Notes: generated by a model from the sequence alone, not told the origin. A stretch of DNA of 64,000 nt from Malacoraja senta (GCA_038087875.1 JAXLNO010001840.1:62001-126000); one strand, 5' to 3'; positions 1 to 64,000 are shown, counted from the stretch's first letter. Made by a program: numbers and translations.

Positions 1-904
1 TTAACAACAAGTAGGAGTTGCAGAGAACTTGTTAGTTGGGTTAAGTTAGGGTAAGCTGGATGAGTTAGCGTAAACTCTGCAAGTCAACCTCAAGCAGTGC
101 TCAGTATACCTTCCCTGCTTTGACAGAGGGATCAGATAACAAAGTTAATAAAGTATGGCTGTGATTAACAGTCAAAAGGTCATAGATCCATGGTTTGTGT
201 GCCACTGTGGGGCAAATGCAGGCTGCATATTAATTTCTGTAAACACCTAGGGAGAAGGAACCAGTTCCATAAGGAGAGGCTTACTTAACTTTGTGCTGGA
301 AAATAAAATACCTCCCTATAATACTTCATGGAGTGGACCAAGGTAGTGGGGGTTCAAATGAGGAACCATTTAGAAAATTAAAGACAAATTACAAGATGGT
401 TGTGCAAGTTAACAAATGTGTAATAAGACCAATGTTGTCAGGATGGATCAGAACCCCTGCAGGTAAAAAGTACCCTCCAAATAGAGAGTAGAGAAAAATG
501 ATAAACAGACAAAATAAAAATACATTTTACCTGAACCCATGAAGCATTCATTATAATATCATCACATAGGTAGCATAAATATAAATAAACAGTCTCATTT
601 AAATATAAAGACCATTGGTTATAAGAAGAGGTTGGACAAACTTGGATTGTTTTCTCTGGAATGTCAGAAGCTGACGGGCTACCTGAGAGAATTATGTCGG
701 GGTGGGAGATTGCAACCTTCACGTGGTCCACCCTGTTTCAACGAGTGCAATCAACCTGGCGTGCACAAACAGATCAAACGGAACAAATTGTCTTACAACT
801 TTAGGCTGTGCACGGCATACGCAAGAAAAATATAGAATTATATTAATTTATGAGAGGTGATGATAGGCCAGATTATCAGAATCTTTTTTCCAGGGTGAGA
901 TACT

Positions 905-1680
905 TAGCACTTGTCCGACTTAAATTCCATCTGTCAGTCCCCAGCCCAAGCTAATACTGATCCTGTTGTAATCTTAGATAACCTTCTTCACTTCACTATA
1001 CCAAAAATGTTGGTCTTATCCATAATCTTAGTAACCATGCCACCTACACGTTCAGCCAAATCATATAGTTGAGAAACAAGATATCCCTGTGGCATACCCT
1101 GGGTCACAGGCCGCCAATTTGATCAACAACTCTCCACTATCACTCTCTGACTTCTACCACCAAGCCAATTTGGTATTCAATTTTGCTAGCTCATCCTGGA
1201 TCCTATGTGATCTAACCTTCAAGACCAGCCTGCCATGTGGGAGCTTATCAAAGACCTCACTAAATACCCTGCAGTCAATGTCTACTAACCTGCCCTTGTC
1301 AATCCTCTGCCACCTCTTGAAAAAACTTAATCAAATTTAGGAGATGCAATTTCCCATGCATAAAGCCATGCTGGCTATCCATAAATCAGTCCTTGCCTTT
1401 CCGAATGCTGGTGGATCCAATCTCTCAGAATTCCCTTCAGTAACTTTCCCACCACTGATGTTGGGCTCTCCAGGCTATAGTTCCCTAGCCTATCCTCTCC
1501 TGAAATAAAGGCACAACTTTAGCCACCCTTCTGTCTTCCGATACCTTAGCTATGGTTAACGATGAATTAAATATCTCTGCCCGAACCCCTGCAATTTATT
1601 TCCTCCCATCCCACAATGTTCTAGGATACACTCGGTCAGGCTCCAGGGATTTATCTACCTTTATGTGTTTTAAGGCAGCC
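905..1680 (-). mobile_element. CR1 LINE fragment (degenerate RT region)
   Basis: Antisense to CR1 ORF2-type sequence, similar to other CR1 copies in the window. Confidence 0.7.
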
Positions 1681-1922
1681 TTAATAATAAGCAACTGACC
1701 TACCAACCAGCATGTACTTGGGATACGAGAGGAAACTGGACTACCTAAATTTTTATTAATCAGTTAATAAATACTATAAATCAATAAGAACTCCATAAAT
1801 AAAGAACCAAAATGAATAGGAACTTAAAAGCAAAAAGCTGCAGCTGCTAGATATGTGAAATAAAAACAGAAAACACTAAATGGAAATATCAAAATATACA
1901 AGATAAAATGTAGGTGGAATAC

Positions 1923-2710
1923 CTTTGGATAAATAGCCTCTCTTCTCCAATTAAAACATCTGTTATATATCCACGTCCAGCATGATTGATTCGAGTAGAA
2001 CACGGAAGATTTTCTGGTTTGTAACAAAACCAAGGCTCACCTGTCCTGAGATCAGTAAAGTTACATAGTGGTTTAGTTGGAGTTAAAAACACATTGCAAA
2101 CAGTAGTCTTTGAAATTGCTCCAGCCTTGAAAGTGCTTTTCATATAAATTCGATCTGGTCGTTCTTCACGCAGCCGTTTTAGTACTTTGATCCCTTCACT
2201 GGGATGAATTAGGGAAACTGACACTTGGACTTTTCCTGGCCAGGATAAAGTAAAATTAATGTAATAATATCCATTTTGGTTATCTATAACTGTTCCTGCT
2301 GAACCAGCCTTTAACTCTGGGGTGTGAATCCGCGCTTGCAGATAGCCACCTCCATATTGTTTTGGATTTCCATCAAAGTCAAACATTCGCAGCATCACTT
2401 GCAATTGATCTCCAACGTGGAAAGTCTTCTCAGAATTTAAAATGATAAAGCAAGTATGCAATGGGTCGGTGCTTTTCCTAAAGGGCACACTGGGATCGGG
2501 AGGCATTGGCCATTCAATCATTTTCATCAGTACTGTACCCTCTGTTCTTTCTTCAAGGGTGAAGCTATGATTCTGATAGCCATACTTCACCAGCTTGTGG
2601 ATCCAATCAGTCTTTGGCATTTTTACTTCCTGCTGTAGTGTGGAATGATTCTTCCGAGCTGGGTATCTGATCCACACTGACTTTGCTCCGGAAATTGAAA
2701 ATTGCGGGAA
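1923..2710 (-). CDS. NXPE3: NXPE3-like (neurexophilin/PC-esterase family) large exon
   Basis: FHVGDQL, YGGGYLQARIH, WPGKVQVSVSLIHPSEG, CNFTDLRTGEPWFCYKP match NXPE3 as I recall it. Acceptor ccatag|TTC is in frame, donor AG|gtattc. The catalytic-domain exons are not in the window. Orthology versus paralogy unresolved. Confidence 0.92.
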
Positions 2711-3090
2711 CTATGGAAAACAGCAAATTCAATGAATTTTTTTTTCAAATAGTTTTACACCATTTATAATCATCAAGACTAAAAATTACAAATTTTAGTT
2801 TCAATCACAGAATTTTTACAACATGATTATAATATTATTATTCAAGATTCAAGAATGTTTTCTTGTCATATGTATTAGAACGGAACAATGACATTCTTAC
2901 ATGCAGCAGCAGCACAACAGGTTTGCAACACAGTACTCAATAGATTAAATCATAAACAAACAAAAAAAGATAGACAATAGGCGCAGGAGTAGGCCATTCG
3001 GCCCTTCCAGCCAGCACCGCCATTCAATGGGGTTGGGGACTGGACATTGTGTCTTCCCCCACAGTGCTGGTCATATAACCATATAATATA

Positions 3091-3985
3091 ACCATAACAG
3101 CATGGAAACAGGCCATCTCGGCCCTTCAAGTCCGTGCCGAACATTTTTTTTTAATTTTTTTTAATTAAAAATAAATACTTCCCCCTAGTCCCATCTACCT
3201 GCACTCAGACCATAACCGTCCATTCCTTTCCCGTCCATATACCCATCCAATCTATTTTTAAAGGATAACATCGAACCTGCCTCTACCACTTCCACTGGAA
3301 GCTCATTCCACACAGCTACCACTCTCTGAGTAAAGAAGTTCCCCCTAATGTTCCCCCTAAACTTCTGTCCCTTAATTCTCAAGTCATGTCCCCTTGTTTG
3401 AATCTTCCCTACTCTCAATGGGAAAAGCTTATCCATGTCCACTCTGTCTAACCCGCTCATAATTTTAAAGACCTCTATCAAGTCCCCTGTTAACCTTCTG
3501 CGCTCCAAAGAATAAAGACCTAACTTGTTCAACCTTTCTCTGTAACTTAGTTGCTGAAACCCAGGCAACATTCTAGTAAATCTCCTCTGTACTCTCTCTA
3601 TTTTGTTGACATCCTTCCTATAATTAGGCGACCAAAATTGTACTCCATACTCCAGAATTGGCCTCACCAATGCCTTGTACAATTTTAACATTACATCCCA
3701 ACTTCTATATTTAATGCTCTGATTTATAAAGGCCAGCACACCAAAAGCTTTCTTTACCACCCTATCTACATGAGATTCCACCTTCAGGGAACTATGCACA
3801 GTGATTCCTAGATCCCTCTGTTCAACTGCATTCCTCAATTCGCTACCATTTACCGTGTACGTCCTATTTTGATTTGTCCTGCCGAGATGTAGCACCTCAC
3901 ATTTGTCAGCATTAAACTCCATCTGCCATCTTTCAGCCCACTCTTCCAAATGGCCTAAATCTCTCTGTAGACTTTGAAAATCTAC
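3091..3985 (-). mobile_element. CR1 LINE, 5'-truncated 3' end
   Basis: ORF 3185-3949 (WQMEFNADKC, RPILEYGVQFWSP, LYSLERRRL) plus CR1 3' UTR. Confidence 0.93.
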
Positions 3986-3986
3986 T

Positions 3987-4287
3987 TGTGGGGGGATGAC
4001 TTTTGTGTGCTGTGCCTGTTAGTCTGTGTGCAAGATGGCGGTCGGAGGGGAGAGTGGACGCTGGCACGAATTGGCTGCCGCTGCTCTCTCCTCAAATTGT
4101 GTTTCTTATTTTCTTTTTGTGCTTTTGTACTTGAATTCTGTCCTTGATTTGTGTACTGTCGTGTTTTTATATTTAATTTACTCCGATTATGTGTTTTGTA
4201 TTTTTGTGATTCTATGCCTTGTAAGGTGTCCTTGGGTTTTAGAAAGGCACCAGTAAATAAAATGAATTATTATTATTATTATTATTA
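3987..4287 (+). repeat. Short interspersed element ending in an (ATT)n tail
   Basis: CAAGATGGCG head and aataaaatgaattattattattattatt tail. Family not assigned. Confidence 0.5.
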
Positions 4288-5252
4288 ATGTGACCATGGC
4301 TAATCATCTGCAATCAGTACCCCGTTCCTGCCTTCTCTCCATATCCCTTAATTTCGCTATCCCTAAGAGCTCTATCTAACTCTTTCTTGAAAGCATCCGG
4401 AGAACCAGCCTCCACCGCCTCTGAGGCAGAGAATTCCACACATTAACAACTCACTGTGTGAAAAAGATTTTTCTCATCTCCGTTCTAAATGGCTTACCAC
4501 TTATTCTTAAACTATGGCCCCTGGTTCTGGACTCCCCAAACATTTGGAACATGTTTCCTGCCTCCCAATGTGTCCAAACCCATATTATCTTATATGTTTC
4601 AATAAGATGCCCTCTCATCCTTCTAAATTCCAGAGTATACAAGCCCAGCCGCTCCAATCTATCAACATATGACAGTCCTGCCATCTCGGGAATTAACCTT
4701 GTGAACCTACACTGCACTCCCTCAATAGCAAGAATGTCCTTCCTCAAGTTTGGAGACCAAAACTGCACACAATACTACAGGTCTGATCGCACTAGGGCCC
4801 TCTACAACTGCAGGAGGACCTCTTTGCTCCTATACTCAACTCCTCTTGTTATGAAGACCAACATGCCATTCGTTTTCTTCTCTTCCTGCTGTACCTGCAT
4901 GCTTACTTCCAGTGAGTGATGAACAAGGACCCCCAGATGTCGTTGTACTTCCCCTTTTCCCAACTTGGCACCATTTAGATAATAATCTGCCTCCCTGTTT
5001 TTGCCATCAAAGTGGATAACCTCACATTTATCCACATTAAACTGCATTTGCCCACTCACCCAACCTGTCCAAATCACCCTGCATCCTCATAGCATCCTCC
5101 TCACAGTTCACACCCAGCTTTTTGTCATCTGCAAATTTGCTAATGTTACTTTGAATCCCTTCATCCAAATCATTAATATATATTTTAAATAGCTGCGGTC
5201 CCAGCACCGAGCCTTGCGGTACCCCACTAGTCACTGCCTGCCATTCAGAAAG
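4288..5252 (-). mobile_element. CR1 LINE fragment
   Basis: Broken ORFs 5037-5288, 4802-5077 and 4451-4768 (GVPQGSVLGP, KFADD, QFWSPNLRKD). Confidence 0.92.
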
Positions 5253-6399
5253 GTACCCGTAAAAGATGGCGCCTGCCTGTGGCGACATTTTGCCATCAGC
5301 TCAACAGAAGAGAATTATTTATAGCTTCACTCAACTCACCTGGATCAGAGAAATGGCAGAAATCAGTGCCGTAATGGACAATCTAAATCGTCTATATTTT
5401 GTGTTGTCTACCCATAGTCAATATTTTTATACTAAATATCAGTTTGTCCCATGTATTGTGCAAAAAATATTTTTTTTGATTATATTGAGTGGATGTTTCT
5501 AGATTAATTTATGGGAATTAAACTTCAAATTCCTTCCATCTGGCATATGAATTCATGACAGTGAGATTTAAAAATCATGTTATATTGTGAATTCTTGTGT
5601 GACTGGGATTAGTTTGTTATTTGGATACTTAGGCTATTTAAAAAATATATCCTTTTCTTAAGAAATGGAATCTACAGGACATTCTTAATGGGAGAGTAGT
5701 GGGCAGAAAGGCATGTCATGCGTGGTTTGAAGAGCAAAAACTTGTAGTTTACAATGCCAAAATTGAAAAGTTGAGGAAAAACAAGGTGTACAGAGTTACA
5801 GTCTGAGGAGTATGATGATGCTACTGATTATGATATGCCAATGTACCAGCTAGCAACTGATCTTCTTCATAAAGACTTGGTCTATTGCTAGAAATTGTAA
5901 TATATTTACCTATCTGTTACGGACTTACAGCATATAATACAATAATATTAAAGTTCTGATCTTGAGAATATCACATTTTTGAATTTTCAAGGCAGTCTGG
6001 GTGTTTATTACAATTTCCGTCACAACGGTCAATTTTGTAATTGACTACAATTAGGTAATTAACTAATTATATGCCTTAATTTCAGGTCATCCAAGTAAGA
6101 TGTTTTCATTTGTTTCAGAATGCTTCAATCTATAATAACTGAAAATTGCATTCAGTTCTCTTAATTTTTAAGAAAGTTATGGGCTTTTGACTGTCCTCGA
6201 TCACAGCTTTTGTGTTGTCAATGCAAAAGCAATAGGGAACAAGATGGTAATTTCCCAGTATGAAAATGGCCATAACCTTTTTAATACTGAAGATATGAAG
6301 GTGAATTAGGTGTCAAATTAAATTTCTTTTTATGTGTTATCTGATGGGATAAATTGCAGACTTTATTTTTAAAATCTCAAAATTTTGTAACATTGCTAA
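5253..6399. mobile_element. Non-autonomous DNA element, same family as 48508-49547
   Basis: Long AT-rich blocks shared with 49010-49547, and both end in ...gtaacattgcta. Left boundary uncertain. Confidence 0.7.
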
Positions 6400-6655
6400 A
6401 TTGTGTCCGGAAACGTGGCCGACGGGCAGGATTTCAGGTCAGACTGAAGCGCAGGGGACTTCGATCCCCTCTCCCTACTATCGTACTACAACTCTGTGTG
6501 GTGCTCAGACGTGGCAGTCCTGTCCAACTCCTGCTCTCCACACCTCGAACACCTGGCTGTGAAGTGCCATTCCTTCTACCAACTGAGGGAATTCACCTCC
6601 ATCATCCTGACGGTCTACATCCCACCCCTGGCTGATGCCCATCTGGCACTTCAAG
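6400..6655 (+). mobile_element. Rex1/Babar-type LINE, endonuclease-region fragment
   Basis: RKRGRRAG...RRGLRSPLPTI and SCSPHLEHLAVKC...VYIPP. Confidence 0.7.
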
Positions 6656-6949
6656 ATCAAACTTCAAACGCTAAGTTCTCATTTAATCTTTCTATTTTTC
6701 ACAGTTATCAATTTAATGCGTGGTGGCATGGGCGTTAAGGGCCTGTCCCACGAGCATGCGACTGCATGCAGCTAGTGCGACCTAACGTGGTCACGCTAGC
6801 CGTGCGGCCTCGCAGGGCCGTTACTACTTCGATCGCCGGAGCCGTATGGAGTTGTGCGGAGCTGGTCCCGACATCGCACGGGGCTCCGTAAAACTGACAG
6901 TGTTCAAAAATTCCGCGCGTCAACGGCCTGCCGGCCCGCTGCTGCATTA

Positions 6950-7140
6950 AGGCCGCACGCACCGCCTCAACGCCGCATGCACCACCACGACGCCACAAGC
7001 ACCGCCTCGATGCCACAAGCGCCGCCTCGACGCCACACGCACCGCCTCAACGCCGCACGCACCACCATGACGCCACAAACACCGCCTCGACGCCACAAGC
7101 ACCGCCTCGACGCCACAAGCACCGCCTCGACGCCACACGT
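6950..7140 (+). repeat. About 20-bp minisatellite (cgccacaagcaccgcctcga)
   Basis: Visible tandem units. Explains the spurious ORFs at 6735-7165. Confidence 0.9.
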
Positions 7141-7155
7141 CAGTGTCTTGACGCC

Positions 7156-8706
7156 GTGGTGTTAGGTAAATTGAATGGATTAAATGCCGATAAATCCCCA
7201 GGGCCAGATAGGCTGCATCCCAGAGTGCTTAAGGAAGTAGCCCCAGAAATAGTGGATGCATTAGTGATAATTTTTCTAAACTCTTTAGATTCTGCAGTAG
7301 TTCCTGAGAATTGGAGGGTAGCTGATGTAACCCCCCTTTTTAAAAAGGGAGGGAGAGAGAAAGCGGGGAATTACAGACCAGTTAGTCTAACATCGGTAGT
7401 GGGGAAACTGCTAGAGTCAGTTATTAAAGATGGGATAGCAGCACATTTGGAAAGTGGTGAATCTTATGGAATTTTTCGAGGATGTAACTGGTAGAGTGGA
7501 TAAGGGAGAACCAGTGGATGTGTTATATCTGGACTTTCAGAAGGCTTTCGACAAGGCCCCACATAAGAGATTAGTATACAAACTTAAAGCACACGGTTTT
7601 GGGGGTTCAGTATTTATGTGGATAGAGAACTGGCTGGCAGACAGGAAGCAAAGAGTAGGAGTAAACGGGTCCTTTTCAGAATGGCAGGCTCTACTAGTGG
7701 GGTACCGCAAGGCTCAGTGCTGGGACCCCAGCTATTTACAATATATATTATTGATTTGGATGAGGGAATTGAATGCAACATCTCCAAGTTTGCGGATGAC
7801 ACAAAGCTGGGGGGCAGTGTTAGCTGTGAGGAGGATGCTAGGAGGCTGCAAGGTGACTTGGATGGGCTGGGTGAGTGGGCAAATGCATGGCAGATGCAGT
7901 ATAATGTGGATAAATGTGAGGTTATCCACTTTGGTGGCAAAAACAGGAAAGAAGACTATTATCTAAATGGTGGCCAATTAGGAAAAGGGGAGATGCAACG
8001 ACACCTGGGTGTCATGGTACACCAGTCATTGAAAGTAGGCATGCAGGTGCAGCAGGCAGTGAAGAAAGCAAATGGTATGTTAGCATCATAGCAAAAGGAT
8101 TTGAGTATAGGAGCAGGGAGGTTCTACTGCAGTTGTACAGGGCCTTGATGAGAGCACACCTGGAGTATTGTGTACAGTTTTGGTCTCCTAATCTGAGGAA
8201 AGACATTCTTGCCATAGAGGGAGTAGAGAGAAGGTTCACCAGACTGATTCCTGGGATGTCAGGACTTTCATATGAAGAAAGACTGGATAGACTTGGCTTG
8301 TACTCGCTAGAATTTAGAAGATTGAGGGGGGATCTTATAGAAACGCACAAAATTCTTAAGGGGTTGGACAGGCTAGATGTAGGAAGATTGTCCCCGATGT
8401 TGGGGAAGTCCAGAACAAGGGGTCACAGTTAAGGATAAGGGGGAAATCTTTTAGGAAATCATTTTTTACACAGAGAGTGGTGAATCTGTGGAACTCTCTG
8501 CCACAGAATGTAGTTGAGGCCAGTTCATTGGCTATATTCAAGAGGGAGTTAGATGTGGCCCTTGTGGCTAAAGGGATCAGGGGGTATGGAGAGAAGGCAG
8601 GTACAGGATACTGAGTTGGATGATCAGCCGTGATCATATTGAATGGCGGTGCAGGCTCGAAGGGCCGAATGGCCTACTCCTGCACCTATTGTCTATGTTT
8701 CTATGT
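7156..8706 (+). mobile_element. CR1 LINE, 5'-truncated, frameshifted RT with (TATGTTTC)-type tail
   Basis: ORFs 7156-7494, 7454-7966, 7618-8091 and 8133-8432 (NYRPVSLTS, YLDFQKAFD, KFADD). Confidence 0.95.
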
Positions 8707-8819
8707 ACGCAGCGTCTTGATGCCGAACGCAGCGTCTTGACATCACAGCCCGACGCCGTGCTACGTCCAGATTCAGTCGGCCCGCCTCCTGCCCAGCTGA
8801 TTGGTGAGTTTGATGTCGG

Positions 8820-9212
8820 GACCGGACCGGCCCCGCACAACTCCACGCGGCCCCGCACAACTCCACGCGGCCCCGCACTGCACGACTCCACGCGGCCCCG
8901 CACAACTCCACGCGGCCCCGCACAACTCCACGCGGCCCCGCACAACTCCACACGGCCCCGCGGTTGGAAGTGGGACCAGCCCCGCACAACTCCACGCGGC
9001 CCCGCACAACTCCACACGGCCCCGCACAACTCCACACGGCCCCGCACAACCCCGCGGTTGGAAGTGGGACGGCCCCGCACAACTCCACACGGCCCCGCGT
9101 TTGGAAGTGGGACCGGCCCCGCACAACTCCACACGGCCCCGCGGTTGGTAGTGGGACCGGCCCCGCACAACTCCACACGGCCCCGCGGTTGGAAGTGGGA
9201 CCGGCCCCGCGC
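8820..9212 (+). repeat. GC-rich 20-bp minisatellite (ccccgcacaactccacRcgg) with ggttggaagtgggacc variant units
   Basis: Visible tandem array. Explains the overlapping ORFs at 8620-9380. Confidence 0.93.
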
Positions 9213-9306
9213 GGCCGTACGCCTCAAGTCACCACGTTAGGTCACGCTAGACGCGTGCAGACGCATGCTGGTGGGACGGGCCCTTTAGTTTTATCTTTCT
9301 ACTCAC

Positions 9307-9408
9307 CTTTATATGCCGCAAGTTTAGAAACATCAATGCCAGTGCCAGCAACGCCACAATCAGGAATCGTCCGACATTAGTGTTTATTTTTGTAGCTTGT
9401 TTGTCCAT
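9307..9408 (-). CDS. NXPE3: NXPE3-like gene, first coding exon (type II signal anchor MDKQATKINTNVGRFLIVALLALALMFLNLRHIK)
   Basis: Hydrophobic anchor, phase-0 donor AAG|gtgagt matching the phase-0 acceptor at 2710. An upstream acceptor ttttttag| at 9444 implies an upstream exon. Confidence 0.75.
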
Positions 9409-9469
9409 GTTGGAGTTCCCCCACACTCCCGTGTACATCCACAACTAAAAAAACAATTAAGAGCTCGAG

Positions 9470-9850
9470 AGTTTCCGCCCGTGGCTTCACACGTTAACTT
9501 TACAAAATGACAGTGCGAGTAAAACTGTGGCAAAGGACTGGAGGAGTATCTTTGGTATGAAGTTAGTTACGTTTCGTATGTAATTGTCTCTTCACTGCGT
9601 TAAGTACAGTGTTCTGTTAGAAACTGGTCACCCGTCGCGTTACATGATTTCTGCTGAAGCTCTCAAGTTTTGCACTTGGTTCCATTGTCAATATAATCTA
9701 ATATTCTGGTCCCTGAACCCATGAAGAGCCCGGGTAAAACATCCGCACGCATCCTCCGCCCGTCATTGGATTTATTGATCAACCTGTGATATTGATTTCG
9801 CGTTACGCCATTCATCGTGAAAGTCAATCTATGATCTGCCCCGTGCTTTA
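9470..9850 (-). promoter_or_regulatory. Probable NXPE3-like promoter (CpG-rich; CCAAT, TGACG and GC box clustered at 9753-9770)
   Basis: Minus strand tccaatgacgggcggagg, a second GC box near 9475-9481, and local CpG enrichment in non-repeat DNA. Confidence 0.45.
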
Positions 9851-11564
9851 AATATATTTGTCGGAAACACATGAAATAATAGTTCTATGAATCAGCCCTC
9901 CATCGAACAGTTTACGTCCGAGAGTTCAAAGTTATCTGGCGGCATCTCTGGAGAACATCGATAAGATGGAGTTTGTCGTCGAGTCCCTTCTTCACACTGA
10001 TTGTGGTGGTTGGAGAGGTTGTGGTGATGGTTGGTCGGATATACCGTTTCTAGGGGCACCAATATCTACCAAAGATACTAATATCTACCCCTAAAAAAAA
10101 ACCTCCACGCCACACTCAGTCTGTAGAAGGGTCCCGACCAGATTCATCGCCTATCCAAGTTCTCCAGAGATGCTGCCTGCCTGACCCGCTGAGTTACTCT
10201 AGCACTTCGTGTCTTTTTCTTTGTCAACCAGCATCTGTGGTTCCTTGTATCTGCTTTTATCGCGAGGTAGTTTTCTCAGGCACGAACAGTTTATTTGATT
10301 CTAAAACATAATAACATAAACGAGTTCGCGACGGCGTTGAATTACCTGCGATTTGCAATTATTTTCTTTTCATTGATGTCGAGAAGCTTTGACATTATCT
10401 GCAGGAGACAGATTGCTGTTGATATTACCTGGTCACATTTAGCACGAATGAATGCTTCAAACATTGATTGAGAAGTCGTCTCCTCCCAGTTTCGCTGTCC
10501 TCCTTATCTAATGCCACACCCATTCATTCTACACGCACTCCTGTTCCGTGTGCAACAAGTCATCAGACCCTTCATCAGACGAAATAAACTTTGCACTTAT
10601 TTTTATAAAAATTAAAGTATTCAGTAAAAGTTATTTTGTTTGGCCATTGACATCATGAACAGCACGGAGTAAAACTGTGTCTTGAACTTCTATGAGAACA
10701 TTTCTGACTTCCTCCTCAAGAGGTGAAAGGCAAGAACAATAATAAAAAATATATGAAAAGCAGGACATCAGTGTTCACAATGAGAAAAACGAATTAATGG
10801 TGGTGCAAGAAGTGGTCCGAAATGTTCCGTTGCCAAGTCAGGATTAGGGTTATGCAGGTTGGTTCAAACACCTGAAAGTTGTGGGAAAGTAGCTGGTTTG
10901 AAGCTGGTTGTGTGAGCCTTCAGCCTGTCGGAAGCAGTAAGAAGTGGACATGGACGATGACAGATGGCACATACTTGAGATGATTCATATAGATACTTTC
11001 TATGGTGAGATGTGTTGTTCCACTGATAGATCGGGATGAGGTCACCACCCTCTACAGCCTCCTGTGTTGGAATTGCCACACAATACAATTACGCCACCAG
11101 TCAAGGTGCTTTCTCAGTATATTATGCTGAATCTCTTTAAACCAAAGAAAGTTTAAGGTGATCAGAGAGTGAGACAAAATTGACTTTTCAGGTCAAGGAC
11201 TCTTCATTGGAATGGAAAAAAAAGAAACCAATTTTAAAAGTCTCTTTCCCAAAGAACATCTTGAAAGGGGCTGCACAATGGATTGATCACCCTTAAAGAT
11301 GGCCACAATCTCTTTCAAGTGATTGCTGGGATCAGCGCCAGACTTAATGATACAGTTAAAAGATATCTAGTTGTGTAAGAGAGTACAGAGGTTATGCCAT
11401 TTTATGTCAAAATAATAAATTAGTCAAATTCAGATTAGTTAATGGTTATATATATATATACGTTGCAATTCATTTCCTTATTCAGATGAAGTTTACACAG
11501 CAAGCAGGAAATGGCAATGATAGATACACCTATAAATACAACAACAAATGCAAATCAGCAGAAT

Positions 11565-12490
11565 CGAATACAATACGTTTTATTGTCATTGCACAGCAAC
11601 TGTACAACGAAATTTCAGTGCATCTCCTTCAGTTGTATACAATAAAAGACAGGATAAAAAGATTTAAAAGTACAAAAACACATTAACTCTCATATTACCA
11701 GCAAGACCTCAGGAAATATAGCCGCTGCTGTGACTTCTTTACAAGAGTGATGGTGTTCACTGTCCATGTGAGGTCCTGGGAGATGTATGTACCCAGGAAC
11801 TTAAAGCCAGTGACTCTCTCCACCATGTCTCCTTTGATGTAAAGAGGAGCAGGTTCCTCTCTCCTCCTCCTGAAGTCAATAACCAGTTCTTTTGTTTTGG
11901 TTGAGTTGAGTACCAGGTTATTGTTAGTGCACCAGACAGTCAGTTTTTGGACTTCATCTCTGTAGGCAGACTCGTCGTTGTTATTTATCAGCCCCACCAC
12001 AGTCGTGTCATCTGCAAACTTAATGATCCGGTTTGTGCTCTGTGTTGGTGTGCAGTCATGGGTGTATATTGTTTAGAGAATAGGACTCAGCACACAACCT
12101 TGTGGCGCTCCTGTGCTGAGCGGCAGGACTGGGGAGTGATTGGACCCCATCCTGACAGTCAGTGGGCGATCTGTTAATAAGTCCTTGATCCATCTGCATG
12201 TGTTGGCATTTACACCCAGTTTGTCCACCATTCTGCTGGGGATGATGGTATTGAATGCAGAACTAAAATCTACAAACAACATCCTCACATATGAGCTGGG
12301 GCGCTCCAGGTGAGTCAGTGCAGAATGTAGAGCTATGTTGATGGCGTCCTCTGTTGACCTGTTAGCTCTGTATGCAAACTGATGCTGATCCAGGGTGGAT
12401 GGGAGTGAGGATTTAATGTGGGCCAGGACCAGCCTCTCAAAACACTTCATCACAGTTGAAGTAAGAGCAACAGTTGAAGTAAGAGCAACA
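11565..12490 (-). mobile_element. Rex1/Babar-type LINE fragment (RT and 3' tail)
   Basis: [47 protein letters not shown]. Confidence 0.88.
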
Positions 12491-12517
12491 GGATACCAAG
12501 TTAAACTAAGGCAACAC

Positions 12518-12810
12518 AGAGGCACTGTGATAGAGTGGCTGTCTTACAGCATTAGAGACCCGGGTTCGATCCTGACTAGAGTGCTGTCTGGAAGGAGTTT
12601 GTACGTTCTCTCTGTCACCCTGTGGGTTTTCTCTGGGGGCTCCGGTTTCCTCCCAAATACAAAAGACGTGCAGGTTTGTAGGTTAATTTGCTTCTGTAAA
12701 TTGTCCCTAGCTTGAAGGACAGAAATAGTGAATGGACAATTGCTGGTCCGTGTGGACTCAGTGGCCCAAAGTTCCTGTTTCCATACTCTATCTCTAAACT
12801 AAACCAAAAC
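12518..12810 (+). mobile_element. tRNA-derived SINE (HE1-like)
   Basis: B box GGTTCGATCC and CR1-like tail ending ctaaactaaa. Confidence 0.8.
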
Positions 12811-13104
12811 TAATCTCCACTGCCTGCATGTGATCCATATCCTTGTATTCCCTGCATACCCACGAGCCTGTCCAAAACCTTCTTAAGCACCATTATCATG
12901 TCCTCCTCTACCACCACTCCTGGTAGCGCATTCTAGGTATCAAGCTCTCTCTGTGAAAAAAACACTTGACCTGCACATCTCGTGTAAATTTTGCCCTTCG
13001 AAGCTTAACGCTGTGCTCTTTTGAAATGTGTGATAGACATGCAATCCCATTAGGGGCTGTCAACTGTGGTCAATAAAATCCATGGTTAACTACTATGAAA
13101 GACA

Positions 13105-13378
13105 TCAATTACACTTTCTCCCTGTCAAACAGGGATGTAATGCTGAGGTTCTATAAGGCGCCAGTCAAACCACATTTGGAGCATTGTGAGCAATTTTGGG
13201 CACCATATCTGAGGAAGGATGTGCTGGCTCTAGAGAGGGTCCAGAGGAGGTGTACAAGAATGATCCCAGGAATGAATGGGTTAACATATGATGACCATTT
13301 GATGGCAGTGGGCCTGTACTTGCTGGAGTTTAGAAGAATAAAGGGGGGACCTCATTGAATCATACAAAATAGTGAAAG
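13105..13378 (+). mobile_element. CR1 fragment
   Basis: HLEHCEQFWAPYLRKD, LYLLEFRR. Confidence 0.85.
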
Positions 13379-13389
13379 TCTGTTTGCCT

Positions 13390-14745
13390 TTTGAAATTGG
13401 TTTGATTATGTTTTCTCCCACAAAATTGCTTTAAAAAACCTATAGTGAAAATCCTATAATATATAGTGGTATACGAATTTGGAAACAATTAAAAAAGACT
13501 TTAAAATTGGATAATTTATCACTCTCTCCCCATTATAAACAACCCTTTATTCAAACCCTCCATGTTGGATAAAGGCTTTACACAATGGAAAAATTATGGA
13601 ATTAAAAAGATTGGTCATCTTTATAGGAAAGGCACTTTTCTTTCATTTCAGGAGTTACAACAGATTTACGGACTACACTCAAATAACTTTTTCAGATATT
13701 TACAACTTAAAGATTACATTAAATCAAATTACAGAACTAGGGAACCAGAAATCCTTGATGAATGTTTGAATAAACATCCTAATACAGAAAATTTAATATC
13801 TCATATTTATAATACCCTCTTAGATAGTGAGGTCTCGCCGACGGATTTATATAGACACACATGGGAAAATGAATTAGGCCAACCCATAACGAAAGATATT
13901 TGGGACGAAAGTCTACAATATATACATCAATGCTCGTTAAATGCCAGACATGCCTTAATACAATTTAAAGTATTACATAGATTACATTATTCTTAAACAA
14001 AATTAAATAGAATCTTCCCACATATCTCTCCTATTTGTGATAAATGCCAGCATTTAGAGGCTAACTTAACTCATACCTTTGTAAATTGTATAAAAATCAA
14101 AAATTTCTGGAAGGACATTTTCAGAATAATTTCTGAAGTAGTCAATACCCAATTGGATCCCGACTAAAAACTAATAATATTAGGAATGTCAGAACAAAGC
14201 CTAAGACTTACAATAAACCAAAGAAACTTTCTTGATTATAGTATAATAATTGGGAAAAAATTAATATTAAAATTTTGGAAAGGTCCTATAACCCCCACAA
14301 TCAAAATGTGGATTATGGAAATGTCAGAGACCTTACATTTGGAAAGAACTAGACTTGTCTTAATTGACAAATTTGAATTATTTAATAGAATTAGGTCTCT
14401 ATTTATTGATTTTTTGAAAGGGTAAATTGGTTCAGCATGGGAATCTGACTGAAATCCAAGCTCAGGATTAGATGAATAGTTATGCTTTATAACTTACGGA
14501 CCTATCTCCAAAGTTGTATTATTGGTAAATTATTCCATTCTTCTTTATCATGCCTTTTTTTAAATTTCTCACTTTCTATCTATAAAACAAAACTAAATAG
14601 AAGCAGATTTAATATACAATTGATAAAGGAGGACCACTATTATTTTGATAGCTGGATTCCCACCTATTAGCAAAGTAGGATTGATATATAAGAAATGTTT
14701 GTATTATGATATGCACATGCTTCTAATAAAAATATATATATATTT
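13390..14745 (+). mobile_element. Older L1/Tx1-type LINE 3' fragment, related to the full-length L1 at 19876
   Basis: IQFKVLHRLHYS and KKLILKFWK, similar to the ORF2 C-terminus near 25620-26089. AT-rich tail. Confidence 0.88.
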
Positions 14746-14749
14746 TTAA

Positions 14750-15105
14750 ACAAATAGTGAAAGGCTTGGATAGATGTGGATGTGGAGAGGATGTCTCCAA
14801 TGGTGGGAGAGTCTACGACGAGAGGTCATAGTCTCAATATTAAAGGACATTCCTTTAGGAAAGAGATGAGGAGGAATTTATTTTGTCAGAGGATGGTGAT
14901 TCTGTGAAATTATTTGCCACAGAAGGCTGTGGAGTCCGTCAATGGATATTTTTAATTCTTGATTAGTATGCAGGTCAGGGGTTATGGGGAGAAGGCAGGA
15001 GAATTGGGTTAGGAGGGAGAGATAGATCAGCCATGATTGACTGGCGAAGTCGACTTGATGGGCCGAATGTTCTAATGCTGCAGCCATCACTTATGACCTT
15101 ATGAC
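14750..15105 (+). mobile_element. CR1 3' end
   Basis: CR1 3' UTR motifs (ggagaaggcagga, gggccgaatg). Confidence 0.8.
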
Positions 15106-15392
15106 TCAGTTGGCTTCCTCCATGTGCTCCAGTTTTGTCCAATATACCAAAGACGTGCCAGTGAGTTAGTTGGACATTGCAAATTATCCGTCGTGGAGCT
15201 GAATGCAAGGAGAATCCAAGGGAGCTGAGTGCAAGTTGTGAGAGAGAGCTGTGGAACAGTTTGTCGACATTGCGTAGAAAACTAGCATAGAATCAATGGG
15301 CCGAATGACCTTTCCCTCTGTCATGATTGGGTCAGAGATAATATTACTCATTGCCTACCATTGCAAAACAACATCCTTTGTTCTGAACTCAC

Positions 15393-15668
15393 CTTTTCTG
15401 GTCAGGAATGTCTTTCCAATTGCATAGTATGTAAGCCATAGATCCACACAGTCATGTTCTAACAAGCTCTTGAAATAACGGTTCATTTTTTCATTCTTGT
15501 CCCATTTCTCTTTGAAGGGCTCAGCTATTGGATCATGCACCGTCCACTTTAGCTTGTCCTTATCAAAACTAAATGCATAACTTCCATCAAAAGCCAACTT
15601 CAATATCCCTACAGTGGGACTGTGATCGTTCACCTCACAACCAAACTGTCCTTGAACGTAGTGATAAT
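15393..15668 (-). CDS. MHC class I-like gene, alpha2 exon (276 nt, open)
   Basis: Acceptor tttcag|AT, donor G|gtgagt, phase 1-1. YHYVQGQFGCEV...LAFDG...KLKW...KEKWD...HDCVDLWLTYYAIGK keeps the C101-C164 pair, W133, K146 and W147. Confidence 0.93.
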
Positions 15669-15804
15669 CTGAAATAAAAATAAAAATAATTATTTGATTA
15701 ATTGTTATGACTGGGTAATTTCTGAACACCAGGGTCCAAGTCATTTATATATGTCACAACTAGCAAGGGTCACAGCACAGATCCCTGCAGAACTCTACTT
15801 GTCA

Positions 15805-16285
15805 CTGAACTACAGCCTGAATATTTGTCTTTCCGTGCAACTGTAGAGACCATATTATTGTATGGGTGTGAGGCATGGACTCTCACTCCAGCACTGTCCT
15901 AGACTCTCGATGGTACCTACACCCGAATGCTCGGAAAAGTTCAAAATGCAGATGGAGGGACCACATCACCAACGCCCAGCTCTATGGGGAGAATCCACCT
16001 CTGACCGAGAAGATCACGTTGAGAAGGATGAGGCTCGCAGGTCTCTGGCTCCGCCACCCAGAAATGCCAGCAAACAAGGTTGTGCTGTGGGAACCCACCC
16101 ATGGAAGACTTGACCCAGGATGGCCAATCAAGACGATGGTGAAGACGTTGATGGAAAACGCATGTGTAGAGATAAACGAGGCGCCTGCCAGCTGCATGGA
16201 GGACAGAGATGTGTGGTGCGCCCGTCACCGTGCCCATCGGAAACCAGCATGGCACTAATGTTTTCATCGATTATTATTATCATCC
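15805..16285 (+). mobile_element. RTE-type LINE 3' end
   Basis: LLYGCEAWTL, RRMRLAGLWLRHPEMPANKVVLWEPTHG, and a short (ATT)n tail. Confidence 0.8.
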
Positions 16286-16399
16286 ACTACACCCCTCTGT
16301 CCTGGGGATTTATCCACATTTCTCTTCAAGTGATCCAACATCTCCTTCTTGCTTAACTTCAAAGTGTCCCTGCATGTTAGCATTCTTCACATTGATTCT

Positions 16400-17160
16400 C
16401 CATGTGTAAGAAAGAACTGCAGATGCTGCAGATGTTAAAATCGAAGAGAGACACAAAATGCTGGCGTAACTCAGCGGGTCAGGCAGCTTCTTCAGACTGA
16501 TGTCAGGGGAGGGACAAAGATAGAATGTCGGCGGAGACAGTAAGACTGGTGGCAGAATTGGGAAGGGGGAGGGGATGGAGAGAGAAATCAAGGGCTATCG
16601 AAAGTATTAGAAGTCAATGCTCATACCGCTGGAGTATAGACTATCCAAGCGAAATATGAGGTGCTGTTCCTCCAATTTGGGCTGGGCCTCACTCTGACAA
16701 TGGAGGAGGCCCAGGACAGAAAGGTCAGATTGGGAATGGGAGGGGGAGTTGAAGTGCTGAGCCACCGGGAGATCGGGTAGGGTAAGACGGACTGAGCGGA
16801 AGTGTTCAGCAAAACGATCGCCGCGCCTGCGCTTGGTCTCACTGATGTAGAGAAGTTGACAACTGAAACAGCGGATACAGTACATGAGGTTGGAAGAGGT
16901 GCAAGTGAACTTCTGCCTCACCTGGAAAGACTTTAGGTCCTTGGATGGAGTCGAGGGGGGACGTAAAGGGACAGGTGTTGCATCTCCTGCGGTTGCAGGG
17001 GAAAGTATCCGGGGAGCGGGTGGTTTGGGTGTGAAGGGACGAGTTGACCAGGGAGTTTCGGAGGGAAAGGTCTCTGCGGAAAGCAGAAAGGGGTGGAGAT
17101 GGGAAGATGTGACCAGTAGTGGGATCCCATTGGAGGTGGCAGAAATGTTGGAGGATTTTA
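16400..17160 (-). mobile_element. Penelope-like element fragment (GIY-YIG endonuclease and terminus)
   Basis: FTCTSSNLMYCIRC...LYISETKRR.GDRFAEH...PVAQHF. Confidence 0.9.
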
Positions 17161-17329
17161 TGATGTACTTACTATTAATGGTCCTTACTATTCTACATGT
17201 CTTCCTTGGTGAAACCAAACCTCGCCTATATCCACAAACCAAGCACATATTCCCTTCTATATCCTTAAGCAATCCACCTTTTGCTGCAATGGTTGCCTCG
17301 CCAACAGTATGTCTGTCCCTTCCTTCTTT

Positions 17330-17985
17330 GTGTCCATTTTGTACGTGTTAAATGTATATTCTTCAGTGTTCTTAAGCTTGTTTTTTGGGCGGGGGGGGGG
17401 GGGGTGGGGGAGTTGTGTGAAACTTTTCCTAATCTCTTACCTCGACGTTGATGCGATATTTTCTGTATCGTATCTCCGTCCACAATGCGGCCTAACATTG
17501 AGGAATGCCGGCCTTTGCTAGAGATCGACCGGGAGATCCATCGCAGGAGCCTGTGGACTTACCATCATGGAGCTCGCAATCCTTGTCAGGGATCGACTTT
17601 AGAGCTCCAACTGTGAGAGCCTGCAAGACTTTAACATCGCGGAGCCTGCGGTCCTCGGTCGAGACCGACATCCGGGATCTCCAAGCCGCAGGAGTTTCGA
17701 CCGCACCGATGTGGGAGTTTCGATTCCCCAACGGGGGTTTCGACCACCGACTGCAGATTATTTGACTGCCCAGACCGCGGGAGATAAAGAGGAAGGAGAT
17801 TAGACTTTATTGCCTTCTATCACAGTGAGGAACGTGCGGGCTCCTCTGTTGTGGATGTTTATGTTAACTTTTACGTTATTGTGTGTCTTGTTGCTTTTTT
17901 TTTGTATGGTGTATGGTAGTCTGCATTTCAATGTACCTTAATTGGTATATGTGACAACAAACTAACCATGAAACCTTGAAAAAGA
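17330..17985 (+). repeat. Unclassified interspersed repeat with LINE-like 3' tail, related to 27060-27430
   Basis: Shared ccttcYaYcacagtgaRgaa...gtggatgttt...gtgaYRaMWaaactR blocks. Confidence 0.55.
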
Positions 17986-18062
17986 TGTGGGATTTTCTGT
18001 AATCTGACTTACTAAAGCCACTTTGTGGCCTTTATTAGCCCCTTTAGTTTTAAGCTTTAGAG

Positions 18063-19864
18063 CAGTGGTTCTTAACCTTTTTGGCCCCACGACCCCATCG
18101 GGCATTCTTGATCAGTACCGTGACCTCTGAAACAAAATTTGAAAAAAAACAGCCCGATTTATTAAAACATGTCAGCCAATGCTCAGTCAATGGGATGTCT
18201 GAAATTGCTTCGCAGTCATCAGGCAATCAAAACGAGCACGAATGCTCGACAGGCAGCATCTCATGTCAGTGTCGATCACAAACCTATTGAGTACCTTCGT
18301 TTTCAGAGTTACCATAGTTGAGAATCCACCCTCACAGTGAGAGGTTGAGGGGGACTGGACCAATAGGGTCAGGGCCCTCTTAGAAAGAGCAGGACAGTCC
18401 TTCACTTTCAGCCAAAACGTGGCGAGCTCTTGTTCCATGAAGTCACTCTTGAGTTGCGCATCTTCACAAATTCGGTAAAATTCAACCTTCGCAGTTACAT
18501 CAGTATCACTGATGCCACCGTCTTCAACGGAAAAGGGTCGGATGATCCACTCATCATGAGAGCAGTCGTCCAGTCTGGGGAAGTAACGTTCGATGGCTTC
18601 ACTAATTGCCAGAAGGTGGGTTGAGATCTCCTCATGGAAGTGGCATTCAGCATCAGGCATAGCATCCAGGAGAGTCATCATCTCAGGGAAGATAGTCGAG
18701 TCACCGTCCTGGACTCTTCTCTGGTAAAGGTTCCTCCTGAATGCTGCCACTTTGCCATTGGAAGGTTTCCTTGAAGTGACAGGTTCAAGGAATTCACCTC
18801 GGTGAAGAAGTCAGCCAAGTAAGCAACCTTCATCACGAACAGTTCAACCTGCATCTTTTCATGAAGCTGATTCTCCTTCTCAGTACCCCTTCTCTCCAAG
18901 AACGCTATTTCCTCTCAACGTTGAATCACATGATTGAGAACTTTACCACGCAAAAGCCAGCGCACTTCTGTGTGGAATAACAGAATAGTGAAATCGGCGC
19001 CCATTTCTTCACACATCGCTTTGAAGATTCTTGAGTTTGTTGCACTCTCTCGGATGTGGTTCACAATCTTCACCACATCTGAAAGCACTTCTCGAAGACC
19101 AAGAGGGAGAGTCTTCATCGCTAAAGCATGGCGATGTATCATGCAGTGGGTGAAGGAGACATGGGGAGCGACATCCTTCACGAAGGCTTGGAAACCGGAT
19201 CTGCAACCGACCATGGAAGGTGCCCCAACTGTACACATCCCGACAAGGCATTCCCAGCCTAGCTCATGTTTGATGAGGAAGGCTTCCAGCATTCTGAACA
19301 CATCTTCTCCCCGAGTGGTAGTAGCCAATGGCTCCGAGACAATGGCTCCGAGAACAGGTACTCCTCCTCCTCCGTCATGGCTTTTCCATTGAGGTAACAA
19401 ACGTAGACTAGCAGTTGGGAACATGAGGCAACATCTGTTGACTCGCCCAGTTGCAGTGAATACACTGGACTGCTCGTCACAGCCCTCACTACTTGCAGCA
19501 GAATATCATTACTCCATATCCGAGATTCAACTTTTGACTGTGTCATTCAAAAGGGAAATCTGCCTGAACTTGTTTGACTGCTGTTCCCCCAGCACCAACT
19601 TTGCTGCTTCGAGAAGGCATGGCTTGATAAGCTCTTCACCGATGCTGTGAGGTTTCTTAGTCTGTGCGATTCGATAAGCAATCCGGTATGAAGCCTCCAA
19701 CGCTGCTTCATTTTGATGAGCGCAGTGACCCGTTGAATACATGCGGGAACCCTTGAGTACGGCTTCTTTTCGTTTGAAAGAGTCCACGCTCTTCCCCGCC
19801 AGGTTACTGTGACAAGACTCCAAATGGATCTTCAGTTTGCTGGGCTTCATGCTCTCGTGACTCT
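18063..19864 (-). mobile_element. hAT (Charlie/Buster-type) transposon, degenerate transposase, 3' part
   Basis: TIR CAGTGGTTCTTAACCTTTT at 18063 flanked by CTTTAGAG. Frameshifted ORFs MKPSKLKIHL, LGESTDV, HCMIHRHAL, HTEVRWL, CEGGFS. Confidence 0.92.
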
Positions 19865-19875
19865 AAACCTTGCCA

Positions 19876-22800
19876 CTTCCGGTTGCGACATGCTCTGCTA
19901 GCAGTCGCAAACTTTTTAGCTCCGCTGAAAAAAATCGCGTTTTTTCGCGTTAAAATCGGGTCTGGAGGTCGGGACCGTTTTTTTAAAAACTTACCGGAGC
20001 TTCATGTCGCGGTGCTGATGACGTCATCAGTAAGCGCCGCGATTTTAACGGAGGGAAAGTCATTTTAAATGAAAAGTACATCTCCAGGTCAGAGCCCACA
20101 GAGGAAAATCTCAAAACATCTGCTGAAGACTCTGGAACAGCAAGAAACTTCAGAACTGACCTCTGGAGAGGTCTCTGGAATGGCTACTCGATCTGCAAAA
20201 GAGAAAATCGAAATGGAGGACTTAAGAAACTCGGTAAGAGATATCAAAAATGATATGGAAGCTGGGAACAGTAAATTGATAGCCGGTAATGATAAAATAC
20301 TTGAGGGTATTGAGGCTCTCCAAAAAAAGAATTGAAGGTGTGGAAAAAGGACTATCGATAAAAATTGAAAAGGTGGCAGAAGAGACCACAAAGATGTTTG
20401 AGGCTGTGCACGAAACTGTGGCTGCAAATGCATCTGCAGTGAATGATTTGGAAGCTGCTGTGGAAGTGATGGCTGGAGAGATGCAGACTATGAAGTCAGA
20501 AATAGATAGTCTCAAGAACCAAGTCACAAAGGTTTCGAATAAATGTGTTGACCTAGAAGCTCGCCTCAAGACGTCAAAATATAAGAATACGTGGTGTAAA
20601 AAGAGGGAGCTGAGGGGGACAATGTTTGTGAGTTCGCTGCCAACCTAATTAAACACGTACTGAAGCTACCAGAAGTACCTGTAATTGAAGTAGCACATCG
20701 ACTCCCCAGATTTAAATCAAGATCTCAAGGAGAACGTGCCTACCCACGACAGATCATAATTAAACTTCGGGATATCTCAACAATGGAAGCGCTGATGAAA
20801 AAAATCAACCACGGAGAGAAGATGATGTACAGAGGTGATACTATTAAACTCCTACGGGACTACCCTTATGAGATTGAGCAAAAGAGAAGAAAGTTCTCAC
20901 AGACCAGAGAAGTTCTTTATGGTGTTAAGGGAGTTTTGTGTGGAGTGTTTTATCCGGCTAGAATGCGTATCACCTTTGAGGGAGTGTCAAAAACATTCAC
21001 TAATTCGGATGAATCTCTCAAATACGCTCAAGAAATCGCGACTAAGGCTGCATCAACTGGAGACTGAAAACCAAGACGACATGAACAAACGAACTTGCTT
21101 ATTCTTCCAACAAGAGTATCACAAGGAAAGTGAATTAACTGAAACACTGATTTTTTATTTTTTATTTGACTTCAAGCAACAGATTCTTAGTGAGACGTGG
21201 CTAGACATTATTATCTTCGCTGGAACATTGTGCTATGTAATTTCAAGGACACTACGTGCTCAAACGAGGAAAACCTGATAACGGGACGAACTGCTGGGCT
21301 GAGAGTGAAAAACATCACATGGCTTATATTGTTTATAAAAAAACTGAAAAAACTGAGAACTAATAATAATTAACAATTAACAATACTAATATAGAAATAG
21401 CAATTGAAATAGATAAAAAATGTGCAGTCTGCTCTGTTTAGCAGATAACAGCAAGTGCTATGCAGCTCGAGAGTGGAGGGAGGGGGGAGACCGGGTACCT
21501 GGCATAACTCCAGGAGCCAGACTCCCGTTTAACCCTTCCAGCGAACAGCTCATTTTTAACAATATTAAAATCAATTTAAAATAGTTAAGAGATAATATAC
21601 ACTCGAGGTTGATATGAAAAAATATATACGGCGTTATATAGTTTTACAAAATGCTGAGAATTAATCATAATTAATAATTAACAATACTAATATAGAAATA
21701 ATATTTGAAACTGATAAAACTGTGGTGCCTGCGTCATAACGCAGACAGCAGTTATCACCTATGTTCGCAGCTCGTGGAGAGGAGAGGAGATCAGGCACCT
21801 GGCACAATTCCAGGAACCTGACTCCGGTTAATCCACTCAGTAAACCGCTCACTTTAACAATACTAAATTCATTTTAAAATAGTTAAGAGATAAAGAGTGA
21901 GTAGGATATGGAATCGAATACATTTGACATATATATAAATTGTAACTGGGTGAAAATAGAACTGAATTGGAAACGGTAATGACCCCATAGATTTTGGGTA
22001 ATAAATACAGCGGGGCTAACTTTATACCAACTACGCCGGAAGCGTTATGGATGTCGTACCCCACAGACGAGTGGGCCACTCACTACGGTGTTGAAATTTT
22101 AGACACCGTAAATTTATTTGATTTATATATTTTTTTTTTAATCACAATATGTCACATCTGTGTGTTTTTTCTTCAAGACAATCGCGCAGGAGAACTACCA
22201 AGGAAGTCTATAATAGAAATACTCCCAAAATAACCAGAGTCCGGAGGTATGAACGCACCACAATAATTAAGGTCATTAAAATTGGTAAAAATGCATGACG
22301 ACAATCAAAAGAAAATAGGAGGAATCACATTTATGTAGTTGGAAATATAAGGGGGATTAATTGAACCTATTAAAAGGGGCAAGATACTAGCTCAGTTGAA
22401 ATCATACAACACGGACATAGCGTTTCTACAGGAAACACATCTTAAACAGCAAGATCAGACAAGACTGAGGGCGAACTGGATAGGCCAAACATTTCACTCT
22501 TCATTTACCTCCAAATCTAGAGGTACTGCAATTATTATTCGTAAAAGGAATTCCATTTAAATCAAAGAACACTATTTTAGATAAGGAAGGGAGATATCTT
22601 ATAGTAGCAGGGGAGATCAATAATATGCCAATTACGCTGGTAAACATATATGCGCCCAACTTTGATAACCCTCAATTTTTTTAATAAAATTCTGAATATA
22701 ATTGCAGAATCTAATTATCAAAATGTTATAATCGGAGGAGATTTTAATTGTGTTTTAGATCCTTATTTAGATAAATCGATGCAAAAACAAAAAGGTCAGA

Positions 22801-25800
22801 CGAAAATCTAAAACCAGTGAACTCTTACACACATAATATGGAAAACACAAATATAACAGATGTATGGAGGATTGCAAACCCGACGGGAAGGGATTACTCG
22901 TTTTATTCAATGGTGCATAAAACATATTCACGGATAGACTATTTTCTAGTGGATACAAAATTAATTTCGCAATCTCTGAATCCTAAATATCATATTAATG
23001 CGATCTCAGATCATTCTCCGTTAACTTTTGTTCTAAAACTAGAAGGAATGTCTATGAATAAACCGTTCTGGAGGTTTAACTCACAAATTTTAAAAGACCC
23101 TCAAGGGAGTATCTATCTAAAAAAACAGATGGATCTATTTTTTGAGTTAAATGATACACCAGAGATATCCCCCACGTTATTATGGGAATCCTTCAAAGCA
23201 TTTATAAGAGGAGTCATTATTTCATTTCAAGCTTATCAAAATAAAAAGAATAAGAATGAACAAAGACACTTAGAAGATCAAATAAAACAGTTAGATATAG
23301 ATAATGCTAAAGACCCAACTATGGATAAACATAATAAAATACTACTACTGAAATTTCAGTTAAATAAATTACTGTCAGAGAAAGTTATAACATTATTTCA
23401 AATCACAAAACAAGAACACTTCGAATTCGGGACAAACCCCACAAACTTCTAGCACGACAACTTAAAAAACGGGAAAAAGAGAATGCAATATTAAAGATTA
23501 AATCAGATAGAGGGGAAGTATTAACACTACCCAAGGATATTAATAAAAGATTTGCTCAATTTTACCAGAATCTATACACATCTAAAACGTCAATAGACAA
23601 TAATAAAATCTCAGAATTTTTAGATAATTGTAATCTACCACAATTAGAACGCAGGGAACAAGAGGAACTGGGAGCACAAATTACTTCTAAGGAGATAGAA
23701 GACACAATAAAAACACTAAAAAATGGAAAAACACCAGGACCAGACGGATTCAGTAATGAATTTTATAAATCTTTTTATGATATAGTTACTCCACGATTAC
23801 AAAAAATGTATACATATGCTTTATAAAGAGCAAAACCTACCTGAAACACTAGCGGAATCAACGATCATATTAATACTTAAAAAAGATAAAAATATAGAAG
23901 AACCAGGATCATATAGAGCTATTGCTTTGTTAAATACGGATCAGAAAATAATAGCAAAAACATTAGCCAATAGATTAAGCAAGTATGTTAGTAGACTAAT
24001 ACATGAGGATCAAACAGGATTTATACCTAAGAGACACTCATTTAATAATTTGAGACGTTTGCTTAACATAATGCATTCACATAAATCTTATGACCAAGAG
24101 TTAGCTATCATCTCACTGGACGCAGAAAAAGCGTTTGATCAAGTAGAATGGGACTATATGATCAAAGTATTGCAAAAATTCCAATTGGGAGAAAACTTTA
24201 TTGCATGGATAAAACTACTATATAACAAACCTACGGCTAGAATACTAACTAATAATATATTATCTTCAAAATTCGAATTATCTAGGGGCAACAGACAAGG
24301 ATGTTCACTATCACCGCTGTTATTTGCTTTGGTAATTGAACCCCTTGCTGAAAAAATAAGAACACACTCGAATATTCACGGTTATAACACAAAATATTCA
24401 AACAACAAACTATCCCTATATGCTGATGATGTACTACTGTACATCACAAAACCACAAATTAGTATACCAAATATATTAAACTTAATTGAGGACTTTGGAT
24501 CCTTTTCAGGATATAGAATAAATTGGAACAAAAGTGAAATTATGTCGATTAAACCAAAAGACTCAACACATCTCAGGAAATTCCCTTTTAAAATAGCTAT
24601 GGAAAAATTCAAATATTTAGGAATTGAGATTACTAGAAATTACCATGATATGTTTAAAGCTAATTATAATCCCCTACTTAAGAAATTAAATAATCTGATT
24701 AAATTTTGGAAAACACTTCCGATGTCTTTAATAGGTAGGATAAATGCTATAAAAATGATTTTCTTACCACAAATCCTTTACCTATTTCAATCAATACCTA
24801 TATATCTCCCAAAAAAGTTTTTCAAAAAACTGGACTCAGACATTACAAATTTTATATGGGATTACAAATCCCACAGAATACAAAGAACACACCTTAACAA
24901 ACGAAAAGAGTTGGGGGGTCTAGCGCTCCCTAACTTTATGTATTATAACTGGGCAGTAAATATTAAAAATATGATTCACCTGCTGGACAATTCTGCCCAG
25001 CAGGTGGACTGGATTATAATGGAAAAAGGGGATTGCTCCCCGAATAATATAGGAGCGATTATTCTCTCTCCAATAAATTTGAATAATAAAAATTATAATA
25101 AAAATCCAATTATATATAGCACTATTAGAACATGGAAGCAAATAAAACAGAATCTAAAATTAAGAAACCTATCTCTCTTAATACCAATAGTCAATAACCC
25201 ATCGTTTAAACCTTCAATCATAGATAAAGCATTTATACAATGGGAAAGAATGGGAATTAAAACGCTCGAAGATCTGTATGAATTAGAAAAATTACTATCA
25301 TTCCAACAACTACAACTGAAATATAATTTGAAAAATAATCAATATTTTAAATATATACAAATCTGTGACTATTTGAAAACACACACAAAAGATTATTATA
25401 ATATGCCTTCCGACTTACTAGATGAAGCAATGAAGACAAAGGCGGAATCAGTTAATTTAATATCATACTTATATAATATCATCTTAAATATAGAAATACC
25501 CACAACAGATGGAATTAGAAGAGATTGGGAACAAGATCTAGGTATAAAAATTTCAAAAGAGAGTTGGGATAATCATTTATTACAGGTGCATAAATGCTCG
25601 ATCAACGTACGACATACGCTTATCCAATTTAAAACATTACATAGATTATATTATTCAAAAACCAAACTAAATAAAATCTTTCCTAACGTCTCACCAATCT
25701 GTGATAAATGTATATGTCAAGAAGCTACCATAGCACATTCTTTTGTTTTTTGTACAAAAATCCAAAAATTCTGGTTTGAAATATTTGATATTTTTTCAAA

Positions 25801-26502
25801 ATTAATCAAAATAAAACTGGTACCAAAACCAGAATGGATTATTTTTGGAATATCGGAAGGTATTCCTGAATTAAACGTGTATCAGAAGAATTTACTCAAT
25901 TATGGGCTAATAATGGGAAAAAAGCTTATACTTAAATTCTGGAAAAATGCGCCCACACCAACAATAAAAATGTGGACATCAAATATGTTGGAAACATTAC
26001 ATCTGGAAGAGATGAGATTCCTCCTAGTAGGCAAAGTAGATCAATTTCAAAAGACGTGGTCTACGTTTTTGGACCTATTACAAGCATGAGGTGCAATAGT
26101 AATTTAGAAAAACAAATAAATAAATAAAAGGTATCTGGACCTGGTAATGGGAGGTAAAATAAAAACAGACTTGGTTGGTAGTTCCTTCTCTATGAAGTAT
26201 GGTATAAGAGTTATAATAGAGCGATTGTTCCTTCTTTCTTTCTCTTTTTTTTTCTAGGGTCTATTTTCTAACTTTACTTCCTTCTCTAACCTCTTTTCTA
26301 AGGGGCTTTCTTTTCCCAACACTCTTTTGCACTTCACAACCTTTGCGCACTTTCTCCACTTTTCTTACTTCTTTCTTTTTCTTTCTTAAAGTTTAAAAAA
26401 GTGAAGCGGTACAAAAAATGTATTAATATATACGCGTTGTACATTACTGTAACCTACCGTACTTCTAAAAAATAAAAAAATAAAAAATAAAAAAAAAAAA
26501 AA
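19876..26502 (+). mobile_element. Apparently full-length L1/Tx1-type LINE (5' UTR, ORF1 about 20069-21067, long spacer, ORF2 about 22295-26089, poly-A)
   Basis: Coiled-coil ORF1 with YPARMRI. APE and RT motifs (SRIDYFLV, SLDAEKAFD, RQGCSLSP, LYADD). Poly-A tail. TSD AAACCTTG at 19865-19872 and 26503-26510. ORFs broken by single-base indels and some stops. Confidence 0.95.
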
Positions 26503-26510
26503 AAACCTTG

Positions 26511-26610
26511 GCACAGAGAACACATTGCGGCTTGACCACGGATTTGGAACAATGCTTGTGAACCCGAACTTGAGAAATGTTTCACTATACGTGCGCGTCT
26601 TGGAAGACAT
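26511..26610 (-). mobile_element. 5' end of the same hAT transposase (start of the BED finger), displaced by the L1
   Basis: MSSKTRTYSETFLKFGFTS...PQCVLCAK continues into ...HESMKPSKL at 19864. Confidence 0.85.
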
Positions 26611-27659
26611 GGTTCACAACACACACTGTTTGTGCGTGTATACGCAGGGCCTCAGAGGAATTTTATCAGTGGATACAAAGTATCTTTTGGGCCCCCTTCC
26701 CTTCTCCATTAGTCATCCTGTTTTTATCCACTATGCTACAGTTTTATGCCATGAGCTGTAGCCTGCACGGCAAAAAGGGGTACGGAAGTTGAGAGAGGGG
26801 TGGAATGGGGCGCTCTGTTGATTTTCTGCATTTGAGGCCTTATGTCCCTATACACCCTCCATGATAAATATAAATAAATATAAATAACATAAAAGGATCA
26901 GCAAGCACATTTGTTTTCCTTCACTCTATAGATGCTGCCTCACCCATTGAGTTTCTCCAGCATTTTATCTACCTTTGTTTTGAACATCTTTGTTTATGCT
27001 ACAATACAGATAAGGAGAAAGAATTCACATTGAAACATCCTTTTATATTTAACCGCAAAACCGCTGGCCTGCGGCCTATAACATCCTGAAGCTGCGGTCT
27101 CCAGTAGGAAAGTGCCGAGTCAGGACCTCCAAGCCGCAGAGTGTGTTTGTCCGTCCCAACGTCGGAGTTTGGATCATCCCGACGAGAGGGCCTTGTACAT
27201 CGGGCCGTCCCTAGCGGCGACTACGGAGGGGTTATGGCCCCGAACACGGGTGAACAAAGGAGGAGGACTTGCTGAAACTTGTTGCCTTCCACCACAGTGA
27301 AGAATGCTGTAGTGGATGTTTGTGTTCAATTTTATTGTGTATTGTGTGTTCTTTTTACGTGTATCACTGCTGGCAAATTCACTTCACTGCACCTTCGGGT
27401 GTATGTGATGAATAAAACTGACTTTAACTTTGAATACTTAGCCTGGCCAAATCCACAAGACGTTCATGAGACATTGTCGACCTTAAATAATTCTTAATCA
27501 GCTTGAGTTTGCTAAATGACCTCTCTGCAGAAGCTACTGTTGCTGGAATTGTTAATAGTATTCTGAAGCTAACACAAACATTTGGAAACAGGTTACCAAG
27601 TCAATAGTCTGTTAACAAGTTCAACAGATCTAATGGTTTTAACTTCATTTATAAAATTC

Positions 27660-27890
27660 ACCCTCCCACTAACACATACATACACTCAGACACACACTCA
27701 CTCACCTACTCACATACACCCCCACACACACTCACCTACTCGCATACACCCAAACACATCCACACACACACACCTACTCACATACACCCCCCCCCCACAC
27801 ACACACACACACACACACCCACCCACACTGACCCACACCCCCACCCACACAAATCCACCCACTTACCCACGCCCACTCTCCCACCCAAAC
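27660..27890 (+). repeat. CA-rich low-complexity/microsatellite tract
   Basis: Direct inspection. Confidence 0.9.
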
Positions 27891-28219
27891 GCAGGCCCGG
27901 ACCACTGAAACAGCCGCGGCTGCCGACTCTCACCACCTCCCCGGGCGGGGCCACCGCAGCCACTGTCGCTGGAAAGCCCATATCTCTACTCCAGCTCCCC
28001 ACGGGCCTCCGCCAGCGACTCCGCCGACACTTGCCTCTCCACCGGCCACCAGCGGGCCAGAGCCGTCACCTTCCCGGTTCAGCACCAGGCCCACAACCTC
28101 CACCATGCAGGCAGCACGTGGTCTAATTCTGCTGGCTCCTAGTCCCCCTCCCCTTACAGGGAAGATCAATCAGTAGTGATGACTCTGCTGGGTCCTAGTT
28201 CCCCCCCCCTCCCCCCCCC

Positions 28220-28805
28220 CGTGGAAGCGCGGAGGGGTATGTAGTTGTGCGCGACATCGCGCGGGGCTCCGATAATTTTGCAGTGAACTAAATCTTCGCA
28301 CGCCAACGGCCTATCGCGTAACTGACGGCCAAAGTGGGACAGGCCCAAGACCCTGGCGCGACGCAAAGTTTCACCTCCAACAGCAGCAGAAGCAGGCAGA
28401 CGATCGCCGCACTCGGCCTGGGGCTCATGGCCGTTGTGGTATAGATCCGCCCCCACTTCTACTCCCAGAGCGGGGCCAAGAAAATTGAAGATAGACACGA
28501 AATGCAGGAGTAACTCAGCGGGACCGGCAGCAACTCTGGAGAGAAGCAATGGGTGACGTTTTGGGTCAAGACCCTTCTTTTCAGACTGAAGAAGAGTCTC
28601 GACACGAAACATCATCCATTCCTTCTCTCCAGAGATGCTGCCGGTCCCGCTGAGTTACTCCAGCTTCGTGTCCATCTTCAAATGACGTCACGCGCTCCAG
28701 ACGGCTGTGCGTACGCATGTAATCGCGCCTGACCTTCGCCGGACCATCGCTGGCTCAACGCGTAATTTGCATTCCAAGGACATGTAAGTGGGACAGGCCC
28801 CTTTA
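28220..28805. mobile_element. Fragments of the same Harbinger-type MITE family, interrupted by Penelope termini
   Basis: Two gtgggacaggccc TIR copies (about 28334 and 28788) and body similar to 6837-6940. Confidence 0.7.
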
Positions 28806-29284
28806 CTTAGATGATTCATTCCCTCTGGCATTGATTGATGAATCAAAGTGGGGGGGGTGATGGAATTTGTAAGGATTTGCTGAAGTCAGTTTGCTTAAAA
28901 CTGCTCACTCCTTGAAAAGGAGAGTCTGTGAACTTTAGCCCAGAGACAAAGAACAGTTTGTGAACTCAAGGTTGTAATTGATAAAGATCTAGGCACAACT
29001 GTGAACACCAACCCTTTATTAGGATGAAGGTAATGAGCTAATGCCAACCATTCCCCTGGGACCAGGAGTAACAAGGAAGGGTCAAAACTTGGATGATGTT
29101 TTCATACCAATAAGAAACTCTACAAACAATGATAGCTGAATAAAACATACTTATGTTGTATAGATGAAGAGCCTCCTTTTCAAGCTGCTTTCTGCAGTCT
29201 TTTAGTTGTTCTGCAGATCCTTTACATTCTCTCGTCTTCGTGTTTTCAAGAAACACCACCAATAGCCGAATGTATACTAATTAT

Positions 29285-31248
29285 AGAAACATAGAAAAAT
29301 AGGCACAGGAGCAGGCCATTCGGCCATTCGAGCCAGCACCGCCATTCAATATGATCATGCCTGCATCTAGAATCAGTACCCCATTCCTGCTTTTAGAAAC
29401 ATAGAAACACAGAAAATAGGTGCAGGAGCAAGCCATTCGGCCCTTCGAGCCTGCACCGCCATTCAATATGATCATGGCTGATCATCCAACTCAGTATCCT
29501 GTACCTGCCTTCTCTCCATACCCCCTGATCCCTTTAGCCACAAGGGCCACATCTAACTCCCTCTTAAATATAGCCAATGAACTGGCCTCAACTACATTCT
29601 GTGGCAGAGAATTCCAGAGATTCAGCACTCTCTGTGTAAAAAATGTTTTTCTCATCTCAGTCCTAAAAGATTTCCCCTTTATCCTTAAACTGTGACCCCT
29701 TGTTCTCGACTTCCCCAACATCGGGAACAATCTTCCTGCATCTAGCCTGTCCCTTTTGACCCTTAAGAATTTTGTAAGTTTCTATAAGATCCCCCCTCAA
29801 TCTTCTAAATTCTAGCGAATACAAGCAGAGTGTATCCAGTCTTTCTTCATATGAAAGTCCTGACATCCCAGGAATCAGTCTGGTGAACCTTCTCTGTACT
29901 CCCTCTATGGCAAGAATGTCCTTCCTCAGATTAGGAGACCAAAACTGTAGGCAATACTCCAGGTGTGGTCTCACCAAGACCCTGAACAACTGCAGTAGAA
30001 CCTCCCTGCTCCTATACTCAAATCCTTTTGCTATGAATGTTAACATACCATTCGCTTTCTTCACTGCCTGCTGCACCTGCATGCCTACTTTCAATGACTG
30101 GTGTACCATGACACCCAGGTCTCGTTGCATCTCCCCTTTTCCTAATCGGCCACCATTCAGGTAATAGTCTACTTTCCTGTTTTTGCCACCAAAGTGGATA
30201 ACCACACATTTATCCACATTATACTGCACCTGCCATGCATTTGCCCATTCACCTAGCCTATCCAAGTCACCTTGCAGCCTCCTAGCACCCTCCTCACAGC
30301 TAACACTGCCCCCCAGCTTCGTGTCATCCGCAAACTTGGAGATGTTGCATTCAATTCCCTCGTCCAAATCATTAATATATATTGTAAATAGCTGGGGTCC
30401 CAGCACTGAGCCTTGAGGTACCCCACTAGTCACTGCCTGCCATTCTAAAAAGGACCCGTTTACTCCTACTCTTTGCTTCCTGTCTGCCAGCAAGTTCTCT
30501 ATCCACATCAATACTGAACCCCCAATACCATGTGCTTTAAGTTTGTATACTAATCACTTATGTTGGATCTTGTCGAAAGCCTTCTGAAAGTCCAGATATA
30601 ACACATCCACTGGTTCTGCCTTATCCACTCTACTAGTTACATCCTCGAAAAATTCTATAAGATTCGTCAGACATGATTTACCTTTCATAAATCTATGCTG
30701 ACTTTGTCCAATGATTTCACCATTTTCCTAATGTGCTGCTATCCCATCTTTAATAACTGACTCTAGCAGGTTCCCCACTTCTCTCTCCCTCCCTTTTCAA
30801 AAAGTGTGGTTACATTAGCTACCCTCCAATCCTCAGGAACTACTCCAGAATCTAAAGAGTTTTGAAAAATTATCACTAATGCATCCACTATTTCTGGGGC
30901 TACTTCCTTAAGTACTCTGGGATGCACTCTATCTGGCCCTGGGGATTTATCGGCCTTTAATCCATTCAATTTACCTAACACCACTTCCCGGCTAACCTGG
31001 ATTTCACTCAATTCCTCCATCTCATTTGACCCCCGGTCCCCTGCTCTTTCCGGCAGTTAATTAAGTCTTCCTTAGTGAAGACAGAACCAATGTAGTTATT
31101 CAATTGGTCTGCCATGTCCTTGTTCCACATGATCAATTCACCTGTTTCTGACTGCAAGGGACCTACATTTGTTTTAACTAATCTTTTCCCCCATATCCCT
31201 TGATTCCTTTCGCCTTAAGAGCTAAATCTAACTCTCTCTTGAAAGTAC
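29285..31248 (-). mobile_element. CR1 LINE(s), about 1.9 kb, frameshifted RT
   Basis: ORFs 30763-31020, 29663-30511 and 29491-29730, with repeated CR1 tails at 29285-29480. Confidence 0.93.
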
Positions 31249-32059
31249 TTTGTTTAGATAAGAGCCTTCTTTTCAAGCTTCTTTCTGCGGTCTTTTAGTT
31301 GTGCTTTGCAGGTGCTTTAGTTTGCTCATCTTCTGTCTGCTGAATATGTAACAACTACAAGCTGTGAATAACAAAAAATCCTTGAAAACTAACACTGGAC
31401 TGCAAGTGTGAGTACAAAGCATGTTCTAACGTGTCCCAACTTCAGTCTGAAGTAGGATCCTCACCCGAAATATCTGCCTTCCCATGTTCTCCAAAGATGC
31501 CGCTTGACCCGTTGAGTTCCTTAGCACTTTGTGTGTGGAGGAAAGCAGCCTCTGCTCTTCCTTTCATCTACAATTGTTAAATAGTTCAATCCAGACAATT
31601 ACTTCAATTTTACATTGTTGACTAAATTGAGAAAGAAGGCAATTCAAGGATAAATAACGGCCCATAAATCCATGTGACAGAGAAAGAGGCCTTTCAGCCT
31701 CCTGAGCCCCCTCTAGCCCAGAGAACAAAATTATTCCAACACTAATTTTCCCCAAAACGGATCTTTCTCATTTCTATCAATGCCACAAATCCACCTATTT
31801 GCAGCGGTGGCTTAATCTACTAATTCAGCACATTTTGTTATGTGGGAGGAAACTGGAGAACAAACATTGTCACAGGGAGAATGCTTATACTCCACACAGA
31901 CTACACTGGAGATGATTGAACCCGATCACTGGAGCTGTGAGACTGCAGCGCTCTTTGCTATAAAGCAGTCATAGAGAGAGTTACACAGCAGGGAAACAAG
32001 CCCTTTGGCCCAACTTGTCCATGCTAATCAAGATACCCCATTTAAGCTAGTCCCATTTA

Positions 32060-32376
32060 CCCTGCAATGGGTAGACATCATTCAAAACGTTTCTCTCTAG
32101 ATGTCAGCTGCTCTACATCGGTGAGACCAAGTGCAGGCTTGGCGATCGCCTCGCCCAACACCTCCGCTCAGTTCGCAACAACCAACCTGATCTCCCGGTG
32201 GATCAGCACTTCAACTCCCGCCTCCCATTCCAAATCCGACCTTTCTGCCCTCGGCCTCCTCCATGGCCAGAGTGAGGACCACCGTAAATTGGAGGAGCAG
32301 CACCTCATATTTCGCTTGGGCAGTTTGCACCCCAACGGTATGAACATTGACTTCTTTAATTTCAGGTAGTCCTTAC
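32060..32376 (+). mobile_element. Penelope fragment (GIY-YIG end), continued at 36379-36590 after the Gypsy insertion
   Basis: RKLEEQHLIFRLGSLHPNGMNIDF. The sequence resumes after the CTTAC TSD. Confidence 0.85.
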
Positions 32377-35300
32377 TGTAGATGAGATATGCATGTGCCT
32401 TTAACATAGTGACCTCATACCTACTAACCACTCCCCATATCACAAGTATATCTACAACCTCCCCACCCACAGATCGCTCTCTAGTTCCTGTGACAGACCA
32501 CGTACAGCTAGTGCTATGTGTAATGCTCCAGTATGAATAAAGATAGTAAAGTAACGACGCCTCGTTATGAAGCCTTTACATGGTGTCACATAACTTACCT
32601 TGCGCCTCCTGTTTATCGGTTTATCATTTAATTTTGTCCCAGTTTTTTGTTTCCCCCGCCCTCCTGTTTCTTTGTCATGGCCTCTTCTGCCCGTAAGCCC
32701 GATGTGCTCGTTTTTGATTGAGACATCGCCCTTCGATGGGACATATTCAAACGTGACTTTGAACACTATTTCACGATCACTCATCCTGACGCCACCCCCG
32801 CTCTCAAAGCCTCCCTGCTTCTCAACTTGGCTGGTCCCGAGGCACTGACTCGCTCCGACTTCTTCGTCTACGCTGCGGGAGAATCAGCTCGGGACCCGGT
32901 ATGTCTGTTGGCTAAGTTTGACGCTATTTGTGACATTCCGACTAATTGCATCTTAGAACGTTTTAAACTGTTCGCTGGGGAGTCTGCTGAGAACTATGTC
33001 ATTGCGCTGCGGCACCTCGGTAGGCGCTGCCGCCTCCAAGCGTGGAACCCCGATGAGATTATCAGGGACCTACTGGTTTACGGTCTCCGTGATGAGAAGC
33101 TCAGGGCCGAACTTCTGCGCAAGCCGGATCTGACTTTGGCCGATGCTATGCACGCTACTCGCTTAGCTGACGCTGTTTCCTCGGCGGCGCCGCCGGCTGA
33201 GCAGGCGATCAACTTTGCCAGCACTCCCAGTCATCTCATGAACACACCCCAGTCGCGACCCCCAGGGTCGCTCGCTGCTCGAGGGGGACGCGCCCCGGGG
33301 TTCGGTGCTGCTACAAGGGGAGGTACCCAGCAAAGGTGCCCTAATTGCAACTTCACAACTCATCAATTCAATGTGTGCCCTGCTTTGGGAAAGACTTGCA
33401 ATGTCTGCAATAAATTGAACCATTTTGCTGCGGCTTGTCGTTCCCGTGGGAAGCCTGTCGCTGCTCGAAGGGGAAATTTAAACAACCTTCTACAAGCTGA
33501 CAACGAGCTCAGCTCCCAGTGCTATTCCGATGAACATTCTGTTTCTACATCTGACTCCTCTCAGGGGGAGACCAACTTGTTTACCGTGTTGGATGCACCT
33601 GCTATGATAACGGATCCTTCTGTGCAAGTCACTGTGAACAACTCGACCTTCACTGCTAAAATCGACACGGGGGCGGTGACCAACGTAATGTCAACATCCC
33701 TTTTCAACCAGATAAGAACTAATGAGCAGATATTTTCTCAGAGCTCAACCTTGCATGCCTACGGTGGGGAGATTCTTACTCCTGTGGGCAAGGCCACGCT
33801 ACACTGTAAGATACTAGAGACCACTCGGCCCCTCACCTTCTATCTCCTCAATCGAAAATGCATTCCCCTGCTGGGGATCCAGGCATGCCAGGAAATGGGA
33901 CTGGTGTACTTCCACCGGGACATCCACCAGGTGCAGACTCTTATGGACCCGCTGGCCGATTATCCCGACCGCTTTGATGATAAGCTAGGCAAACTACCCT
34001 GCAGCTACAAGATTGTAGTGGACCATAAGATCGTTCCTGTGGTCCATGCTCCTCACCGTGTCTCCTTCGCCATGAGGGACAGAGTGGAGGCGACCCTACA
34101 CAGTATGGTACAAATGGGCGTCCTAAAGGCGATCGTCGAGCCCACCAGCTGGGTCTCTTCCATGGTTGTTGCTGCTAAAAAGGACATGAGCGAGATACGC
34201 ATCTGCATCAACCCCAAAGACCTCAACCTGGCCATTCGACGCCCTCACTACCCTATGAGAACGGTGGAAGACGTCGCTGCACAGGTTGGTCCAGCAACGG
34301 TTTTTTCTGTCCTCGATGCCAAAAGCTCCTTCTGGCAGATACCACTGGACGAGCGGTCGTCCATTTTGACAACTTTCGCCACCCCCTACGGAAGGTTTCG
34401 GTTCCTCCGAATGCCATTCGGGATCAACTCTGCCAGCGAGGTATTTCAGCGGACCATGGAGCAGTTGTTTTTAGATCTGCCTTGCGCCATAATTGTTGAC
34501 GACATCCTCGTTTACGGTAAGGACGTTGCCGAACACGATGTCAACCTCCGCCTGGTCCTGGACCGGGCCCGGCAAATCAACTTGAAACTGAACCCCAAGA
34601 AGTGCCGATTCCGCGTCTCGGAGGTCACCTATGTTGGACATGTATTCACCGCTGAGGGGCTAAAGCCAGACCCGCAGAAAACGGCTGCCATCTCAGGGAT
34701 GCCCCCTCCTACCAATGTGGCAGGCCTGCAACGCTTCCTCGGCTTGGTAAACTACCTGGGGAAGTTCATCCCCGACCTCAGCGAGCTCAGCGCTCCCCTG
34801 AGGGACCTGATCAAAAAGGACACGTCCTGGCTTTGGTTACCCAACCATCAGAAGGCATTTGACATTCTTAAGTCTAAGCTGATCAGCACCCCCACGTTCA
34901 AGTTCTTTGACCTGCAGCGTCCCATTGTCCTCACCTGCGACGCCTCTCAGTTCGGACTCGGTGCCGCCTGCCTCCAGGTCCATGACGGCCTGCAGCTGCC
35001 TGTCTCCTTCGCGTCCCGCACCATGACCGCCACCGAACAGCACTACGCGCAGATTGAGAAGGAGCTACTGGCCGTGGTGTTTGCCTGCTCCAAATTCCGG
35101 GACTACATCGTGGGCAACACTTTCACCGTTGAAACTGACCATCAGCCACTTGTCACCATCCTCAACAAATCGATCCATGTGGCCTCATCACGCCTGCAGC
35201 GCATGATGCTGCAGCTCCAGCGCTTCACGTTCACGGTGGTTTATCGTACGGGCAAGGACATGTTCGTGGCCGACACGTTGTCTCGCGCCCCGCTGACGTC

Positions 35301-36378
35301 CACCGCTCGCCACCAATATGAAATGTCTGAGTTATTGGTGCTACGATTGAACATCGTCCCCTCGCAGCAGATGAAGTCCCTGGTTGAACACACTACCAAC
35401 GACCCTGCCCTGCAACAGCTGTCTGCCGTCATCCGGCAGGGCTGGCCTGACCGTCGTTCGGCACTGCCGGCTGGTGCCGTGCCCTACTTCCTGATTCGGG
35501 ACGAGCTCGTACTGCACGACGGCGTGGTGGTGAAGGGTCACAAAGTGGTCGTGCCCGCGGCGCTGCACGACCAATATTTTCAAGTCGCACACCGCGGTCA
35601 CCCTGGGGCCGAAGCCACCCTGTCTCTCGCCAGGAGCCAGTTCTATTGGCCGGATATGGCCAAATACATCCGGGAGAGGGTCTCCTCGTGTTCCATCTGC
35701 AACAGCCTCGCCCCCCATCAGCAGCGTCAGCCGCTTCTACAGCAGCCCGCGCCCGAACTGCCCTGGATGGCGCTTGCCACTGACATTTTCGAGTGGCGGG
35801 GCAAACATTTCCTGGTGCTCGTTGACTCCTACTCCAGCTGGTTTGTGGTCGACCGGCTGCATTCCATGACCTCTTCGGCCGTCATCGACAGGTTGTACCC
35901 TCATTTTGGCACTTTTGGCCCCCCGGCAAGCCTGCAGTCGGACAATGGCAGCCAGTTCACGAGCTCCGAGTTTAAAGCGTTCGCTTCCAGATGGAACTTC
36001 CGCCATTTCACCAGCAGCCCGGAGTACCCGCAAAGCAACGGTTTGGCCGAGCGTGCAGTCCGCAGTGCTAAGCACCTGTTGGAACAGTGAGCCGTGGTCG
36101 CCATGTCACCATTGGGCATGAGCCGTGGTCGCCATGTCACCATTGTATTTGCCTGTCGTTTCGAAGAGGAAAGATGTAGATGAGATATGCATGTGCCTTT
36201 AACATAGTGACCTCATACCTACTAACCACTCCCCATATCACAAGTATATCTACAACCTCCCCACCCACAGATCGCTCTCTAGTTCCTGTGACAGACCACG
36301 TACAGCTAGTGCTATGTGTAATGCTCCAGTATGAATAAAGATAGTAAAGTAACGACGCCTCGTTATGAAGCCTTTACA
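32377..36378 (+). mobile_element. Ty3/Gypsy LTR retrotransposon: 204-bp LTRs (32377-32580, 36175-36378), gag-pol with truncated integrase
   Basis: TG...CA LTRs identical by eye, CTTAC TSD, PBS TGGTGTCA, PPT GAAGAGGAAAGA. ORF 32827-36090 has a CCHC knuckle, DTGA protease, IVDD RT, RNase H, and HHCC plus D-D-E integrase. Confidence 0.97.
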
Positions 36379-36492
36379 CTTACTTTCTCCTCCCCTACTC
36401 AGCTCTCCCTCAGCCCACTGGCTCCACCTTTTCCTTTCTTCTTCCTGCGCCCACCCCCCCACTCCCCCCCTCCCACCCACCCTCACATCAGT

Positions 36493-36518
36493 CTGAAGAA
36501 GGGTTTTCGGCCCGAAAC
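36493..36518 (+). ncRNA. Minimal hammerhead ribozyme core in a Penelope terminus
   Basis: CTGAAGA-A-GGGTT-ttc-GGCCC-GAAAC. Confidence 0.65.
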
Positions 36519-36589
36519 GTTGCCTATTTCCTTCGCTCCATAGATGCTGCCTCAACCGCTGAGTTTCTCCAGCACTTTTATCTACCTAT

Positions 36590-36920
36590 GCATGTCCCTG
36601 TCCATGTGTCTTTTAAATATTGTTATTGTACCTGCCGCAACTCCATTCTCTGGCAGGTCATTCCATATGCTGACCACTCTCTGAGCACAAAGTTTGCCCC
36701 CAAGTTCCAATTAAATCTTCCCCCTCTCACATTCAACCCATGTCCTCTGGTTATTTGATTCCCCTTCTCTGGGTAAAAGGCTCTGGGCATACATCTATCA
36801 ATTCCCGTCATGATTTTAAGCACCACTATATGATCACCCTTTCAGCCTCCTGTGCTCCATGGAATAAAGCCCTGGCTTGCCCAATCTCTCCCTCTTGTTC
36901 CCACCCTTGAGCCCCGACAA
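36590..36920 (-). mobile_element. CR1 3' fragment
   Basis: GLYSMEHRRL and CR1 3'-region similarity. Confidence 0.75.
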
Positions 36921-37944
36921 TATGCTCATAAATCTCATAAACATAACAATGTTGCAGATAATATGTGCACCATAAATAATGCAAATTAAAAAAATATTTT
37001 TGAAGGCAATATGATTCAATAAACATGGTTCAATGAATCAGATGATAATGTAATAAACGTCATTCACATGTATTCACATATAATTTGAAAATAATAATAA
37101 ATATTGCAAGATGTGGAAAATTGATAGAAATTATGCCCAGTGCATAATATTTTGATGTATTGTTCCCTGTTTGTACCCTCACCCTGTTTCAGTCCAGTTA
37201 AAGATAAATAATATAATTTGTTTAATGTGTAACTGAAGAGGTAACAAAAAGCAATGTTTTCAGAAATAATTAATCATGAATGAATGATACTTTATAGTGA
37301 CATGTGACAAGTCACAGTGAAATTCTTTGTTTTGTAAACCCAACGTATTTCAAGATTCTTCACATAAAGGGCACCGACAAAGTTATAAAGTCTCCCACAC
37401 CAGGTCCTCCTTTGTCCCCCACCTCACGATGGTCCCCTCATGCCTAGTCCTGCTTTGTTCAATGGTACACTACGAATGTCATTGAATTTACACAGTAATG
37501 GTGATAGGACTTATTGATTTACAATATAAAACATGTCCAATTGCAACTTATATGGATATACAAGTGTGGTGCAGATGGATTTGAACAGCTTACTTTACAA
37601 TTGGTGCCCAAGATAATTTAGAGATATAGCACGAAAACAGCCCTTAGAGTCCACAGTGACCAGTGATCCCCTTTGGCATACAGGCTTGGAGTGTGGGAGG
37701 AAACCGGGGAACCCGGAGAAATCCCACGCAGGTCACGGGGAGTACGTACAAACTCTGTACAGACAGCACCTGAGGCCAGGATCAACCCTGGGTCAATAGC
37801 ACTACGGCACCATCACTACGGCTGAACCACAATGACATTTAGGTTATCCTTTAAATATTTCACACAACTTTTCATTCAAAATTTGTCAATAAAAGTAAAA
37901 ACAATTGGTGAGGTACGCAAGGGATTTTAACCATTCAAAAAGCC

Positions 37945-38010
37945 ACCAACATTTCAATGATTTGTAAAATGCTGGAAGCACAGCATTTTACAAATCATTG
38001 AAATATTGGT
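37945..38010. other. Near-perfect inverted repeat: 30-bp arms, 6-nt loop
   Basis: accaacatttcaatgatttgtaaaatgctg-gaagca-cagcattttacaaatcattgaaatattggt, one mismatch. Confidence 0.95.
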
Positions 38011-38736
38011 TACCTATGGAACCTATGGAAAGAGATACAAAATTAATGCTTCAGAATTGTGAGAATGTGTAAGTTACAGACAGGAGTGGGAGACATGGTT
38101 GGACATAGGGAGTATCACTGATAAGGTAATTACAGGTTCCATGGTGATAAACTGACAATGAAGCCATCAGACAATGGCATTTTTGGTTTTTATTTCACAT
38201 TTGCAGCATCTGCAGTTCTTAGGGTAGTGACTCAGCATGGAAACGGGCCATTCTGCCCACCAATTCCATGCCAACCATCAATCATCTTTCATACTAGTTC
38301 TATGTTATCCAAAATGGACACAAATGCTGGAGTAAGTCAGGGGAAACACTCTGTCTGAGGAAGGGTCTTGACCTGAAAAGTCATCCATTCCTTGTATCCA
38401 GAGATGCTGCCTGTCCCGCTGAGTTACTCCAGCACATTGTGCCTATCTTTGCTGTAAACCAGCATCTTCAGTTCCTTCCTACACATCTATGTAATCCCTC
38501 TTTCCTCACCCATTCTCAGCACACAAGAGTAATTTACAGAGCCCAATTAACCTACAAACTCTCACATTTTCAAGATATGGGACGGAACCGGAGAACCTGG
38601 AGGAAATATCTGTGTTCACAGGGAGAACGTGTAGTCAGGATCAAACCTGGGTCTCTGGCACAGCGAGAAATTTCTTTGAGATGTTTTTTTATGAACATTG
38701 ATCACACTCCAAATGTATTGAAATGAATGAACTAAC

Positions 38737-38996
38737 TTGCTGTTTCGTTCTGCCTCCGCATCCATTCATCGACTTGCCCTTTGATGATTCCATGGAAACC
38801 AGTTCAGAGACCGTATTTGTTACCCAGTAATTCCTGTCAAATGCAGCCGCCATCCATTTCTGTCTTGGAACTGTAATGACCATGTTTTTGTCATAATACT
38901 GTATCTCACAACCATCCAGTTCACCCACGACACTATATTCTGGTAGATGAGTACTCCTGTGGTTCAGGGTGTAGTAATAGATCAGTGTGTGAGGCC
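38737..38996 (-). CDS. MHC class I-like gene, alpha1 exon (260 nt, 1-nt frameshift as assembled)
   Basis: Acceptor tgtctag|GG, donor A|gttagt. Reads GPHTLIYYYTLNHRSTHLPEYSVVGELDGCEIQYYDKNMVITVPRQKWMAAAFDRNYWVTNTVSEL, then after a +1 shift GFHGIIKGQVDEWMRRQNETA, which restores R84 and the N86 glycosylation sequon typical of class I. Confidence 0.9.
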
Positions 38997-39369
38997 CTAG
39001 ACACAAATAAAATAATACAATTATTGTCAAGTAATAGAAATTTCTATGGATAGGAAAGGTTTGGAGGGAAATCGGCAAAACACCAATTGGATTTACATTG
39101 CACTAAACATGATATCATTTACCCTGTATCTATAGATTGTGAACGGCGTCATTGTAATGTAGTCTTTTCACTGACTGGATAGCACACAAGAAACATTTTC
39201 ACTGTAAAACAGTACACGTGACATTAATAATAAATTAAACTAAGCTAAAATATAGATAGGTGGGTCAAGGGTAGATGGGGCATCTTGGCTGGCATAGATA
39301 AGCTGGGCTGAAGGGCCTGTTACTATGCTGTACATGATTCTAAATGTCAAGCTTACTTAGATTATTTTA

Positions 39370-39660
39370 GTTTAGTTTAGAGATACAGTGTGGAAACAGG
39401 CCCTTCAGCACGAGTCCGCACAGATCCCCGCACATTAACACTATCCTACACACGAAGGACAATTTACATTTATATCAAGCCTATTAACCTACAAACCTGT
39501 ACGTCTTTGGAGTGTGGGAGGAAACCGAAGATCTTGGCGAAAACCCACTGGTCATGGGGAGAATGTACAAACTCCGCACAGACAGCAGCCATAGTCAGGA
39601 TCGGACCCGGGGCTCTGACACTTTAAGGCAGCAACTCTATCGCTGCCCCACCATGTCGCC
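39370..39660 (-). mobile_element. HE1-like SINE
   Basis: Reverse complement of the SINE at 41227. Confidence 0.82.
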
Positions 39661-40111
39661 CTTACTGATCAACATTTGGAAATATGATATTCAGATATTC
39701 CACCCACAAAGGGAAGTCACGGCAGTTATTTGGTTCACAGGCCACCATTTATTGCTCCGTGTGTCGTTAAAGAGTAAAATCTAGGGGTAGGTATTGGAAA
39801 TATCAGGAAGATAAAAAGAGATCAGGTCCAAAATAGTTAGTATGGACTTGATGGGTCAAAGGGCTTGTTTCTGTGCTGCACTCTCTATGCTGCACTCTCA
39901 ATTAGTTGCATCACATCATATTATAAGTCGTAACCTTCAGTTGATTAGTCTAACAAGGGTTCATTCGCTCGTGTGTCAGACGAGGTGTAGCTCACTGTTG
40001 GCTTCTGTCGTCGTCCAACATGTTGACAGAATTGGTCGCCCGACGCGTCTCAGAGAGCATCGTGTCGTCGTTTCCGTAGATCGCCACGAGGAGGCTTCTG
40101 CATGATCCCCC

Positions 40112-40392
40112 ACAAAAGGGTGACACGGTGGAACAGCGGTAGAGTTACTGCCTTACAGCTCAAGAGACCGCCAGGTTCAATCCTGACCATGGGTGCTGTC
40201 TGTATGGAGTTTTTACATTCTACCTGTGGGTTTTCCCTGGGTGCTCCAGCTTCCACCCACACTCCAAAGATGAGTTTGTAGTTTAATAGGGTTTGGTAAA
40301 GATTATAAATTTCTGCTAGTCTAAAGGATATTGCTACTGTATGGGGATCGCTGTTCAGCGTGGACTTGGTGGGCTGAAGAGCCTGTTCCAAT
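40112..40392 (+). mobile_element. HE1-like SINE
   Basis: tRNA-like head with GGTTCAATCC B box and CR1-like tail. Confidence 0.8.
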
Positions 40393-41226
40393 GCTAGGTA
40401 TACAAAAATGCTGGAGAAACTCAGCGGGTGCAGCAGCATCTATGCAGCGAAGGAAATAGGCAATGTTTCGGGCCGAAACCCTTCGATTTTCCAGCATCTG
40501 CAGTTCCTTCTTAAACACAGTTCCAATGCTATATCTCTATATCATCTTGAGCTGCAATATACAGTAAGTTGTCAAATCGGATTGCACCATGCCAGTACAT
40601 CAAGAGCAGACTCTAAAAATATCAATGTAACATTTAACTTCTGCTTTGATATGACCTCCTGGTGACTTGTTCACCACATCCCCCTTTGTCAGGGAGTTCC
40701 CCAATCATCTCACTGGAGAGGCCCCACATTCACACTTACTCAAATACCACACATTACCTGCTAGACTAGTTTTCAACTGTTTACTCTCACAGTCTGCCCT
40801 GTGAACATGCAGAAATTAACATCACAAAACATCAGGATTGAACAACTCATTATCAACCTTAGACACAAAGTGCTAAAGTATCTCAGCGAGACCTGCAGCA
40901 TCTCTGGAGAAAAAGGCTGGATGACACTTCGTGTCAGGACCCTACTTCAGTCTCAAGCAGGGTTAGTCTGAAGAAGGGTCCCAACCCGACACATCAATCT
41001 GAAGAAGGATCCCAACCTGAAGCTTCACCCAGCATTACCATCCTTTTCTACAGAGATGCTGTAGAACACCTCTGACCCGTTGAGTTACTCCAGCACTTTG
41101 TGACTCTCTTTGGTACAAACCAGCATCTGCAGTTCCTTGTTTCTACATCATTATCTATCTCTTTGAGAAAGCGTTCCCATAGAATTTGCATCCTAACAAA
41201 ATGAGATCATACAAAGTTACCAATAA

Positions 41227-41550
41227 GGGCGGCACAGTGGCACAGTGGTAGAGTTGCTGCCTTACAGTGTTTGCAGTGCCAGAGACCCGGTTTCAATCCT
41301 GACTATGGGTGCTGTCTGTACGGAGTTAGTACGTTCTCTCCCTGTGACCTGTGTGGATTTTCGCTGAGATCTTCGATTTCCTCCCACACTCCAAAGACGT
41401 ACAGGAATGTAGGTTAATTGGCTTGATGCATGTGTCAAATTGTCCCTCGTGTGCATAGGATAGTATTAGTGTGCGGGTTAGTCGCTGGCCAGTGCAGACT
41501 CGGTGGGCCGAAAGCCTGTTTCCGCGCTGTGTATCTAAATTAAAAAACTA
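41227..41550 (+). mobile_element. HE1-like tRNA-derived SINE
   Basis: A box TGGCACAGTGG, B box GGTTTCAATCC, tail gggccgaaagcctgtttcc shared with CR1. Confidence 0.88.
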
Positions 41551-41599
41551 AAGAACCTATTTTACATATCTCATTTCCTTTGGTTCAGGCAGTGTTCTC

Positions 41600-42510
41600 T
41601 CTGGTGTAGGTACACAAAAATGCTGGAGAAACTCAGTGGGTGCAGCAGCATCTATGGAGCGAAGGAAATAGGTAACGTTTCGGGCCGAAACCTTCCTCAG
41701 ACTGATAGGGGGTGGGGAGAAGAAAGGAAAAAAGGAAAAAGGCGGAGGAGGAGCCCGAGGGCTGGGGGAGGGGAGGAGACAACCAGATGGCTGATGAAGG
41801 GGAGGGGACAGCAAGGGCTAGCAGAATTGGGAGAATTCAATGTTCAAGCCCCCAGGATGTAGACTGCCCAAGCGGAATATGAGGTGCATTTCCTCCAATT
41901 TACGGTGTTGCTCGCTGTGGCCATGGAGGAGACCCAGGACAGAGAGGTCAGATACGGAATGGGAGGGGGAGTTGAAGTGCTGAGCCACCGGGAGTTCAGG
42001 TTGGTTATTGCGGACCGACCGGAGGTGTTCGGCGAAACGATCGCCAAGCCTCCACTTGGTCTCACCGATGTAGATCAGCTGGCATCTAGAGCAGCGAATG
42101 CAATAGATGAGGTTGGAGGAGATGCAGGTGAACCTCTGTCGCACCTGGAACGACTGCTTGGGTCCTTGAATGGAGTAGAGGGGGGAGGTGAAGGGACAAG
42201 TGTTGCATCTCTTGCGGTTGCAAGGGAAAGTACCAGGGGAGGGTTGGTATGGGAGGGAAGGGAAGAATTGACAAGGGAGTTATGGAGGGAGCGGTCTTTG
42301 CGGAAGGCAGACATGGGGGGAGATGGGAAGATGTGGCGAGTGGTGGGGTCACGTTGGAGGTGGCGAAACTGACGGAGGATCACTTGTATGTGACGGCTGG
42401 TGGGGTGAAAGGTGAGGACTAGGGGGACTCTGCCCTTGTTGTGAGTGGGGGGGATGGGGAGAGAGAGCAGTGTTGCGGGGTATGGCAGAGACCCTGGTGC
42501 GAGCCTCATC
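41600..42510 (-). mobile_element. Penelope-like element fragment with hammerhead core at 41677-41700
   Basis: GIY-YIG ORF 41818-42144 (IYCIRCSRCQLIYIGETK), RVPLVLTFHP, and CTGAGGA...GAAAC. Confidence 0.92.
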
Positions 42511-42919
42511 TATTCTCTCTGGTGTAGACTGCTTGAGCCATTTCCAGTGCTTATTCTGGCTAATAGAGATAGCAACATGAAAACCACAGAAAGAATCTTA
42601 AAATAAACTGAATCCTGCAGCATATAAACAGGCCCTTTTGCCCAATCTTGTTTATCCTGACCGAGATGTTTATCTACAATTACATTACGCCCATATCCCT
42701 CCCTGGCTTTCCTACCAAAAGTCCAAATGCTTTATAGACATTGTGATTATGTCTGCCTCTACCATCTCCCCTGCAGCTCATTCCAGATAACTACTGCGGT
42801 GAGAAACATCTGCTCAGATCCCCTTGATATTTCTCTCCCATCACCTTAAACTCCAGTTCTAGTCTCCACTGCCCCGGGAAAGAGACAGTTACTCTCAATC
42901 CTATTTATACCCCAAAGAT

Positions 42920-43215
42920 AGACTCAAAATGCTGGAGTAACTCAGCAGGGCAGGCAGTATTTATGGAGAGAAGGAATGGATGATGTTTAGAAACGTCACT
43001 CATTCCTTCCCTCCAAAGATGCTGCCTGTCCTGCTGAGTTACTCCAGCATTTTACATCTGTCTTCGGTGTAAACCAACATCTGTTAATCCTTCCTGAAGA
43101 AGGATGTTGACCCGAAATGTCACCCATTCCTTCTCTCCAGTGATGCTGCCTGTCCCACTGAGTTACTCCAGCTTTTTGTGTCTTTCTTCGGTTTAAACCA
43201 GCATCTGTAGATCCT
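42920..43215. mobile_element. Cluster of Penelope termini (one minus, two plus)
   Basis: Repeated gatgctgcctgtccYgctgagttactccagc blocks. Confidence 0.8.
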
Positions 43216-43529
43216 TCCGACACAATCTATAGCCCTCATTATTTCACTCCTGCATTCTAGTGGGAATAAATGCAGCCTATCCAATTTCTTCACATAACAC
43301 CAGACCTCTATTCCAGGCAACAACCTGGCAAAACCCTTCTGCACTACTTTTGATGCCATCACATCCTTTTTAGTTTAGAGATACATTGCAGAAACAGGCC
43401 CTTCGGCCCACGCCAACCAGTGATCCCCGCACAGTAACGTTAGTAGTGCAGCGACCAGAACTCTACGCAATACTCCATGTGCAGCCTAACCAATGTTTTG
43501 TTTGAGTTCTCAACTCTTATACTTGATGC

Positions 43530-44130
43530 CAGAGTCTATTCAGTTATACAGGGCCCTGGTGAGACTGCACCTGGAGTATTTTGTGCAGTCTTGGTCACCT
43601 AGTTTGAAGAAGGACATTCTTGCTATTGAAGGAGTGCAGCAAAGTTCACCAGGTTAATTCCCAGGATGGCAGGATTGACATATAATAAAAGAATGAATCG
43701 ACTGGGCTTATATTCACTGGAATTCAGAAGGATGAGAGGGAATCAGATAGAAACCGAATACTAACAAGGGATTTGACAGACTAGATGCAGGAAAAATATT
43801 CTCAATGTTGGGGGAGTCCAGAACCAGGGTCACAGTTTACGAATAAGCGGTAGGCCATTTAGGATTGAGATGGGGAAAAACCTTTTCACCCAGAGTGTTG
43901 TGAATCTGTGGAATTCTCTGCCACAGAAGGCAGCGGAGACCAATTCACTGAATGTATTCAAGAGAGAGTTAGCTCCTAGGTTAACAAAATCAAGGGATTG
44001 GGGAGAAAGCAGGAACAGGGTACTGATTCTGGTTGATCACCCATGACCATATTGAATGGTGGTGCTGGCTTGAAGGCCAAATGGCCTACTCCTGCACCAA
44101 TTTTATATGTTTCTATGTCTAAGTGGACAA
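43530..44130 (+). mobile_element. CR1 3' portion
   Basis: CR1 ORF2 end and 3' UTR. Confidence 0.85.
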
Positions 44131-44807
44131 ACATGCCAAAGTGCATTCTTTGCTTTCCTGTCTACCCTTGTCGGCATTTTCAGGTATCAATGAACTTGCA
44201 ACCCAAGGACACTCTGTATATTAACACCCTCAGGTTCTTACCGTTTATGTCCTACCAGAACATGACATGCCAACACGCACAACTTCACACATGTCTGGAT
44301 TACATTCCTTCTGTTATTGCTCCATCCAGCTCTCTAGCTAATCTGTATCCCACTGGATCCATAGACAACCTTCTTCAATGTACATGTCATCTGCAAACCT
44401 ACTAATCAAACCACCAATATTCACATCCACATCATATATACTATCCACTGCCACTGCAAAACACAAAGGGCTGCAGGGACTCAGCAGGTCAGCTAATATC
44501 TGGAGGGATTTTATCCCCGCCAAAAATAAACATTATTCAGAATAATGAAATATATACAAAACAAGAACAGGGCAAAAAACGTTTCTGCCATTCTCAGTGT
44601 CCACACATGAATTAATTACGGTTATTTTCGGTTGTGTTCACAAACTACCCTTATATCAAGCACCCTTGCCACTCGTATAGCCCCCCTGGGTTAATAGCCC
44701 TTCCCTTGTGTGAGGGGCGTCTTCACCAGTTGCAGCCCCCCAATGTATTGCCACGAAGGACCCTAGACTGTAGACCTCCACTGAGCCTTGGTGTTGGCTG
44801 CAACAAG

Positions 44808-45505
44808 CTCCAGTGAGTCCTTCAGCACGTAGTCCTGCAGTCTGGAATGGACAGATGATGTTTTGGGTCAGACACTTCTTCAGACTGATTGTAATAGAAA
44901 GCTGAAAAAGAGAGGTGGGGCTGGGACAAAGCCTGGCAAGTGATACAGGTGATAAGACACAAAAAGCTGGAGTAACTCAGTGGGACAGGCAGCATCTCTG
45001 GAGAGAAGGAATGGGTGACTTTTCAGGTCGAGATTCTTCTTCAGACTAGTTGGGGATAAGGGAAACAAGAGATATAGAAAATGATGTAGAGAGATAAAGA
45101 ACAATGAATGAAAGATATGCAAAAAAGTAACGATGATAAAGGAAACAGGCCATTGTAAGCTATTTGTTGGGTGAAAACGAGAAGCTGGTGCGGCTAGAGA
45201 ACGGATTTTGATAAATAAACGGGTGGAGTAAGTGGCAACGGCTAGAGGTGAAAAAGGTGACAAAGGGTCTGAAGAAGGGGTCTCGACCCGAAACATCACC
45301 CATTCCTTCTCTCCAGAGATGCTGCCTGTCCCGCTGAGTTACTCCAGCTTTTTGTGTCTTATCACCTGTAACACTTGCCAGGCTTTGTCCCAGCCCCACA
45401 TCTCTTTTTCAGCTTTCTATTACAATCAGTCTGAAGAAGCGTCTGACCCAAAACATCATCTGTCCATTCAGACTGCAGGAGTACGGGCTGAGGGACTCAC
45501 TGGAG
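44808..45505. repeat. 239-bp inverted repeat (44808-45046 and 45267-45505) built from Penelope termini
   Basis: Arms align by eye with few mismatches. Each arm holds two hammerhead-like cores. Confidence 0.9.
45265..45301 (+). ncRNA. Minimal type I hammerhead ribozyme
   Basis: GGGT-CTGAAGA-AG-GGGTC-tc-GACCC-GAAAC-ATC-ACCC. Stem I (GGGU/ACCC) and stem II are both present. Confidence 0.65.
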
Positions 45506-45904
45506 AGTTTTAACCAGCATCAGCAGTTCCTTCCTGTACATCCTGCCTTGTGCAGCATTGTTCTGTGTTTACAAATAGAGTGTAAATAAAACCTGGCATC
45601 CTGTGTGCCATTTAAATTAATTATGATTGATGTATATTTTTATTCCATGCAAAGTATCCCACAATACACCACTCGGCAGCATTCAGTGGATGGTGGCTGA
45701 GGCAAGGCAGCTCTTTGAACTAGTTCATAGATCACATTTGTATTCTTTTTACATTGTCTTTTACAATTTAGTTGACCAATTAGTTTAAATCTTTTTCCCC
45801 CAAGTTACTGAACTTTTTCCACAGGAAGTACTTTTTTGTGGCCCATTCTAGTGAGAACATTGATGACTGAAAAACAAGAAAACTGTTCTACTGTACTCAC
45901 TCTA

Positions 45905-46820
45905 AACTCATGACTGCGCAGCCAGACATAGTCCGAACTCCATCATCAAGTTCGCCGACGACACCACTGTTGTGGGACGAATCACTGATGGTGATGAGTC
46001 AGAGTATATTAGTGAGATCGACCGATTGACCAAATGGTGCCAGCACAATAACCCGGCCCTCAACACCAGTAAAACCAAGGAACTGATTGTGGACTTTGGA
46101 AGAGGTAGGATAGGAACCCACAATCCCATTTATATCCCGGGACGATGGTGGAAAGGGTCAAGAACTTCAAATTCCTGGGCGTGCATATTTCCGAAGATCT
46201 TTCCAGGTCCCAGCACACTGATGCAATTATAAAGAAGGCACAGCAGCGCCTCTACTTCATGAGAAAATTATGGAGAGTTGGTATGTCAAGGAGGTCTCTC
46301 TCGGACTTGTACAGGTGCACAGTAGAGAGCAAACTGACTGGTTGCATTGTGGCTTGGTTCGGCAACTTGAACGTCCAGGAGCGGAAAAGAATCCAGAAAG
46401 TTTGTGACTACTGCTCAGTCCATCTTCGGCTCTGACCTCCCTTCCATCGAAGGGATCCATCGCAGTCGCTGCCTCAAAATGGCTGCCAACATCATCAAAG
46501 ACCCGCACAATCCTGACCACACACTCATCTCTCCATTGCCATCGGGAAGAAGGTGCAGGAGCTTGAAATCTGGAACATCCAGGTTCAAGAACAGCTTCTT
46601 CCCCACAGCCATCAGGCAATTAAACACAACATCAAACAAACTCTGAACAATAACAGCCTATTGCACTTTATCTGTTTATTTATTGTGTATATATATGGTC
46701 TATGGTATATAGACACACTGAACTTTTATCTCTGTATTATGTTTACATATTCTGTTGTGCTGCAGCAAGCAAGAATTCATTGTCCTATCTGGGACACATG
46801 ACAATAAAACTCTCTTGACT
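45905..46820 (+). mobile_element. Rex1/Babar-type LINE 3' portion
   Basis: [43 protein letters not shown]. Confidence 0.88.
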
Positions 46821-46837
46821 TTTGGGCAGCACTATTA

Positions 46838-47155
46838 TGGGTGGCACAGTGCAGTAGAGGTAGAGTGACTGCCTCACAGTGCCAGAGACCCGGGTTCGAT
46901 CCTGACTATAGGTGCTGTCTGTATGGAGTTTGTACGTTCTCCCTGTGACCTGCATGGGTTTTCTCCAAGACCTTCGATTTCCTCCCACACTCCAAAGACG
47001 TACATGTTTATAGGTTAATGGGCTGGGTGTAAATATTAAATTGTCCCTAGTTTGTGTGTAGGGTAGGGTTGCGTTAAGGTGCATGAATCGCTGGCCGGTG
47101 CAGACTCGGTGGGCCAAAGGGCCTGTTTCTGCTCTATATCTCTAAATTAAACTAT
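46838..47155 (+). mobile_element. HE1-like SINE
   Basis: B box GGTTCGATCC and CR1-type tail. Confidence 0.85.
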
Positions 47156-47159
47156 TAAC

Positions 47160-47510
47160 GTGTGTATCAAATCACTGAGGAGAATAAAGTCATCAAACAC
47201 AGAAACTTGCATCATAGTTTTAAAATAAGCAGTAGACCATTTAGGAGTGAGATAAGGAAAAACTTTTTCACCCAGAGAGTTGTATATCTGTGGTATTCTC
47301 TGCCACAGAAGGCAGTGGAGGCCAATTCACTGGATGTTTTCAAGATAGAGTTAGATTTAGCTCTTAGGGCTAATGGAATCAAGGGATATGGGTAAAAAGC
47401 AGGAACGGGGTACTGATTTTGGATGATCAGCTATGATCATATTGAATAGTGGTGCTTGCTCGAATGGCCTACACCTGCACCTACTGTATTTTCTATGTTT
47501 CCATGTAAAT
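47160..47510 (+). mobile_element. CR1 3' end
   Basis: RKNFFTQRVV and 3' UTR. Confidence 0.85.
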
Positions 47511-48099
47511 CTCACATTCCAATGAACTTCCCTCCTCTCTCAATTTTCCCACCACCCACATTCAGTTGGGGAAAATTACCTTCCTGTCAAATAACCTGAT
47601 CCTACCTCACAAATGTTTATAAACACTTTAAGTGTAACCTTGTTAAATGTCTTCTGAACAGAAGTGATTAATCTTCCCATTTTCTCTACCATCTCAAAAA
47701 TGTATATACTTCAGACGGCATAACTACACTTTTACACATCCTTATTCTTCTCTCTGATAAATTCACAGCAGGTCAAGAGCACAATTGCTCAAGCCCTGAG
47801 AAATGTATTGCTGGACTCGACTCTCAATATTAATCAGCAAAGGACCCATGTTCTAGGCTATGATTACATTACAAATCTATCAAACAACCTTTCCGTTTTC
47901 AGTGGAAAATAAGGTAAAATAATGACGTGGTGCTATAAACTTGACACAGAAATATAACATGTTGGAAATGATCCAACAGCATCTGTGGAGGTAAATAGAG
48001 TTGCAACAATTTAGTAGCCAAATTAAATGATGAAGGTCCAGAACGCGAATTCAGATTTCCTCTCCTTAAGCTTGAACTTTTCCTTGCTTTCTGGGTATT

Positions 48100-48395
48100 T
48101 AGTTTAATTTAGAGATACAGTGCAGAAACAGGTCCTTCAGCCCACCGAATCCTCGCCGACCAGCGATCCCCGCACACTATCACTATTCTATGCACGCTTG
48201 GGACAATTTAGAATTTTACTGAGCAAATTGGTATGTCATTGGAGTGTGGGAGGAAACCGGAGCACGCGGAGGAAACCCGTGCCGGTCATGGGAAGTACAT
48301 ACAAACTCCTTGCAGACTGAAACCATAGTCAGGATCAAACCCGGGTCCCTTGCGCTGTAAGGCAGCATATCAGCCGCTGCACCACCGTGCCAAAC
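48100..48395 (-). mobile_element. HE1-like SINE
   Basis: Reverse complement of the SINE consensus seen elsewhere in the window. Confidence 0.82.
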
Positions 48396-48507
48396 CATAT
48401 TTTTAGCATTTCCTGCCAAATCCTAAACTGTATCAGAAGATGACTTCTCATGCAATCTTGGTCTTATGTCATTTCAAATATTGTTTTGAAAATATTACTA
48501 CACACTC

Positions 48508-49547
48508 TAGGTATGTTACAAAACTTTCCTTCAGCGGCGCTGCAGTTCTGTCACTCCCCGTGTGTGCGACTTTGGCGCCTTTGAGAGGGGGGCGGGTTTA
48601 AAATGCGATATTTCCGCAGCCTGTTCTAAACGATCTTGAACAGGCTAAATAGTTGATGAAGAAAAATTGCTTCGACTGCCGTTTTATTAAGTTTATTAAT
48701 ATTAGCGCTTTATAATTTAATTGATGGAGTAAAATTAAAATCATCTTCAAATGCCGTAAACGCCGACAACGGGGACGGATTTCACGCATGGGACAAGGCA
48801 AGGTACACTGTTTATTTTTTCATATAAACTTGCTTCTTAGGATGCCTTTAATAAAAATTTCAAGTTGCGAAAATGTGATTATTTAAATATACCAACCGGC
48901 AGTATTTTTCCTGCCGATATTGGGGTTTAATTCAGTGCAAACGTAGCGTTCCAAACCAGCGCGTTCCACAAAATCCCACTCGCAAGATGATTTAAATGGC
49001 CATTAATTTACAGGAATTAAACACTAAATTCCTTCCATTTGGCCTATAAATTAATGACAATGAGATTAAAAAATAATGTTATATTGTGAATTCTTGTGTG
49101 AATGTTATTTGGACAGGCTTTTTTTAAATGTTAACTTTTTCTTAAGTAATGGATAGATATTTAGATCTAGTAATTGAATTTTGTAATTAGCTACAATTGG
49201 GTAACTAACTAATTATATGCTTTAATTTCAGGTCATTCAAGTAAGATTTTGCATATTTGTTTAAGAATGCTTCAATCTATAATAACTGAAAATTTCATTA
49301 AGTTTTCTTAATTTTTAAGAAGGTTATGGGCTTTTGATTGTCCTTGATCACAGCTTTTGTGTTAAGTCAATGGAAAAGCAATAGGGAACAAGATGCTAAT
49401 TTCCGAGTATGAAAATGGCCATAACTGTTTTAATAGTGAAGATATGAAAGTGAATTAGGTGTCAAATTAAACTTCTTTTTATGCTTTATCTGATGGGATA
49501 AATTGCAGACTTGATTTTTAAAATCTCAAAATGTTGTAACATTGCTA
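48508..49547. mobile_element. Non-autonomous DNA transposon with imperfect TIRs (TAGGTATGTTACAAAA...TTGTAACATTGCTA)
   Basis: Terminal inverted similarity, and a second copy at 5253-6399. No TSD recognised. Confidence 0.65.
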
Positions 49548-49740
49548 CATACTCCAGCAAATGGTTTATGAATAATAGAAGTAACTTACTGTACCAGTTA
49601 AAAATCATTGTGAAAAATTTAATTTGCTCCAAATTTCATTCCCTTCTGTTGTGCAGCAAGTAAGAATTTCATTGTCCTATCTGGGACATATGATAATAAA
49701 ACCAGCGCGTTCCACAAAATCCCACTCGCAAGATGATTTA

Positions 49741-50482
49741 ACTGGAGTCAAGTTGGGAAAAGGGGAAGTACAACGGGATCTGGGGGTCCTTGTACATCAG
49801 TCTACGAAAGTAAGCATGCAGGTACAGCAGGCAGTGAAGAGAGCGAATGGCATGTTGGCCTTTATAACAAGAGGAATCAAATATAGGAGCAAAGAGGTCC
49901 TTCTGCAGTTGTACAGAGCCCTAGTGAGACCACACCTGGAATATTGTGTGCAGTTTTGGTCCCCTAATTTGAGGAAGGACATTCTTGCTATTAAGGGAGT
50001 GCAGCGTAGGTTTACAAAGTTAATTCCCGGGATGGCGGGACTGTCATATGCTAAGAGAATGGAGCAGCTGGGCTTGTACACTCTGGAGTTTAGAAGGATG
50101 AGAGGAAATCTCATTGAAACATATAAGATTGTTAAGGGCTTGGACACGCTAGAGGCAGGAAACATGTTCCTGATGTTGGGGGAGTCAAGAACCAAGGGCC
50201 AAAGTTTAAGAATAAGGAGTAAGCCATTTAGAACGGAGACGAGGAAACACTTTTTCTCACAGAGAGTGGTGAGTCTGTGGAATTCTCTGCCTCAGGTTCC
50301 TGGAGGCAGGTTCTCTGGATGCTTTCAAGAGAGAGCTAGATAGGGCTCTTAAAAACAGCAGAGTCAGGCGATATGGGGAGAAGGCAGGAACGGGGTACTG
50401 ATTGGGGACGATCAACCATGATCACATTGAATGGCGGTGCTGGCTCGAAGGGCCAAATGGCCTACTCCTGCACCTATTGTCT
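49741..50482 (+). mobile_element. CR1 3' portion
   Basis: ORF 49624-50343 (RPHLEYCVQFWSP) and tail. Confidence 0.92.
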
Positions 50483-51039
50483 ATTGTCTATAACACTCTT
50501 GTCTCTTGAAGATGTGAGGAAGGGTCTCAAGCTGAAATGTCACCTATTTCTTTTTGCCAATAATGCTGCATGACCCACTGAGTTACTCCAGCATTTTGTG
50601 TCTATCTTCAGTGTAAACCAGCATCTGCAGTTCCTTCTTACAAAGATGTTCCTCTACCACCTGAGTTCCTACAGTAGTTGTTTTTATGATACTAGGTTGA
50701 CATGCAATTGAGACATGCTGTGAGCTTTCCTTCAAAACAGGACAATTAAGCCCATATGCTCAATCCATGCACATTTTAACCAATGACGTATTGTAAAGCC
50801 TTAACAGTGCAATTTACATTCAGCTTTCAGATAATGCATTCGACCACAAACAGATGTCCATCTCATTAAATTCTACCAGATAAGGCTTGGAAAGTCTGAA
50901 AAGGGGTCTCGACCCGAAACATCACCCATTCCTTTTCTCCAGAGATGCTGCCTGTCCCGCTGAGTTACTCCAGCTTTCTGTGTCTATCATTGAAAGACAT
51001 TCTCCCTCCCCCACACTTCCTGCAGCTTAATACACTTCT

Positions 51040-52080
51040 TTTTTATCTCCTAGAAAAAGACACAAACTCGACGGTCAGGCAGTATCACTGGAAAACATGG
51101 ATATGTGGTGTTGTGGAACAGGATCCTTCTTCAGACTAATTGTGGGAAGTTGGGGGGGGGGGATGATATGGGCATTGTAGAGGGGGGGGGGAGGGGGAGA
51201 TGAAGGAAACTGGATGAAAGGAGGGGCAGGTAATAGGTGAACATAGGTGAGGAGACGGTAATGGGGGGAGTTGATAGGGAGATTATTGGACAAGGGCCAG
51301 AGATAAAAATACAGAAGGTGTGCAACAAAATAATTGAAAAGTAGCAAATGGCAAATTTAGAAGGAAGGGGAAGTGGAGGGAAATATGTGCAAGTCCAGGT
51401 GGCCTACAGGGGAGCGGGGCAACGGTGGGGAGAAATATGGATGTGGGGGAGAAAGGGGAGGAGGAGGAGGAGAGTAGGGCTTAGGTTTCCTAAAATTGGC
51501 GAGTTCAATATTCACACCATCAGGTTGAAAGCTACCCAAGAAGAATATTAGGGGCTGTTTGCATGTGACCTCACACTGGCAATGGAGGAGACCCAAAACA
51601 GAAAGGTCAATATGGCAATGGGAAAGGAAGTTCAAGTGGTTAGCAACCAGGAGATCCAGAAGTCCATGGCAGATCCAGTGCATATTTTCGGCGAAATGGT
51701 CGTGGAGTCAATGCTTGGTCTCGTCGATATACAGGAGGCCACATTGGGAACACCGGATGCAATAGATCAGTTTAGAGAAGGTATACATGAACATCTTGTC
51801 TCACCTAGAAGGACTGCTATGGTCCCTCGAGGCAGACCACAGAGGAGGTACAGGAACAGATGTTACATCTGCAGTTGCAGGGGAGATTACCTGGGATGCA
51901 ATGGTTTGTGTGGGAAGTGATGAGAATTTTAGGTAACCTACCCCCCCATTTCTTGCCCTCCCCTGTGCCCCATCTGGACTTGCATCCATTTCTGCCTTCC
52001 CCCGTCCCCTTCATCCATTCCTCTATTTTCACAATTCACCATTCTTTAATTCCTTTTGTCTTTTCATCTCTGGCCTTTGT
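51040..52080 (-). mobile_element. Degenerate Penelope fragment
   Basis: LSVLGLLHCQ...LIFFLGSFQPDGVNIE. Confidence 0.8.
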
Positions 52081-52699
52081 TGTTGGAAAATCCTCTCTGC
52101 AACATTTTAGTTTAGTCTATTGTTACGTGTACAGAGGTACAGTGAAAAGCTTTTGTTGCCTGCTAACCAGTCAGCGTAAAGACAATACATGATTACAAAC
52201 TAACCATTTACAGAGTAGAGATACATGATGAGGGAATAACATTTAGTGCAAGGTAAAGCCAGTAAAGTCCGATCAAAGAAAGTCCGAGGGTCACAAATGA
52301 GGCAGATAGTAGTTCAGGACTGCTCTCTCATTTTGGTATCTATCACCTATCATCTGCCATACTTTGTTCTGCCCCTCCTCTCTTCCAGCTTTATTTACCC
52401 CCACAATCAGTTTGAAGAATGGTCCTGACCCAAAACCTTAGCATCCCACGCTCTCCAGTAATGCTGCCCGTCCCACTGAGTTATTCCAACACTGTGTCTT
52501 TTTATGTTAACCAGCATCTTCAGTTCCTCCTTTCTTCTTTCTCCGCCTTCCTAGTCCTGAAGGGTCTCTGGCCTGAAACATTAGCTCTGCTTTCCTCCCT
52601 GCAGATGAGGCCTGACCTACTGCATATTGCCAGTGTATTCGGTATTTTACTAAAGTCAATTTTAATAATACTATTCCTGCATGCATTAATGAATTACTA

Positions 52700-54130
52700 T
52701 CCTTTTCTGGCGGAGGTATTCACGAGAATCTTCAATCTGTCTCTATCTCTGGCAACGGTCCCCAAGTGCCTGAAAACAGCCACCATAGTGCCGGTGCCGA
52801 AAAAGTCCAAAGTCACCAACCTGAACGACTACCGCCCGGTTGCCCTAACTCCAATCCCAATGAAGTGCTTCGAAAGGCTGGTCCTCTCCCATATCAAATC
52901 CAGCATCCCTGCCTTACTGGACTCCCATCAATTTGCATACAGGGCAAATAGATCAACAGAGGATGCCATCTCTCTGGCTCTTCACACTGTCCTGACTCAC
53001 ATGGACCGACAGGGCACGTATGTGAGGATGCTCTTCATTGACTATAGCGGTCATCCCCACCAAGCTCACCACCAAACTCCACCAGCTAGGCCTCAGCTCG
53101 CCGATATGCAATTGGATCCTGAACTTTCTGACAGAGCGACCGCAGGCAGTGAGACTGGGCCTGCACCTGTCCTCCACTATCACCCCGAGCACCGGCACAC
53201 CACAGGGCTGTGTACTAAGCCCCATGCTCTACTCCCTCTTCACTCACGACTGTGTCCCTGCATTCGACACCAACACCATCGTGAAGTTTGCAGACGACAC
53301 AACAGTGATTGGGCTGATCACCAACGGTGATGAAACAAAATACAGAGCGGAGGTGCAGAACCTGGCGGACTGGTGCGCTCATAACAACTTGTCACTAAAC
53401 ACCTCCAAGACCAAGGAGCTGATTATTGACTTCAGGAAGTCCCATAATGGAGAATACGCCCCAATCTCCATTTACGGGGACAGTGTGGAGAGAGTGTCCA
53501 GCTTTAAGTTTCTGGGCACACACATCTCAGAGGACCTCACATGGTCCACCAACACCGCTGTGCTGGTCAAGAAGGCACAGCAACGACTGTTCTTCCTGAG
53601 GACATTAAAAAAGACTGGTCTGCCCCAACAGCTGCTGACAACGTTCTACCGCTGCACCACAGAGAGCATATTAACGTATGGCATCTCTGTGTGGTATCTC
53701 AGCTGCACGGAGGCGGAGAGGAGAGCTCGTCAGCGCGTCGTCCACACAGCGCAGAGGATCATTGGGACAGAGCTACCAGCCTTGGAGGGCATCTGCCACA
53801 CATGGTGCCTCAGGAAGGCCGTCAGCATCCATAAGGACTCATCACGCCCTTGTAACGGACTGTTTGAACTACTTCCCTCCGGCAGACGTTACAAGGCCTT
53901 CTACGCCCGAAACTCCAGACTCAGAAACAGCTTTATTCCAAGAGCTATAGTAGCTCTGAACCGACCCTGCTGAGTGCCCCCCCACCCATCCCCCCTGGAC
54001 AGCCTCCCTCGGATGGTCACCTCACTCAGCTTGCTTATTTATTTATTTTACTTTTCTTGTACATCGGTGGAGCTGCATACTAAATCTCGTTGCACTGACG
54101 TGCAATGACAATAAAAGATATTATTATTAG
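52700..54130 (+). mobile_element. Rex1/Babar-type LINE (RT and 3' UTR with ATT tail)
   Basis: ORFs 52766-52951 and 53038-53973 ([29 protein letters not shown]). Confidence 0.93.
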
Positions 54131-54399
54131 TATTCAACTATGTTCAAGGTATGAACATTTCAGCATGCAATTCTACCGTAAAAATATCATAAAAATACCA
54201 AACAACAGTGTTATTCAAACAAGTAGTTAATATCGAGACATGTTGGAATCTTGAGCAATGAAATACTGGAGGAACTCAGTGAGTCAGGCAGCATCTGTGG
54301 CTGGAATGGACAGGTAACGTTTTGAGTCAGGACCCGTCTTCAGTAGTTTAAATAGTTTTGAATCTAGCTACTTGCAATAAATCAGTAATTTTAGTGGTT

Positions 54400-54720
54400 T
54401 TTAAGGTTAGTTTAGTTACAGCATGGAAACAGGCCCTTCGGCCCACTGAGTCCATGTTGACCATTGATCTCCCATTCACTCTAGTTATTCCACTTTCTCG
54501 TCCACTCTTTACACACTAGGGGCAATTTACATAGGCCAATTAACCTACAAACCTGTATGCCTTTGCGTTGTGGGAGGAAACCGGAGCACCTGGAGGAAAC
54601 CCACTCGGTCACAGTGAAAATGTGCAAACTCCACATAGACAGACCTGAAGTCAGGATTGAACCTGGGTCTCTGGCGCTATGAGGCAGCAACTCTCTACCA
54701 TTGCACCACTGTGCTGTACT
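54400..54720 (-). mobile_element. HE1-like SINE
   Basis: Reverse complement of the SINE consensus. Confidence 0.8.
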
Positions 54721-55489
54721 TCACAAAACCCATTAGCCAGATCAACACACGTAAATTGCAAAGAAAATCAAAGGAGCATTGGCGGCCATGGGTGCCTGTG
54801 TTATATGGAAAATAAATTGTGAGGAATAGGACTGATGAATGAAAGAATGATTGAATGATACTCTATTGTCACATGTACCCAGGGTACCTGGGTATAGTGA
54901 AATGCTTTGTTTTCCATACAACCTCGGTCTATCCTTGACCGGACTTTGCTGGCTTCACCTTGCACTAAACATTATTCCTTTATCATGTGTCTCTACACTG
55001 TAAATGCATTGATTGTAATCATGTATTGTCTTTCTACTGACTGGTTAGTAAGCAACAAAAAGCTTTTCACTGTACCTCGGTACACGTGACAATAAACTAA
55101 ACTGAACCTAGGCATTACAAAAATGTCGTCATGTGTTGGCGCAGACAAAGTTACAAATTACCGAACAGTCCTATCCACTGCCTGTTGCCGCACATGGCAG
55201 CAGACCCCATCCCCACCAGTTCCCCCTTCCCCACAGTACCCCATTTGTTCTCGTCCCCCTCAATGGGACAGCCTCCATGTGCTGAATGCCCTACGTCTAC
55301 AATGTTCTAAGTATAAGATTAGATTAAGCAATGCTCACTGTTGGACTTTGTACCTGCAAACCTTTATTACTTTGTTGGTCTCTTTGAATACAAACATTCT
55401 TGGGTGTTCTTGTCTGTACAAACTAAAATGTGTTGGTTTCTCTGTGACGTTTGAATTCGGGTATCATGCTCACCAATCTTTTTGAACAG

Positions 55490-55945
55490 ATGCAGCATGG
55501 AAACAGGCCTTTCTGCCCACTGAGTCTGCACTGACCATCAATCACCCATACACTAGTTCTATGTTTTCCCTGTTTCACATCCAACACACTCTGGGCAATT
55601 TACAGCGGCCAATAAACCTACAAACCCACACGTCTTTGGAACATGGGAGGAAACAATAGACAATAGACAATAGACAATAGGTGCAGGAGTAGGCCATTTG
55701 GCCCTTCGAGCCAGCATCGCCATTCAATGTGATCATGGCTAATCATCCCCAATCAGTACCCCGTTCCTGCCTTCTTGTCATATCCCCTGACTCCGCTATC
55801 TTTAAGAGGCCCATCTAGCTCTCTCTTGAAAGTATCCAGAGAACTGGCCTCCACTGCCCTCTGAGCACCCAGAGGAAAGCCGAGCGGTCACAGGGAGAAC
55901 GTATCAACTTCATACAAACAGAACCCATTGTTGGGATCCTCCTTG
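55490..55945 (-). mobile_element. HE1-like SINE interrupted by a CR1 3' tail (about 55655-55860)
   Basis: SINE halves flank a (caataga)n-tailed CR1 end. Confidence 0.7.
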
Positions 55946-57419
55946 TGTCTGTGTAGGAAGGCACTGCAGATGCTGGCTTACACCAAAGATAGAGACAAAA
56001 TACTGGAGTAACGCAGTGGAACAGGCAGCATCTATGGGTAAAAGGAATGTACCTTTTAGTATCCCACTCGTTATATATTAATTTATTGTAATTGGAGCAG
56101 TCTGCAAAACTCGCCATAGACAAGAACAAGTGTTTATGTGGATTGGCTACCATTAAACTCTAGTCCCCTGCAATAAAATGCAGATTTAGCATTTTACAGA
56201 TCAATACTTTGAGGGCCCTGCTTACAATGATATGTGCATCCCATCATTTAGAATGCCCCTTCACCTACTCTTTTGAAGCATTCTCCACACATATAGTCAC
56301 AGAGACACACAAACAGAACCTTCAGCCGACAGTCCACTGACCATGAAGCACTAATTCCATACCATTCCATCCCACCATTGATCTACAGGAGGTGCTGCCT
56401 CAGAAAGACAGCTAATATCATCAGAGACCCACACCACCCTGGCCATACTCTCAGGGCCAGCCACCCTGGACCAGGAATTCGCCCGGAAGATCTGGCCCAT
56501 CCATCACGGACTGAGTTCCTGCTCGCTGTGGACCGTGGATGGAGGACCCACCTGGAAGGCCCAGCTCGCCCACCCAGAGTGGAAGGAGTCAGATGGATGG
56601 CTTATAGGCAGACAGGCTGCGGGAGGGAATGGACTGCCTCAACAGTGGAGTGGCCGCTGGAGGCCCTACAGCAACCTGGGGCTTGGCTGTTCCAGGCGCT
56701 GCTCCAAGAGGCCGGGCACATGGACCAGTTGCACCCTGCAGCAGTAGAGGACACCACAGCTTCGCTTGGCCAGGTCAATCCTGCAAAACACCAGGACAAT
56801 GGGCCTCATGGTCAGGCCAAGAACCCTCACTTACAACAACTGGGACGTGAAAATGGCACCAAAAACTGGCAACACTGTATACTGTCTCAGCGTACTACTG
56901 CTATACACTTGTACTGTATCTGAGATGCTTATCTAAGATGTATCTAAGGGCTTATATATAGTGATACTTGTACTAAACTGTATACAATAATGAATTTCAC
57001 TGTACCTCGGTACTTGCCACAAATAAAATACCGTTGAACCAATCAACTGCCTCTGAGGTTACAGAGCCTGAGAACTGTTAGCTCCAGGTTTAAGAGCAGC
57101 TTTTTTCTCATGAGCAGCGGGCATTTAAACACTGCACAAGACTAACCACAACCTTACCTCAACAACTCTGATCTGTGATGGACTTTATTTTGGTTGCAGT
57201 AAGGACATTTTGTTTTTCCACTGTTATGGTCTGGTTACCTAGTATAACTAATAGTAATTTATTTTACCATTGATTGTTGTATATTTAATATATGTATAAG
57301 AATGTCATTGTTCCATTGCCAGTACAGATGACAATTAAACTCTTGCTCTTGACCAACTCATTCTTATTCTCTGCAAATTCCCTTCATCTCTCTCCAGATT
57401 CTATCACTTACCTACAAAT

Positions 57420-58100
57420 GACAGTCAATTTATACTGTAGAAACAAGGAACAACAAATGTTGGTTCACAAAGAAAGAGACACAAAGTGCTGGAGCACCTT
57501 AGTGGGTCTGGCAGCATCCCTGGAGAACATTGATGTGATGATTGATAGATGTTTTGGGTCAAAACCCCTTCTTCACTCTGTGGAAGGGTGTTTACCCTAA
57601 CCGTCATCTAGCCATGTTCTCCGGAGATGATGCCTTACCAGCTGAGTTACTCCAGCACTTAGTGTTAGACGCAAAATGCTGGAATAACTCAGTGGGTCAG
57701 GCAGCATCTCTGGAGAATAGGAATGGGTGATGTTTCAGATTGAGGCCCCTCTTCAGACTTTGTCATCATTGTGCTAACTTGCTCCATCCCATTCACCCAT
57801 CATCTTTCTGATTGAAAAATATTCAGATTTCAAACTCTGATCATTGTATTTAAATATCTAAGACCAACAGCTCTTTCATTCAAAGCAAATCTTTCAATCA
57901 TTTGTTCTTATATCTCTCTATATCACCGCCTGTATCTCTCGTTTCACTTTCCCCTGACTATCAGTCTGAAGAATGGTCTCGACCTGAAACGCTACCTATT
58001 CCTTTTCTCCAGAGTCGCTGTCGGACCCGCTGAGTTACTCCAGCATTTTGTGTCTATCTTCGGTTTAAACCAGCATCTGCAGTTCCTTCCTACGCAGCTC
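57420..58100. mobile_element. Cluster of Penelope termini (two minus, one plus; hammerhead-like core 57966-57990)
   Basis: Same terminal motif as other copies. Confidence 0.78.
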
Positions 58101-58129
58101 CTCCCTCGGCATGCATACAGTCCATACAA

Positions 58130-58380
58130 TTTCACAGTTGAGGTTAGCGTTGTGTAGCGTTCAAGTGCGTGATAGTTGTTGGGAAGAAGCTATTCTTGAA
58201 ACAGGAGGTCATGGTTTTCAAACACCTATACTTTCCACCCCATGGTGGGAGGTAATGAAAGCGTGGCCAGGGGGATGATGTTGCCTTCCTTTTTGAGGCA
58301 GCGTCTCGTGTGGATCCCTTCGATGGTGTTGAGGTCAGAACCCACGATGAACCGGGCAGTATAACTTCCTGATTATTCAC
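58130..58380 (-). mobile_element. Rex1/Babar 3' fragment
   Basis: CFKNSFFPTTI. Confidence 0.75.
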
Positions 58381-59519
58381 AAATTTACGTATTTCATCTG
58401 AAGAGCAGGCCTAAGTAATAGAATTGCTCTCTAAATATCCCTTCCTTTAAGATGCAGCTTAAATGTTTATTTTGCTAATTGTCATGTCATGCCATTATAC
58501 TGCTCGAAGTAAAATGTTACAGAATAATATTCTTACGAATCTCATTGAAGCATTTTTCTACATTGGAACTGCTATAAATGTTATTCTTTATATCTATGCC
58601 TGTTTCCCCTTTCACCAAATTAGATTATTACCATCAAAGGAGAATGTCATTGTTTTGTTTGGCTCTGGAGATGCATGTTGGAATGTGATCATTAAAATCT
58701 TCCCGTATATTGAACCCTGAACTACACTAAACTCAATTATGATTAATGAACAAAATAAAGACAAAGTGTTGGAGTAACTCAGCAGAACAGGCAGCATCGC
58801 TGGTGAGAATGGATAGGTAAAGTGTCGAGTCGGACCCTGTAGACCTATGGACTGTCTTTGGTTAAACTAAGCATTCGAGGTGTTTTTGCACATGTATTGG
58901 GATTATCAATTAACTGGATTTTTAGTATGTTATCTATTTGTTTTGTCTTACAGGTCTGCTACATGAATGTCATTGTTTTGTAGTCAGCACATTGAACATT
59001 CTATACTCTCTTTCCTTCTGGATTCTCTTGTGGAGTGGGAACAAACCTAACATAAGCAAAATGTTGCCATTCATCCTTTGTTCCCAATCTCTGATATTCT
59101 ATAAGATCATAACCGATCCTCTAGCAGACAACCATTTTTCCGAATTCTGGATTCCTTTTGTATCCAAGCATCTTCCTATCCCTGCCTCAAGCATCTGATT
59201 GACTGAATGCCCACAGCCTTCTTGGACAGAGAATTTGAAAGACTAATTACCCTCTGGGTGAAAAGATTTCATCTCATTACTGCACTGAATTCAACGATTC
59301 AATGATATTTTATTGTCACATGCACCTAGGTACAGTGAAATGCTTCGTTTCGCATACAACGGTAAAATCATATAGCAGACCTAACCTAGGCAATACACAA
59401 GTGTCACCATGTTTTGGTGCCATAAGAATGTCTGAAGCCTTATTTTTAAACTGTGAATTTTGGTTCCAGACACACCAGTCTGGGGAGAAATAAAAAGATC
59501 ATCCCTCATGTTCTGAACT

Positions 59520-60856
59520 TTGACTCACTTCATAAGTCAAAGGTGCAGAATTTGGTTGTTCAGCCCATCGAGTTTACTCCACAATTTAATCATGGCTGAC
59601 CTATCGTTCCCTTTCAGTGCCGTTCTCCTGTCATCTCCCTGTGACCTTTGAAACTCTTACAAATCGGGCGGCATTTTCTGTTTTTGTATTCCAGTCCTCT
59701 TGATATAAATCACCTTCCTGACTACCGATTCAATTTGCAAATTAACCTTTTTGGGAGTCCTGCACCACCACTCCCATGTCACTGTGTGCCTCCGATTTCT
59801 GGATTCTCTCTCCATTTGTAAAATAATCTACGCCTTTATTCTTATTACCAAAATGCATGTCTCCACACTTTGCTAAACTGGATTTCATCTGCCACTTCTC
59901 TGCCCACTCTCCTAGCCTGTACACATTCACATTACAGGAGTAGAATTAGGCCATTCGGCCCATCGAGTCTACTCCACCATTGGATTATGGCTGATCTGTG
60001 CCTCCTAATCACATTTTCCTGCCTTCTCCCCATGATAACCCGTTCTAATCAGGAATTTGTCGATCTCTGCCTTAAAAATATCTACCAACTTGGCCTCCAC
60101 AGCCCTCTGTGGAAATGTGTTCCACAGATTAACTACCATCTGACTAAAGAAATTCCTCCTCACCTCCTTTCTAAAAGAGCACCCTTTCATTCTGAGGCTA
60201 TGACCTCTGGTCCTCGACTCACCCACCAGTGGAAACATCCTTTCTACATCCACTCTATCTATGCCTTTCATTATTCTGTAAGTTTCAATGAGGTTCCCCC
60301 TTCAACCTTCTCAACTCCGACGAGTAGAGGCCCAGTGCTGTCAAACGCTCATCATATGTTAACCCACTCATTCATGGAATTATTCTTGTAAACAACCTCT
60401 GAACCAGAGTCAGCACATCCTTCCTCAGATAGGGGGCCCAAATTTGCACACTGTACTCCAAACGTGGCCTGACCAGCGTTTTTGAAGCCTCAGAATGTCA
60501 TGTCTGTTTTTGTATTCCCGTCCTCTTGATATAAATCACCTTCCTGACTACCGATTCAATTTGCAAATTAACCTTTTTGAGAGTCCTGCACCAACACTCC
60601 CATGTCACTGTGCGCCTCCGATTTCTGGATTCTCCCTCCATTTGTAAAATAATCTACGCCTTTATTCTTATTACCAAATGCATGTCTCCACACTTTGCTA
60701 TACTGGATTTCATCTGCCACTTCTCTGCCCACTCTCCTAACCCGAACAAGTCCTTCTGCAAAGTCCTTGCATCCTCTACACTGCCTGCCCCTCCACCTAT
60801 TTTAGCATCATCTGCAAACTTGGCCACAAAACATTCAATCCCCTTATCCAAATCAT
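59520..60856 (-). mobile_element. CR1 fragments including a local duplication of about 245 bp
   Basis: ORFs 60654-60932, 60005-60271 and 59742-59930. Confidence 0.85.
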
Positions 60857-60859
60857 TAG

Positions 60860-62050
60860 ATAGATAGATAGAAACTTTATTTGCCACACGACCAGGGTTG
60901 GTGGTAATTGGGTTTGGTACATGATGGTACACTGCTTTAGCACATTAACACTAATAACAACACAGATCATAATAATAAAGCACATCACAAATCACAGACA
61001 AAAACCATAGACAAGACACTGTATACATCAAAGTCAAAAAGTTATTGGAGGGAATTAAGTGTTCTTATTGCTGAGGGGAAGAAACTGTTTTTAAAACGGG
61101 TGGATTTTGTAGCAAGTGACCTAAGGCGCCTCCCTGAAGGGAGAGACTGGAAAAGGTGGTTTGCTGGATGGGAGGGGTCCGAGATGATCTTTGTTGCCCG
61201 TTTTGAGGTACGTTGGAGGTAAATGGAATGGATTGAGGGGAGGGGGGAGAGTTGATGATCCTAGAGGCCTTGGATACAATGCGCTGTATTCTGTGTAGTG
61301 AATGACTCAGTGTTTCCGTACCAGATTGTGATTGAGGAAGTGATGATGCTTTCAATGATGGATTGATAGAAGCGTACCAGGAGGTGTTTGTGGACTCTGA
61401 ACTTCTTGAGCTGTCTGAGGAAGTATAGGCCTTGATGTCCTTTCTTAATGATGTGGTCAGCATTGATGTGCCATTTTAGATTATTGCAGATATAGGTGCC
61501 CAGAAACTTAAATAAGTTCGTGGAGGTTATGGGATGGGAGTTGACATGGACCGGGGGTTTGAGGTTTTGTTTGCGTCTGAAATCTATGATGGTTTCTAAG
61601 GTTTTTGAGGTGTTAAGCTGGAGGTTGTTTTCTGCGCACCATTTGACTGTGCTGTCCACTGTTTGATGGTATTGTGATTCATTGTTGTCTGAGATGAGGC
61701 CAATTATTGTCGTGTCGTCTGCATATTTGAAAATTTTAACTGAGCTGCATTGGGATATGAGGTTGTTGGTGTAAAGTGAGAAGAGCTGAGGTGACAGAAC
61801 GCACCCTTGAGGGGCTCCTGTATTGAGAGTCAGAGGGCTGGAGAGTTTTTCACCCACCTTGACTCTTTGTTGTCTGTTTGTCAGACAACAAAGAGACAAC
61901 AAACAGACAAACAACATAAACATGACGACCGCACATTTGGAGCTAAGAGTTGTCACTCAGTCAATAACAAAATCCACAGTGTGTGCTAATCTTTTATTGA
62001 TTTCGCATTGTACTAGTGCCTCGCTCTCTTCCCACATTTGGCCATAAACA
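60860..62050 (-). mobile_element. Rex1/Babar-type LINE with (TCTA)n tail
   Basis: ORF 61261-61956 ([20 protein letters not shown]) and 61065-61463. Confidence 0.88.
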
Positions 62051-62074
62051 TGAACCTGTCAAACAATGCACTTT

Positions 62075-63450
62075 GTGTAAGAAAGAACTGCAGATGCTGG
62101 CTTAACTCAAAGGTAGACACAAAATGCTGGAGTAACTCAGCAGGCAGGCAGCATCTCTGGAGAGAAGGAATGGGCGACCTATCGGGTCGAGACCCTTCTT
62201 CAGACTGATTTCAGGGGAGTTGACGGGACAAAGATAGAATGTAGTTGAAGACATTAAGACTGGTGGGAGAACTGGGAAGGGGAAGGGGATAGAGGGGGAA
62301 CGCAAGGGCTATTTAAAGTTAGAGAAGTCAATGTTCATACCGCTGGGGTGTAAACTACCCAAGTGAAATATGAGGTACTGTTCCTCCAATTTGCACTGGG
62401 CCTCACTCTGACCATGGAGGAGGCCCAGGACAGAAAGGTCAGATTGTGAATGGGAGGGGAAGTTGAAGTGCTGAGCAACCATGAGATCAGGTAGGTTAAG
62501 ATGGACAGAGCGGAGTAGTTCAGTGAAATGATTGCCGAGCCTGTGCTTGGCCTCACTGATGTAGAGAAGTTGGCTCCTGCAACTGCGGATGCAGTAGATG
62601 AGGTTGGAGGAGGTGCAAGTGAACCTCTGCCTCACCTGGAAAGACTGTTTGGGTCCTTGGATGGAGTCGAGAGGGGAGGGAAAGGGACACGTGTTGCATC
62701 TCCTGCGGTAGCAGGGGAAAGTACCTGGGGAGGGGGTGGTTTGGGTGGAAAAGGACGAGTTGACCAGGGAATTTCGGAGGGAATGGTCTCCACGGAAAGC
62801 AGAAAGAGGTGGAGATGGGAAGATGTGGCCAGTAGTGGGATCCTGTTGGAGGTAGCAAAAAATGATGGAGGATCATATGCTGTGTGACGGCTGATGGGGT
62901 GGAAGGTGAGGACAAGGGGGACTCTGTCCTTGGTACGAATGGGGGGGGGGGTAGGGAGAGCAAGAGCGGAGCATCGAGGAGACCCTAGTGAGTGCCTCAT
63001 CTATAATGGAAGAAGGGAACCCCAGTTTCCTAAAGAATGAGGACATCTCCGATGCCCTGGAAAAGAAAACCTCATCCTGGGCGCAGATGCTGCGTAGACG
63101 GAGGAAGTGGTAGTCGGGATAGAGTCTTTACAGGAAGCAGGGTGGGAAGAAGTGTAGTCCAGATAGCTATGGGAGTCAGTAGGTTTGTAGTAGATGTCGG
63201 TCAATTGTATGTTTCCTGTTATGGAGATGGTGAGATCTAGAAACGGTAGGGAGATGTCGGAGATGGTCCAAGTGAATTGGAGTGCAGGATGGAAATTGGT
63301 GGTGAAGTTGATGAAGTCAGTGAGTTCTGCATGGGTGCAGGAAGTAGCACCAATGCAGTCGTCAATGTAGCGGAGGTAGAGTTCGGGGATCGGGCCAGTG
63401 TACCTCTGGAACAATGATTGTTCGACGTTCCCTACAAAGAGGCAGGCACA
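62075..63450 (-). mobile_element. Penelope-like element (RT fragment, GIY-YIG, terminus)
   Basis: YLRYIDDCIG, YYKPTDSHSYL, RVPLVLTFHP, IYCIRS. Confidence 0.92.
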
Positions 63451-63815
63451 GCCCTTTCCCGCCTCTCCCACATTGTATTCCCATTCTTACAATAACAACT
63501 TGAAATCAAAGATGTTTTTGTTTCAAACCGTGTCGCTCCTGTTTGTTTTACACGAGTTAAAATCAGTTTAAAGCAATATCTGCAGCTCCTTCTTCCACAA
63601 AGGAAACGGGGCATTGTGCAAATCAATGCAGAAATTCCAGTCTGGATTGTACTGAAACAGTGGAGATTAATTCCCTTTTAACGTCCGCATGAACCATGAA
63701 TCAGACTGAATGTGTATTGCGCGCTTTTTCAAAACTCAGTCGCCTCCGGTCACGATTGAGATAAAGCCAAGACGCTTTTAGCCAGTAGCGAATAAAATGA
63801 GAGTCATTAACTTAC

Positions 63816-63867
63816 CTGCTTGAGCCCCTTGTACGCCGAAGAAAATCAACAAGATGAACAGCATCAT
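63816..63867 (-). CDS. MHC class I-like gene, exon 1 (signal peptide MMLFILLIFFGVQGAQA; an in-frame upstream ATG at 63888 would add MREVVRE)
   Basis: Hydrophobic 17-aa leader ending in A-Q-A, followed by a phase-1 donor G|gtaagt at 63815. The joined codon G+GG gives mature G-P-H-T-L of the alpha1 exon. Too short for the ORF track. Confidence 0.85.
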
Positions 63868-63941
63868 TTCACGCACAACCTCTCGCATCAACAGCAGCAA
63901 CTGAGCCAAACTTCACCAACATCAAAGCAGGATCTCATCAT

Positions 63942-63984
63942 GCAATCAGAATAAAAATACCACGGGTCGTCACCAGTTGTCGAG
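63942..63984 (-). promoter_or_regulatory. Putative SXY-type MHC promoter module (X1-like CTCGACAACTGG, X2 TGACG, Y-like CTGATTGC)
   Basis: Motif order and spacing resemble MHC X1-X2-Y boxes, 54-75 nt upstream of the candidate ATGs. The Y box has one mismatch to CTGATTGG. Confidence 0.5.
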
Positions 63985-64000
63985 CGATGTCATTGAACCA

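Follow-up and report, generated by a model that had tools for sequence, protein, structure and literature searches.

Does this skate locus encode an MHC class I-like molecule that does without an alpha3 domain? A preliminary description of the 64,000-nucleotide stretch analysed here (the window) had offered four alternatives for a class I-like gene in which no alpha3 exon could be detected, including an alpha1-alpha2-only class I-like molecule and a 3'-truncated duplicate. Our analysis favours the truncated duplicate: the window probably holds a 3'-truncated, frameshifted copy, that is, a pseudogene fragment, of an elasmobranch non-classical class I gene, and this copy is most likely non-functional.

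The three exons that had been assigned to an MHC class I-like gene, for leader, alpha1 and alpha2, proved genuine and are all encoded on the minus strand, as borne out by their splice sites and by matches to Pfam MHC_I and PDB 9ch4_A. The leader exon (63816-63888) begins with an ATG at 63888-63886, comprises 24 codons plus 1 base and ends at a G/gtaagt donor (exon/intron); tblastn aligned it with residues 1-24 of skate class I proteins. An intron 1 of 24.8 kb separates it from the alpha1 exon (38737-38996; acceptor ctag/GG, donor CAA/gttagt), and an intron 2 of 23.1 kb precedes the alpha2 exon (15393-15668; acceptor ...tttcag/). Alpha2 is intact at 276 nt and carries both disulfide cysteines, in FGCEV and HDCVD (equivalents of Cys101-Cys164). 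The four class I splice sites are all good, and alpha2 ends at a consensus phase-1 donor (AAG/gtgagt, at 15393), for which the 64-kb window contains no partner exon. Alpha2 matched Pfam MHC_I (PF00129) at 4.3e-13, above the cut-off, and PDB 9ch4_A at 2.3e-34, with ULBP2 and ULBP3 among its weak PDB matches. Alpha1 matched 9ch4_A at 3.4e-23 and fish class I chains at 7e-9, and gave no match when searched alone against Pfam.

Close relatives were found among skate genes annotated as 'class I histocompatibility antigen, F10 alpha chain-like', namely XP_032898133.1 of Amblyraja radiata (P0154), LOC129716032 (P0156) and XP_055486429.1 (P0157) of Leucoraja erinacea, and P0189 of Rhinoraja longicauda. 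Protein identity to the skate class I proteins over leader, alpha1 and alpha2 was 88-92%, against ~63-65% for PDB 9ch4, and alpha1 reached 92% identity with the Amblyraja protein once a frame jump was permitted. Distances grouped the window copy with the pair of Amblyraja and Leucoraja, leaving Rhinoraja outside. The skate orthologue P0154 itself aligned with 9ch4 chain A over 266 residues (8.6e-118). Judged by sequence similarity, the window exons belong to a conserved class Ib (non-classical MHC class I) lineage of sharks and rays, the one of which 9ch4 is the solved member. A literature search for a paper on 9ch4 gave unrelated matches only. Mentions of CD1-like UFA/UGA molecules (PMC10751288, PMC12562908) cite only unpublished work or a personal communication, and the 9ch4-type lineage may be one of these genes.

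The preliminary description had seen three phase-compatible exons that join into a coherent ectodomain, a reading that fails at alpha1. This exon is 260 nt long, not a multiple of 3, versus 261 nt in Amblyraja radiata, Leucoraja erinacea and Rhinoraja longicauda. A MAFFT nucleotide alignment of the four skate loci placed the 1-nt deletion at 38803-38804 on the minus strand, where the window copy has AA instead of AAA (GAAC versus GAAAC in the three other skates). Protein homology accordingly runs in one frame to ~38804 and in another over 38803-38738 (TGFHGIIKGQVDEWMRRQNETA), splitting the tblastn HSPs, and an NET N-glycosylation sequon at the end of alpha1 is readable only in the shifted frame. 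In the frame as assembled, alpha1 ends in phase 0 and a stop follows 12 codons into alpha2; translation from the leader ATG would thus end there. In a k-mer test of the 61-nt stretch centred on the site, 1 of the 4 sampled words matched in two sequencing runs, and this was not counted as support: ~10% of words there are non-diagnostic for AA versus AAA, and a SNP close by would account for the remainder.

The statement that no Ig C1-type exon lies between alpha2 and the NXPE exons or in the rest of the left end held up, and can be extended to the whole window. With skate proteins 88-92% identical as queries, tblastn returned only leader, alpha1 and alpha2, and no alpha3, transmembrane (TM) or cytoplasmic exon in the 64 kb. 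HMMs for alpha3 and for the TM/tail region, built from 16 family members and run on all six frames, gave best E values in the window of 1.3 and 0.59, respectively, compared with 7.4e-54 and 7.2e-20 for the Amblyraja locus that served as positive control (L001); neither a TM segment nor a tail with the Y-Q-N/T-I sorting motif was found in the window by the TM/tail HMM. An alpha3 domain was present in 16/16 relatives examined (P0154, P0156, P0189 and 13 shark or ray proteins with C1-set domains), and every relative found continues past its alpha3 into a TM segment and a YQNI-type tail. The window stops 15.4 kb past alpha2 and intron 3 measures 20.4 kb in Amblyraja; distance alone therefore leaves room for a distant alpha3.

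Comparison of intron 3 among skates bears directly on this point. Colinearity between the window and the intact loci of three skates holds from 64000 to ~12497, ~1.5-3 kb into intron 3, where the homology ends abruptly; against Amblyraja (L001), 27 colinear blocks cover 18.4 kb. Within the proximal intron 3 (12497-15392, minus strand), blastn colinearity extends to position 65560 of the Amblyraja locus, 56274 of the Leucoraja locus (L002) and 31245 of the Rhinoraja locus (L005), and is interrupted by a lineage-specific 1.4-kb insertion at 13377-14751. The intact skate loci share a distal intron 3 of 1.5-8.6 kb that leads to alpha3, and the remaining 12.5 kb of the window lacks this sequence.

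Exactly where class I homology ends, an old LINE reverse-transcriptase (RT) relic begins (11700-12497, minus strand; Pfam RVT_1, 4.7e-14). The relic lacks both of its ends and, in the sequence compared, comes nearest to another copy at 52839-53601 (66% identity); its edge carries an 18-nt perfect tandem duplication (12452-12491, TRF). A fresh LINE insertion was considered as the cause of the rearrangement and rejected, because the truncation of both ends and the 66% identity to the nearest copy mark the piece as an old relic. A high-copy SINE-like element lies at 12510-12803, so that the junction falls between it and the relic. A 7-nt similarity was also seen at the junction, and may be due to chance. 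The spacer from the breakpoint to NXPE exon 1 (9445-11699) is mostly single-copy, with a SINE-like repeat at ~10100-10250; none of it matched intron 3 in the intact class I loci, and DNA contigs of a related sample covered it at ordinary depth. The window has no N runs. The public sequencing runs that contain this sequence gave only short DNA-like contigs of related samples, none of which bridges 12394-12904, and a search for an RNA run containing it returned none.

Beyond the spacer lies a separate gene. NXPE3-like exons had been placed roughly 6 kb past alpha2, and we found them to begin 5.9 kb downstream of it, on the same strand and with their own in-phase open reading frame. Exon 1 (9307-9408, minus strand) supplies a start codon and signal anchor (MDKQATK...LALALMFLNLRHIK) and a donor AAG/gtgagt, paralleling exon 1 of the Leucoraja NXPE3-like gene P0165; a possible acceptor AG with a polypyrimidine tract directly precedes it (9446-9445). 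Exon 2 (1923-2710, minus strand), in phase with exon 1, encodes a neurexophilin-like domain (Pfam Neurexophilin, PF06312, 1.2e-35) and is 89% identical to the A. radiata NXPE3-like P0164. A C-terminal PC-esterase-like domain was found neither in window 1-1922 nor in the 10 kb downstream in the Amblyraja NXPE locus (L003), whose sequence ends short of NXPE exon 1, and the remaining NXPE exons presumably lie beyond the window edge. The window from 5948 to 299 is colinear (4-6% mismatches) with A. radiata CM021380.1 around the NXPE3-like gene; A. radiata carries its intact class I gene on a different chromosome record, CM021389.1. Compared with Amblyraja, the class I half shows 8.2% mismatches and the NXPE half 5.1%, which hints at an older, paralogous origin of the class I fragment; regional rate differences could also explain this inequality, and we draw no conclusion from it.

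Taken with the alpha1 frameshift, these results fit a truncated copy that would have arisen by duplication or rearrangement, intron 3 being where the breakpoint fell. The gene would have been cut at ~12497 and joined to sequence running into the same-strand NXPE3-like gene, and such a cut would therefore account for the missing alpha3, TM and cytoplasmic exons. That the homology ends in intron 3, that the distal intron 3 is absent and that the NXPE neighbour has its Amblyraja counterpart on another chromosome are what favours the truncated duplicate over the other alternatives first proposed. The dN/dS of the alpha1 and alpha2 exons against three orthologues was 0.23-0.36, within the spread seen when the intact genes are compared with one another (0.20-0.56), and the window copy has therefore had no long history of relaxed constraint; the low ratio suggests that the copy died recently, or was recently copied from a working gene. 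The copy is probably not expressed as a protein.

A different origin for the same pattern would be an assembly in which class I and NXPE loci were misjoined at the repeats near 12.5 kb, with the 1-nt deletion perhaps a consensus error and the real gene an intact alpha1-alpha2-alpha3 class Ib gene. Repeats are where assemblers can mis-join, and the junction lies between two of them, in an interval that the short public contigs do not span; moreover, the two halves are on different chromosome records in Amblyraja, the class I exons are under normal purifying selection by dN/dS, and the frameshift was seen in the assembly alone. We nevertheless regard an artefact as unlikely, and infer that the junction is biological: the window is free of N runs, the RT relic is old and low-copy and, at 66% identity to its nearest relative, a poor substrate for mis-joining, and the missing base falls within a run of just three A's. 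That frameshift would persist if the gene were instead complete but very long, with an NXPE-bearing block inserted in intron 3 and alpha3, TM and tail lying past the left window edge. The introns are already long here, as is intron 3 in Amblyraja, alpha2 retains its consensus phase-1 donor, and just 15.4 kb downstream of alpha2 is visible; yet the distal intron 3 common to Amblyraja and Leucoraja is gone from the remaining 12.5 kb, as is that of Rhinoraja, in which the match ends only ~1.5 kb short of alpha3. In addition, the alpha2 donor would be captured by a gene that sits in the intron on the same strand and has strong splice sites, and because the NXPE gene runs past the left edge, alpha3 could be reached only on the far side of another complete gene. 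We consider such a gene decidedly unlikely.

Could the arrangement still yield a product of its own? It might be a real, recurrent unit of leader, alpha1, alpha2 and NXPE3-like exons in the skate genome, perhaps transcribed as one and giving a platform-only protein or class I-NXPE transcripts, which we consider highly improbable. If the unit were real and the 1-nt deletion an assembly error or absent from sister copies, a secreted alpha1-alpha2 'platform-only' protein would be possible; alternatively, chimeric or regulatory class I-NXPE transcripts could result, with NXPE driven by the class I promoter. For the window itself, a functional alpha3-less product, either a secreted platform with a short tail from the NXPE exon-1 region or a chimeric transcript started from the class I promoter, is barely credible. 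Its attraction lies in the good alpha2 donor, the polypyrimidine tract and AG directly upstream of NXPE exon 1 and the apparent constraint on the class I exons, but splicing from 15393 to 9444, the only in-line acceptor, adds 22 codons before a stop, in a frame other than that of NXPE and with no hydrophobic anchor. Alpha1 is frameshifted as assembled, all relatives have kept alpha3, and with a leader ahead of a signal anchor the NXPE domain would end up in the cytosol. Database relatives of 365-1160 aa or shorter included no protein in which MHC_I and Neurexophilin domains occur together, and an in-frame class I-NXPE chimera was rejected for the window on frame. The idea of an alpha1-alpha2-only class I-like molecule thus finds no footing here, given the frameshift, the alpha3 domains of 16/16 relatives and the anchorless 22-codon extension.

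Reading the copy as a truncated pseudogene fragment removes a false lead, in that the window gene would not be the first alpha3-less class I molecule of cartilaginous fish and would instead be a broken member of a lineage with an otherwise conventional architecture. Its value for MHC evolution is modest: a copy of a conserved, low-copy and possibly CD1-like class Ib gene appears to have been lost or fragmented in a skate, with the breakpoint mapped to within a few bases and the fragment perhaps sitting next to an NXPE gene, away from the original gene position. For annotation, the locus should be flagged as a pseudogene, and no class I-NXPE read-through model should be built.

Among known systems, the skate F10 alpha chain-like genes are closest. 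The window copy agrees with them in splice sites and exon sizes and shares ~18 kb of colinear intronic DNA at 8-11% mismatches; in contrast, theirs span 31-78 kb and continue to alpha3, TM and a Y-Q-N/T-I tail, whereas the window copy has the 1-nt alpha1 deletion and loses homology in intron 3. PDB 9ch4 chain A, an 'Ig-like domain-containing protein' of 268 aa, likewise has a normal alpha3 domain, which the window copy lacks.

In ULBP/RAET1 and EPCR/PROCR, the gene is intact, a GPI or TM anchor exon follows alpha2, and the orthologues are built in the same way. The window resembles them in encoding an alpha1-alpha2 platform only, but its frame is broken, it has no anchor exon and its orthologues all have alpha3. 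Birth-and-death evolution has also left MHC class I pseudogenes and fragments, such as HLA-H/J/K/L and the truncated class I fragments of mammalian MHCs. Like these, the window copy is partial, frameshifted and missing its 3' exons; unlike them, it adjoins an NXPE3-like gene that is on a separate chromosome record in Amblyraja, and may therefore be a class I fragment lying outside the original position of its parent gene.

The class I gene copy lies on the minus strand and comprises a leader exon running from the ATG at 63888 to 63816 (encoding MREVVREMMLFILLIFFGVQGAQA plus one base; donor G/gtaagt), an alpha1 exon at 38996–38737 (preceded by ...gtgtctag and followed by gttagt) and a 276-nt alpha2 exon at 15668–15393 (after ...tttcag; donor AAG/gtgagt). 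Alpha2 matched Pfam MHC_I at 4.3e-13, and both alpha1 (3.4e-23) and alpha2 (2.3e-34) matched chain A of PDB entry 9ch4, a structure from an elasmobranch class Ib lineage, with ordinary class I, MR1 and ZAG chains far behind. Searching the full database with alpha2 (phmmer) returned one protein at 92% identity and two at 70–71%; by cluster look-up, the matches in Leucoraja erinacea, Amblyraja radiata and Pristiophorus japonicus are annotated ‘class I histocompatibility antigen, F10 alpha chain-like’. A further search extended the lineage to Rhinoraja, Pristis, Mobula, Hemitrygon, Heptranchias, Heterodontus, Stegostoma, Cetorhinus, Scyliorhinus and Mustelus, in relatives of 319–352 aa that carry a C1-set alpha3 domain in every case. 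In the skate proteins, the C-terminus consists of a transmembrane (TM) segment followed by a tail such as RRDYQNIPPNQNVPC.

The exons noticed in the preliminary description are real, except that the phase compatibility proposed there does not hold. In the window, alpha1 measures 260 nt, versus 261 nt in the intact class I loci of Amblyraja (L001), Leucoraja (L002) and Rhinoraja (L005). Its protein homology follows one frame down to ~38804 (…NYWVTNTVSE) and a different frame over 38803–38738 (TGFHGIIKGQVDEWMRRQNETA), with a conserved N-glycosylation sequon in the shifted part. Exon alignment showed …CTGAAC… in the window versus …CTGAAAC/A… in the three intact loci, that is, the loss of one A from an AAA run, a 1-nt deletion in the assembled sequence. 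Translated from the leader as assembled, alpha1 ends in phase 0, alpha2 is entered out of frame and a stop follows after 12 codons.

Residues 204–341 of the close skate proteins had no tblastn match in the window, where only leader, alpha1 and alpha2 were recovered. Profile HMMs for alpha3 and TM/tail, built from 16 family members and run with filters off over all six-frame stop-to-stop segments of at least 15 aa, gave best E values of 1.3 and 0.59, respectively; on the Amblyraja locus, used as a positive control, they reached 7.4e-54 and 7.2e-20. The absence of an alpha3 exon, first noted for the left end, therefore holds for the entire window.

In L001, the leader is at 10001, with alpha1 at 41880–42143, alpha2 at 53460–53738, alpha3 at 74155–74436, the TM exon near 80.7 kb and the tail at 87.7 kb. 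Between window positions 64000 and 12496 this locus is colinear with the window in 27 blocks that total 18.4 kb, at 8.2% mismatches, as likewise are L002 (alpha2 54471–54749, alpha3 from 64491 onward) and L005 (alpha2 29625–29903, alpha3 from 32723 onward). The final matching bases are 65560 in L001, 56274 in L002 and 31245 in L005. Past this breakpoint, Amblyraja and Leucoraja stay colinear with each other up to alpha3 at 92–97% identity, and the Rhinoraja alpha3 lies only ~1.5 kb beyond the last base matching the window. In a four-way alignment, identity stops at …TTAGTTTAAC(T/C)TGG, and the window then passes directly into a reverse-transcriptase reading frame (12497–11700; Pfam RVT_1, 4.7e-14). 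The piece lacks both of its ends and shares no more than 66% identity with its nearest copy, which marks it as an old relic, not a fresh insertion. A perfect tandem duplication of 18 nt (12452–12491, 2.2 copies) sits right at the relic's edge, at the point where homology to class I stops, and may be a junction scar.

The window gene is, in our judgement, probably a 3′-truncated, frameshifted copy of a conventional alpha1–alpha2–alpha3 class Ib gene. We prefer truncation over a merely long intron because homology stops at ~12496 and distal intron-3 sequence is missing. An alpha3 exon lying farther away, with the neighbouring NXPE3-like gene nested in the intron, is quite unlikely: the sequence separating breakpoint from alpha3 in the intact loci is absent from the 12.5 kb of the window that remain (word size 9, E 1e-4), in which only dispersed repeats matched. 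Misassembly is unlikely too; the window contains no N runs. The intact Amblyraja class I gene is on CM021389.1 at 0.43–0.52 Mb and the Amblyraja NXPE3-like locus (L003) on CM021380.1 at 54.15 Mb, so the window joins two regions whose counterparts in a related skate belong to separate chromosome records.

A functional alpha3-less or chimeric product is very improbable. A candidate acceptor, a pyrimidine tract with AG at 9446–9445, does lie upstream of NXPE exon 1, but a splice from the phase-1 donor at 15393 to position 9444 falls outside the NXPE frame, which eliminates an in-frame class I–NXPE chimera for the window; the join yields VVDVHGSVGELQHGQTSYKNKH and then a stop, with no hydrophobic stretch. 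Database searches found no protein combining MHC_I and Neurexophilin domains. Separately, the annotated Leucoraja erinacea LOC129716032 isoforms (P0152, P0153, P0155 and P0201) combine the class I gene with a GPR139-like receptor that lies downstream of it, and P0201 has MHC_I and 7tm_1 without a C1-set domain; these fused isoforms are probably read-through model artefacts.

The NXPE3-like neighbour has a first exon at 9408–9307, with start codon, signal anchor and donor AAG/gtgagt, in phase with a second at 2710–1923 that encodes a neurexophilin-like domain (PF06312, 1.2e-35); C-terminal NXPE exons were not found in the window. Its nearest protein is an Amblyraja radiata ‘NXPE family member 3-like’ (89% identity), and L003 is colinear with window 5948–299 at 4–6% mismatches. 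The 233-aa Amblyraja model of that name (L003 10001–10702) corresponds to exon 2 alone, starting at an internal Met and reading past the donor site into the intron, and is probably incomplete. NXPE intron 1 holds two GC-rich tandem arrays of 20-nt period and ~9–11 copies (6950–7140 and 8830–9210), open in several frames on both strands; downstream of the exon 1 donor, the nearer array comes to within ~100 bp of it.

Class I intron 2 contains an uninterrupted 1087-aa Ty3/Gypsy-type pol ORF (32827–36090, plus strand) with reverse transcriptase, RNase H and integrase zinc-binding and core domains, which may be a young LTR retrotransposon, and an open 757-aa LINE ORF2-type reverse transcriptase (23816–26089, plus strand; RVT_1, 1.6e-41), a relative of which sits in Amblyraja intron 3 (L001 54198–57679). 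Three adjoining minus-strand ORFs of 107–187 aa (18187–19850) resemble pieces of a hAT/GTF2IRD2-type transposase-derived gene, with no Pfam match at 1e-3.

Nei–Gojobori dN/dS over alpha1 and alpha2 was 0.23–0.36 between the window and the three orthologues (0.20–0.56 among the intact genes), and the copy was therefore constrained during most of its separate history. The window dS was 0.09 against Amblyraja, 0.15 against Leucoraja and 0.21 against Rhinoraja. Either the damage or the copying from a working gene is then recent. Mismatch divergence from Amblyraja was 8.2% in the class I half versus 5.1% in the NXPE half, which may reflect an older paralogue or regional rate variation. Short contigs of the matching public runs (X1–X3) include introns alongside exons, so these runs behave as DNA. 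Contigs from two organisms (coded A and B), ~99% identical to alpha2, carry a 2-nt deletion at 15517–15518 inside this exon, at depths of 227/227 in X2, 1321/5938 in X1 and 4.5/4.5 in X3; this suggests further frameshifted copies or alleles of alpha2 in relatives or paralogues.

Pseudogene fragments of class I genes are nothing unusual in kind; the lineage here is of current interest in itself. Two reviews mention UFA and UGA, CD1-like class Ib genes that sharks and rays carry in one or a few copies, along with a crystal structure that is unpublished (PMC10751288; PMC12562908), and the lineage of the window copy may be one of these two. The Amblyraja protein aligned with 9ch4 chain A over 266 residues, alpha3 included (8.6e-118). 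Whereas the window copy is without alpha3, 9ch4 and the skate relatives share the conventional alpha1–alpha2–alpha3 organization.
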